Counted from the first letter of the stretch, positions 1 to 64,000 are shown. The stretch is 64,000 bases of DNA from Ostrea edulis (GCF_947568905.1 NC_079166.1:18104001-18168000), one strand, 5' to 3'. Numbers and translations are program-made. The notes: generated by a model from the letters alone, not told the origin.

Positions 1-1490
1 ATAATTAGAATCAATTTTAATCTGTTCAAGCACAGAGACTATCATATTGTTTAATTCCTGACTATCTATTTCTAAAAAGTCAACACTTTCTAAATTCACA
101 TCAGAGTTTATAGCAGTGATCACTTCTGGAAATGGTGCTGTATGTGGGATTACTTGTTCTGCCAATGTGTTAGACATTTTGCGTTTCTTTTTCTCCCGTG
201 CTTTTGAGACGTAATGTTTTAAACTTGTTTCCGATTTATGTTTTGAGACAGTCATAATATGCCTCCCTTATATTCATTGTCATCCAGAAGAGTTATGCAG
301 GTAGCCCTAATGCAGTGATTACTGTACACTTTAGAAAGACCTGCTTGTTCGTGCCCAGAATCATGTTGTCATACCATCGATGAATCCTCCTTTTCAGCTT
401 TAAAGCTCTTGGGCCGTTGTCACAAGAAATGATAACCTCGATCTAATTTCGTTTGGTATTTCTCGAAGCTTAGAACAGGGTAGTGTGGGGTTCCTAAAAT
501 AAAACTGAACTAAAATCAGGTTTTCGTTAATTTACCTATCTACAATTATTAAGTGCATGAAAAAAAATTTAGACAACACAGAACACTTTCTGAATGACAT
601 AACTATCTAGATCACACAACACAAAATGAAATTGATATTGGTTTCAATTGTGCAACAGGTGAAATACACATGCCACAATATATAGTCTGGAAAAATGTTG
701 TTAATTTCTATTTTATGGCTGACAGTAGAATAGACAGGCCGACATCAAATTCATGTGAAACGTGTTGAAATAGCTCTAAGTATAACGCTGATTTATATCA
801 ATTTTCATTTGTTTCTTACCTGGTTTTTCGTACATCCTACCGCCACCATCATCCACATCATATGTTTCACCCTGGTGATTTTTAGTGAGCCTTGATTTCA
901 CGTTTACTACATATCTCCTCCCACTAGCATCAGTGTTTACTACAAAATCTTCTTTGGTCATATTGCGAAGGGTTTCTCTTCCGCGGTTACACACAAACAT
1001 AATCAGTTAAAAAAAACACCTTAAATTGAGATGTAGGGTATTTAGTCGATGAAGTATCGGTTGAATACATTTTTTGGGTATCTTCCCCGGATATAATGTC
1101 CTTACGTTTGCATTCACCACCACCCTCCATTTTCAGCTTTTTCAAACAAGGATGAAAAGTTTGTCGGCCTCCTCGAATATGTCGTCATTTACAATGTTGT
1201 TGTGTGTTTTTTCAATTGCTTTTTGTAAACCTTACCTGGTAGAAATCGTTGTTTTCTTAGCATAAGGTTCTCCATTATGATTTCTGACGTTACAATAAAA
1301 TTCCTCCAGAACAAGATCCATTCTTCGGTAGATATATCTTGTATATCATCGTAATTCCGTTGGAGCATTTCGATGATATATTGTTCGAAAATATATTTCG
1401 CAACGTTGAAAACATTTTTCGCATTTCTGCTTTCCGTTTGATCTAATAAAGATTGTATCTCATCATCACTAAATTAGAAAACCTCGCCAT
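1..1490 (-). mobile_element. Decayed Crypton-type (DUF3504/CryptonA-like) tyrosine recombinase gene with a spliceosomal intron (494-819)
   Basis: Minus-strand translation from ATG 1490 gives EFYCNVRNHNGEPYAK, KLKMEGGG, CNRGRETLR, RLTKNHQ, GRMYEKPG|TPHYPVLSFEKY, YSNHCIRATCITLLD and RHIMTVSKHKSETSLKHY (H-x-x-R and H...Y catalytic boxes). A GT..AG intron joins the pieces in phase 1. Several frameshifts and stops. Confidence 0.8.
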
Positions 1491-1959
1491 TGCGTAAAAG
1501 CGACAGACCGAGAATCAGGTGACTTGCATAGCCAATAGAAATAGAGCAGACTATTGCCCGGTCAACAGTTCAAAAACTATTGACCGGTCAATAGACTACG
1601 AGTGAGAAAGTTGTTTTAACAGTTGATGTGTTGGCTCTAAATCGTACTAGTTTTATATAGGATAAAAATGAAGGTGTATAGTATATAACAAAACAAGATA
1701 ATAAAGGTATTAGTATAGATATGGAATCAAATATCGATATAGAAAATCTTTCAGTGCAGGTGATAAGATACTAGTAATGATATTAAATCAAATATCGATA
1801 GAGAAAATCCTTCATTGCAGGTCACAAGATACTAGTAATAATATCAAATCAAATATTGATAAAGAAAATCCTTCATTGCAGGTCACAAGATACTAGGGAT
1901 ATAAAATCAAATATCGATAAAGGAAATCTTCCATCGCTGTTTAAAACTTTTTTGAGAAC

Positions 1960-3180
1960 ATAACATGTCAGTCCTTTAATGGAAAACAATAGAAGGTAGA
2001 AAACTATAGGAGGTAGAAAACAATAGGAGGTAGAAATTGTTTAAAAATATCGAATATTGATAGGAAAGTTTGACAAAATTTCAGAGGAAGTTAGATCTAT
2101 GAATTGCTCTTCAAAACCATAAATTTTCCTGTTTACACTAGAGCTAAGTACGACTGTGTATATAGGTCAGATTCCGCGCATCTGTTTGGACAGCACAGTT
2201 TGAATTTAGGGAACTGTTGGAATAAATATCATCTATTATGAAGAGACATTTCCTCTTTCCAGCTTATTGCATAATTAGTAGAAACACACATTTGTTTCCA
2301 ATGTGAAATTTATTTTCATGATATTCACATTGCAGATTAATATTCCAACTAAGATTTGTTTAGAGCAGCGTATCATGGAATATTGTAACTGCTACTCGCC
2401 ATCATTTGTTGGATTATGAACGTCCAGATTCTGTTTTTGACTGCTTCCATTGGTTATATTTGTGGTGGGTAAGATTTTTGATTTCATAAATATATGTTAT
2501 CATGTCTTGTGTGTTGTGTTAAGTCCCATTCGAAAATAAGCATTACTAATGGTTGAATGGTCTTTTTTCTGTGTAAATGCATTTACATGTATTTCCTTTA
2601 TTTTGTTTGTTGTTTTACTTTCAGTTCGATAATGTTATGTTCAACTCTCTAGGGAAATCATTATTTTATCCTCTGCATGACCGTATCAGTAAGGGTGCAT
2701 TATCATTCCAAGGCCTACCATGAAACGGGAACTTTGTTTCCAAATTTATTTCGGGAATACACATGGCTTTTGCTTCTGGTGATGTAAACTTGGCGACAGA
2801 ACAGCCACTACATTTGTTACACGTCTTATGATGTGAGCGCCATAACCAGAAAAATCAAACAAGATCACATATGAGTTGATAAATAATTGTTATCTGCATT
2901 TTCCATGTTTTTGTATTTTATTATGATTCCTTATTTTCTATTATCATTTTTCCAGGCATTTCCTTCATTTACATTTTCTCTGATTTGTAAACGAGATATA
3001 GTTTAATGTTTCAGTTTAACTTTGGTCACAGTTAGTGTGCAGGCAGTTTGTTAACAATGTCAAGGTTCCAAAAATTTTAGAAATATACCCGTGTCTACCG
3101 GGTAAATTAAAACATGCACGTGATGTTTTACAGGTGAAAAATATATTTAAAGTACAATGTTCTGTAGGTACAATATGTAT
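1960..3180 (+). repeat. Segmental duplicate of ~62030-63500
   Basis: Collinear similarity, e.g. ggaaaacaataggaggtagaaattgttt ... aaacatgcacgtgatgtttta in both. The second copy carries an extra SINE. Confidence 0.85.
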
Positions 3181-4422
3181 ATATATATAATCCAAAATAT
3201 AAATAAATACCTACACATGCAATAGTATAATAAAGAAAATTAGAACGCCGAAAATAACTTCATGTCTGGGTGTCCTTCCAAGATATGGAGGTTGTTCCTG
3301 GTAACCTGGAAAACTTCCGGATGTTTTGGATTGCGCGTTGAAACGTATTATAGGACATTTTGACTGGGTTTAAGGTTTACTTTCAGGAGATCCTTTCTTT
3401 CTTGAGATTTGAGTTTGTTTATTCCGTTTTTGATTAATTGCTATGGGTAGCGTCTTTGTAAAAGCGAGTTTTGTAATTCCGCCAAGCGACTGTTAAGGAT
3501 TTCACTATCGGAAATAATTGTACAGAGGCGTCTCGCTAAAAAATATATAGGAATCATAAAAAATTATCAAAAGCAAACTGCAAAGCCCTTCTCTAAAATC
3601 AGTTTTAACCAGAGCATGTCTTTCCAGTAGCAACAATGAAATCCCTACCATCAACAAATGCAATAAACCAAGGTGCGCCACATGCCAAAATATAACACCT
3701 GGATCCAAATTTTATTTCAAAAACGGAAGCCAATTTACAGTGAAATCATCCATGACGTGCACTTCTTCCAACCTCTTGTATGTGATAACTTGCGCTGTTT
3801 GTGGAGAAAATTAAATCGGCCAGACAGGCGACACCCTACAACACAGGATGACTGTACACCGTCAACAAATAAGGGAACTAAAATACCAATGTACCCAAGT
3901 CAGTAAACACATTCGAAAATGTGCCAAAATTTTCAGTCCGAACTTTTCCATTTCCCCCTTTTACAAATTCCTGAGATATACTACGGAAACGGAGCGTGAA
4001 ACTAAAGAAACGTTGTTTATTCGAGGATACAAACCTGCATTAAACGCTCCATAAAATGCAGAACTTTATATCATGTATAAACATTTTCACGCAATATAAA
4101 TCTGTCTTATTTGATTGTTAATACATAGGTCAGAGGTCAACTGCTATGTAAACAAACGTGTAATTATTATTGTACATATTGTCTATATTTTTTATTTTGT
4201 ATAGACCAAAAGTCGGCTGTGTTTTTATTTCCTTTTTTTCCTCATGTAATATTTCATAACGTTGTATCAAGACGGCATAATGATCTTTGTTAAAGCGTCA
4301 ATACAATCCGTCAGTTTTTACATCATAGTTAAATCTATAATTTGTAACTAAGCAATAATTTCATAACTCAAGAAATTGAAAATGAAACTGGTTCAGTTAT
4401 TTTAGGCTTTTTAATTTTTCTT

Positions 4423-4425
<3 letters not shown>

Positions 4426-4471
<46 letters not shown>
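4426..4471. repeat. (TA)n microsatellite
   Basis: Perfect dinucleotide run. Confidence 0.95.
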
Positions 4472-4472
<1 letters not shown>

Positions 4473-4822
4473 TAGATACCAAATAGGTATCATCACTCGT
4501 ACCAAGAGAAGGGACCACATAACTCTAGTGTTGATTTTCTTACTATTAACAAGCGCATCCAGATTAGAATTCTACTATACTCATAAAAGTTATTCATAAG
4601 ATCGCATCACAACACTTTGAAGAGGTAATTACGGTATACCAACTTCAACGTTCTCTAAGATCTGAATATTCACAGTCATTAATCAGACCAAGATATCGAA
4701 TCTCCACATATGAGATATTTTGAATGTTGTAATTGTGATATGTATCATTGTGAATTAGGGAAACGTACAGCAACATTAGGAATTTTTGTATTTCCGGTTC
4801 CTTGTATCACAAACGTTAGGAG

Positions 4823-5047
4823 TTAGATTACATTTCAACATTAAGGATTATCTCCCTCATGCATAGCTCTTATCCTTGGACGAATTTAGCTCCACTTTTT
4901 TGGCACGCTGTTTTTGGCTATATCTAACTCTAAAGTTTCATAGTTATTTCGGATTTCAAACATTTCGGTTGAGCATCAATGAGGAGACATTATTTGTCGA
5001 AATGCGCATCTGGTGCATCAAAATTGGTACCGTATAAGTTTTACATT
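4823..5047 (+). mobile_element. 5'-truncated retrozyme-like (hammerhead) element, copy 1
   Basis: Matches the 3' part of the 16285-16670 element (ttatctccctcatgcatagc ... gtataagttttacatt). Absent from paralogous upstream regions. Confidence 0.85.
4973..5016 (+). ncRNA. Minimal type I hammerhead motif with mutated core (ATGAGGA instead of CTGANGA)
   Basis: GCATCA-ATGAGGA-GACA ttatt TGTC-GAA-ATGC GCAT-C-TGGTGC. Confidence 0.75.
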
Positions 5048-5086
5048 ACAGACTTGGCGTTGATCATCAGAAACTGATAGCCGAGG

Positions 5087-8000
5087 ATGGTGATAATTTG
5101 GATGGGAGGGAGACTGATGGTGTCTTTGTTCATTACGTTTTCCCTGCAGCTGGTCGGCGGAAATGGTTTGTCGTGTGATGGGTAAGAAATGACGTTTGCA
5201 TGATGGTCTGGAATAATCATCAACATTATATAATTTAAAACAATTTGTGGGTAAACTAAAGGCGAATATTTTTTGATCCGGGTTATTTAAGTCTGTAATA
5301 TATGATTGCATGTAAATGTTCTATTGGGTAAGAACTGATGTTTCCATAATGGTCTCGAATAATTATTTTTATTACAATATTAAACTTGTTAATAAAGTAA
5401 AGGAGTAGATATGATAATGGGAACTTTTTACATTAGTAAGATATGTACTTAAATGATCTATTGCTAAGACATTCTTGAGTGCAAAGAGGACTCTACGACT
5501 ATGTATCATAGCATCACATCAATTTTATCTATGTTTGTAGATATTTCAAATGTTGCTATGGGTACAAATGGGATAGAGATACTGAAAAATGTATCCGTAT
5601 GTACTTTGATATGTAAATGAATTTATTAATATCTACATGTTTATTATTTAAATAACATAGCAGTACATGTACAATGATATTTGAAATTGATTTTGATGAT
5701 AACAAAATACAAAAATAGTTTAAAAATCCAAACATAGATATGTATACAATGATCTTTGTGATAATGTTTAGAATTTCTTTTCCCTTGAAATTGTAGCCTG
5801 TGAGGTAGGGTATTATGGGATAGATTGTGCAGAGCCATGTCCCTTCCCCTCCTTTGGAAAGGAATGTCAGTTACTCTGCAACTGCTCTGAATATCAGTGC
5901 AATCATAAAAAAGGATGCCCAAAAAGTGGTAAGAAAGTTTAATTATAGAAATGTATATGATTAAGAATTGAACGTAGGGACACCTAGAAATCTTGCATAA
6001 TGATCATCTTGAAAAAAGTTGACTGTGTACATTTCAGATTGTGGACCAGGCTATGTAGATGACTTGTGTGACGTGAAATGTCGGTATCCAAGTTTTGGTT
6101 TAAGATGTCAGGGTGAATGTCTTTGTGAAATGAAGAAGTGTGATCCTGTAAATGGATGTCAGGGTGGGAAGTTTTATCAATACGAATGTTCTCTATGATA
6201 AATGTACTTAACAAGAAAATAAATATGCTTTCCAATTTACAAAATAAATATTCTTTTCCAAGTAAATAAGAACAAAGTATGAAATGATGTGTTACAGGAA
6301 GTTTAGAAGGTATTATCATGGAGGTGGTAACAACACCTGCTCCAAAGACTAGGATGACCCCTAACATTTCTACATCTCAAGACATGCCTACAGGTAAAGA
6401 AAACAACACCATAATGCGTCCGTTGCACAAATAAGCATACAACATACTTTGGATCAGCTTAGTATTCAAAATAAATTACTGCAAAGAGAATTCACACCAT
6501 GCTGACAAGGACAAAAATGTGTGACGTGTTTCATACCAATGGACGGGCTGTTCTTTACACACTCATTTTGATTATGCATTGTATGGGTCGCTACTTTATC
6601 TGATCAAGGTGCAGGGCTCACGGCGGGTTTGATCGGTCGACAGGGGATGCGTACTCCTCCTAGGTACCTGATCTTACCTCTGGTATGTCCAGGGGTACAT
6701 GTTTCCCAAATTTTAATTTTGTGGTCCTCATTTTTGAGTTTTGAGATTGATCAAAGCATTTCTACATCCCTGCACTGAATGAAAATGAAAATGAATATAA
6801 CAAATCGTGATCAATCTAATAAACCCCATAAAGAATACGAAATTACATGTAGAGCAAATACGAGATGCTAGACACACCAGAGGTGAAGTCAGATGCTTGG
6901 AAGGAGGCAGACATTCCATGTTAATTGGTCTCACCCTCTTTCAGCCCTCTATCGCGATCATGTAAAAGGAATAATTCATAGTCAAAATCATGATGGAAAA
7001 ACGACCTAACATTGGGTATGAAACATGCCAAACAACATATGGACTAACGACATGGATTGTATTCGGAAATACGGTCAATATAAAGACCAAAGAATATGCA
7101 AAATGCTGACTTCAAAGGAGACTACTGAACTTTAAGATCAACTTATTTGTCAGTAGATTGCCTCAATTAAAAACTGATCTTACTCAGAACATGTTATCTT
7201 GTATCGAATCATTTGACAAATATAGCGCTGATATACAGGTGCTGATGGAATATTGCTACATAAATATGAGAAGTTGACAACGGAGAAGCTGAAGTCATCC
7301 CATGCATGTGTCATAGAGTTAATTTGTCAGTTTGCTCTTAACATCTAAGTTCAATAAGATATTCAAATATTAAGATTTGGAGAGGTCTGTGGTATAATAT
7401 TTCGAGTTCATATGGATATATCGAATGAACGTATGGATCAAAATAAACACTGTGAATAGAAGAATCGTTGAGAAATCCATAATTTGAGATGAAGACCACA
7501 GCAAAGGTGTTTTTTCTTTCTATGCTAGAAGCTTATAAATAAACTCTTTTAGAATATAACAATAGATCGGCTAATAAGGTAACATAATTCGTACCTATGG
7601 ATGTCCAAAAGATTGTCCTTGATGATCAAAGACCAATATGAATTTATGCAAGGTGAAGATAACGAACAGTGATCAATCTCATAACTCCCACAAGCAATAC
7701 AAATTAGATAGTTGGGTAAACACGGACCCCTGGACACGGCAGAGGTGGGATCAGGTGCCTAGGATGAGTAAGCATCCCCTGTTGACCGGTCACACCCGCC
7801 GTGAGCCCCATATCCTGATCAGGTAAACGGAGTTATCCGCAGTCAAAATCAGTGTGCCAAGAACGGCTTAACAATCGGTATGAAACACGTCATATGAAAC
7901 ACGTTATATAAAATGATTTCAATAGTTTTACATTCGCTTCAGAGTATTTTAAATTTTCTGTTTTTATTACCAGATTAAGTAAATATTTCGTTTTCGTGTC

Positions 8001-8309
8001 TTCAATATTCCCTTCAGAAGAAAATTTAAAACCAGTACTGAATATAAAACAATATCCCGTGTATTTACAGGTTTGCATTATAATCATGATGACATAAATG
8101 TTTTAGAAACGTCAATTCAAAGTGACGCTGCATCAATATGGAATAATTTGAACGAGAAGGAAAAAGGTATGGTTATCAGCATTACGACGCTAGGACTACT
8201 GTTTCTTACCTTAACAGTCATGTACATCTGGGTATATCATCGCATTCTTGTAGAAACAAATAATCGTAGGAAAGCTACAGAAGATTCAGATGAAAATTCT
8301 GCAGTATGA
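5087..8309 (+). CDS. Gene A: intact 247-aa type I membrane protein with 2 EGF-like (MEGF10/SCARF-like) modules; exons 5087-5181, 5541-5596, 5797-5928, 6038-6163, 6298-6393, 8071-8309
   Basis: All introns are GT..AG with consistent phases (2,1,1,1,1); 744 nt open to the stop. MVIIWMGGRLMVSLFITFSLQLVGG (signal); YFKCCYGYKWDRDTEKCI; CEVGYYGIDCAEPCPFPSFGKECQLLCNCSEYQCNHKKGC; CGPGYVDDLCDVKCRYPSFGLRCQGECLCEMKKCDPVNGC; VVTTPAPKT stalk; TM GMVISITTLGLLFLTLTVMYIWVY; tail ...DENSAV. Confidence 0.85.
6540..7310. mobile_element. Old Penelope-like (Naiad-type) fragments: + strand 3' end (6540-6780) next to a - strand RT C-terminus plus 3' end (6800-7310)
   Basis: Similar to 32090-32610. The minus strand decodes to degenerate DDFSFSVVNFSYLCSNIPSAP. 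The same pair is at ~39985-40770. Confidence 0.7.
7640..7890 (-). mobile_element. Young 5'-truncated Naiad-type 3' end inserted in the last intron of gene A
   Basis: Near-consensus aaggtgaagataacgaacagtgatc ... atcggtatgaaacacgtca. Absent at the equivalent site in gene H (~41115). Confidence 0.85.
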
Positions 8310-9531
8310 AAAACGGGTAATCTGTTATAAGGTGTACTGTATCGGGACATGTTATGGAATGCTTGTATTTGTATTAATCGATGCTTTGTAATTGATAGAC
8401 TTTTCATGCTTTATATTCATTATTTTATATGTAAACTGTGACTTGCTGGTTGTCTTTCAATTTAAATAATCAAATTAGGAATATAAATACATGTATAGGC
8501 CAGGAGAAACTGTCTAATTTGTTTAATGGTAATATAAAACAATGAACATATGGTGTTATTTGTTCGAGATGGTGATATATGTTCAAGATCCACAGCCTTG
8601 ATTTTGCAAATATGCTAAATTTTGATTACAGCATTCTGAAGTAGACATCAGTTTCTTATATATGTAGTTGTGATCAGGCGACATCGTTCTACATATCGTT
8701 TTATATTGACTCAAACCGAATTATTCATGAAATAAAGATATATATATTTTGAAATTTCCTTTTTACCCTTCGTTATCTATAATAAAACAAGATAGAGTTC
8801 AATGTTGAAAAAAATATTTATAAAGCAGACGTGATTTTCTTCAGTTTTAAAACGGACTTCCGCGTTGTGTTCCGTTTTAATATTTGACTTGAAATATCTT
8901 AATGACCTTTTTCAGGTGAATTTATTTTAGGTCCTTTTCATATTAACTTTATTTTTTCCCCCGATGTAACAGGTAATCTTATTAGTTATCGGAATCTAGA
9001 CGTGTTTATTAAATCAATCGTTGGTAGATAAACTGAGAACGTAGATCATGATAAATTCGTAATGGATACTAAAATTATAGACGGTAAGTTGGAGAACAAA
9101 ATTGAACGATGAATCAGAAGATGAAGTGGTTTGAGATAAAATGAACAATAAGCCAGTATGTCTTACAAAACGTTAGCGAGAAGGTGTTTTACAAATTGCG
9201 TGATAAAATATCAATACTCGTCATATGGATGGTTGGCACCAAAACAGCACCTCACCAAGAAATTGTATTAGGAGAACAAGAAATCTAGGAGAACCAGTGA
9301 AAGTTTTTCTGGTAAGTACATGTATCAATGACTATAGTTTCCATACGATAATAGTCAACAGGGATTTATCAGTACCTTCTCGGTGACAGACGTGCGGCAT
9401 ATCATCTGTAATTCTCATTTTATAGAAGTCCATGAATGACTTGTTTCTAAAAGCACCATGCAAACATCACCTAATATCTTATAACCCGAATTACCTTTAT
9501 TCTCTCTGTATGATAATTTCTATGTTTGCAG

Positions 9532-10332
9532 ATCTTTCCAATGTTGCTGTGGTAGTGATTATAAATGAGATAGCAGTATTGCATACGTATGTGTCTGGAT
9601 ATCAAAGAGGCTTCATCAGTCCATGTACGATGATATTTTGAATTTGATATTATATAAAAGTACCAAACAAAAACGTATGATGGTTGAAATCCCGAAACAT
9701 CTCAATACATACTACAATTTTGTCGGAATTGTTTGAGGTAAAAAGTGGAATTTCTTTCTTTCTTTGAATTGTAGCCTGTAAGATTGGGTATTTCGGGAGA
9801 GATTGTACACAGTAATGCTCCTTCCTCTTCTTGGGAAAGGGATGTCAGTTATCGTAGATTAGGGTAATCATGCAAAAGGATGCCCAATAAAGGTGTAAGA
9901 AAGAGTAATTATCAAAATATATGAAACTTAGAAACAACATGGAATATTGCACAATGATTATCGTAAAAAAGATTTACTTGTTTAGGTTTCAGATTGTACC
10001 TCAGGTTACATTGTATGTAGTTGACTTTTGTGAAGTTAATACATTTCTTCTCTATCATACATGTACTAATTTGTGCCTACTTCTATGTAACAAGTAAATG
10101 AATATGCTTTACAACTAACGAAATAAAACGGTCATTTAAAAGTAAATAGAAATTAAGGATACAATGACGTGTTAAAGCAATTCTGAAAGATATTGTCACG
10201 GAAGTGGTAACAACGCCTGCTCCAAAGTCCAGGATGACCCTTAACATTTTCGTATCACTGCTGATGTCCAAGGAAGACTTCCATCATGAGACACTTCACC
10301 TGTTCTATCTACGATTCGAGAGATGCAGAAAG
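9532..10332 (+). pseudogene. Copy B (no exon 1, no TM exon)
   Basis: Exon 2 homolog has TGA, exon 3 homolog has TAA, exon 4 is largely deleted, and the stalk exon ends ag|gtaac at 10332. Confidence 0.8.
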
Positions 10333-11389
10333 GTAACAAAAATACAATACCTCGTAAATTAACACCGTGCTCATACGGCAAGGGCAATACGGTGTACGCT
10401 GATGTGGATAAAATTTCTCTGCCTTGTTTAATCTAAATATATTATTTTGCTCGAGAAAATACATCATCCGTCGCAAATATTTCTTCTATTTGCATCTTTT
10501 AAACAAACTTGTTTAAATTTGGTGCTGTAAAATAAAGGAACCAAACTGTAGATTAGTCGGTGCAGCTTTTTGATATTTAGAAGAAATTGATTACGTTGTC
10601 GTTTAGTTTATGAGATATTTACCTCACATTAATGATCAGGTGAAAATAAGGAAGGAACATAACATTTATGACATACTGACTCATAGTCGTTGTTAAGGAT
10701 AATCCGAGGATGCTTACTACTCCTCAGAGGTACAAAATTCCACCTCTGGTGTTATTCGTTGTCCTCATCTTTGCAAACGATCGGAAAGATGAAAATTTAT
10801 AATAATCTTATTTTATATGAAATATTTTGGTACATGGAATCTTGATAATTATATTAAGTACTGCTAACGCAGAAAATGTATCTACATTTGTGACGCACTC
10901 TGTATGTGTTTCATTGTGTAATATAGTTATCTTTCCTTTCTGCATTATAACAGTATGACTTTGTTGATATGCTGTATATGATATATATAGATATACGAAA
11001 TATAATAAATGAATTTATGAAAGTTGACGAAAATGTCAAACTTTTATACGTACTGGCCTTTTCATACATAAATTTGCATAGGGAATGATTCTAGTATAAT
11101 TCTGATTCACTGATTATACAAATCATCCAATATGTATCCCCACAAAACATATTTTCATGCAGTCCTCTGTTTATTCATTTCTAGAAAAATCGATTTGATA
11201 TATAGATTTTTTGTCATTTAAACGTATAAATGAATAACCGGGTTTTCTCATGTGAACTCATAAAACTTGATGATTCATCAGCTAAATAGCTATTGCCCTC
11301 TAAGAACCAAATAGGCATGTGAATAAATATTTTTAATGTTGTATTGATAACAGGTGACATTGAAGGAAATTTATGTAAAATAATGTCCG

Positions 11390-11412
11390 TTTCCGTTTCC
11401 TTGTGTCGCAAA
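11390..11412. promoter_or_regulatory. ISRE/IRF-E-like (TTTCCGTTTC) plus C/EBP-like (TGTCGCAA) motif upstream of copy C exon 1
   Basis: tttccgtttccttgtgtcgcaaa, about 50 bp before ATG 11450. Same motif upstream of E, G, H and J. Confidence 0.45.
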
Positions 11413-11449
11413 CGTGAGATAATTTTTTTTTTAGTATTAATAGCAAAAA

Positions 11450-11499
11450 ATGGTGATGATTTGTATCGCAGGGAGACAGTTCGTGTCAGTGTTCATTAT

Positions 11500-11559
<60 letters not shown>

Positions 11560-11859
11560 GATCCTGGATAATCATTTATATTATACAATAGTAAATAAGA
11601 TGTGAGTAAAGTAAAGAGGTGCATATGATGATGGTCCCCATTAGTAGTATATGATTGTATCTAAATGTTCTAGTGCTACACATTCTTGAGAGCAGAGAAG
11701 ATTCTACAACTTTGTATTATAATACCACATCTGTGTTATCTGTTTGTAGACTTTTCAAATGTTGCAATGGATACAAATGGGATAGATATCCTGAAAAATG
11801 TCTTCGTATGTACATGAATCTGTAAATAAGTATATCAGCATCTATACGATTTAAAGGAT

Positions 11860-11916
<57 letters not shown>

Positions 11917-14663
11917 TATTTTGAATTTGAGGATAAACGAACAGTATGATAGTTTAAAAATCTAAACATAGAAACAAAAGTTTTTGTCGGAATTGTTTCA
12001 TTTCTTTTCCCATGAAATTGTAGCATGTGATATTATTTTGGGATAAATGGTAGACAGTAATGTTCCTTTCTCATCTTTGGGAAGGGATGTCAGTTATCCT
12101 AGAACTGCTCTAACATTTAGGTAGTCATGCAAAAGGATGCCCCAAAAGTGGTAAGAAAGTGCTATTATATAAAATATACCGGAATATGATTAAGAATTGA
12201 CATAAGAGATACCCTGGAATAACGTACAATGATGATCTTGAAAACTCTTACTTGCTGACGTTTCAGATTGTCCGTCAGGCTATGTAGGGGATGTTTGTGA
12301 CTTGAAATGCCGGTATCCAAGTTTTTGTACGGACTGTCAGAATAAATGTTTGTGTGAACAGGAGACGTGTGATCCAGCAAATGGATGCCAAGGTGGGAAG
12401 TATTATTATTACAAATATTTATGTATGTTACCTGTGCTTAACAAGGAAATTTATACTTTACAACTTACAAAATGAAAACAAATATTTCTTTAAAAGTAAA
12501 TAGAAATAAAGTATACAATGATGTGATGCAATTTTGGAAGATATTGTCATGGAAGTGGTAACAACACCTGATGCAATGTCCAGGATGACCCATGGTATCT
12601 CCGTGTCACCAAGACATGATGCTGACATTGACACTTCAACTTTTCTATCAAGGACTACAATCTCGCAGAAACGTAAAGAAAACAAAAATAAAATACAATG
12701 CTCGTTTACACAAATGGGCAATCACTTTACTTCGAATCAGCTCAGTATTCAAACTAAATTACAGCAAAATAAAATTACACTGTGATCACACGGAGAATAT
12801 TGTCTGGCGTGTTTTATAATAATTGTTAGATCGTTCTCTGAAAGGTGATTTTGACTATGGATTATTTCTTTTGCTGATCAAGATGTAGGGCTCACAACGA
12901 GTGTGACCCGTTGACAGAAGATATATACTCCTCCTAGGCACCTGATCGCACCTCTTGTATATCCAGGGGTCTATGTTTACACAAGTTTTGATTTTGTATT
13001 TCTGATAGGAGCTATGAGATTTATTACTGTTCGTTATCTTCACGTTTTTATGATATGTGCTACACCGATCCAGATTCAATTCTTTTGTCATCCTCGATAT
13101 GAGAAAGAGATAACTTGCTAGGAAAGAAAGGACATCGTTAGTTTTGAGTGTTCTTCTATTTGGATCTTCTAAACAATCTGGCTGAAATGTGTTGATCTAG
13201 AAAAAACAAAACAAAATAGAAGGTCAACACAACCCTTAAATGTTCAGAACAAATTAACCAAATTCTAAGTTGGTTTGTATATTATTCGAATCATATTGAT
13301 AAGCTTTAAATTTTATTAGAATATTAGTGCTGCTCTGTCAAAATACAAGCGTTAGTATAGTTGTTTGTTTGTGTTTCCATGGATCGTTGTTTTACGGAAA
13401 ACTAAAATCATAAAGAATTTTAAGATTGCAATGTTCAATTTTTTAAAAAAAGAATCGAGATAGCAAATATCCATTTTAAACTACACATTGGGTGAGATTT
13501 TACAAATTAAAAAAAAAAATCATCCATGTACCTTTGAGTTGAATGAAATGTTAGATGTTTGCAATATCAGATAAAAATGGAATTACAAAAAAATCATGAT
13601 TTATTTTTATTTTTGGTAGATTACTGAAAACCCGCTATTGTAAGTACTTTAGACAAGATTTGCACTCTGCCTGTAAACAAAGATGATTAACTATGTATCG
13701 TTTTGTATGCTCTAGCCTCCGATTTTGATGCTTTAGTTTAGTCGGTCATATAATAAAAGAATGTTGTCCATTTACGTAGAAAGTCAATTCAACAAGTGTA
13801 CTGCCCCAAAGTGAGTGAAGTCAGTGATTAAGCTATTCGCGACGGATCACGGAATATTGTTAGATAAATATGAGACGTTGACGATGGAGAGACTGAAATC
13901 ATCCCATGTGTCATAGACTTGACCTGTCAGTTTCCCTTTTGACATCTATTTCAATAAACTATCCAAATATGAAGATGTGAAAGTCGTTGTGGTGTCTTGT
14001 ATTTCGAGTTTACCTGGATATATCGAATCTACGTATGTATGAAAATGAACATTGTGAATAAAAAAAAAACATTGATACATGTAAATCTATATTTTGAGAT
14101 GACAGTAATATCAAACGGTTTTTGTTACTATTATAGAAGCTTTTGAATAAATGCTACCTCTGTTAGAATATAAGAGTAGCTCGACTAATAGAGGAGCACA
14201 ATTCCTGCTTTTGAGGCGTCCACAAGATTGTCGGAAGTGTTGATGACCAACAACCAATATGCATTTATATAAAAATAATTTCAAGAGCTTTACATTCGCT
14301 CCAGGATACTTTAGATTCTCTGTTTTTATTACCAGGCAAAGTAAATATTTCATTTTCGTATCTCCATTCGCAAGAAAAATTAAAACCAGTAGTGAATATA
14401 AAACAATGCACCGTGTGCCTACAGGTTTGCATGAGAATCATGATCACGTAAATGTTTCAGAAACGTCAATACAAAGTCACGCTGCATCAATGCGGGAAAA
14501 TTTGAACGAGAAGGAAAGAGTCATGGTTGTCAGCATTACGAGGCTAGGACTACTGTTTCTTATCTTGACAGCTATTTATATCTGGGTATCTCATCGCATT
14601 CATGTAGAAACAAAGAATCGTGGCAAAGTAATAGAATATTTAGATAAGAACTCTGCAATATGA
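11450..14663 (+). pseudogene. Copy C
   Basis: Exon 1 is broken by (TA)n at ~11503-11557 and exon 3 is frameshifted. Exon 4 (~12268-12393) and the TM exon (14425-14663, tail DKNSAI) are still open. Confidence 0.8.
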
Positions 14664-16284
14664 AGAACGGTTGATCTGTTGTTACAAAGTGCAGTGTATC
14701 TGGACATGGTGTGTAATGTCTGTTTTTGTATTTACCTATGTTTTGTAATTGAGAGACTTTTCATACTTTATTATGTATAATTGTATATGTAATCTGTGAC
14801 TTCTTGGTTTTCTTACTATTTGAAATAATGAAACTATAGAACATAAATACATTTAGAAGTACGGAAAACCTATCTAATTTGTATTATGGTAATATAAAAC
14901 AATGAACACGTTGCAGTTCAAAGCAGCGCATTGTACCATAAATGAAGGTCACTTCGATGTAAACTCTGTAAATTTGGTTTTGTCATGCAATCAAAAGTTG
15001 TTTCAGATGACGTTATAAAATTACGGACGATAACTCATGTCAATACACACTTTTCGATCCCTCAAATGAAAGTTTGATAGCGCCCTGTAAATCACGCCAA
15101 GTTACTTTCGTAAACATTGCCATGAAAATTAATCCATACATTAACAACAGACATTTTTGTGTATAAAATTCAAGTTGTAGAAAAATCACTGTACTTGAAC
15201 TTGAAATGTGGATGTCATATCAGGCGCGTTAAACTACTATTTCTCTCTTAGAACTATATAAGTGTGTATATATGAAAGGTGAAGATGACGAACAGTGACC
15301 AATGCCATAACTTCTATAAGCAATACAAAATAGGAAGTTGGGCAAACATGGGACCCTGGGCACACCAGAGGTAGGATAAGGTGTCTAGGAGGAGTAAACA
15401 TCCCCTATCCGCCGGTCACAACCACCGTGAGTCCTATATCTTGATCAGGTAGTTCATAAAGTTCTGATAATAATGTGTCATTTTGAATTAGGGTTCAATT
15501 GGTTAGGTACACTCAACTTTTTGGAATTGATGTAAAACAAGTTTCCGTTTTCTTGTATTGGACATGTGCAATGAGTTCATTTACAGCATTAACGTTGGTC
15601 ATTAGAAAATAATAGTCAGAGATGCTCTTGCAAATTTGTATCGCAGGGAAACTGTTGGCTTCCATCTTCATTAAGTTCTCCCTGCAGCTGGTTTGTTGGA
15701 ATGAGATTCCGTCTGGTGGGTGAGAAATGACGTTTGTATAATTGTCCTGAATAAATATTGATATCATGTGATATTAAACGGTATGTGAGTACAGTAAAGG
15801 AGTGCGTATGATGATGGTAATGTGTGTATGTAAATGTACTATTGCTAAGACTTTCGTGAGTGTAGAGATGACTCAAAGACTATGTATCATAGTATCGCAT
15901 TTATCCATGTTTGCAGATCTTTCAAATGTTGTAGTGGTTAGAAATGGGATAGCAATCGTGAAAAAATATTTCGTATGTATATAGATGAAAGGTGAAGATA
16001 ACGAAGAGTGATCAATCTCCTAATTCCTATAAGCAATATAAAATAGATAATCGGGCAAACACTGACCCCTGGATACACCAGAGATATCAAAACCACATTA
16101 TCAGTACATGAACGAAGATATTTTGAATGTAATTTTATACAGAACACCAAAACGTATGATATTTAAAATCCCCAAACATATCAATACATACTACAATTTT
16201 GTCGGACGTGTTCGAGGTAAAACGTGAAAAATTTCTTTTCCCCTGAAATTGTAGCCTGTGACATTGAGTATATTGGGATGGATT

Positions 16285-16670
16285 GTGCATCAAAATTGGT
16301 ACCGTATAAGTTTTACATTATGACCCCTGGGTCGAGGCCTCTGCTGGTGGACTGTTAGTCCCCGAGGGTATCTACAGCCCAGTAGCTAAGTACTTCGTTG
16401 CTAACTTGAAAATACGGATGTATATTTAATTGCTGTTATAAAATTTAGAAATTCATTTCAAAATTAAGGATTATCTCCCTCGTGCATAGCTCTTATCCTT
16501 GGACGAATTTGGCTCCACTTGTTTGGCACGCTGTTTTTGGCTATATTTAGATCTTAAACTTCATAGTTATTTCGGATTTCAAACATTTCGGTTGAGCATC
16601 ACTGAAGAGACATTATTTGTCGAAATGCGCATCTGGTGCATCAAAATTGGTACAGTATAAGTTTTACATT
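16285..16670 (+). mobile_element. Full-length retrozyme-like element (351-nt monomer plus ~35-nt terminal direct repeat)
   Basis: gtgcatcaaaattggtac(c/a)gtataagttttacatt at both ends (16285-16319 and 16636-16670). No ORF. Contains a hammerhead. Splits EGF exon 3 at gattgt|acaaag. Confidence 0.85.
16596..16639 (+). ncRNA. Minimal type I hammerhead ribozyme, intact core
   Basis: Helix I GCATCA/TGGTGC; CTGAAGA core; helix II GACA/TGTC; GAA; palindromic helix III ATGCGCAT; AUC cleavage triplet (cut after 16633). Confidence 0.85.
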
Positions 16671-17421
16671 GTACAAAGAAATGTCCCTTCCCCATCTCTG
16701 GAAATGAATGGCAGCTAACCTGCAACTGTTCTAAAATTAGTGTAATCAAGCAAAGGATGCCCAACAAGTGGCAAGAAAGTGTGATTATATAGATATGACG
16801 AACTTAGAGATAACCTGGAATATTGCTTAATGATAATCGTGAAAAAAATTGTTTGTTTACGGTTCAGGTTATATATTTATTTGAATTTTATGATGTTAAT
16901 ATAATTTTTTCTCTATCATACATGTACTAATATATACTTACATATCTGTAAATAAACGTGCTTTACAGTTTACGAATTAAAAATAAACATTCATTTAAAA
17001 GTAAATAGAAATAAGGATACAATGACGTGTTAAAGTACTTCTGGAAGATATTATCAAGAAGGTGGTAACAACACCTGCTCCAGGATGACCCATAGCATTT
17101 CTGTATCACTGAGATATGGTGCTGATGTCCACCGAAGACTTCCTTCGTGAGTGACTTCACCTGTTTTATCTACGACTCCAGATATTCAGAAAAGTATAAA
17201 AGCAAACAAAAATACAACACCTCGTAAATTAACACTGTGTTCATGCAGCGAGATTAATACGTATTATATTGATGCGGATTAAATTATTTTCCTTTGTTCG
17301 ATACAAAAAAAAGACAATTTGCTCAAGAAACATTAATAAGTCGTAAAATAGTTCTTCGTTTTGCATCTTGTAAACAATTTTGCTTAGATGTGTTGCTACG
17401 AAATAGACAGATGACATTGAA

Positions 17422-17794
17422 TGGTACCGTATAAGTTTTACATTATGGCCCCTGGGTCGAGGCCTCTGCTGGTGGATTGTTAGTCCCCGAGGGTCTCTAC
17501 AGCCCAGTAGCTAAGTACTTCGTTACTAGCTTGAAAATACGGATGTATATTTAATTGCTGTTATAAAATTTAAAAATTCATTTCAAAATTAAGGATTATC
17601 TCCCTCATGCATAGCTCTTATCCTTAGGCGAATTTGACTCCACGTTTTTGGCACGCTGTTTCTGGCTATACTAGCTCTAACATTTCATTGTTATTTCGGA
17701 TTTCAAACATTTCGGTTGAGCATCACCGAAGAGACATTATTTGTCGAAATGCGCATCTGGTGCATCAGAATTGGTACCATATAAGTTTTACATT
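17422..17794 (+). mobile_element. Retrozyme-like element copy 3 (350-nt period); hammerhead 17720-17763 with CCGAAGA core mutation
   Basis: Terminal repeat tggtacc(g/a)tataagttttacatt at 17422 and 17772. Absent from the paralogous site at ~52817. Confidence 0.85.
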
Positions 17795-18319
17795 GAAGAT
17801 CGGTCGATACAGCTATCTGATATTAAGAGGAAGTGGTTTACGTTTTTGGTTGGTATACTATTCTTCTCACATTAATGATAAGGTTAAAATAACAAAGGGG
17901 CATATGATTCATGACATTCTGACTCGCGATAGTTGTTATGGGTTATCACGGGACCCTTACCCCTCCTCAGACACTTTACTCCACCTCTGATGTTTCCAAG
18001 GGCCGTTGCTTATTGGACACTAAATTTTGCATTTATAATAGGATTTATGAGATTCAAAACTATTCGTTATCCTCATATTATCCTCCGATCTGAAAGGAAA
18101 TAATTTATGAATATTTTTTTAAATATTTGGTACCATGGATTTCCTGATATAATATGTATCAGAGTGAGTTAGGAAAGTATGAAGGCACAACAAATTGATG
18201 GAGAATAAGTTTCTGTTTCCTTGTTTCATACATGTTACAATCGATTACATTAAAACATAGCATTGATAACTAAGAACTGATAGTCGAGAATGGTCAGGAG
18301 TTGTAACGGAGGAGGTCTG

Positions 18320-21300
18320 TTTGTATCTATGTTGGTCACGTTTTTCCTGCTGCTCGTCAGTGGGAATGATTTGCCATGTGGTGGGTAAGAACTGACATAA
18401 TCGCATAATGATTTTGAATTATTCTATAATACAAAAACAACTGTGGGTAAAGTAAAGGAGTGCATATGATGAAAAGGATTTTCACTTCCGTAATATATTA
18501 TTTCATGTAAATGTGTTATTGCTAAGACATTTTGTAGAGCAGAGAGGACTCCTCGACCATATATCAAAGCATTACATCTAGTCTATCTATGCTTGCAGAT
18601 TTTCCAAATGTTGTAGTGGTTACAAATATTTCCGTATCACTAAGACATAATGCTGATGTTGACAGACGTTTTTCTTCACGAGACACTTCATCCGTTCTAT
18701 CTACCACTCCAGACATGCAAAAAGGTAACGGAAAGAGAATGCCCCATTCACACATATTGGCATAGATTTTACTTCAGATCAGCCTAGTATTCAATCTAAA
18801 TTACAGCAAGGGAAATTTACACCGTGCTTACTCAGAGATGCTGTATGACATGTTATGCCGTTCTGCACACACTGATTTTGACTATGGATTAATCCGTTTA
18901 CCTGATCAAGATATAAGACTCACGGAGGGTATGACCAGTCGACAGGGGATGGTTACTCCTCTTGGGCACTCAAACAATCTTACTTGAATTTGTCGCTCTA
19001 AAATAGAAGAAACAAATAGATGACAATACAGCCTTTTAATGTTTAGAAGATATAGGCTACATTTAAGCTGGTTTGTAAATCATTAACCTTACAGTAATAA
19101 GCTTTTATCTATAGCGGGACATTGGTGCCGCTCTGTTAAAATGCAAGCACTGACGTCTTTGTTTGTCATTGTTTTGTTTCTGTTTCCAATGTTCAATTAT
19201 CTATGCAAAATTAAAGTCCTAAAGAATTTTGAAGTCTGCAATGTTTAAATAATTTACAGAAGAAAGATAGGAAAAATGTCCTGGTCAGACTTTTCATTGA
19301 CTGAGATTGTAGATATTAGAAAATATGAGAAGTATATTTACACCCACATATCTTTGAATTAAATGAAGTATTAGATGTTTTCAATATCAGATAATTTAAT
19401 GTAATTCCCAAAATCATAAAATTGATTATTATTTTTTGGGTCCACCAATGAAAACCCACAGTTGTAATAACTTTAGAGTAGGTATCGAACTCTGCCTGTA
19501 AGCAAAGATAAACAACCAGGTATCGTTTTGTAAGCTCCAGTATTCAGGTTAGATGTTTGAAGATAGTCCCCGTGTACGTTTGAAGTAGGTTTTGTAACAT
19601 AGTGTCTATAAAAAATAGTATACTGCAAGTTGCTGTTTTCATAGACTTAAAATGGCTTACTACACAACAAAATTGTAGTTTTAAAATCAGCACAGAATAT
19701 GAGTTTTAATATCATTCTTATTAAGGCCACGTGACACTTTTAGATGATTATACATTGAAAAAAATATACGAGGTCTCTCAAGACACAATGCACACTTTGA
19801 TCATGCAGCAGCTGAATTATATACAGGCAAGTAATATCAGGTGTGTCAACCCCTTCCACTTTTTCTAGAAAGAGTGTTTTCTGGAATATTTATACGGGAA
19901 TAGTGCCCTTCCCCTTTTTTGACGAAAAGGAATTATATAATAAAAACTGCAATTAAAACTTAACATGGATAAGGGAGAATTACTGATACCCCTTATGTAG
20001 GAAATTCGTAGTCGATTCTTCTTATTCTGTCTTTTTCTTAGTTCGTCTGTCAACATTTTTGAAGTCCTACTCCCCATCTGAAATAACAATACAACATGTC
20101 CAATATATGCTGTCAGTATCCACACGTGTTTTAAAATGTGACATTACTCATTACTCTGATTTCGTACCTACATCTTTGTATCCATCTCTTACATAGCATC
20201 TACTAGGAATCTACATAAACTGCAAGGCAGGGTTTTCCCAGTGTTGTGTGTGTAGCCGATTGAAAAACAACACACCAAATTACATATTAACGCTGAGTCG
20301 TTGTTACGACTGTGTATGTTCCAAACGTTGTTGTACCCGGAAGAGGTAAAAGAGAATGTGAACCAAACACGACTTACATACCTTATTCCCATTTCCTTAT
20401 AGCAGTTATAATATTATCACTGTTCGTTATCTTCCCCCTTTTTCAGAATTCTACAGCCTTAAAAATACAATATTCACTTCATCCCTCGATCTCGATGAAT
20501 ATAGTGCATTTTAAATAGCCAAATCCCTGAACTGACATTAAAATTTCAGTAGTTGTATAGTGCGTGTATGTATTAGCTATATTGTATTCCTACAAATATC
20601 GATGTGTCAAAGTTAAGCTACATTTTAATACACTTGGCGTTTATAGAAACGGTTTGATGAATTAGATTTGAATTTATCTTGCACTGTACTCTGTATAAAC
20701 AATTTACATATCTTATCTGAGTTGTCATAAAATCTCATACGCAATAAAGTCGTTGTGTAAAGGAATTTTGAATAGGAGACATATTTAGTTTGAAATAATG
20801 TTCCTGAAAGGGATGGAATTTATACTCTCTAACGTTAACCAACTTTCAATCATGCGTCAGAAAAAAATCACCAGGGGCACCCTTGTTGTGTTCACTTACA
20901 AATATAACTGAAAGAAGAGTTACGACCGGCGATACGAGAATAAATATAGTCGCGAATCATATCACTAAGTCTCAAAATTAATTCTTCTTAGTTTAAACGA
21001 TACACACAAAAAGACAGACATATTTGGGGTATTCCCGCAGCTATTAATTAGTCTTTATAGAATGAAAATTGAAAATAACGAATAGTGATCATTCTAACAA
21101 ATTCTATAAAAATATAATATTAAAAGTAGGGCAAAGACGGACCCCTGGAAAACAAGAGGAGGGTTCAGGTGCTAAACAGGAATAAGCATTCCCTGTTGAT
21201 CGGTCACACCCGCCTTCAGTCCTTTAACCCAATATTGTAAACGTAGTAATCCGTAGTTAAAATGGGTATGTAAAGAACGGCATAACAATTGGTATGAAAC

Positions 21301-22245
21301 TTGTCTTACAAACCTAACAACTGGGGTGGTATTTTGAAATTACATCACTATAACTAGCATGGAATTTGCAAGAAACTCCTGTAACATCAACTTGTTTACT
21401 AGTAGCTTGCTTTCATTTAAAAAATTCATCATACGCAGAACATGCTCTGGTATATCAACTTAATTCTGAAACATAATGTTTATATACAGGTGATCATGGA
21501 ATATTGCTACATAAATATGAAACTTGACGCTAGAGAAGGTTCAGTAAAATGTTCAGTAAAAGATCCAATATGAAGCAGATGTGGAAGACTCTGTGGTATC
21601 TTTCATTTCGAGTTCAGATGTATATGTCGAATCAACATATGAATTAAATAAATATTGTGAATAAAAAACGTAGATAAATCTAAATATTGAGATGGGAGCC
21701 CCACCAAGAGTTATTTCGTCTTATGGTAGAAGGTTTTAGATAAAATATGTCATTCATGATTGTAAATACAGTAACAAAGTTCGTGGCAATGGAAAGTCCA
21801 ACAGACTTTCGGAAGACTAAATGACCAAAGACCAATATGAATTTACATAAAACAATGTCAAGAGATTTACATTCGCTCCAGGGCACTTTAAATTTTCTGC
21901 TTTTATTCCCAGATTAAACGAATATTTCGTTCTCGTATCTCCATATTTCCCTTCACAAGAAAAATTAAAACCATTATTGAATATAACACAATACACCTCG
22001 TATCTACAGGTTTGCATTATAATCATGACGACATACATGTTTTAGAAATGTCAATGCAAAGTGACGCTGCATCAATGTGGAACAATTTCAACGAGAATGA
22101 AAGAGGTATGATTATCAGCATTACGATGCTAGGACTATTGTTTCTTATCTTAACAGCCATGTACATCTGGGCATCTCATCGACTTCGTGTAGACACAAAT
22201 AATCGAAGGAAAGCAAAAGAAGATTTGGATAACTCTGCAGTATGA
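18320..22245 (+). pseudogene. Copy E
   Basis: Partial exon 1 ending gg|gtaag at ~18383. Exon 2 is fused by deletion to the stalk exon out of frame (~18600-18723). Open TM exon 22010-22245 (tail DLDNSAV). Confidence 0.75.
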
Positions 22246-23103
22246 AAAACGAGTAATTTGTTATAAAGTGCACTGTATCGGGACATGGTGTGTAATGACT
22301 GTATTTGTATTTACCTATGCTTTGTATTTGAAGACTTTTCATGCTTTATTTATGTATAATTCAATATATAAATTGTAGCTTGCTGGTTGTCTTTCAGTTT
22401 ATGCAAACATCGCCTAATCTTTTAACTCAAATTACCTTTATTTTCGCTCTATGATAATTTCTATGTAGATAGCTTTTGAAAGCAGTGTTACTTTTCGAGT
22501 TGACCTAAGACGTTTTGGGTCATTTTAGATATGTAGCATTTAATAAAAGAAATAAGATAATTTTAACTATCAAGCAATCGGAAGTTGTCGCAAATGACGT
22601 TATCAATTACGGGACATAACTCATGTCACTACACAATTATCGATCGTTCAGATGAAAGTTTGATAGCGCCATGTAAATCATGCCATACGAATTTCGTAAA
22701 AATTTCCATGGAAAATAATCCATACGTTAACGACAAATATTTTGTGCATAAGACTCAAGTTGTAGGAAAATAGCTGTACTTTACTTTTAAAAGTGGATGT
22801 CATATCAGGCGCGTTAACACACTCGGCCTTTAAAAAAACCCTCTGATTTAGACGGCGGATGAATTCGGTGATTTCCTTAAAAACGCGTGACGTAACAAAA
22901 AAAACCAACAACATAGCAGCTCCCATGTATGTTTGTTGCCATGAGAAAAAGAGCAAAATAATTAATGTAAGTCATGTATACTAAAAAGGCGGAGTTTTTG
23001 ATTTAAGGGATAACATTCAAAATTTATTCCATTATGGCATTAACTTTAGGCGCGTATGTAGAATTGTTACAAATTGGGGGGGGGGGGGGTTGAAGAGGAA
23101 ATG

Positions 23104-23551
23104 CAGGGGCGGATCCAGGAATTCCTGTTACGGGAGGGGGGGGCGCCACTTTATGAGGTAGGGGGTTGGGGGCTGCCTTGGGGCCCCCAGTGGCTTATGG
23201 GCGAAGTTCTGGCGGGGATCCAGGGGGCGAAGCCCTCGGAAGCTCCTGGATTTTACAGATTTTATAGGGCTTAAAATAAGTCTCATATTTAAGTCATTTT
23301 TACTATATTGTATCATTCCTAATAAGGTGAAATTAGTAAAATGACGCAAATTATTGATTATGACGTCACGGGATATGTAAGATAAATGATATATGAAAGA
23401 TAGAAATATCTTACAAACCTTTCTTTCATAGAATATCTGTATCTTACATACGTAGATATGAGAGAAAATTTGAATTATCATCACCCGATAGAAATGTTGA
23501 CGCACAATTACATAAACAATTCCTATCGCCTAGGATTTTGATAACTCTATA

Positions 23552-23627
<76 letters not shown>

Positions 23628-24268
23628 GGCGAAGTTCTGGTGCGGACCCAGGGGGCGAAGCCCCCGGAAGCTCCTGGATTTTACAGATTTTATAGGGCTT
23701 AAAATAAGTCTCCTATTTAAGTCATTTTTACTATATTCTATCATTCTTAATAAGGTGAAATTAGTAAAATGACGCAAATTTTAAGGGTTTTTGAAACAAA
23801 AATTAAGTTATCCCATTGAAGTAATTCAAGAAATTAAAAATATTTTGTCATTCGTTTCTCCGGGAGTGGGAGAAATTATTGCTTCTTTTATCGTTTAGTA
23901 CAATTATCTAAACAAGATACCACGATTTACCTTAAATCCGCCACTGAAAAGAGAGTTGTTATAACGTACATTAACATAGTTAAACGACAACTTAACAGGA
24001 ATGCTATCAATTTGTATTTTTAAATTCAATTTGGATTAATGTTATTGTATAATTATCAGACGTAGATCTGTCACTCTTGATTTTAAAACGAATCCTGTTT
24101 TTAAATGCATTCCGATTTACTCATAGTAATTGATTTAGAAAAAAGTAAAATGAAATATTACAGATATAAACTATATCAAAGATAATTTAAATTATCATCA
24201 CCTGATAGAAATGTTGACGCACAATTGTATAAACAATTTCCATCGCCTAGGATTTTAATAACTCTATA

Positions 24269-24330
<62 letters not shown>

Positions 24331-24397
24331 TTATCGAATCCAATGGGGGTGTAGTTGCAACCCTCGTAACCCCTTGCCCCCTCTAGATCCGCCACTG
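23104..24397. mobile_element. Non-autonomous element with terminal inverted motif, internal tandem duplications and (CT)n tracts
   Basis: caggggcggatc at 23104 and gatccgccactg ending at 24397 (extra copy ending at 23946). Internal repeats 23199-23345 / 23627-23775 and 23465-23590 / 24190-24320. Confidence 0.6.
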
Positions 24398-26432
24398 AAC
24401 TTTAATATACTAGCTTCATGACTATGTAGTATGTGAATTTTGCTTAAAATTGCTTCATAAAGTGTCTGATATTTTAAAGAAATATTTTGACTAGTACTGT
24501 GAATTCTGAATCACCGATCCACAAATCGAGTAAGAGATCGGCTGAAACCCCGAAACCCCACCTTCGCAGTTAAAGCGAAACACTGTTTTAAACCAATTAA
24601 TTTCTTCTGTGGAAAAGCTGAGCGTACACAAGAGACAGTCAGTATCGGAAAAGTTGGAAAGGTACAGTAGTTTGCCTAGTTCCGGATCAAATTGTCATTA
24701 ACAATTGCTATCGGTACCATTCACGAAGATAATGTAGTTTTTAATCGTTTTGTGAGATCAGAAGTTACTAAAATGAAAAATAACAAGAATTATTTGAAAA
24801 TCGTTATATATATCACTGGCCTTTGTATTTTCCATAACCGTGTTCATGAGTCAGTTACGAATCACACTGCCAGTTCCGAATCACGGGAATGTTTGAAACA
24901 ACTGCAGGCCAATTCGAACTTTTACTGACCCATTTCCGACTTTCAACCGGTCCGAAACTTTAAATCAGTACGTGTGTATGTTTATTTCGCTTAATATATA
25001 CCTAGTTTTTGTAGAAATAAAAATCAAATCAAACACTACTTTAAATTAATCTTTACATTATTGACGTTATATATATTAAACACTATTCAAAGCTTCATAT
25101 TTAGGCATTAACATAACCAAAGCTGAGGTATTCAAAATTCTCTTAATTATTATTTTTAAATAATTATTTTTCTCTGGGTGTGGTTATGATCTAACGTTAG
25201 ATTTACCCGGGATAACAATCCTTCGGCATTTTCTTGTGGAGTTGGCGGAGTTGGAAAGAAAAAAAAGTCATACATGTATATTGATATGCTTAAAAATTAA
25301 ATTGACTACAGTAGGCTTATAGTTTTTAAATATCAATTTCAAGATGTAAATCTAGATGCAATACATAGTATATTTACTGTTCCGATATTCTCATTTTAAA
25401 ATGCACTTACGGGGGAAGGGAGGTATCCATTTTGGTAATCAGAAAAAAATAGTTTACTGTGTTTATGAAAAAAAATGTGTGCGTATTATATCTGACACTA
25501 CTTCTATAAATCGAACAGTGTAATTAATGTAAACTGAGATATTGCTCAAAGTTTAAAACTAAGTTCAACAAGTCGCGTATGACAGCAGTTGACACGACTG
25601 ATCCGGAATATGGACAAACAGATGCTGTCTCTTTGGTAAGGCATCTCAACCACAATAATGCATTCACTGAAGGAATATGTATTGACGCATTTGCTGAAAG
25701 ATATATTAAATGCATTTATTTTTTTTATGCAGAACACTTGGTTATTTTTTAGCTACAGACACCCCCCCCCCTTGCCCCGATTTTTTCCCTAAGCGTGTAA
25801 GTGACCAAGATGTCGAAATCCTAACGTATCAAAGAAGAATAACAAGTAATAAACCTGGGTTGGATAAAAATTACAATAGTTTTGTATACTTCAGTAATCA
25901 TTTTTAACGTGATTTACCTTTCTAAGTAAAAGTCATTTCATTAATTATATATTTTTAATGATAATTACAAAGTGATTCGGAACTGGCAATAATCCAGAAC
26001 TGGGCAAACGAATGTACATGTAAAGAACAGTTACAAACAGTTTTAAAAAAGCCTTAAATAAATATACTTAATTTTTGCATAGCAAATTCTAGCTGGCCCT
26101 CCATATTCCTGTGCACCATATGCGCCGTAACTTCTGGCGAACAATTTAAGAAGGATTCTTTCTATCTGTTTACGAGGTTAGTTTTCGTTCGCGGAAATGG
26201 CCGAGTAGCTACGATTGCTATTTTTCTCTTAGAGCTACATAAGTGTGTATATACATATATATTTGTGTAATGTTGTAATATTGATATATCATTATCAATG
26301 AGCGAACAATTATTTAAGCACACTTAACTTTTATAATTGATGTAAAATAAGTTTTCGGTTCCTTGCATTGGATATGTGAGAAGGAGTTTGATTATAGCAT
26401 TAACGTTGGTCATCAGAAATTGATAGCCGAAG

Positions 26433-27899
26433 ATGGTGATGATTTGGATAAGAGGGAGACTGTTGGTGTCAGAGTTCATCACGCTTTCCCTGCAGCTGGT
26501 CGGTGGGAATGATTTTCCTTGTGGTAGGTAGGAAATGAAGTTTGTATAATGGTCTTGGCTAATCATTTATATTATGTAATATTAAATTATATATGAGTAA
26601 AGGGTTGTATATACGGATGGATACTATATTTAATGATATTTAGCAATATATGTAATTAAATGTTCTATTACTAAGACATTCTTGACTGTCAATAGGACTC
26701 TATGACTATATATCATAGTATCACGTCCATTTTATCTACGTTTGCAGATCTTTCAAATGTTGCACTGGTAGTGGTTACAAATGGGATAGCAATATTTAAT
26801 ACGTATGTATGTTGATATTAAAACTACATTATCAGTCTATGCACGATGATATTGTGAATTTGATATGATACATAAAAAGTATGATAGTTCAAACCCAAAA
26901 ACCTGTCAATACATGCTACAATTTTATCGGAATTGTTTGAGGTAAAAAGTAAAATCTCTTTTTTTCCTTAAAATGTAGTCTGTGATATTGCATGTTTTGG
27001 GTTACAGTGTACACAGCAATGTCCTTTCCCCTCCTATGGGAAGGGATGCAAGTTATCCTGCAACTGTTCTAACGATTAGGGTAAACATGGAAAGGGATGA
27101 CCCAAAAGTTGTAAGAAAGTGTAATCATATCAATATATCGAATTTAGAGACAACCTGCAATGATGCTCACTGATTATCTCGAAAACAGTTACTTATTTAC
27201 GTTTTAGATTGTAAGCCAGGTTATGTATTTGACTAGTGAAGTTAATACAAATTTTTCTCTATCATACATGAACTAATTTGAACCTACGTATTGTATGAAC
27301 AGTCTCCTTTAAAGTCAGCATTTCGCAAATTCTATGGTCATTATAACGATGTAATCTGCCAATATAACATATCATGGGGTAAAATGATATCTGACGTGTT
27401 TCATACCGATTGTTAGGCGGTTCTTGGTACACTAATTTTGACTACGGGTAGCTCCGTTTACCTAATCAAGATATGGGGCTCAATGTGGGTGTTACTGGTC
27501 AACAGGGGATGCTTATTGCCCCGAGGCACCTGGTTCCACTTCTGGTATATTCATGGGTCCGTGTTTGTCCAACTCTCTATTTGGTATTGCTTATAGGAGT
27601 TATGAGATTGAGTTTGCTATCTTCACCTTTTATATATGTAACAAGCTAATGGATATGACTTCCAACTTGCGAAATAAAACAAACCCATTCATTTACAAGT
27701 AAATAGAGATAAAGTATACAATGCTGTGTTAAGACATTTCTGGAAGATACTGTCATGGAAGGGGTAACAAAACCTGCTCCACAATCCAGAGTGGTCCATA
27801 ACGGTTCCGTATCCATGCGACATGATGCAGATGTCAACGGAAGATTTCCTTCAAAAGACACTTGACCTGTTTTATCTATGAATCCAGATATGCAGAGAG
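26433..27899 (+). pseudogene. Copy F (TM-less type)
   Basis: Exon 1 26433-26527 is open, exon 2 has TAA, exon 3 has TAG, exon 4 is a remnant, stalk exon ends at 27899. Confidence 0.8.
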
Positions 27900-28978
27900 G
27901 TAAAACAAACAAAAATACAATACGTCGTACATTAACACTGCGCAAGGGTAATACCGTCTACGATGACGCGGATTAAGTTAATCTGCCTTGTTTTATATAA
28001 AAACATTATGTTGCTCGAGAAAAGACAGTCCGTCGCAAATATTTCTTCTATTTACATGTTATAAACAATCTTGTTTAAATTTAATGCTGTAAAATAAAGA
28101 ACCAAACTGAAGATTAATTGGTGCAACGTTTTTTAATATTTAGAAGACATTGGGTACGTTATTGGTTGGTTTATGGTATATTCACCTCACATTAATGATC
28201 AGGTGAAAGTAAGGAAGGAACATAACATTGATGACATACTGACTCATAGTCGTTGTTAAGAATAATCCGATGATGCTTACTACTCCTCAGAGGCACATGA
28301 TTCTACCTCTGGTGTTTCCGAGGAACCGTTCTTATCGAGCACTAAATTTATATTGGTTTATAAGATTAAGAAGTAATTGTTGTCCTCATCTTTGCATACG
28401 ATCGGAAAGATCAAAATTTATAATTATCTTATCTTATATGATATTTTGGTACCATGGAAATCCTTATAGAACTACCAAGTATTTCTAACACAGAAAATGT
28501 ATCTACATTTGTGACGCACACTGTGTTTTATTGTGAAATACATTTATCTTCCCTTTATGTTATAACAGTATGTATGTGTTGATATGTTGTATATGATAGA
28601 TGTAAATATGTAAATATACTGGTATACGTACTGGCCTTTTCATTTATAAATTTGAATTGGGGATGATTATAGAATAATTCTGATTCACTGATTATACAAA
28701 TTATCCAATATATATACTCTCACAATAGAAAAATTGAATTGTTCTGTTTATTCATTTCAGTTATATAAAATTATATTTCATATTTAGATTTTTTTCATTA
28801 AACGTTTAGAGAAAGAAGTGGGCTATCTCATCTGTACCCTTAACACTTGATGATTTATCCGTAAACTAGCTATTGTCCTCTTAAAACTGAACAGGCATTT
28901 AAATAGATATTTTTAATTTTGTATTGAAAATATGTGCCACGGAAGGAACAACCAACATTTAAATGTTATGCAAAATAG

Positions 28979-29001
28979 TTTCTGTTTCCTTGTGTCGCAA
29001 A
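28979..29001. promoter_or_regulatory. ISRE-like (TTTCTGTTTC) plus C/EBP-like motif upstream of gene G
   Basis: tttctgtttccttgtgtcgcaaa, 47 bp from the end of the ISRE-like core to ATG 29036. Confidence 0.45.
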
Positions 29002-29035
29002 TGTGAGAAAGAAATCACAGCTTTAATAGCTGAAA

Positions 29036-29280
29036 ATGGTGATGGTTTGCATCGCGGGGAGATTGTTGGTGTCAGTGTTCATTACATATTCCCCGGAACT
29101 GGTCGGTGGGAATGGTTCGCTGTGTGATGGGTAAGAAATGAGGTTTGCATAATAGTCGTCAATAACAATTATATTATACAACATTAAATAATATGCGAAT
29201 AAAGTAAAGTTGTGCATATGATGATGGAGACTTTTTACACTATTAAACATATGTAAATGTTATATTGCTAAGGACTCTAC

Positions 29281-29332
<52 letters not shown>

Positions 29333-32300
29333 TATCATCACATCTATTTTATCTATGTTTGTAGACGTTTCAATTGTTGCAGTGGTTACAAATGGAATAG
29401 AAATACTGAAAAATGTATCCGTATGTACATGAATTTGTAAATGAAAATATCAGCATCTATACTATCTAAAAGAAATTATCAATACTTATATGTTGGTATT
29501 TTTAATTTTTAAGATAAACAAATAATATGAAAACCCAAACATATAAATAGAAACAACGTGTTTTTTTTTGTTGGAATTGTTTCATTTCTTTCCCTCTTAA
29601 ATTGTAGCTTGTGAGATAGGTTTTTTTGGGGTAGATTGTGCACGGCAATGCGTCTTTCCCTCCTTTGGGAAGGAATGTCAGCTATCCTGCAACTGCCCTG
29701 AAGATCAATGTAATTATGAAAAAGGATGTCCAAAAGGTGGTAAGGAAGTTTAATTATAGCATATTATAGTATTTGATAGATTATAGTATATGATTAAGAA
29801 TTGAACTTGGGGACATCTAGAAATCTTGCAAAATGATTATGTTGAAAAATGTTGATTGTTTACATTTCAGATTGTGGACCAGGCTATCTTGGTGACTTTT
29901 GTGACGTGAAATGCCCATATCCAGGTTTTGGTACGGAATGTCAGGATGAATGTTTGTGTGAGCAGGAGAAGTGTGATCCTGTAAGTGGATGCCAAGGTGG
30001 GAAGTTTTATGAAAACAATTTTTCTCTCTATGATACATAAACTTAACAAGGAAATAGATGTACTTTACAAGTTACAGAATATATACAAATATTGATTCGG
30101 AAGTAAATAAGAACAAAGTGTATGAAATGATGTGCTACAGGAAGGTCAGAAGGTAATTTCATGGAAGTGGTAACAACACCTGTTCCAAAGTCCAGGATGA
30201 CCCATAACATCACCGTATCACTACGGCATGATGCTGATGTTAGCAGAGGTTTTTCTTCACGAGACACTTCATCCGTTCTATCTACCACTCCAGACATGCC
30301 TAAAGGTAAAGAAAACAAAAACGCAATGCCTACTTCACACAAATAGATATACAACATACTTTGCATCAGCTTAATATTCAAAACGAATTAAGGTAAAGAA
30401 ATTTTACACCATGCTGACAAGTACAATGCTGTCTGAGGTGTTTCATACCAATTGATGAGCGGTACTTTACACACTCATTTTGACTACGGATTACTATTTT
30501 ACCTGACCAAGATATAGGGGTCACGGCGGGTGTGACCGGTCGACAGGGGATGCTTACTCCTCCTAGGCACCTGATCCCACCTCTGGTATGTCTAGAGGAC
30601 CGTATTTTCCTTCTTTCAATTTTGTGTTCTTCATAAAAGTTTTGAGATTGATCAAAGTATTTTTACATCCCCACACTGAATGAAAAGAATATAACAAATC
30701 ATGATCAGTGTAATAAATCCCATAATGAATACGGAATTAAATGTAGAGCAAACACAAATCCCTGGACACACCAGAAATAGGGTCAGGTGCTTAGGAGGAG
30801 GCAGCCATCCCATGTGGAAAAAATGTTCACATGGATGCAAGGTCTATCGAATTAAAGTATGGATGAAATGAACCCTGTGAATAGAAGAATCGATGAGAAA
30901 TATATTTATATCCATACATTTTGCTAAGTGCAACTCATGTCAAAACAGGCAATTCGCAAGTAGTTTTTTGCTGGATCTCATATATCATAAAATAAGAGGA
31001 ACAACGTTATATAAGTGAAAATGTAATTCTATCAAATAAATAACGTAAAAAGACAACATGTAAAACAAATTCTAAAAATAATAAATGGCTGGGATATACA
31101 GGCATGCAAACAAGGGAAAATCTGACTAGATTGAATGAGAGACACAATGACTAGTCATACATAAGATATCCCAGACAATATAATTTCAAGAAAGCTAACT
31201 CCATTAACTAAAAATTAATCTTACCAATCATATTTATAAAGATTATAGCAAAACGGGTGGTGCACAAAAGAGCCACAAGCAAACATACGTGCTGATTAAA
31301 GTATGTGTGTTGCTGCGTCACCCAAAAATTGCCAGAAAAAAGAAAAATTCTACAGAGTAATTGAGACTCATTTTGCAATGTGACTCTATAAATCAGAGAT
31401 TAACAATGTGATTATTTTCTGATTAACGATGAAACATGTAGATACAGAAATGGTAAAACAAATGATATCATTTAAGTATTAGAAAACAGTATACTAATCA
31501 ATAACATTAAAACCTATGACTTTTCAACACTATACACGACCATTCCTCACGATAAATTAAAGACTAGCCTTTTTGACACCATAGACAGTTGTTTCTTCAA
31601 CAAAAACGGAAAACGGAAATATTCATATCTAGTGATCAATCATTCAAAAATTTACTTTGTTAAACACCACTCTGATTCCACGCACAAGTACTCTGAAGTT
31701 GAAATAAAAATTATGCTAGAGTTCCTCATTGATAATATATTCGTGGTCTTTGGTGATCAGGTCTTCCAACAGTCTGTTAGAATTTCCATGGACACGAATT
31801 GTGTTCCTTTGTTAGCTGACCTGTTTCTATATTCAAATGAAGCAGAATTTATTCAAAAACTTCTACACGAGAAGAAAAAATATCTCGCTGTGGCCTTCAA
31901 TTCGACATTTAGATATATCGATGACGTTTTGTCTATTAACAATAATAGTTTTCATTCACATGTCAATTTGATATATCCCTGTGAGCTCGAAATAAAGGAC
32001 ACCACAGAATCGTTCACTTCTGCTTCATACTTAGATATTTTATTGAACGTTGACATTAACGGCAAACTGACAACTCAACTGTATGACAAACGGGATGATT
32101 TCAGCTTCTCCATCGTCAACTTCCCATATTTATGTAGCAATATTCCATTATCACCTGCATATGGTGTTTATATATCTCAACTGATTCGATATGCAAGAGC
32201 TTGTTCTGCGTATAGTCAGTTTTTAAATCGAGGTAAGCTACTGACAAACAAGTTGATAATACAGGGGTTTCAACAGTCTCGATTGAAGTCAGTATTTCGC

Positions 32301-33037
32301 AAGTTCTATGGTCGTTATAACGATCTAGTTCGTCAGTACAACCTCACATTGGGTCAAATGCTGTCTGACGTGTTTCATACCGATTGTTAAGCCGTTCTTG
32401 GCACACTGATTTTGACTGCGGATAACTCCGTTTACCTGATCAGGATATAGTGCTCATGGCGGGTGTGACCGGTCAACAGGGGATGGTTACTCCTCCTAGG
32501 CACCTGATCCCACCTCTGGTGTGTCCAGGGGTCCGTGTTTGCCCAACTATCTATTTTGTATTGCTTATAGGAGTTATGAGATTGATCACTGTTCGCTATC
32601 TTCGCCTTGGATGATAAAGACAATTATGAATTTACGTAAAAGAATTTCAAGAGTTTTACATTCGCTTCAGTATTCTATAAATTCTCTGTTTTAATTCCCA
32701 GATTAAGTTAATATTTCGTTTTCTTATCTTCATTTTTAACTTCGCATGCAAAATTAAAACCAGTAGTGAAAATAAAACAATACACCGTGTATTTATAGGT
32801 TTGCATTTTAATCATGATTACATAAATGTTTTAGAGACATCAATTCAAGGTGACACTGCATCAATGTGGAAAACGTTGAACGGGAAAGAAAGAGGCATGG
32901 TTATCAGCATTACGACGCTAGGACTACTGTTTCTTATCTTAACAGCCTTGTACATCTGGGTATCTCATCGACTTCGTGTAGAAACAAATAATCGTAGGAA
33001 AACAACAGAAGATTTGGATGAGAACTCTGCAGTATAA
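29036..33037 (+). CDS. Gene G: intact 270-aa EGF-like type I membrane protein; exons 29036-29130, 29365-29420, 29608-29739, 29871-29996, 30141-30305, 32799-33037
   Basis: 813 nt open across GT..AG introns, with the same exon sizes as gene A except a 165-nt stalk. RFNCCSGYKWNRNTEKCI; CEIGFFGVDCARQCVFPSFGKECQLSCNCPEDQCNYEKGC; CGPGYLGDFCDVKCPYPGFGTECQDECLCEQEKCDPVSGC; tail DENSAV. Confidence 0.85.
31497..32610 (+). mobile_element. 5'-truncated Penelope-like retroelement (probably Naiad clade): open RT C-terminal half (31497-32390) plus 3' UTR
   Basis: TYDFSTLYTTIPH (motif A), degenerate QxxGIPMG motif B, FRYIDD (motif C), DKRDDFSFSIVNFP, GVYISQLIRY. The ORF stops after the thumb with no C-terminal GIY-YIG, as in N-terminal-EN PLEs. 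Confidence 0.75.
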
Positions 33038-35199
33038 AAAACCCGGGTAATGTGTTATAAAATGCACTGTATCAGGACATGGTGTGTAAAACCTGTATTC
33101 GTATTTACCTATGCTTCGTAATTGATATACTTTTCATACTTCATTATGTAGAATGTTATATGTAAACTGTGACTTGCTGGTTGTCTTTCAATTTGAAATA
33201 ATCAAACTACGGAATATATATTATATTTATAGGTAAGGGAAACCTATCTGATTTGTTTCATGGTAATGTAAAACAATGAACATATGGTGTTATCTGTTCA
33301 AGATCCACACCGCCGACAATGCAAATATGATGTTATATCTTTATTATAGCATTCTGAAGAAGACATCAATGTCCTATATAGTTGGTCGTGATCTAGTCAC
33401 ATCGTTCTACTGACCATTTTTGTAGAGTCAGGCCGTATTAGTCAGGAAATAAAGATGTATGTATATTTTGAAATTTCTTTTACCTTTCGTTATGTACAAT
33501 AGAACAAGATTTAGTTCAATGTCGAAAAAAATGGTTATAAAGCAGACGTGATTTTCTTTTTTAAAATGGAATTCCGCTTTGTGTTTCGTGTTCCGTTTTA
33601 ATATTTACCTTTACATATCGTAAAGAGTTTCTTTTCAGGTGAATGTATGTTAGATCCTATTCATACTAACTTTAATAGTTTTACGTAACACGTAATAGTA
33701 GTAGTTCTCGGAATCTAGTAGTGTTTGTTTAACCAATCGTTGGTAGTTAAACTAAATCAAAGTAAATTTGTAATGGATACCAAAATCCTAGAAAGTCAGT
33801 TGGAGAACAAAAGTGAATGATGAAGTAGAAGATAAAAGTGGTTTGAGAAAAATAATTAACAAGCCAGTATAGCTTTACATAAGGCTAGCGGGAAGATGTT
33901 TTACAAATTGTGCCACAAAATATTGATATTCGTCACATGGATGGTTGGTACCACAACAGTAAATCACCAAGAAATTGCATTATGAGAACAAGAAATCTAG
34001 GAGAACAAGTGAAAGCTTTTCTGGTAACTACATGTATCAATGACTATAGGTTCCATACGATGATAGTAAACAGGGATTGATCGGGTGTGACCGGTCGACA
34101 GGGGATGCTTACTCTTCCTAGGCGCCTGATCTCACATCTGGTATGTCCAGGGATCCGTGTTTACCCAACTATCTATTTTGTATTGCTTATAGGAATTATG
34201 AGTTTGATCACTGTTTGTTGCCTTTGCCTTTCATAAGTGCCTTCTCGGTGGCAGAAATTCGGGATATTATCCGTAATTCTAACTTTATAGAACTCCATGA
34301 TTGCTTTGTTTCTAAAAGCACTATGCAACATCACCTAATCCTATAACCCAAATTACGTTCATTTTCTCTATATGATAATTTATATGAAGATAGCTCGAGA
34401 AATTATTTTTACTTTCAGAGTTGACTTAAGACTTAAGACGTCATGGGTAATTTTAGATTAGTTTCATTTCATGGAAGAAATAAAACAATTTTAGCTAGAT
34501 AATGGTGGATCTTTTATGTAATCAACGTACTGATAGCACTGAAAGACGGTGGCGTGGGTTGCGAAAAGTGTAACGCGAGTGAACTTAAAAAAAGTACAGA
34601 GATAGTATTTGCCTGAATGAGGAATCATTAATGGTAATTTATTGAGTAGTAATAATTCAATATCGTAAAACAGGATGTAAGAGTGAATAGATAGATTATC
34701 AAATCCAAAAGAAGAAGCATGTACATGTAGTTTAAAAATGTAGTTTCTAAATGTTCATAAAATACATTTTCTTAAGCATAGTGTTCAAGTTCTCAAAATA
34801 TTTTGACCCAGTCAAAGCATACTGTATTTCAGAGGAGTGTATTCCTGATTTTCTGTAAATCGTTATTTTATTTTCTATCATATATAATATTACATTCTAA
34901 ATAATTAGTTATTCTTATATTTAAATATTTCGCAGCCATGTAATCTTAATATTAAATCATCAAGTTCTCAAACAATATTTGGAAATTGTTCATGTGTTTA
35001 AAGTATTTTCATATGACGCGTTATTCAATAATTGTCAGAAATCTTGGAATTTTCTATCACGAATTATCAACTAATAGAATGCTTGAGTTATCAAAAGGCT
35101 ATCTAAAGTAGACTCGATCAACGTATACTGTTCCGTGGAGAACCGTTTTAGAATATGTCCTCAGTACCCCTTGCTTGTTCTAAGAGGTTACTATGGCCG

Positions 35200-35350
35200 T
35201 CCTTCGGGTGAGACCGCAAAAACTCGAAGCCCCGTGTCACAGCAAGTGTTGGACGACAAAGATCCCTCCCTGCTCAAAGGATGTAAGCGGCGCAGCCCTT
35301 CACCGGCAATGGTGACATCTCCATATGAGTGAAACAATCTCGAGTAGGAC
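35200..35350 (+). mobile_element. SINE fragment (Meta/RUDI-like central domain and 3' part)
   Basis: gtgtcacagcaagtg...aaagatccctccctgctcaaagg...ggtgacatctccatatgagtgaaa; similar to 62610-62900. Confidence 0.6.
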
Positions 35351-35429
35351 ATTAAGGAGGTATGCTGCACCAGAGTTTGATATGGATGGAAAGTGGAGGA
35401 TATGTACAATATTTTGAAAGTAAAAACTT

Positions 35430-37000
35430 TCAAATTTACTTTATTAATCAAAAATACAGTATTAGTTGAAACAATTTTAAAACGCCTGCTGGATTCGAAC
35501 TCGCGTTACACAGTTCAGCAGTCGACATGCTAGCCTACTTGGCTGCTCGCCTAGTCCGTACATTTTGAAACAGATATACAAATATTGCTGATATCTATAT
35601 TTTCATTCATGTTTTAAAAGGAAGTCAGCCATTATGGCGATATAGAGTACCTCCTTAAACAATATTCAACCAACAGAGTATAGGGAGGATATAAAACTTA
35701 AAACGAATATGCAAAATTAACTAGAAGCATTTCAGCTTATTGCAGTATATTAGTTAAAGGATGAACTTCACAAGCATCGCAATAATGTCTTTATTTGGAG
35801 ACAGCTTCAAATTAAGCCAAAAAAACCCGGCATAAAACAATGTTTAAAGTTGACCAGATTTTAATCCAAACTATTTAACTCGTAGAGATAATTGTATGTT
35901 AAGATGTGATTCATTATTGACTTTATAGAAAAACAAACTGTCGGTAAACGATCGATATACGTTTCTCAAAAGCTTTTCCATACATGTATCATTTTTCTTG
36001 ATGAACAGAATATATTTTAGTTTTTTCAGAAATGTCCATCTGTATTCTTTTAATGAGCAATTTCAACTAAGATTTAAGGTGTTCGACTTTGTACACAAAT
36101 AATGCAGAAGATTAGTACTTATTGAAAATTAACGTGATTAATTCTACATAATGAGTGCTGTAAAATCTTATTTACATGTCTAATTGAATATCAATGAACT
36201 AAGTATTATGAAAAAGCATTTTACAGTTATAAATCGAGTTCCTTGATGAGACAGCAAAATTGTATAATCTATATATTCAGCAAAGGGCAATTGAAGTTTT
36301 CCCGATTGATTTTTTTTTACACAAGAGATCCACGTGCTCTATCTGACAATCACCTGATGCTTGCTGATTGAGAAATGTATCATGGCCTTATGAGGGACAA
36401 TGTTTAAAACAAACTGAAATTCTACAGCATGTGGTTAGATTTTTCGCTTGTTCATTACAAATTTTCTCCAAAACACACACACACACAGCATTATATATTG
36501 TAGTTATTTAATTCAATTTACAAGTGAAAGTTTGGGAAAGTTCTCAGTTGTTTCCACAGTGAAATAAGTTTAATGTACTGTCGAACTCACGAACAAAGTT
36601 CTTGCATTTATTACGTGGATCATGAGTGTGGTGATTGACGCTAATTTCAATTACTGCAATTTGATGCTTGCACAACGTAATTGTAACCGTTATGAACGTT
36701 GACCAATTTATTGTATTTTGATTTGAACTATGCACGCAACTTACATAGAATTATCAGAATAGTATGACTAGTGGTTCTTAATCTTTCGCTGGATGCACCT
36801 CGTCGCCTTGCGTAATGCGTACAATATCAAAGATATAGGGCTCACGGCGGGTGTGACCGTCGACAGGGGATACTTAATTCTCCTAGGCACCTGATCACAC
36901 CCCTGTTACACCCAGGGGTCCGTGTTTGCCCACCTCTCTGTTTTGCATTGCTTATAGGAATTATGAGATTGATCACTCTTCGTTATCTTCGCCTTCCATT
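35430..37000 (+). repeat. Segmental duplicate of ~60148-61960, including a tRNA-derived A/B-box remnant on the - strand (35490-35557; 60220-60290)
   Basis: Collinear similarity from tttcaaatttactttattaatc. Minus-strand GAGTTCGAATCC / GGGTTCGAATCT B boxes without a complete cloverleaf. Confidence 0.8.
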
Positions 37001-37434
37001 CATAAGATGGCACCTCAATACTTGGAAGAAGTGAGTATGATGTACTAACCCCAACGTTCCCTAAGATCAGAATATTCAATTAGACCAAGATGTTGGAACA
37101 TCCACATATGGGAACAGGTCTTTGTAATTTTAATTGTTTATCGGTATGGTGTGGACCTTTCCTAGAAGCATAGTCAGAATCAATTTTAATCATTTTAATT
37201 TAAATTAATTATTGGTGTTTTGATCATATAGTTTTAACACTTTTTGTCATATTGCCATCAACGTTTACTTTTATTACTATTATAACAGGGGGTGCTTACT
37301 CCTCCTAGGGACCTGATCCCACCCCTGGCGTGTCTAGGGATCCGTGTTTGCCCAACTATCTATTTTGTATTGCTAGCAGAAGTTATGAAATTGATCACTG
37401 TTCGTTATCTTCACCTTTTATTATAACATGACAT

Positions 37435-38072
37435 TATACATTTATTGTATGATAGTGAGGGAGATATGAAGATTTATTCACCCAAGAAAAATCATATTTC
37501 TCGAGGGCAACGCCCGAGGGGAGTATGAATTTTTGTTGGTGAATAAATCTTCATATCTCCCGAACATTCATGCAATGAATTGTTTATTATACCGAAACAA
37601 AGCAAGACCACAAAATTACATTTGAGATTGGAGTCAGCTCATCTATACATTGTACATGTATGTAGCTGAGATCATCCTAACAGTAACACCGCGCCGTGAA
37701 TGTATTAGAAGGTACAAACAGCGAAATACAGTGATATGTAACCAGTTTTTGTATTTCCATTCTCCTTGAATGCTGATTTACTTGCTTGTTTTGTACCAAC
37801 CCAAACCAGGCGATTTAACTGTGTATGAGAGACCCGCATATGTTGTGCCTTACGAGCTATGGAAGTAGAATGACTCGGACTTGTGACGTCACAATACATT
37901 TTGTCGTCTTTGACGTTGAATTTGTGGAAAATGTACGAGGCTGCCCAAGGGATGAAATATGATAGGGAGATATGATGTCTGAGAGGGAGATATGAAGTTT
38001 TGTCATCCCTGGCCGTGACTGTCTAGATCAATCAGATTACGCGTTGCACAGAATTCTCATACTGAGGTATAA
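37435..38072. mobile_element. Possible non-autonomous Crypton-like DNA element
   Basis: Short inverted ends ttatac/gtataa, repeated gagggagatatgaag near both ends, hairpin ctcgagggcaacgcccgagg. No ORF. Confidence 0.3.
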
Positions 38073-38568
38073 TAAATAACTTTATTGTGTAAAACGCAAT
38101 AGAGTGATTGTTCATAACCATATAAGGCGCAATATGAATAAATTTTGTTATTAAAATGTATATGTGAAAGTTGCGGAAAATTTTAAAATTTTCTACGCGC
38201 TAGCCTTTGCATTTATAATTTTGTATGTGGGATACTTTTAATATCATTCTGCTTAGTTGATTATGTAAATTATCCACCATAGACCCATGCAATAAAATTA
38301 CCTAGATGTTTGCAAGTATTTCGTTATTTATTCATTTCATTTGTATTAAAATATATTGGTCATGGAGAAGTTTGTCATTTCAATGTGCAGGAAGATAAGT
38401 GGTATATTTCATTTGGACACTTACATCGTGATGCTTTATCATTAACTAGCAATTACCATTTCAAAACTAAACAGGCATGTGTTAGATATGTTGAATGCTG
38501 TAATTATGATATGTATAATTGTGAATTATGGAAATATAAAGGTACAAGCAACATTGAGAATTTATGTA

Positions 38569-38591
38569 TTTCCGTTTCCTTGTGTCGCAAA
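38569..38591. promoter_or_regulatory. ISRE-like plus C/EBP-like motif upstream of gene H
   Basis: tttccgtttccttgtgtcgcaaa, 67 bp from the end of the ISRE-like core to ATG 38646. Confidence 0.45.
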
Positions 38592-38645
38592 CTCAAGGAG
38601 TTAAATTGCAACATCACCGTTAATCATCACATATGACAGCCGAAA

Positions 38646-41526
38646 ATGGTGATGATTTGTATCGGAGGGAGACTGATGGTGTCTTTGTTCATTACGTTTT
38701 CCCTACAGCTGGTTGGAGGAGATGGTTCGTGGTGTGGTGGGTAAGAAATTACATTTTTATGATTGTCTAGAATAATCATCAACATTATAGAATATAAAAG
38801 AAAGGAGTATATATGATGCTGGGGACTATTTACATCAGTTATACATGATCGTATGTAAATGTTCTATTGCTAAGACATTCTTAAAAGTAAAGAGTACTCT
38901 ACGGCTACATATCATAACATCACATCAATCTTATCTATGTTTGTAGATCTCTCAAATGTTGCAGTGGTTTCAAATGGGATAGAAATACTGAAAAATGTAT
39001 CCGTATGTACATTGACATACAAATGAAATTATCACTATCTACATGTTTACTATTTAAAAAAATATATCAGTACATACAGTGATATTTTGAATTGTCTTTG
39101 ATAATATAAAATGCAATGGTAGTTTGAAAATCGAAATATATAATTGTATACAAAAATCTTTGTGAGAATTTCTAAAATTTCGTTCCTCCTGAAATTGTAG
39201 CTTGTGAGGTTGGGTATTATGGGATAGATTGTGCAGAACCATGTCCCTTCCCCTCCTATGGAAAGGAATGCCAGTTACTATGCAACTGCTCTGAAGCTCA
39301 GTGTAATCATGAAACTGGATGCCCAAAAGATGGTAAGAAAGTTTAGTTACAGAAATGTATATGATTAAGAATTGAACTTAGGGAGACCTAGAAATGTTGC
39401 AAAATGATTATCTTGAAAATGTTGAGTGTATACAGATTATCGACCAGGTTATATAGATGACTTGTGTGACGTGAAATGCCTGTATCCAGGATTTGGTGTA
39501 TTATGTCAGAATTAATGTTTTTGGGAATAGAAGAACTGTGATCCTCTAAATGGATGTCAGGGTGTGAAGTTTTATTAATTCGAAGGTTCTCTGTGATACA
39601 TGTACTTAACAGGGAAATAAATATGCTTTACAAGTTACAAAATAAAAACAAATATTTATTTGGAAATAAATAAGAACAAATTATGAAATGATGTGTTACA
39701 GGAAGTTTAGAGGGTATTATCATGGAAGTGGTAACAACACCTGCTCCAAAGTCCAGGATGACCCATAATATCACCGTATCACTAAGACATGATGTTAACA
39801 TAGGTTTTCCTTCACAAGACACTTCATCCGTTGTATCTACCACGCCAAACATGCCTAAAGGTAAAGAAAACAAAACCACAATTCCTCCTTTACACAAATA
39901 GGTATACAACATACTTCACATCAGCTTAGTATTCAAAATGAATTACTGCAAAGAAAATTTACACAATGCTGACAAGAATAATACTCTCTGACGTGTTTCA
40001 TACCAATTTTTGGGCCGTTATTTACAGACTCATTTTGATTACGCATTGTATGGATCGCTACTTTATCTGATCAAGATGTAGGGCTCACGGTGGGTGTGAT
40101 CGGTTTACAGGGGATGCCTTCCTCCTCCTAGGTATCTGATCCTACCTCTGGTATGCCCAGGGGTACGTGTTTCCCAAATTTTAATTCTGTGTTCCTTTTT
40201 GAGTTTTGAGATTGATCAAAGCATTTCTACATCCCCGCACTGAATGAAAATGAATATAACGAATCGAGATGAATCTAATAAATCCCATAAAGAATACGAA
40301 ATTACTTGTAGAGCAAATACGAACCCTTGAACGTACCAAAGGTGGGGTCAGGTGCTTAGAAGGAGGGATGTATCCCATGTTAATTGGTGTCACCCCCTTC
40401 GAGTCCTCCATTGCGATCATGTAAACGGAATAATTCATAGTCAAAGTCATGATGGAAAGAACGGCCTAACAATAGGTATGGAACATGCCAAACAACATAT
40501 GGACTAACAACATGGATTGTATTTGGAAATACGGTCAATATAACGACCAAAGAATATGCAAAATGCTGTCTTCAAAGGAGACTAGTGAACTTTAATATAA
40601 ACTTACTTGTCAGTAGCTTGCCTCAATTAAAAAAAACTGATCCTACTCAGAACATGCTCTCTTGTATCAAATCATTTGAGAAATATAGCGTTGATATGCA
40701 GGTGCTCATGGAATATTGCTACATAAATATGAGAAGTTGACGATGGCGAAGCTGAAGTCATCCCACGTGTCATAGTGTTGATTTGTCAGTTTGTCCTTAA
40801 CACCTATGTTTAATAAGATATTCAAATATTAAGAAGATGTGGAGAGGTCTGTGGTATAATATTTTGTTCATATGGATATATCGAATGAACGTATGAATAA
40901 AAATGAACACTGTGAATAGAAGAATCGTTGAGAAATCCATGATGAGAGATGAAGGTCACAGTAAAAGTTTTTTTCTTCCTATGCTAGAAGCTTTTGAATA
41001 AAATTTGCCACTTTTAGGATGAAAATAAATAAATAGCTCGGCTAATAAGGGAACACAATTCGTACCTATGGATGTCCATCAGATTTTCAGAAGACTTGAT
41101 GATGAAAGAACAATAGAAAGTTATATAAAATGATTTCAAGAGTTTTACATTACCTTCAGTGTACTTTGAATTCTCTGTTTTTATTACCAGAATAAGTAAA
41201 TATTTCGTTTTCGAATCTTCATTTTTCCCTTCACAAGAAAAATTAAAACCAGTATTGAATATAACACAATACACCTCGTATCTACAGGTTTGCATTATAA
41301 TCATGATGACATAAATGTTTTAGAAACTTCAATTCAAAGTGACGCTGCATCAATGTGGAACAATTTCAACGAGAAGAAAAAAGGTATGGTTATCAGCATT
41401 ACGACGCTAGGACTACTGTTTCTAATCTTAACAGTCATGTACATCTGGGTGTCTCATCGACTTCATGTAGAAACAAATAATCGTAGGAAAGCTAAAGAAG
41501 ATTCAGATGAAAATTCTGCAGTATGA
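38646..41526 (+). CDS. Gene H: exons 38646-38740, 38947-39002, 39201-39332, [39436-39561 decayed], 39702-39860, 41288-41526; intact single-EGF receptor if exon 4 is skipped, otherwise a pseudogene
   Basis: Five exons are open with canonical sites. Exon 4 has TAA and TAG in frame plus Cys losses, but it is phase 1-1, so skipping keeps the frame. Confidence 0.6.
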
Positions 41527-42744
41527 AAAACGGGTAATGTGTTATAAAGTGCATTGTATCTGGATATTGTGTGTAATGCCTCTATTTGTTTTTAGCTATG
41601 CTTTGTAATTGACTTTTCATGTTTCATTTTTCATAATTTTATATGTAAACTGCGCCTTGCTGGTTGTCTTTCAATTCAAATAATGACATTAGGAATATAG
41701 ATACATTTATACGTTAGAAAAACCTGTCTAATTTGTTTTATGGTAATACAAAACAATGGTCATATGGTGTTATTTGTTCACGATGTTGTTATTTGTTCAA
41801 CATCCACAACGCCGAGTTTACAGGTATGATGCTATATTTTCATTATAGCATTCTGAAGACATCAATGTCTTATATATTTGGTCGTGATATAGACACAGCG
41901 TTCGACCTACCATTTTGTGTAGACCCAAACTGAATTAATCATGAAATAAAGATATATATTTTGAAATTTCTTTTTTACCCATCGTTATCTATAATAAAAC
42001 AAGATGGAGTTCAATATTGAAAGAAAAGTTATAAAGCAGACGTGGTTTCTTCAGTTTTAAAATGAAATTCAGTTTTGTGTTTTGTGTTCCGTTTCAATAT
42101 TTGACTTTAAATATCTATTTCTTTTAGGTCCTATTCATATTAACTTTAAGTTTTCGATGTAGCCCGTAATTTTATTAGTTCTCAGAATCTAGACGTGTTT
42201 ATTTAATCAATCTTTGGAAGTTAAACTGATAACTTATATCACTGTAAATTTGTAATGGATACCAAAATCCTTGAAGTTAAGTTGGAGAACAAAAGTGAAC
42301 GATGAACCAGAAGAGGAAAAAGGTTTGAGAAAAATTGAACAATAAGCCAGTAAGTCTTTACATAATGTTAGCCGGAAGTTCTTTTACAAATTGTACCACA
42401 AAATATTAATACTCGTCAAGTGGATGGTTGGCACCACAACAGTACATCACCAAGAAATTGCATTAGGAGAACAAGAAATCTAGGAGAACAAGGAAATCTA
42501 GGAGAACCAGTCAAAGCTTTTCTGTTAGCTACATGTATCAATGACTGTAGGTTCCATACGATGATAGTAAACAGGGATTTATCAGTATATTTTCGGTGGC
42601 AGACGTGCGGCATATCATCTGTATTTCTCATTTTATAGAAGTCCATGAATGACTTGTTTCTAAAAACACCATGCAAACATCACCTAATATCTTATAGCCC
42701 GAATTACCTTTATTCTCTCTGTATGATAATTTCTATGTTTGCAG

Positions 42745-43516
42745 ATCTTTCCAATGTTGCTGTGGTAGTGATTATAAATGAGATAGCAATATTGCATACC
42801 TATGTGTGTGGATATTAAAGAGGCTTCATCAGTCCATGTACGATGATATTTTGAATTTGATATTATATAAAAGTACCAAAAAACGTATGATGGTTGAAAT
42901 CCCGAGACATGTCAATACAAACTACAGGTTTGTCGGAATTGTTTGAGGTAAAAAGTGAAATTTCTTTCTTCTTTTGAATTGTAGCCTGTGAGATTGGGTA
43001 TTTCTGAATAGATTGTACACAGTAATGTCCCTTCCTCTTCTTGGGAAAGGGATGTCAGTTATCCTACAGATTAGGGTAAGCATGCCAAAGGATGCCCCAA
43101 AAGTTGTAAGAAAGTGTAATTATCAAAATATATCGACCTTAGAGACAACCCGGAATGTTCCTCAATGATTCTCGTAGAAAGATTTACTTCTTTACGTTTC
43201 AGATTGTACGTCAGGTTATATTGTATATGGTTGACTTTTGTGAAGTTAATACATTTTTTTTCTCTCTATCATACATGTACTAATTTGTACCTACTTCTAT
43301 GTAACAAGTAAATGAATTTGCTTTACAACTAACGAAATAAAACAAACATTCATTTAAAAGTAAATAGAAATTAAGGATACAATGACGTGTTAAAGCAATT
43401 CTGCTCCAAAGTCAAGGATGACCAGTAACATTTCCGTATCACTGCTGATGTCCACGGAAGACTTCCTTCAAGATACACCTCACCTGTTCTATCTACGATT
43501 CCAGAGATGCAGAAAG
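42745..43516 (+). pseudogene. Copy I (duplicate of B)
   Basis: Same TGA in exon 2 and TAA in exon 3 as B. No TM exon. Confidence 0.8.
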
Positions 43517-44650
43517 GTAACAAAAATACAATACCTCGTAAAATAACGTCGTGGTCATACGGCAAGGGCAATACAGTCTACGCTGATGCGGAAAAAAATG
43601 CTTGGCCTTGTTTGATCTAAAAGTATTATTTATTCTAAAAATATTATTTTGCTCGAGAAAATACATCAACCGTCGCAGATATTCTTCTATTTGCATCTTA
43701 TAAACAACCTTGTTTAAATTTGGTGCTGTAAAATAAAGGAACCAAACTGAAAATAAGTCGGTGCAAGTTTTTGATATTTAGAAGACATTGGTTACGTTAT
43801 TGGTTGGTTTTTGAGATATTCACCACACATTAATGATCAGGTGAAAATAAGGATGGAACATAACATTTATGACATGCTGACTCAAAGTGGTTGTTAAGGA
43901 TAATCCGAGGATGTTTACTACTCCTCAGAGGTACATAATTCCACCTCCGGTGTGATACGTTGTCCTCATCTTTGGAAACGATCGGAAAGATCAAAATTTG
44001 TAATAATCTTATTTTATATGAAATATTTTGGTATATGGATTCCTGATAATTCTATTAAGTACTGTTAACGCAGAAAATGTATCTAGATTTGTGACGCACT
44101 TTGTATGTGTTTCATTGTGTAATACAGTTATCTTTCCTTTATGCATTATAAAGGTATGACTTCGTTGATATGCTGTATATCATATATATAGATATACGAA
44201 TTACAATAGATTAACTTATGAAAGTTGAGAAAAATGTCAATTTTTTTTTACCTGACTGGCCTATTCATCTATAAATATGCATAGGAAATGATTCTAGTAT
44301 AATTCTGATTCACATATTATACAAATCATCCAATATGTATCCTCACAAAAATATTTTCATACAGTCCTCTGTTTATTCATTTCAGTTCTAGAAAAATATA
44401 TTTGATATATAGATTTTTTGTCATTTAAACGTATAAATGAATCAGCGGGTTTTCTCATGTGAATCCATAAAACTTGATGATTCATCAGTAAACTAGCTAT
44501 TGCCCTTTAAGAACCGAATAGGCACGTGAATAGATATATTTAATGTTGTATTGATAACAGGTGCCATTGAAGGAAATTTATGCAAAATAATTTCCGTTTC
44601 CTTGTGTTGCAAACGTGAGAAAGAAATTATTACAATATTAATAGCCAAAA

Positions 44651-46560
44651 ATAGTGATGATTTGTATCTTAGGGAGACAGTTGNNNNNNNNNNNNNNNNN
44701 NNNNNNNNNNNNNNNNNNNNNNNNNNNNNNNNNNNNNNNNNNNNNNNNNNNNNNNNNNNNNNNNNNNNNNNNNNNNNNNNNNNNNNNNNNNNNNNNNNNN
44801 NNNNNNNNNNNNNNNNNNNNNNNNNNNNNNTATAGTATACAATAGTAAACAAGCTTTGAGTAAAGTTAAGAGGTGTATGTGATGATGGAGACGTTTTACA
44901 TTAGGAGTACATGATTGTATTTAAATATTTTAGTGCTACAAATTCTTGAGAGCAGAGAGAACTCTACGACTTTGTATTATAATACCACATCTGTGTTAAC
45001 TGTTCGTAGACTTTTCAAATGTTGCAATGGATACAAATGGGATAGATATCCTGCAAAATGTCTTCGTATGTATATGAATTTGTAAATGAGAATATCAGCA
45101 TCTATGCTATTTCAAAGAAATAATCAATATATATATACGATTATATTTTGAATTGAGGATAAAGGAATAGTATGATAGTTTAAAAACCCAAAAATAAAAA
45201 CAAACCTTTTTGTCGTAATTATTTCATTTCTTTCCCCCTGAAATTGTAGCCTGTGATACTATTTTTGGATAAATGGTAGACAGTAATGTCCCTTTCTCTC
45301 CTTTGAAAAGGGATGCCAGTTATCCTACAACTGCTCTAAATTTAAGGTAGTCATGCGAAAGGATGCCCCAAAAGTGGTTAGAAAGTGCGATTATATAAAA
45401 TATACCGGCATATGATTAAGAATTGACCTTAGAGACACTCTGGAATAACGTACAATGATGATGTTGAAAACTTTTACTTGCTGACGTTTCAGACTGTCCG
45501 TCGGGCTATGTTGGTGACTTTTTGGACTTGAAGTGCCGGTATCCAAGTTTTGGTACGGAATGTCAGAATAAATGTTTGTGTGAACAGGAGAAGTGTGATC
45601 TAGCAACTGGATGCTAAGGTCTATAGTTTTTTTTATTACAAATATTTCTGTATGATACGTGTGCTTAACAAGGTTTATACTTTACAACTTACAAAATGAA
45701 AATGGATATTGATTTGTTTACTACTCCTCAGAGGTACATAATTCCACCTCCGGTGTGATACGTTGTCCTCATCTTTGGAAACGATCGGAAAGATCAAAAT
45801 TTATAATAATCATATTTTATATGAAATATTTTGGTACATGGATTCCTGATAATTCTATTAAGTACTGCTAACGCAGAAAATGTATGTAGATTTGTGACGC
45901 ACTTTGTATGTGTTTCATTGTGTAATACAGTTATCTTTCCTTTATGCATTATAAAGGTATGACTTCGTTGATATGCTGTATATCATATATATAGATATAC
46001 GAATTACAATAGATTAACTTATGAAAGTTGAGAAAAATGTCAATTTTTTTTTACCTGACTGGCCTATTCATCGGTATATACATCTATTCATACAGTCCTC
46101 TGTTTATTCATTTCAGTTCTAGAAAAATATATTTGATATATAGATTTTTTGTCATTTAAACGTATAAATGAATCAGCGGGTTTTCTCATGTGAATCCATA
46201 AAACCTGATGATTCATCAGTAAACTAGCTATTGCCCTTTAAGAACCGAATAGGCACGTGAATATATATTTTTAATGTTGTATTGATAACAGGTGCCATTG
46301 AAGGAAATGTATGCAAAATAATTTCCGTTTCCTTGTGTTGCAAACGTGAGAAAGAAATTATTACAAAGTAAATAGAAATTAAGTATACAATGATGTGATG
46401 CAATTTTGGAAGGTATTGTCACGGAAGTGGTAACAACACCTGCTGCAACATCTAGGATGACCCGTGATATCTCCGTATCACTGACATGAAGCTGGCATTG
46501 ACACTTCAACAGTTCTATCAATGACTACAATATCAGTACAATCTCACAGAAAGATAAAGA
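44651..46560 (+). pseudogene. Copy J (duplicate of C); assembly gap 44684-44830 in exon 1
   Basis: Start codon ATG>ATA, exon 3 frameshift, TAA at the end of exon 4, TM exon missing. Confidence 0.75.
45716..46367 (+). repeat. Near-identical duplicate of 43913-44636 (upstream/promoter region of J) placed in intron 4 of J
   Basis: Same sequence from gtttactactcctcagaggtacataattcc to gagaaagaaattattacaa, with one internal deletion. Confidence 0.8.
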
Positions 46561-46814
46561 AAACAAAATAAAATGCAATGCATCGTTTACAGAAATGGGT
46601 AAACACTTTGTTTCGAATCAGCTCAGTATTCAAACTAAATTACTGCACAATAAATTTACACTGTGCTCACACGGAGAATGCTGTCTGGCGTGTTTTATAA
46701 CAATTGTTAGATTGTTCTTTAAATGCTGATTTTGACTATGATTTTTTTCTTTAACTGATCAAGATGTAGGGCTCAAGGCGGGTGTGATCCGTTGACAGGA
46801 GATCCATACTCCTC

Positions 46815-49593
46815 CCCAGGTAGCACAAAACGTGTTCATAACATCGTATTCCTGTTGTAAGGAAACATTACTAACAAAACATTTTAAAAATGTTATAATA
46901 ACATTTTTTCCCAGTTGTGAAAATGTTATAAGCAAACGTTTTTAACTAAACATTTGTCAATGTTTTAGAATCATTTTGTGATCGTTATAAAACATTGTAA
47001 AACATTGTTGAAAATACGTTTTCAAAACGTTTTAATAATGATTTAAAAAACATACCTAATGTACTATTTTTTTCCTTAAAGTGACCCAAATCAAAGTAGT
47101 GGTTTAAAGATATTCTTTTGAAAATATTTTTTTCTTAAATTACATAATATTAAAATGTTGACAGCCAACAAAAATACAACATTGCCTTACAATGTTGATA
47201 AAACATTTTTAAAACGTTACAGAAATACATACAACTTTCAAAACTACTAGTACCTCAACTTGATTTGATTTATTTCACTGATATCAAACTTTATAAAAAT
47301 TGTTACAAGATTCAACTACAGTATATTGAATTATGATAATCATTTTGTAAGTTAAGGAAAATTATTTCATGTTTCTAAATTACCGGAATCATCTTACGTC
47401 AATTTTAAAACATATTTTATTTTAACACCAAAAAAAAAAAAAGAATAAAGGTGTATTTTTAACTCAACAATATTTTAAAGAAATGAATTAATGTCATTTA
47501 CTTGTGGGTATTGTCTGCTCTGGGAATTAGGTTCCCCCTTTCAATGTGTTTACTGAGAGTTAATGGAATTATACAGCGGGGTGCTATGGCCAAGACTAAT
47601 ACAGGAGATCCTAGTTATGCAATATTCCTCACGCTTTTATATGCTGTGTAGGTCAAAGTTTTGGAAAACCCAAGCCATTCTTGTCACACAAAATCTGAGA
47701 GCTGGTGAACAGTCGGGTAATGTGAGTATAATTTTGTAGTTAATATTAATATCTTATACATGCCAGAATTGATATGTAAATGATTCATTCTGTATATTTA
47801 GCAATTGTAAGGTATAATTTGATTTGTAAACAAAAAGATTCAAATTCTAAGAACATTAATTTTGAAATACGAAAATCAAATGTACATCATTACTATTATG
47901 TAAACATGTATAACATGTAAACATTTAAAACAAATTATGTAACACTAGCATGATATGCATGGTTATATTGATTGTTTAAGATGACTCTGAATTTTGTGTT
48001 AGAACGCAGTGATTTTAGTGCCGCTTTGTTCTTATTGTTTACACATAGCCACCTACACATTTGTAAAGACGCTGCATCATTCTTGTATTTGCACATTTTT
48101 CACAGCTAACTTGAATACTTTCCCCAAAGATTGAGCAATATTAAATGCATTCATACCAATTAAGGATGATGTGAAACAAAACCAGTATTTTTTAAATATG
48201 AAATTCTCCCACTTTTTCTTTTGTTTTATTTCCGGATTTGGGGACAACGTACCTAGTCCCTGTTATATCTTCCATATATTTATTGAATTGAATATCCTCT
48301 TAGGTATTCCTGTAAAATTTTACTGACTCCTAGATGTGTTAATTATGACCAACAATTGCATGAGTCAGTTTAGTGGCACTGGACAGAAAGGAATAATTGC
48401 CTTTATTGGAAATACCCTTTACAAAATCATCCTTTGTAAGTTTAAACAATAAAACTTTGGTATATTTAATGAATGCAAGGTGAAGATAACGAACAGTGAT
48501 CAATCTCATAACTCCTACAAGCAATACAAAATAGATAGTTGGGCAAACACGGACCCCTGGACACACCAGAGGTGGGATCAGGTGCCTAGGAGGAGTAAAC
48601 ATCCCCTGTTATGATAATGATAATAAATTAAAACATATGGGCTCATCACTTTTGTCCTCGTGATTTCATCTCAGTACATATCGTTTTAACTAATGCTGTA
48701 ATTCAACTGTTTTAAACAGTCATGCACTAATATATACTTTTTACAATGAATTCCATTTTTCATTTTTATAGCTGCTGCACGGAAATCATCAAAGAAAACT
48801 GTTTAGTTAGAAGGTTTAGACGTTTTCCGGTTTGCTCCATACCTTCATGGAGGAACTAATTATGCTAAGGTATATATGAAGTTTGTCGTCAGAAAATTAC
48901 AGTAAAACATCGTTGAATCTCATGCTGGTCTGTTTATAAAACTCTGTAGCGTATCACATGTTGATCATGTTTTCATCAGATGTTTGAATATACATAGTAC
49001 ATGCAGTTGTCCGCAGAAATGAGTAATACTTTTGTAAATTTTTGCTTCATGTTCAAATCGTTTTTTTCTTCTTCAGAAAAGGCGGACAGGTCAATTCAAA
49101 ATGATGAATATCCATCAGATTTGAAATAATATGGACTGATTTTTCAACAATACAAATTTTATTTGTAAAGAAGACTTGTTTATTTTATTTTATTACAGTT
49201 CAGGTTTTTAAACATATTCACATAACTTTTATATAAAAAATTGGTGAAATAGTTTGAAAACATTTATCAGAATTGTTTGAAGAATATCGTATATAATCTT
49301 GTAAAATTGAATTTTAAATTCTCTCAAAATGTTTCTGTAAATGTTTTCAAAGCGTTTCTTAGAAATGTTCTCTAAACGTTTCTCTTAAATGTACTTGAAG
49401 CGTTTCTTTTAATGTTCTGAAAACGTTTCTTAGAAATGTTTTCAAAACATTGCAGTACAATATTTTCAAAAATGTTCTGCTAACATTTAAAAAATCTACA
49501 CAAATCACGTTATAATAATGTTTTAGAAAATGTTTTCCTAGCATTTTCACAATACTTTTACAACGTTTTAATCACGTTGTTGTGTTAACTGGG
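46815..49593. mobile_element. Non-autonomous CMC/EnSpm-like DNA transposon
   Basis: Imperfect TIRs cccaggtagcacaaaacgtg / cacgttgttgtgttaactggg. 2-bp TSD (tc) splitting a Naiad 3' repeat (compare the intact site at ~12928). Long subterminal aa(c)gtt/aacatt arrays at both ends. Confidence 0.65.
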
Positions 49594-49940
49594 TCCTAGG
49601 CACCTTATCGCCCCTCTTGTATATTCAGGGGTCTGTGTTTTTCCACCTTTTTATTTTGTATTTCTGATAGGACCTGTACGATTTATCACTGTTCGTTATC
49701 TTCACCTTTTCATGATATGTACTACACCGATCCGGATTCAATTCTTTTGTCATCCTCGATATGAGAAAGAGATAACTTTGCTAGGAAAGAAAGGACGCCA
49801 TCAGTTTCGAGTGTTCTTCTATTTGCATCTTCTAAACAATCTGGCTGAAATTTGTTGACCTAAAAAAACACAAATAGAAGGTCAATACAACCCTTAACTG
49901 TTCATAACAAATTAATCACATTCTAAGTTGGTTTTTGTAT

Positions 49941-51005
49941 CATTCCTCACGATAAATTAAAGACTAGACTTTTTGATATCATAGACAGTTGCTTCGTCAA
50001 CAAAAACGGAAAACAGAAATATTCATATCTAATGATCAGTCATTCAAAAACTTACTTTGTTAAACACCACTCTGATTCCACACAGAAGTACTCTGAAGTT
50101 GAAATAAAATATGCTAGAGTTCCTCATTGACAATATCTTCGTGGTCTTTGGTGATCAAGTCTTCCAAAAGTATGTTGGAATTCCCATGGGCACGAATTGT
50201 GCTCCTTTGTTAGCTGAGCTGTTTTTATATTCATATGAAGCATAATTTATTCAAAAACTTCTACGTGAGAAGAAAAATATCTCGCTGTGGCCTTCAATTC
50301 GACATTTCGATATATCGATGACGTTTTGTCTATTAACAATAATAAATTTCATTCATATGTCGATTTGATATATCCCTGTGAGCTCGAAATGAAGGACACC
50401 ACAGAGTTGTCCACTTCTGCTTCATACTTAGATATTTTATTGAAAGTAAACATTAACGGCAAACTGACAACTCAACTGTATGACATACGGGATGATTTCA
50501 GTTTCTCCATCGTCAACTTCCCATGTTTATGTAACAATATTCCATTATCACCTGCATATGGTGTTTATATATCTCAACTGATTCGATATGCAAGAGGTTG
50601 TTCTGCGTATAGTCAGTTTTTAAATCGAGGTAAACTACTGACAAAGAAGTTGATGGGACAGGGATTTCAACAGTCTCGATTGAAGTCAGCATTTCGCAAA
50701 TTTTATGTTAGTTATAATGATATACTTCGTTAGTGCAACCTCGCATTGGGTCAAATGCTGTCTGACGTGTTTCATACCGATTGTTAAGCCGTTCTTGGCA
50801 CACTGATTTTGACTGCAGATAACTCCGTTTGCCTGGTCGGGGTGTGGGGCTCAAGGTGGGTGTGGCCGGTCGACAGGGGATGTTTACTCCTCCTAGGCAC
50901 CTGATCCCACCTCTAGTGTGTCCAGGGGTCCGTGTTTGCTCAACTATCTATTTTGTATTGCTTATAGGAGTTGTGAGATTGCTCACTGTTCGTTATCTTC
51001 GCCTC
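49941..51005 (+). mobile_element. Second 5'-truncated Naiad-type PLE with frameshifted RT
   Basis: IPHDKLK, VGIPMGTNCAPLLAELFL, FRYIDD and the same 3' UTR as 31497-32610. Confidence 0.8.
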
Positions 51006-51483
51006 ACGTTAACAACAGACAATTTTGTGTATAAAATTCAAGTTGTAGAAAAATCACTGTACTTGAACTTGAAATGTGGATGTGATATCGTTAAACTAAT
51101 ATTTCTCTCTTAGAACTATATAAGCGTGCATATATGAAAGGTGAAGATGACGGAAAGTGACCAATGTCATAACTTCTATAAGCAATACAAAATAGGGAGT
51201 TGGGCAAATACGGGCCCCTGGGCACACCAGAGGTAGGATAAGGGTTCTAGGAGGAGTAAACATCCCCTATCCACCGGTCACAACCACCGTGAGCCCTATA
51301 TCTTTATCATGTAGTTCATAACGTTCTGATAATAATGTGTCATTTTGAATTAGGGATCAATTGGTTAGGCACACTCAACTTTTTGGAAGTGATGTAAAAC
51401 AAGTCTCCGTTTTCTTGTATTGGACATTTGCAATGCGTTCATTTACAGCATTAACGTTGGTCATTATAAAATGATAATCGGAG

Positions 51484-52605
51484 ATGCTCTTAATTTTGTA
51501 TCGCAGGGAGACTGTTATCTTCATTAAGTTCTCCGTGCAGCTGGTTTGTTGGAATGATATTCCGTCTGGTGGGTGGTAAATGACGTTTGCATGATTGTCC
51601 TGAATAATTATTGTTGTCATGTGATATTATACGATGTGAGTAGAGTAAAGGAGTACATATGATGATGGTAATATGTGTATGTAAATGCTCTATTGCTAAG
51701 ACTTTCGTGAGTGTAGAGACTTAAAGACTATGTATCATTGTATCACATTTGCATTGATCCATGTTTGCAGATCTTTTAAATGTTGCAGTGGTTAGAAATG
51801 GGATAGTGATTAGAAATGGGATGGCAATCGTGAACAATTCCTCCGTATGTATAAATATATTAAAAACACATTATCAGTACAATCACGAGGATATTTTGAA
51901 TGTAATTTCATGCAAAACACCAAAAAGTATGATAGTTAAAACCCCCAAACATATCAATACATATTACAATTTTGTCGGACGTGTTTGAGGTAAAAAGTGG
52001 AAAAATTTGTTTTTCCCCTGAAATTGTAGTCTGTGAGATTGAGTATTTCGGGATGGATTGTACACAGCAATATCCCTTCCTCATCTTTAATAATGAACGG
52101 CAACTAATCTGAAACTGTTCTAAAAACAATAGTGTAATCATGCAAAGGATGCCGAAAAAGTGGCAAAAAATGTTATGATATAAATATGTCGAACTTAGAA
52201 ACAACGTGGAATTTTGATCAATGATTATCATGAAAAGAATTCCTTGTTTACGGTTCATATCTTGGTGTGTCCAGGGGTCCGTGTTTGCCCAACTATCTAT
52301 TTTGTATTGCTTGTAGGAGTTATGAGATTGATCACTGTTCGTTATCTTCACCTTGCATGTATGTTACAAGGAAATGAATGTGCTATAGAGCTTACGAAAT
52401 CAAAACAAAAATCCATTAATAATAAAGGATACAATGACGTTTTAAAGCATTTCTGGAAAATATTGTCACGGAAGTTGTAACAACACCTACTCCAGGATGG
52501 CCCATGCCATTTCCTTATCACTGAGACATGGTGCTGATGTCCAGGGAAGACTTCCATCAAGAGACACTTCACTTGTTCTATATATGATTCCAGAGATACA
52601 GGGAC
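51484..52605 (+). pseudogene. Copy K (duplicate of D)
   Basis: Exon 1 with deletions, exon 2 TAG, exon 3 TAA, stalk remnant ~52440-52605. Confidence 0.75.
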
Positions 52606-52827
52606 GTAACAAAAATGCAATACCTCGTGAATTAAGATTGTCCTCATACGGCAAGAGCAATGCGCCATACAGTGATACGGAATAATTTGTTTTGCCTTGT
52701 TCGATATAAAAAAGACAATTTTTTCTAGAAAAATTAATAAGTCCCAACAGATTTCTTTGATATGCATCTTCTAAATAATTTTACTTAGATGTGTTGCTCC
52801 GAAATAGAAGGATGGCATTGAAGATCG

Positions 52828-53433
52828 TTTGGGAAGGACTGCCAGTTATCCTGCAACTGTTCTAAACATCAGTGTAACCATGCAAAAGGATGTCAAAAAA
52901 GTAGTAAAACGTTTAGTTACAGAAATATATATCATTAAAACATGAACTTAGAGACAACCTGGAATGATGCTCATTATCTTGGAAACAGTCACTTCTTTAA
53001 GTTTCAGATTGTGGACCAGGCTATTTAGGTGAATTTTGTGACGTGAAATGCCAGTATCCAGGTTTTGGTACGGATTGTCAGGATAAATGTTTGTGTGGAC
53101 AGGAGATGTGTGATCCAGCAAATGGATGCCAAGGTCAATGGTTTTATAATTGCAAATATTTCTGTATGATAATGTGCTTAACAAAGAAATTTATACTTTA
53201 CAACTTACAAAATGAAAGAAAAAATCCTTTAAAAGTCAATAATCATAAATTATACAATTATGTGATGCAAGTTTGGAAGGTAGTACCATGGAAGTTGTAA
53301 CAACACCTGCTCCAACGTCCAGGATGACCCTTAAAATTTCCATATCACTAAGACATGATGCTGATGTTAAAAGACGTTTTTCTTCACGAGACACTTCACC
53401 CGTTCTATCTACCACTCCAGACATGCCAAAAGG
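52828..53433 (+). pseudogene. Copy L (3' half of exon 3, open exon 4 53008-53133, stalk exon); duplicate of E
   Basis: CGPGYLGEFCDVKCQYPGFGTDCQDKCLCGQEMCDPANGC. Downstream 53434-56140 matches 18724-21480. Confidence 0.75.
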
Positions 53434-56408
53434 TAACGAAAAGAGAATGCCCCATTCACACATATTGGCATATATTTTACTTCAGATCAGCCTAGTATTC
53501 AATCTAAATTACAGTAAGGGAAATTTACACCGTGCTTACTCAGAGATGCTGTATGACATGTTATGCCGTTCTGTACACACTGATTTTGACTACGTTTACC
53601 TGATCAAGATATAGGACTCACGGAGGGTATGACCAGTCGACAGGGGATGATTACTCCTCTTGGACACTCAAATAATCTTACTTGAATTTGTCGTTCTAAA
53701 ATAGAAGAAACAAACTGATGACAATACAGCCTTTTAATGTTTAGAAGATATAGGCTACATTTAAGTTGGTTTGTAAATCATTAACCTCACATTAATAAGC
53801 TTTTGTCTTTAGCAGGACATTGTTGCCGCTCTGTTAAAATGGAAGCACTGACATCTTTGTCATTTTTTTTTGTTTCTGTTTCCAATGTTCAATTATCTAT
53901 GCAAAATTAAAGTCCTAAATAATTTTCAAATAATTTAAGAAGTAAGATAGGAAAAATGTGCTGGCCAGACTTTTCATTGACTGAGATTGTAGAGATTAGA
54001 AAATATGAGAGGTATATTTACACCCACATATCTTTGAATTAAATGAAGTATTAGATGTTTTCAATATCAGATAATTTAATGTAAATTGATTATTATTTTT
54101 TGGGTCCACCAATGAAAACCCACAGTTGTAATAACTTTAGACTAGGTATCGAACTCTGCCTGTTAAAAAAGATTAACAACCAGGTATCGTTTTATAAGCT
54201 CCAGTATTCAGGTTAGATGTTTGAAGATAGTCCCTGTGTACGTTTGGAGTAGGTTTCGTAACATGGTGTATATAAAAAAGTAGTATACTGCAAGCTGCTG
54301 TTTTAATAGACTTAAAATGGCTAACTACACAATAAAATTGTAGTTTTAAAATCAGCGCAAAATATGAGTTTGACAATCATTCTTATTAAGACCATGTATC
54401 ACTTTTACATGATTATACATTTAAAATAATATACGAGGTCTCTTGAAACACAATGCAAACTTTAATCATGTAGCAGCTGAATTATATACAAGCAAGTAAT
54501 ATCAGGTGTGTCAACCCCTTCCACTTTTTTTAGAAAGGGTGTTTTCTTGTATATTTATACGGGAATAGTTCCCTTCCCCTTTTTTTGACAGAAAGGAGTT
54601 ATATAACAAAAAACTGCAATTAAAACTTAACATGGATAAGGGAGAATTACTGACACCCTTAATGTAGGAAATTCGTAGTCGATTCTTCTTATTCTGTCGT
54701 TTTCTTAGTTCGTCTGTCAACATTTTTGAAGGCCTACTCCCCTTCTGAAATAACTATACAACATGTACAATCTATGCTGTCAGTATCCACACGTGTTTTA
54801 AAATGTGACATTATTCATTTCTCTAATTTCGTACCTACGTCTCTGTATCCATCGCTTGCATGACATCTACTAGGAATCTACACAAACTGCTAGGCAGGGT
54901 TTTCCCCAGTGCTGTGTGCGTAGCCGATTGAAAAACAACACACCAAATTACATATTAACCCTGAGTCGTTGTTACGACTGTGTAAGTTCCAAACGTTGTT
55001 GTACCCGGAAGAGGTAAAAGAGAAAGTGAACCAAACAAGACTTACAGACCTTATTCCCCTTTCCTTATAGCAGTTATAAAATTTTTCACTGTTCGTTATC
55101 TTCCCACTTTTTCAGAATTGTACAGCCTTAAAAATACAATATTCACTTCGTCCCTCGATCTCGATGAATATAGTGCATTTTAGATAGCCAAATCCCTGAA
55201 CTGACATTAAAATTTCAGTAGTTGTATAGTGCGTGTATGTATTAGCTATATTATATTACTACAAATATCGATGTGTCAAAGTTAAGCTACATTCTAATTC
55301 ACTTGGCGTTTATAGAAACGGTTTGATGAATTAGATTTGAATTTATCTTGCACTATACTCCGTATAAACAATTTACAGATCTTATCTGAGTTGTCATAAA
55401 ATCTCATACGCAAAAAAGTCGTTGTGTAAAGGAATCTTGAATAAGAGACATATTTATTTTGAAATAATGTTCCCCAAAGGGATGGAATTTATACTCTCTA
55501 ACGTTAACCAACCTTCAATCATACGTCAGAAAAAACCATCAGGGGCACCTTTGTTGTGTTCACTTACAAATATAACTGAAAGAAGAGTTACGACCGGCGA
55601 TACGATAATAAATATAGCCGCGAATCATATCACTAAGTCTCAAAATTAATTCTTCTTAGTTTAAACGATACACACAAAAGGACAGACATATTTGGGGTAT
55701 TCCCGCAGCTATAAATTAGTCTTTATAGAATGAAAATTGAAAATAACGAATAGTGATCATTCTTACAAATTCTATAAAAATACAATATTAAAAGGGCAAA
55801 GACAGACCCCTGGAAAACAAGAGGAGGGTTCAGGTGCTTAGCAGGAATAAGCATTCCTTGTTGATCGGTCACACCCGCCTTCAGTCCTTTAACCCAATAT
55901 TGTAAACGTAGTAATCCGTAGTTAAAATGGGTATGTAAAGAACGGCATAACAATTGGTATGAAACATGTCTTACAAACCTAACAACCGGGGTGGTATTTT
56001 GAAATTACATCACTATAACTAACATGGAATTTGCAAGAAACTCCTGTAACATCAACTTGTTTATCAGTAGCTTGCTTTCATTTAAAAACTATCATACGCA
56101 GAACATGCTCTGGTGTATCAAATTAATTCTGAAACATAATGTTGATTAGCTGCAATAATGTAGCCCAATCCAATTTTTTTTTATTCTGACGTTTTCGGGA
56201 TAGGGCTACAATTCCATAGGATCTCCGTAATGGTGCAAAATAATTCTATGAATAACCGATAATAAACTCTGTGTATTAATCCCAAATGTTGTTTACACCA
56301 AAAGGAGTACCAACTTTGTGCTCGGGCATGTCTAATAAAGGTGTTTTTCATTAAATATAATGTACAGCATGCAAAATTCTTCGTCTGCTCCGCCATGCTT
56401 GTTATCGC

Positions 56409-56724
56409 GTTAGTTCCCGAGGATCTCTACAGCCCAGTAGCTTAGTACTTCGTTACTAGCTTGAAAATACGGATGTATATTTAATTGCTGTTATAAAATT
56501 TAGAAATTCATTTCAAAATTAAGGATTATCTCCCTCGTGCATAGCTCTTATCCTTGGACGAATTTGGCTCCACTTTTTTAACACGCTGTTTTTGGCTATA
56601 TTTAGCTCCAAAACTTCATAGTTATTTTGGATTTCAAACATTTCGGTTGAGCATCACTGAAGAGACATTATTTGTCGAAATGCGCATTTGGTGCATCAAA
56701 ATTGTTACCGTATACGTTTTACAT
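56409..56724 (+). mobile_element. Retrozyme-like element copy 4
   Basis: Matches ~16355-16669 of copy 2. Confidence 0.85.
56651..56694 (+). ncRNA. Minimal type I hammerhead ribozyme, intact core, AUU triplet
   Basis: GCATCA-CTGAAGA-GACA ttatt TGTC-GAA-ATGCGCAT-T-TGGTGC. Confidence 0.8.
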
Positions 56725-56949
56725 GATGCTCACTGATTATCTTGAAAACGGTTACTTATTTACGTTTTAGATTGCACGCCAGGTTATGTATTTGACTAGT
56801 GAAGTTAATCCAATTTTTTCTCTATCATACACGTACTAATTGAACCTACGTATAATCTCAACAATCTCGTTTAAAGTCAACATTTCGCAAATTCTATTAT
56901 CGTTATAAGGATGGAGTTTGCCAATATAACATATCATTGGGTAAAATGA

Positions 56950-57190
56950 TGTCTGACGTGTTTCAAACCGATTGTTAGGCCGTTCTTGGCACACTGATTT
57001 TGACAACGGATAGCTCCGTTTACCTGATCAAGATATGGGGCTCACGGCGGGTGTGACCGGTCAACAGGGGATGATTACTCCTCCTAGGCACCTGATCCCA
57101 CCTCTGGTGTGTCCAGGGGCCCGTGTTTGCCCAACTCTCTATTTTGTATTGCTTATAGGATTTGAGATTGAGTTTGCTATCTTCACCTTT
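56950..57190 (+). mobile_element. Naiad-type 3' end repeat (representative of >20 dispersed copies in the window)
   Basis: tctgacgtgtttca...gggctcacggcgggtgtgaccggtc...cctaggcacctgatcccacctctggtgtgtccagggg...ctatcttcacctttcat. Others at about 12830, 15280(-), 16000(-), 18880, 21060(-), 27390, 30430, 34080, 36830, 37290, 48476(-), 51130(-), 52260, 55730(-), 61790. Confidence 0.85.
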
Positions 57191-57585
57191 CATAGCCCTT
57201 TGCAGTAGTGATACTTTTAACTATTGCTCAGGTTACTACGGAAGCATATTAGGGCCGCAGCAGTATCTTTTTTTAGTTTGTTATAACAAATTAGTAATTT
57301 GTTATAACAGATTATTAATTTGTTATAACAGATTACTAATCTGTTATAACAGATTACTAATCTGTTATAACAAATTACTAATCTGTTATAACAAATTATC
57401 AATCTGTTATAACAAATTATCAATTTGTTATTTCAAATTGCTAATTTGTTATAACATATTATCAATTCGTTATTTCAAGTTACTAAATTGCTATTTCAAA
57501 TCATTAATTTAACAAGAGGCCCACATGCTTTATTGGTAACCTGAACAATAGTTAAAAGTATCACTACTGCAAAGGGCTATGAAAT
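57187..57585. repeat. 21-bp tandem array (ttataacagattactaatctg) inside ~49-bp inverted repeats
   Basis: tttcatagccctttgcagtagtgatacttttaactattg(c/t)tcaggttac occurs inverted at both ends with one mismatch. The array explains the LICYNRL ORF repeats. Confidence 0.85.
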
Positions 57586-59089
57586 CAATACTAATTTTCC
57601 TGGTTGCATATCTAAGCTACATATATGTAATTTCTATTCATATTATATTTAGATTTTGCAGATTAGCTCAGACTCAGGCGATCTTTAAGGCCCATGAACC
57701 TTTTGTTTTGCTTTATTTCCACTTTAGTTACAACTGTGAATAATTGTAACTTAAAAAGCCTTCTAATACATGGTGTTAGATCTGATATTGAGCACATGAC
57801 TTTCAGTTTGCAGGAAACCCATTTTGAAAATGTATGCATGTTCTTGATTGAAAAGTTGTTGTACCGGTGGTATTTCACATGTTTTCTTTAAACATATTTA
57901 TGAATATAAATATACCTCCCCTTCCCAGAAAGGGGACATATTGTTTTAGTATGAATTCTTCTTCATCTTCTTCCGATTCTCATACTAAGTTTGTCCGGGT
58001 CATAGCTTTTTTGTCTTTTGACATAGACCTTTGATATGTGGAGACTATGGAGAGAAAATTCACGATTGTCTATTATAATGTCTTGTCGTTGATATTGATA
58101 ATCTGTTATAACAAACTAAAAAAAGGTACTGCTGTGGCCCTAATATGCTTCCGTAACTATTCGATATCTTCAGCTTTTTCTGACCTTAAAAAAGGAGGTC
58201 CTGTGTCACAACAGGTGTTGACACGTTAAAAAAAATCAATGTTATAGCCTTAAGTGCTAAGCATAGGTTTTATATGTGGTACTTCACATAGAACTGATGA
58301 TTTCTCAATTTGAGAGAAAAGTTCTCGAAAGGACGTAAAATAAACAAACAAAACATGAAAAACTTTTGAAGTCAAAATACTTCTCTCTCTCTCTCTCATA
58401 AATATAGCATGCCTCAAACAGACCATCTCTCATACACATATTCACACACACTCTCACTCACCACTATCAGGCTTCGCCACAAAAAAATCGTCAATGTGCT
58501 CGGTACTGTACAACTGAGCGATACAAAGCTGGTACACCTCAACACTTGGTTTGAGTAATTTTGTGTCATTGTATCCACTTTTGCCCAAAGAAACCCTCTT
58601 AAAAGTTGTAAAATACAAAAATCATTCGAAAGGTTATACAAGAGAAATAAAACTTAAAGACTTGCTAACCAACCCCTGCCCCTTGATAAAAGAAAACCAT
58701 TCAAATATAAACTGCATTTTCTCATTATGCAAGTAGATACATACATCGTATATTTATCTCGAATGGAGAAAAAACAAATTTTGACGAAATGCTCAATACT
58801 GCGAGTCTCAATATTATATTTGTATATATCCATATGTTGTGTATTCGCTTTGTGTAGGCCTAATCCCCTCCCCCGGACTGCATTTTATAGTAGTAGAGAA
58901 AGATAGATGAAATGTAATTGTAAGTGATACATTGGATACATGTCATTAACCCACATCATTGACCAATGATACCAAAATCCCTATTTTTGTGTTTGTTAAT
59001 GTTTTCGAGAAGTCAACCCCCTCCCCTTTTTTTGTTGTTGAAAAAACGATATATGCGCCTCTAATCTTGTAAATTGAAATACATATCGT

Positions 59090-59440
59090 AATGCAAGTAA
59101 CACATATGGAGCAAATTAGTGTTCGTACAAAGACCTATGAAGATCGAAGGTTTGATGTAACAGCTGCCACACTATGGAACAGTTTATCGATAGACACCCG
59201 TTCGTGTGGCACTGTCAAAAGTTTTAAGACAAACCTCAAAACATATCTTTTTATGAAATCTTATAACCATATTTTGTAATATATCATTTTTTAAAGTAAA
59301 GGCTGGTTTGTCGCATGAACTCGTAATGTTTAAATTGTTTTATTTTATTGGATGTTATATTTTATGCTCTGATTAATCTTATCATGTTTTACAGTTTACA
59401 TATTGTTAAAGCGCTTAGAGTAATTACAAATTATACAAAT
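59090..59440 (+). mobile_element. 3' end of an L2/CR1-group LINE
   Basis: VRTKTYEDRRFDVTAATLWNSLSIDTRSCGTVKSFKTNLKTYLF resembles the ORF2 C-terminus, followed by a gttaaagcgcttagag tail. Confidence 0.7.
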
Positions 59441-59581
59441 GCCGCACATTATCATTATTTATCTTTCAGGCACCTCAAGCATACCATTTAAAAATAATTT
59501 TAATGAGTAACATATATTCCTTCTAGGACTAATGCAAGTAAAAAGTGCCTTGCAAGAAATGTATATTAATCCTTATCTTAG

Positions 59582-59990
59582 TGTAACAGAAACATTTTTA
59601 TGCCTCTGATGGGATTTGAACCCGGGTCTCTGGCACTGAATTCCAGCACTCTACCAATCGAGCTAAAGGGTTAACCCTCTAGCCAGAGCTAGTAGGAATG
59701 CCATATCACTCACACTACCACATTGTCCCCCTCCTTTTTAAGAGTCGTCCCTGACTCTTCCGGAGTGCCAACACCTGTGAGGCGAAGTACTGAAGACAAT
59801 ATCTCTCACCCGCCAGAGATAACCCAGGTCCCAACGTGGGCGCCATTTTGTAACAGGGTGTTGATTGAGAATAGTTAATGACGATCAACTCCTGTTGATT
59901 TTCTGAACAAGGCGTTTATTCAGCAAAGTATATATTAAGTTGCTTGAAAATAAAGCCCTGTAACAATTGTATAACAATAATCAAACATTT
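59582..59990 (-). mobile_element. Miniature LTR-like element: LTR end (…tgttaca), PBS TGGCGCCCA (59845-59837), PPT (59739-59726), TGT-starting LTR with tRNA-like A/B boxes
   Basis: Minus strand: AATAAA…tgttaca-aaa-tggcgcccacg; aaaaaggaggggga-caa-TGTGG; TAGCTCGATTGG and GGTTCAAATCC within 59608-59675. Confidence 0.55.
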
Positions 59991-62609
59991 GTATAAATCA
60001 TAAAATACAATATTGCTATCATTAATTGTATATCAATTAGTCTGTAATAGTAATATTGTACATATCCTCCAATTTCCATCCGTATCAAATTTCGCTGGTG
60101 CAGCATACCTCCTTAATGTCCCACTCGAGTTTGTTTCACTCATATGATTTCAAATTTACTTTATTAATCAAAAATACAGTATTAGTTGAAACAAATCTGA
60201 AACAAATTTTAAATCCCTAATAGATTCGAACCCGTGTTCCACAGTTCAGCAGTCGGCATGCTAGCCTACTTCGCTACTCGGCTAGGTGATGCATTTTGAA
60301 TCGAATATCCAAATATTGCTGATATCTATATTTTCTTCCATGTTTTAAAAGAAAGTCAGCCAATTTGGCGATATAGAGTACCTCCTTAAACAATATTCAC
60401 CCAACAGAGTATAGGGAGGATATAAAACTTAACACGAATATGCAAAATTAGCTAGAAGCATTTCAGCTTATTGCAGTAAATGAGGTAAAGAATTAACTTC
60501 ACACGCATCAAGATAATGTCTTTATTAAGGCACAGTTTGGGGTCAGCTTCAAATTAGGCCAACAAAAACAGCATAATATGATGTTTAAAGTTGACAAGAT
60601 TTTAAGCCAAACCATCATAAAGATATATTCCCTGCTGAAATTATAACACAAGAAATTCTTAATGCATTTACCTAAATGTAAATTTATAATAATAAAGATC
60701 TTATGTAGCAACTATTGTAAATGATCATACAATACTTCGATGCAATTTAAACAAATATTTATTCCATTGTAACATCATCGATCGTCCTCTGTGTACTTGT
60801 GGAAAAACTGAAGATCGGGTTAAAAAAACAAATATTGTCAATTCTAAATGTATACTTTTGTCTATTTAACTCGTAGAGAGAATTGTATGTTAAGATTTGA
60901 TTCATTATTTACTTTATAGTAAAACCAAATGTCGGTAAACGATCGATATACGTTTCTACAAAGTTCTCCCATGCATGTATCATTTTCCTTGATGAACAGA
61001 ATATATCTTAGTTTTCCAGAAATTCATATCTTTGTTCTTTAAATGAGCAATTTCAACTAAGATTTAAGGTGTTCGACCTTGTGCACAAATAATGGAGAAA
61101 ATTAGTGCTTATGGAAAATTAGCATGATTAACTCTACACAATGAGTCCTGTAAAATCTTATTTACATGTCTAATTGAATATCAATGAACTAAGTATTATG
61201 TAAAAGTATTTTACAGTTATAAATCGAATTGCCTGATGAGACAGCAAAATTGTTTAATCTATATATTCAACAAAGAGCAATTAAAGTTTTCCGTAGTAAT
61301 TGTTTTACACAAGAGATCCGCATGCTCCATCTCACAATCAACTAATTGCGGATTGTGAAATTTATCATGGCCTGAAATTCTACAGCATGTGGTTAGATTT
61401 TTCGAATTTCTTCATTACAAATGTTCTCCAAAACACACACACAAAATTATCTATTGTAGTTATTTAATTCAATTTACAAGTGAAAGATTCGGAAAGTTCC
61501 CAGTTGTTTCTACACTGAAATAAAATGAATGCACTGTTGAACTCATAAACAAACTTCTTGTATTCATGAAGTGGAAAATGAATGTGGTGATTCGCGCTAA
61601 TTTCACTTCAATTACTGCTATTTGATGCTACCACAAAGTGATTGTCACTGTTTTCAATGTTGATCAATTCATTCCACTTTGATTTGAACTATGCACGCAA
61701 CTTACATATAATTATCGGAATATTATAACTAGTGATTCTTAATATGTTGCTGGAGGAAACTCGTTGCTTTGCATAATGTGTACAATATCAAAGATATAGG
61801 GCTCACGGCGGGTGTGACCGATCGACAGGAGATGCTTACTCCTCCTAGGCACTGTTCACATCTCTCTGGTATATCCAGGGGTCCGTGTTTGCCCGACTAC
61901 CTATTTTGCATTGCTTATAGGAGTTATGAGATTGATCACTGTTCGTTATCGTCGCATTTCATTCATAAGATGACATATCAATACTTGGAAAATGTGAGTA
62001 CGGTAGACCAACCGTCATTCCTTTAAAGGAAAACAATAGGACGTAGAAATTGTTTGAAAAATATCGAATATTGATAGGGAAGTTTGACAAAATTTCAACG
62101 GAAGTTAGGTCTATCAATTGCTCTTCAAAACCATAAATTCCTGTTTACACTAGAGCTAAGTACGGCTGTGTGTGTAGGTTATCGTCCGCGCACCTGTTTA
62201 GACAACACAGTTTGAATTTAGGGAACTGTTGGAATAAATATAATCTATTATGAAGAGGCATCTCCTCATTCCGGCTTATTGCATAATTAGTAGAAACAAA
62301 CATTTGTTTCCAATGTGCTAATTACTTCCATGATATTCACATTGCAGATTAATATTCCAACTAAGATTTGTTTTGAGCAGCGTATCATGGAATACTGTAC
62401 CTGTTACTCGCCATCATTTGTTGCATTATGAACGTCCAGATTCTGTTTTTGACTGTTTCCGTTGGTTACATTCGTGGTGAGTAAAATGTTTAATTGCATA
62501 AATATGTGTTATCATGTCTTGTGTTATAATCCATTCGAAAATAAGCATTACTAATGGTTGAATGGTCTTTGTGTGTGTAAATGATACCTTTCCTTTTGCA
62601 TTGTCGCCC

Positions 62610-62900
62610 CGTAAGTTGAAGGTCGGGGTTCAAATCCCGGCCGTGAAAAACCTAAGTCATTAAAACAGTTAGTGACCGTTCCATCGCCAAATGCTCGGCA
62701 TCAGGGGTCCTCTGAGATAATCTTAAAAACGGATATACCGTGTTACAATAGATGTGGCACACTAAAGAACCCTCACTGCTCAATGGTCATAAGCGCCGAT
62801 CATAGGCCAAAATTTAAAGCCCTTCACAGGTTTTGGTGACGTCTCCATATGATTGAAAAATTCTCGAGAGAGACGTTAAGCAAGATCCAATCAATCAATC
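62610..62900 (+). mobile_element. tRNA-head SINE with Meta/RUDI-like domain
   Basis: B box ggttcaaatccc, gtggcacactaaagaaccctcactgctcaatgg, (caat)n tail. Absent from the paralogous site at ~2590. Confidence 0.7.
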
Positions 62901-63544
62901 CCTTTGTTTTGTATGTTGTTTTACGTTCGTTTCGAGAATATTGTGTTCAACTCTCAAGGAAAATCATTAGTTTTATCCTCTTCATGACCGTATCAATAAG
63001 GGTGCTTTATCGTTCCAAGTTCTAATATTAAACGGGAACTGTTTCCAAATTTATTTCGGGAATACACATTGCTTTTGCTACTGGCGATGGAAACTTGGCG
63101 AAAGAACAGTCACTATATTTTTTACACGTCTAATGATGGGATCGAGGATCCCAGATAGAAAGTGAGTGCCATAACCAGAGAACCTTAAACGGGATCACAT
63201 ATTAGTTGATAAGAATTGTTATCTGCATTTACCATGTTTTTGTATTTTATTATGATTCCTTATTTTCTATTATCATTTTACCAGGCTTTTCCTTAAGTTA
63301 CATTTTCTCTGATTTGTAAACGAGATATAGTTTAATGTTTCAGTTTAAATTTGGTCACATTTAGTGTGCAGACAGTTTTTTAACAATATTAAGGTTCCAA
63401 ACATTTTAGAAATATACCCGTGTCTAAATTAAAACATGCACGTGATGTTTTACAGGGAAAAACTATTTTTCAAGTGCAATGTTCTATAGGTATGTAAGTA
63501 CAATTCGCTCATTTAGTCTACTCTTACATTCCCTGAAACGTTCT

Positions 63545-63670
63545 TCTTTCCCACTTGAACGGTGAACGCACAGTGAACGAACGGAGAACGCACGGTCAGC
63601 AAACGGTGAACGAACGCAGAACGAACGGTTAACGTAATTTGGTGAACGGTGAGCGAACGCAGAGCGCAAA
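63545..63670. repeat. Degenerate gaacg-rich minisatellite
   Basis: Repeated gtgaacg/gaacgca/aacgg units. Confidence 0.6.
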
Positions 63671-64000
63671 TAAAATACATATACATGTATATTTCATCAA
63701 TTTCATCAATTAATAAAAAAGTTAAATAAACCGGAATCGTGATACAGCATATTTTACAGTTCTGGATATATTCAATGTAATACATTTTTATACAAGTACC
63801 GAGTATACATGTATATATTTCATGAAATTATCGCAAATTATACATTAATACATGCAACAGTCATACACAAACAAAAGCAAATTTCGTATATACATTGTGT
63901 ATACTATTACATGTACAGATACATTTAATGCATGGGTATAATATATAAACAATGCACGTGAAAAGGAAACCACTATAGTCTACATTTGTAGTGACAACCA

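What the first reader, a model, noticed from the sequence alone, without database searches (positions are those of the whole stretch)
5087..41526. Cryptic tandem family of minimal EGF receptors: candidate polymorphic immune or self/non-self recognition locus
Seen: a six-exon gene absent from the ORF track, present as about 12 copies. It has only 1-2 EGF-like modules (8 Cys, C-x2-G-[YF]-x-[GD]-x2-C...YP/FP-x-[FY]G), a mucin-like stalk, one TM and a ~25-aa tail. Known: MEGF10/CED-1/Draper/SCARF have many EGF repeats and Tyr-based tails; invertebrate allorecognition loci (Botryllus fester, Hydractinia Alr) are clustered, diversified surface proteins with pseudogenes. Inference: a fast-evolving recognition-receptor cluster, not a true MEGF10 ortholog.
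Basis: partly seen in the sequence, partly recalled or inferred. Interest (0 to 1): 0.7.

Follow-up and report, generated by a model that had tools for sequence, protein, structure and literature searches.

The report
Oyster mini-EGF membrane-protein gene array
This stretch of a flat-oyster chromosome holds 13 tandem copies (two or three working, the rest dead) of an already annotated, uncharacterised oyster-only gene for a small membrane protein with one or two EGF-type knobs, and nothing yet shows an immune or self/non-self role.

Summary
The window (Ostrea edulis, C3:18.104-18.168 Mb) carries 13 same-strand copies of a six-exon gene with canonical GT-AG borders; exons 3-5 are phase 1-1. Only A and G are intact two-EGF genes. 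H has a dead exon 4 and codes a one-EGF form. Ten copies are pseudogenes or fragments.

The genes are not cryptic. RefSeq already models them: A = XP_048767856.2 'MEGF11', G = XP_048767837.2 'MEGF10', H = XP_048767851.1 'angiopoietin-1 receptor-like'.

The array is part of a 327-kb, 54-copy cluster, the only place in this genome with this signal-peptide exon and this TM/tail exon. Elsewhere I found only ~41%-identical relatives in Saccostrea and Crassostrea.

The protein has a signal peptide, a CC-x-G-Y-x-W remnant, one or two eight-Cys Tie/MEGF-type EGF modules, a glycosylated stalk, a near-invariant TM and a 23-aa tyrosine-free tail ending S-A-V. These are not MEGF10 orthologues.

Intact copies show weak purifying selection (omega about 0.6, EGF loops about 1, no exon above 1). 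No RNA run was available, and polymorphism and copy-number variation could not be measured. An immune or self/non-self role is unsupported. The scan has already reported sister mini-EGF clusters on other DNA of this genome.

The parts
5087..8309 (+). Copy A, intact two-EGF gene (RefSeq XP_048767856.2, 'MEGF11 isoform X2', 235 aa). Exons: 5087-5181, 5541-5596, 5797-5928, 6038-6163, 6298-6393, 8107-8309.
   Evidence: GT-AG borders and matching phases. P0011 matches these exons at 100%.
29036..33037 (+). Copy G, intact two-EGF gene (RefSeq XP_048767837.2, 'MEGF10', 258 aa). Exons: 29036-29130, 29365-29420, 29608-29739, 29871-29996, 30141-30305, 32835-33037.
   Evidence: P0009 equals the exon translations. 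Intron 5 holds a reverse-transcriptase ORF fragment.
38646..41526 (+). Copy H, one-EGF gene (RefSeq XP_048767851.1, 'angiopoietin-1 receptor-like', 214 aa). Exons: 38646-38740, 38947-39002, 39201-39332, 39702-39860, 41324-41526. Exon 4 (39436-39561) is dead and skipped.
   Evidence: Exon 4 has two in-frame stops and has lost Cys1. P0008 lacks exon 4 and matches the other exons at 100%.
9521..10331 (+). Copy B, pseudogene. It has e2, e3 and e5 remnants, a decayed e4, and no e1 or e6.
   Evidence: Stops in e3, with the shared 'CTQ*C' stop seen in all six B-type copies of the cluster.
11450..14663 (+). Copy C, pseudogene with all six exon remnants.
   Evidence: e1 runs into a TA microsatellite. 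e3 is 5 nt short and carries stops. The e5 acceptor is TG.
15625..17192 (+). Copy D, pseudogene. e3 is split by an inserted repeat of about 375 nt at about 16290-16663.
   Evidence: No ATG, a stop in e2, and e3 hits at 16230-16289 and 16664-16781. The repeat belongs to family D6.
18290..22245 (+). Copy E, remnant. e1 and a broken e2 are fused to an e5 piece, followed by an open e6. e3 and e4 are deleted.
26433..27898 (+). Copy F, pseudogene (e1-e5, no e6).
   Evidence: Stops in e2, e3, e4 and e5.
42734..43515 (+). Copy I, B-type pseudogene.
   Evidence: Shared stop in e3. 86-89% DNA identity to B within the duplicated A-B-C / H-I-J block.
45010..46480 (+). Copy J, C-type pseudogene (e2-e5). 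Its expected e1 falls in the N run 44684-44830, which I left untouched.
   Evidence: Frameshift and stops in e3, a stop at the end of e4. N run located.
51484..52598 (+). Copy K, D-type pseudogene.
   Evidence: Stops in e2 and e3, GC donor.
52825..53432 (+). Copy L, headless and tailless fragment. It has a partial e3 plus open e4 and e5, with a TG in place of the e5 acceptor.
56746..56818 (+). Copy M, e4 fragment.
62428..62478 (+). First coding exon (signal peptide) of the next family gene (RefSeq XP_056016235.1, 'PEAR1-like', 147 aa). The rest of that gene lies beyond the window.
   Evidence: P0003 residues 1-17 match at 100%.

Best explanation
**What it is.** This is a birth-and-death tandem family of small type-I membrane glycoproteins, specific to the flat-oyster lineage. 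It descends from the Tie/MEGF10/PEAR1-type EGF-repeat receptors that are massively expanded in bivalves.

**Protein layout, shown from sequence.**
- a signal peptide
- a short CC-x-G-[YF]-x-W-x6-C piece, which from my own knowledge looks like the C-terminal third of an EMI domain
- one or two eight-Cys EGF modules
- a 31-55-aa Ser/Thr/Pro-rich stalk with one conserved N-glycosylation sequon
- a nearly invariant TM helix (GMVISITTLGLLF.ILT)
- a 23-aa charged tail without tyrosine, ending -S-A-V in most intact copies

**How the array grew.** A roughly 30-35-kb super-unit of about seven diverged paralogues, several of them already dead, was duplicated en bloc repeatedly. The result is 54 copies or fragments in 327 kb, of which about 9-12 are intact. 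This window holds 13 copies: two intact, one in a one-EGF form, and ten dead.

**How it probably works (inferred, not shown).**
- The EGF head is a variable binding surface on a fixed cystine scaffold.
- The protein cannot signal like CED-1/Draper/MEGF10, because the tail has no phosphotyrosine motifs.
- It more likely works as a binding or adhesion subunit. Its output would depend on partners met through the conserved TM helix, which carries a GxxxS/polar-Thr face, and through a class-I PDZ-ligand-like C-terminus.
For: **Gene models and copies**
- Exon borders and phases.
- RefSeq proteins identical to A, G and H.
- Copy census of the window and the cluster.
- e6 has 24 matches and e1 has 22 matches in the 895-Mb genome, all within C3:18.081-18.401 Mb on the + strand.

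**Restricted distribution**
- The e6 profile against 1.84 billion representatives gave 6 hits: three O. edulis, two short metagenome fragments, and one Saccostrea cucullata at E = 7e-6.
- The full-length profile search found only O. edulis proteins plus one Crassostrea/Magallana angulata cluster.
- The heads are 41% identical to those relatives.

**EGF type**
- PDB 6u11_A 'EGF-like domain-containing protein', E = 4e-6 (single sequence) and 6e-5 (profile).
- Tie2 EGF repeats, E = 1.3e-4.
- SCARF1, E = 0.43.
- The nearest ESM Atlas clusters are molluscan small proteins, followed by MEGF10/11 and Draper.

**Topology, tail and stalk**.

**Selection**
- Per-exon omega: e1 0.47, e2 0.67, e3 0.51, e4 0.72, e6 0.61. 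Within e6, the TM is 0.39 and the juxtamembrane part 1.02.
- All sampled Cys columns are invariant in the 10-12 intact copies, and loop omega is 0.94-1.01.
- Four independent sister pairs pooled give omega 0.62, P = 0.0013 for fewer non-synonymous changes than neutral.

**Growth by block duplication**
- Blocks at 95-98% identity, with offsets of 30-35 kb and 176-242 kb.
- The same stop codon is present in all six B-type and in the C-type copies.
Against: **Expression was not tested.**
- No RNA run was found, and the laid runs are genomic.
- No Logan transcript contig encodes A, G or H; each protein is on record on the genome contig only.
- Transcription therefore rests on RefSeq models whose support I could not inspect.

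**Domain and structure evidence is thin.**
- Pfam finds no EGF or EMI domain above threshold, even on the full proteins.
- The AlphaFold model is poor, with mean pLDDT 48.

**The functional inferences are soft.**
- The S/T-x-V end is present in only 8 of about 12 intact copies. PDZ binding and TM partnering are inference.
- Lower dS in e6 (0.18) than in e1 or e3 (0.34-0.44) means TM/tail conservation may be partly gene conversion rather than selection.
- Omega of 0.6 is weak constraint.
Confidence: 0.62

Rival explanations
1. The array is a polymorphic immune or self/non-self recognition locus, and its EGF heads diversify under positive selection to recognise pathogens, altered self or non-self cells.
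For: - The loops between the fixed cysteines evolve at omega about 1, and the juxtamembrane ectodomain at 1.02.
- The locus is a tandem birth-and-death cluster with many pseudogenes.
- The nearest named relatives (MEGF10, Draper, CED-1, SCARF) are engulfment or scavenger receptors.
- The one run from a second study (X4) gave contigs 3-6% different from the reference here (table 8).
Against: - No exon has omega above 1, and the whole gene is at 0.62.
- The tail lacks every motif those engulfment receptors signal with.
- There are no expression or challenge data.
- The variants are confounded by paralogues. For example, the exon-1 changes turn A's N-terminus into the sequence of another copy.
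- Copy number grew by block duplication that carried dead copies along.
- From general knowledge, oysters are solitary and no allorecognition phenotype is known for them.
Confidence: 0.15
2. The array is essentially a decaying gene graveyard. The 'intact' copies are merely young duplicates that have not yet been hit, and the family has no current function.
For: - About 80% of the 54 copies are broken.
- Exon 4 is decaying in the H-type copies.
- Omega is 0.45-0.70 in intact sister pairs, each only marginally significant. One pair (copies 49 and 25 of the census) is at 1.1.
- Several RefSeq models are chimeras across copies.
- No transcript contig is on record.
Against: - The Cys scaffold is invariant in 10-12 intact copies at dS of 0.24-0.34, while dead copies lose it.
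- The pooled test rejects neutrality (P = 0.0013).
- TM omega is 0.39.
- The same architecture persists in Saccostrea and Crassostrea. The Crassostrea relative sits contiguously, apparently intron-free, on a 2.4-kb Logan contig. I read that as a transcript, though I did not check the run type.
Confidence: 0.13
3. The array is a combinatorial splicing locus. Heads of one copy are spliced onto downstream exons of another, in a variable-head/shared-tail arrangement, to multiply ectodomain variety.
For: - Exons 3-5 are phase 1-1, so any skip or swap among them keeps the frame.
- RefSeq isoforms X1 and X3 (P0019, P0018) join e1-e3 of the upstream copy at C3:18,081,483-18,082,329 to e4-e6 of copy A, across 27.7 kb.
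- P0014 and P0010 also span several copies, and P0002, P0008 and P0001 skip exons.
- There are about twice as many heads as e6 tails.
Against: - Nearly all tail-less heads are decayed. Only one is fully open (copy 28 of the census, at C3:18,232,146), so there is no conservation of a 'variable exon' set.
- The upstream head in X1/X3 has lost the first Cys of EGF1 and has a broken e5 of its own.
- The models may be read-through noise, or artefacts of multi-mapping RNA-seq.
- No reads could be checked.
Confidence: 0.07

Closest known systems
MEGF10 / MEGF11 / PEAR1 / Draper / CED-1 engulfment-receptor family
   Same: Both are type-I membrane proteins. Both have a CC-x-G-[YW] motif ahead of eight-Cys EGF modules of the same sequence type. 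NCBI names A and G after this family, and the ESM Atlas places it next after the molluscan small-protein clusters.
   Different: These proteins have 1-2 EGF modules instead of about 15-17. No Pfam EMI or EGF hit reaches threshold. The tail is 23 aa without NPxY, YxxL or ITAM. The family is confined to a single locus of one oyster lineage.
Tie1/Tie2 (angiopoietin receptor) EGF repeats, PDB 2gy5 / 4k0v; also PDB 6u11_A 'EGF-like domain-containing protein'
   Same: These are the best solved-structure sequence matches to the two EGF modules, with all Cys aligned (E = 1.3e-4 and E = 4e-6 to 6e-5). This explains the RefSeq name of copy H.
   Different: There are no Ig, FNIII or kinase domains. The whole protein is 214-258 aa.
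Other flat-oyster 'mini-EGF receptor' clusters already reported by this scan (s1-281906, s1-271430, s1-301879, s1-311871) and the small molluscan protein clusters in the ESM Atlas
   Same: The build is the same: signal peptide, one or two EGF modules, stalk, TM and a short tail. The genes are tandem, oyster-only, and surrounded by many decayed siblings.
   Different: Those clusters are described with tyrosine-rich, ITAM- or ITIM-like tails. This family's tail has no tyrosine and ends in S-A-V. Its e1 and e6 exons occur nowhere else in the genome. I did not re-examine those loci.
Invertebrate allorecognition loci (Hydractinia Alr, Botryllus fuhc/fester)
   Same: Both are clustered, duplicated surface-protein genes with pseudogenes.
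   Different: The domain types differ, and there is no known fusion/rejection biology in oysters (own knowledge). No omega above 1 was found, and allelic polymorphism was not measurable here.

Membership tests
MEGF10/MEGF11/PEAR1/Draper/CED-1 | N-terminal EMI domain (Pfam PF07546) | tested here: not met
   hmmscan found no EMI hit up to E = 10 on single exons and up to E = 1 on the full proteins P0009, P0011 and P0008. Only a CC-x-G-[YF]-x-W-x6-C remnant of about 22 aa is present.
MEGF10/MEGF11/PEAR1/Draper/CED-1 | Long array of EGF / laminin-type EGF repeats (about 15 or more) | tested here: not met
   There are one or two modules per gene.
MEGF10/MEGF11/PEAR1/Draper/CED-1 | Eight-Cys EGF module of the Tie/MEGF/SCARF sequence type | tested here: met
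   PDB sequence and profile matches: 6u11_A at E = 4e-6 and 6e-5, Tie2 EGF repeats at E = 1.3e-4, with the Cys aligned. Caveat: Pfam EGF_laminin and EGF_PEAR1L do not reach any listed score.
MEGF10/MEGF11/PEAR1/Draper/CED-1 | Long cytoplasmic tail with NPxY and YxxL/ITAM phosphotyrosine motifs | tested here: not met
   The tail is 23 aa with zero Tyr in A, G, H and most e6 exons.
Tie / angiopoietin receptors | Ig and FNIII ectodomain modules and a cytoplasmic tyrosine-kinase domain | tested here: not met
   The proteins are 214-258 aa with no Pfam domain. The RefSeq name rests on the EGF modules only.
Allorecognition / polymorphic recognition locus | Diversifying selection (omega > 1) on the ectodomain | tested here: not met
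   Nei-Gojobori omega is 0.51 for e3 and 0.72 for e4, or 0.94 and 1.01 without the Cys columns. The pooled gene value is 0.62. Site models were not run because no PAML or HyPhy was available.
Allorecognition / polymorphic recognition locus | Extreme allelic polymorphism and copy-number variation between individuals | tested here: inconclusive
   Only four genomic contig sets from two studies were available. Three are near-identical to the reference and may be its source, and the variants are mixed with paralogue cross-mapping.
Allorecognition / polymorphic recognition locus | A fusion/rejection or other self/non-self phenotype mapped to the locus | not testable with these tools
   No paper in the library mentions these genes.
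Oyster mini-EGF membrane proteins (RefSeq 'MEGF10/11-like' small proteins; this scan's earlier clusters) | Signal peptide, 1-2 EGF modules, Ser/Thr-rich stalk, single TM, short tail; tandem and ostreid-restricted | tested here: met
   Searches show the build. Relatives in Saccostrea cucullata and Crassostrea/Magallana angulata have the same build at 41% head identity.
Class-I PDZ-ligand membrane proteins | Free C-terminus [S/T]-x-[V/I/L] | tested here: met
   The ending is S-A-V or S-T-V in A, G, H and five other intact copies (8 of about 12 intact). It is lost in others, which end SGA, SAA or SMA, or have lost the stop. Binding to a PDZ domain was not testable.

The most novel reading that the evidence does not exclude
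The 327-kb array is a diversity-generating surface-protein locus. Because exons 3-5 are phase 1-1, transcripts started at one copy can skip exons or splice onto exons of downstream copies. RefSeq isoforms X1 and X3 do exactly this across 27.7 kb into copy A. Together with haplotype-specific copy content, this would give each oyster a combinatorial, individual-specific set of one- and two-EGF heads on a common TM/PDZ-ligand tail, usable for cell or pathogen recognition.
Probability: 0.08. Interest if true: 0.7.

Novelty: new member of a known kind. Interest (0 to 1): 0.3.

Why it matters
Bivalve genomes hold hundreds of 'MEGF10/11-like' genes, and transcriptome papers list them as immune genes on the strength of the name alone.

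This locus shows how misleading the names are. Three neighbouring paralogues are called MEGF11, MEGF10 and angiopoietin-1 receptor-like. All three are in fact 214-258-aa, one- or two-EGF proteins with a tyrosine-free tail, so they cannot signal like the engulfment receptors they are named after.

It also gives a clean, bounded example of how such families grow: one locus, 54 copies, and block duplication that carries dead genes along.

Direct value is modest unless expression or population data reveal a recognition role.

Tried and rejected
**Searches that gave nothing**
- Pfam, exon by exon and on the full RefSeq proteins, gave nothing above threshold.
- AlphaFold2 on a 10-sequence family alignment gave mean pLDDT 48 and pTM 0.26, too poor for a fold search, so I ran none. 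The ESM Atlas's own model is also weak.
- Literature searches for MEGF in oysters, and for the LOC identifiers, found no paper on these genes. The origin of PDB 6u11 could not be traced.
- Rfam found no family at gathering score in the whole window. It found no hammerhead even at E <= 1 around 4600-5100 and 16150-16800.

**RNA evidence**
- The look-up of sequencing runs returned no RNA run.
The only joints were at high-copy repeats.
- Splicing, strand and expression therefore remain untested, and variant calls were rejected as evidence of polymorphism because paralogues map at the 92% threshold.

**A model I dropped**
- I first favoured the e6 acceptor at 8071. I dropped it because all family proteins in the database start e6 at the 8107-type acceptor.

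- I did not build or type a joined exon sequence. Searches were made exon by exon by reference, and full-length comparisons used protein ids that the searches themselves returned.
- The N run 44684-44830 was left as it is.

Full report
**1. What is in the sequence**

The window is G000:C3:18,104,001-18,168,000 of an 895-Mb genome. C3 is 98,268,724 bp long, the same length as the contig that carries the Ostrea edulis RefSeq proteins found later. The organism is therefore the European flat oyster.

A motif scan found eight + strand exons with the pattern C-x2-G-[YF]-x-[GD]-x2-C. Reading copy A by hand gave a six-exon gene:
- e1 5087-5181: ATG and signal peptide
- e2 5541-5596: CCYGYKW motif
- e3 5797-5928: first EGF module
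- e4 6038-6163: second EGF module
- e5 6298-6393: stalk
- e6: TM, tail and stop at 8307-8309

All introns are GT-AG. e1 ends in phase 2, and e3-e5 are phase 1-1. Two acceptors (8071 and 8107) both fit e6. Every database protein of the family starts e6 at the 8107-type site.

**2. Copies in the window**

tblastn of A's exons, followed by DNA mapping of the exon borders, found 13 copies or fragments, all on the + strand.
- A (5087-8309) and G (29036-33037) are intact.
- H (38646-41526) is intact except for exon 4, which has two stops and has lost its first Cys.
- B, C, D, E, F, I, J, K, L and M are pseudogenes or fragments. The damage includes stops, frameshifts, lost acceptors, a microsatellite in C's e1, a repeat of about 375 nt splitting D's e3, and an e2-to-e5 deletion in E.
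- J's expected e1 falls in the N run 44684-44830, which I left untouched.

**3. The genes are already annotated**

I searched a profile of the five e6 translations against 1.84 billion representative proteins. It gave only six hits. These led to RefSeq proteins of O. edulis:
- P0011 = XP_048767856.2, 'multiple EGF-like domains protein 11 isoform X2', 235 aa
- P0009 = XP_048767837.2, 'MEGF10', 258 aa
- P0008 = XP_048767851.1, 'angiopoietin-1 receptor-like', 214 aa

These match A, G and H (the last without exon 4) at 100%, exon by exon. The exon models are therefore independently reproduced, but the family is not 'cryptic'. No paper in the library mentions these genes.

**4. Extent and distribution**

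In the whole genome, e6 has 24 matches and e1 has 22. All lie within C3:18.081-18.401 Mb on the + strand. EGF exon 4 has about 27 strong matches there, plus hundreds of weak ones in other MEGF-like clusters.

I fetched 364 kb around the window and counted 54 copies or fragments between 18,074,691 and 18,401,239. Nine have all six exons open, and three more are near-intact.

Self-alignment shows blocks repeated at offsets of about 30-35 kb at 87-94% identity, and younger blocks at 95-98%:
- window 7,906-29,298 matches C3:18,353,344-18,375,228
- window 47,000-60,222 matches C3:18,326,659-18,340,837

All six B-type copies share the same stop ('CTQ*C'), and the C-type copies share 'RQ*C'. These genes were therefore dead before the blocks were copied. 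Whether the youngest blocks are real duplications or retained haplotypes cannot be told here.

Outside O. edulis, the exhaustive e6 search found one Saccostrea cucullata protein (E = 7e-6) and two short metagenome ORFs. The profile word search added a Crassostrea/Magallana angulata cluster. Heads are 41% identical and have the same build. The Crassostrea relative lies contiguously on a 2.4-kb Logan contig, which I read as a transcript.

**5. The protein**

- There are two hydrophobic segments, an N-terminal signal and one TM.
- Pfam gives nothing above threshold.
- Sequence searches of solved structures do place the Cys modules with Tie/MEGF-type EGF repeats: 6u11_A at E = 4e-6 and 6e-5, Tie2 at E = 1.3e-4, SCARF1 at 0.43.
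- The ESM Atlas puts the protein beside three molluscan small-protein clusters (scores 0.91-0.96), then beside MEGF10/11 and Draper (scores 0.80-0.85, leads only).
- The AlphaFold model was too poor to use.
- The stalk is 37-42% Ser/Thr/Pro, with a conserved N-I-[ST] sequon.
- The TM stretch GMVISITTLGLLF is invariant in ten RefSeq paralogues.
- The tail (HR..VETNNRRK..ED.DENSAV) has no Tyr. It ends [ST]-x-V in 8 of about 12 intact copies. That fits a class-I PDZ ligand, which is my inference.

**6. Evolution**

Pairwise Nei-Gojobori omega among the intact copies:

| Region | omega |
|---|---|
| e1 | 0.47 |
| e2 | 0.67 |
| e3 | 0.51 |
| e4 | 0.72 |
| e6, whole | 0.61 |
| e6, juxtamembrane | 1.02 |
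| e6, TM | 0.39 |
| e6, tail | 0.58 |

- With the invariant Cys columns removed, e3 and e4 give 0.94 and 1.01. The cystine scaffold is held while the loops drift or diversify.
- Four independent sister pairs pooled give omega 0.62, P = 0.0013 against neutrality.
- Pseudogene pairs have too few changes to compare.
- dS is lower in e6 (0.18) than in e1 or e3 (0.44 and 0.34). This hints at gene conversion or recombination in the long intron 5.

**7. Expression and polymorphism**

No RNA run was found. The one read-laying run (6,000 letters) showed four genomic contig sets. Coverage was equal on introns and exons, there were no splice joints, and depth was huge over the repeats at about 5000-5046, 6600-6800, 7200-7400 and 7600-8000.

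Three of the runs are near-identical to the reference and may be its source. The fourth differs by 3-6% in the pieces laid. Many of the 'variants' look like paralogue cross-mapping, so polymorphism and copy-number variation remain unmeasured.

**8. Chimeric RefSeq models**

- P0019 and P0018 (isoforms X1 and X3) join e1-e3 of the copy at C3:18,081,483-18,082,329 to e4-e6 of A.
- P0014 and P0010 span several copies.
- P0002, P0008 and P0001 skip exons.
- The upstream head has lost Cys1 of EGF1 and has a broken e5 of its own.

This is a lead for inter-copy splicing, or an annotation artefact.

**9. Verdict**

'Not a MEGF10 orthologue' is supported. 'Fast-evolving' is partly supported. The immune or self/non-self role has no direct evidence.

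This is another member, with a tyrosine-free tail, of the oyster mini-EGF membrane-protein class. The scan has already met that class at several other loci of this genome.

Noticed in passing
window 6038-8309 joined to C3:18,081,483-18,082,329 (22 kb left of the window): RefSeq isoforms X1 and X3 of the 'MEGF11' gene (XP_056016232.1, XP_056016233.1) splice e1-e3 of an upstream paralogue onto e4-e6 of copy A, across 27.7 kb. They differ from each other by one residue at that junction. Other RefSeq models (XP_056016764.1, XP_056016762.1) also run across several copies.
   Followed up: partly
window 31632-32390 and 50287-50733: These are reverse-transcriptase-like ORF fragments with a ...FRYIDDVLS... 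motif. The first lies in intron 5 of copy G, and the two belong to a 92%-identical repeated block (31541-32607 and 49941-51004).
   Followed up: no
window 4731-5030, 16354-16653, 17479-17778, 56409-56708: A repeat of about 300-375 nt (family D6) occurs at these four places. One copy splits exon 3 of pseudogene D and another ends 40-60 nt before A's ATG. Rfam finds no hammerhead or any other family there, even at E <= 1, contrary to two first-reader notes on this window.
   Followed up: partly
window 5000-5046, 6600-6800, 7200-7400, 7600-8000: These are very high-copy repeats, with summed contig word depth of 10^4 to 10^7 against about 10-10^3 in neighbouring bins. Most lie in intron 5 of copy A. 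Contig joints show a repeat of about 39 nt tandemly reiterated around 7650-7688.
   Followed up: no
window 44684-44830: This 147-N gap lies exactly where exon 1 of pseudogene J is expected, about 300 nt before its e2 at 45010. J's missing e1 may be an assembly gap rather than a deletion.
   Followed up: no
window 11500-11544: A TA-rich microsatellite replaces the 3' half of exon 1 in pseudogene C (translation ...M*YIYIYIYIY).
   Followed up: no
window 62428-62478: This is the signal-peptide exon of the next family gene (XP_056016235.1, 'PEAR1-like', a one-EGF form with a different first exon). Its EGF exon is 4.5 kb further on, outside the window.
   Followed up: partly
C3:18,074,691-18,076,531 (L016): The leftmost gene of the cluster (XP_056016234.1, 171 aa) is a diverged one-EGF relative whose TM exon is only 39% identical. 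Its tail also ends S-S-V.
   Followed up: no
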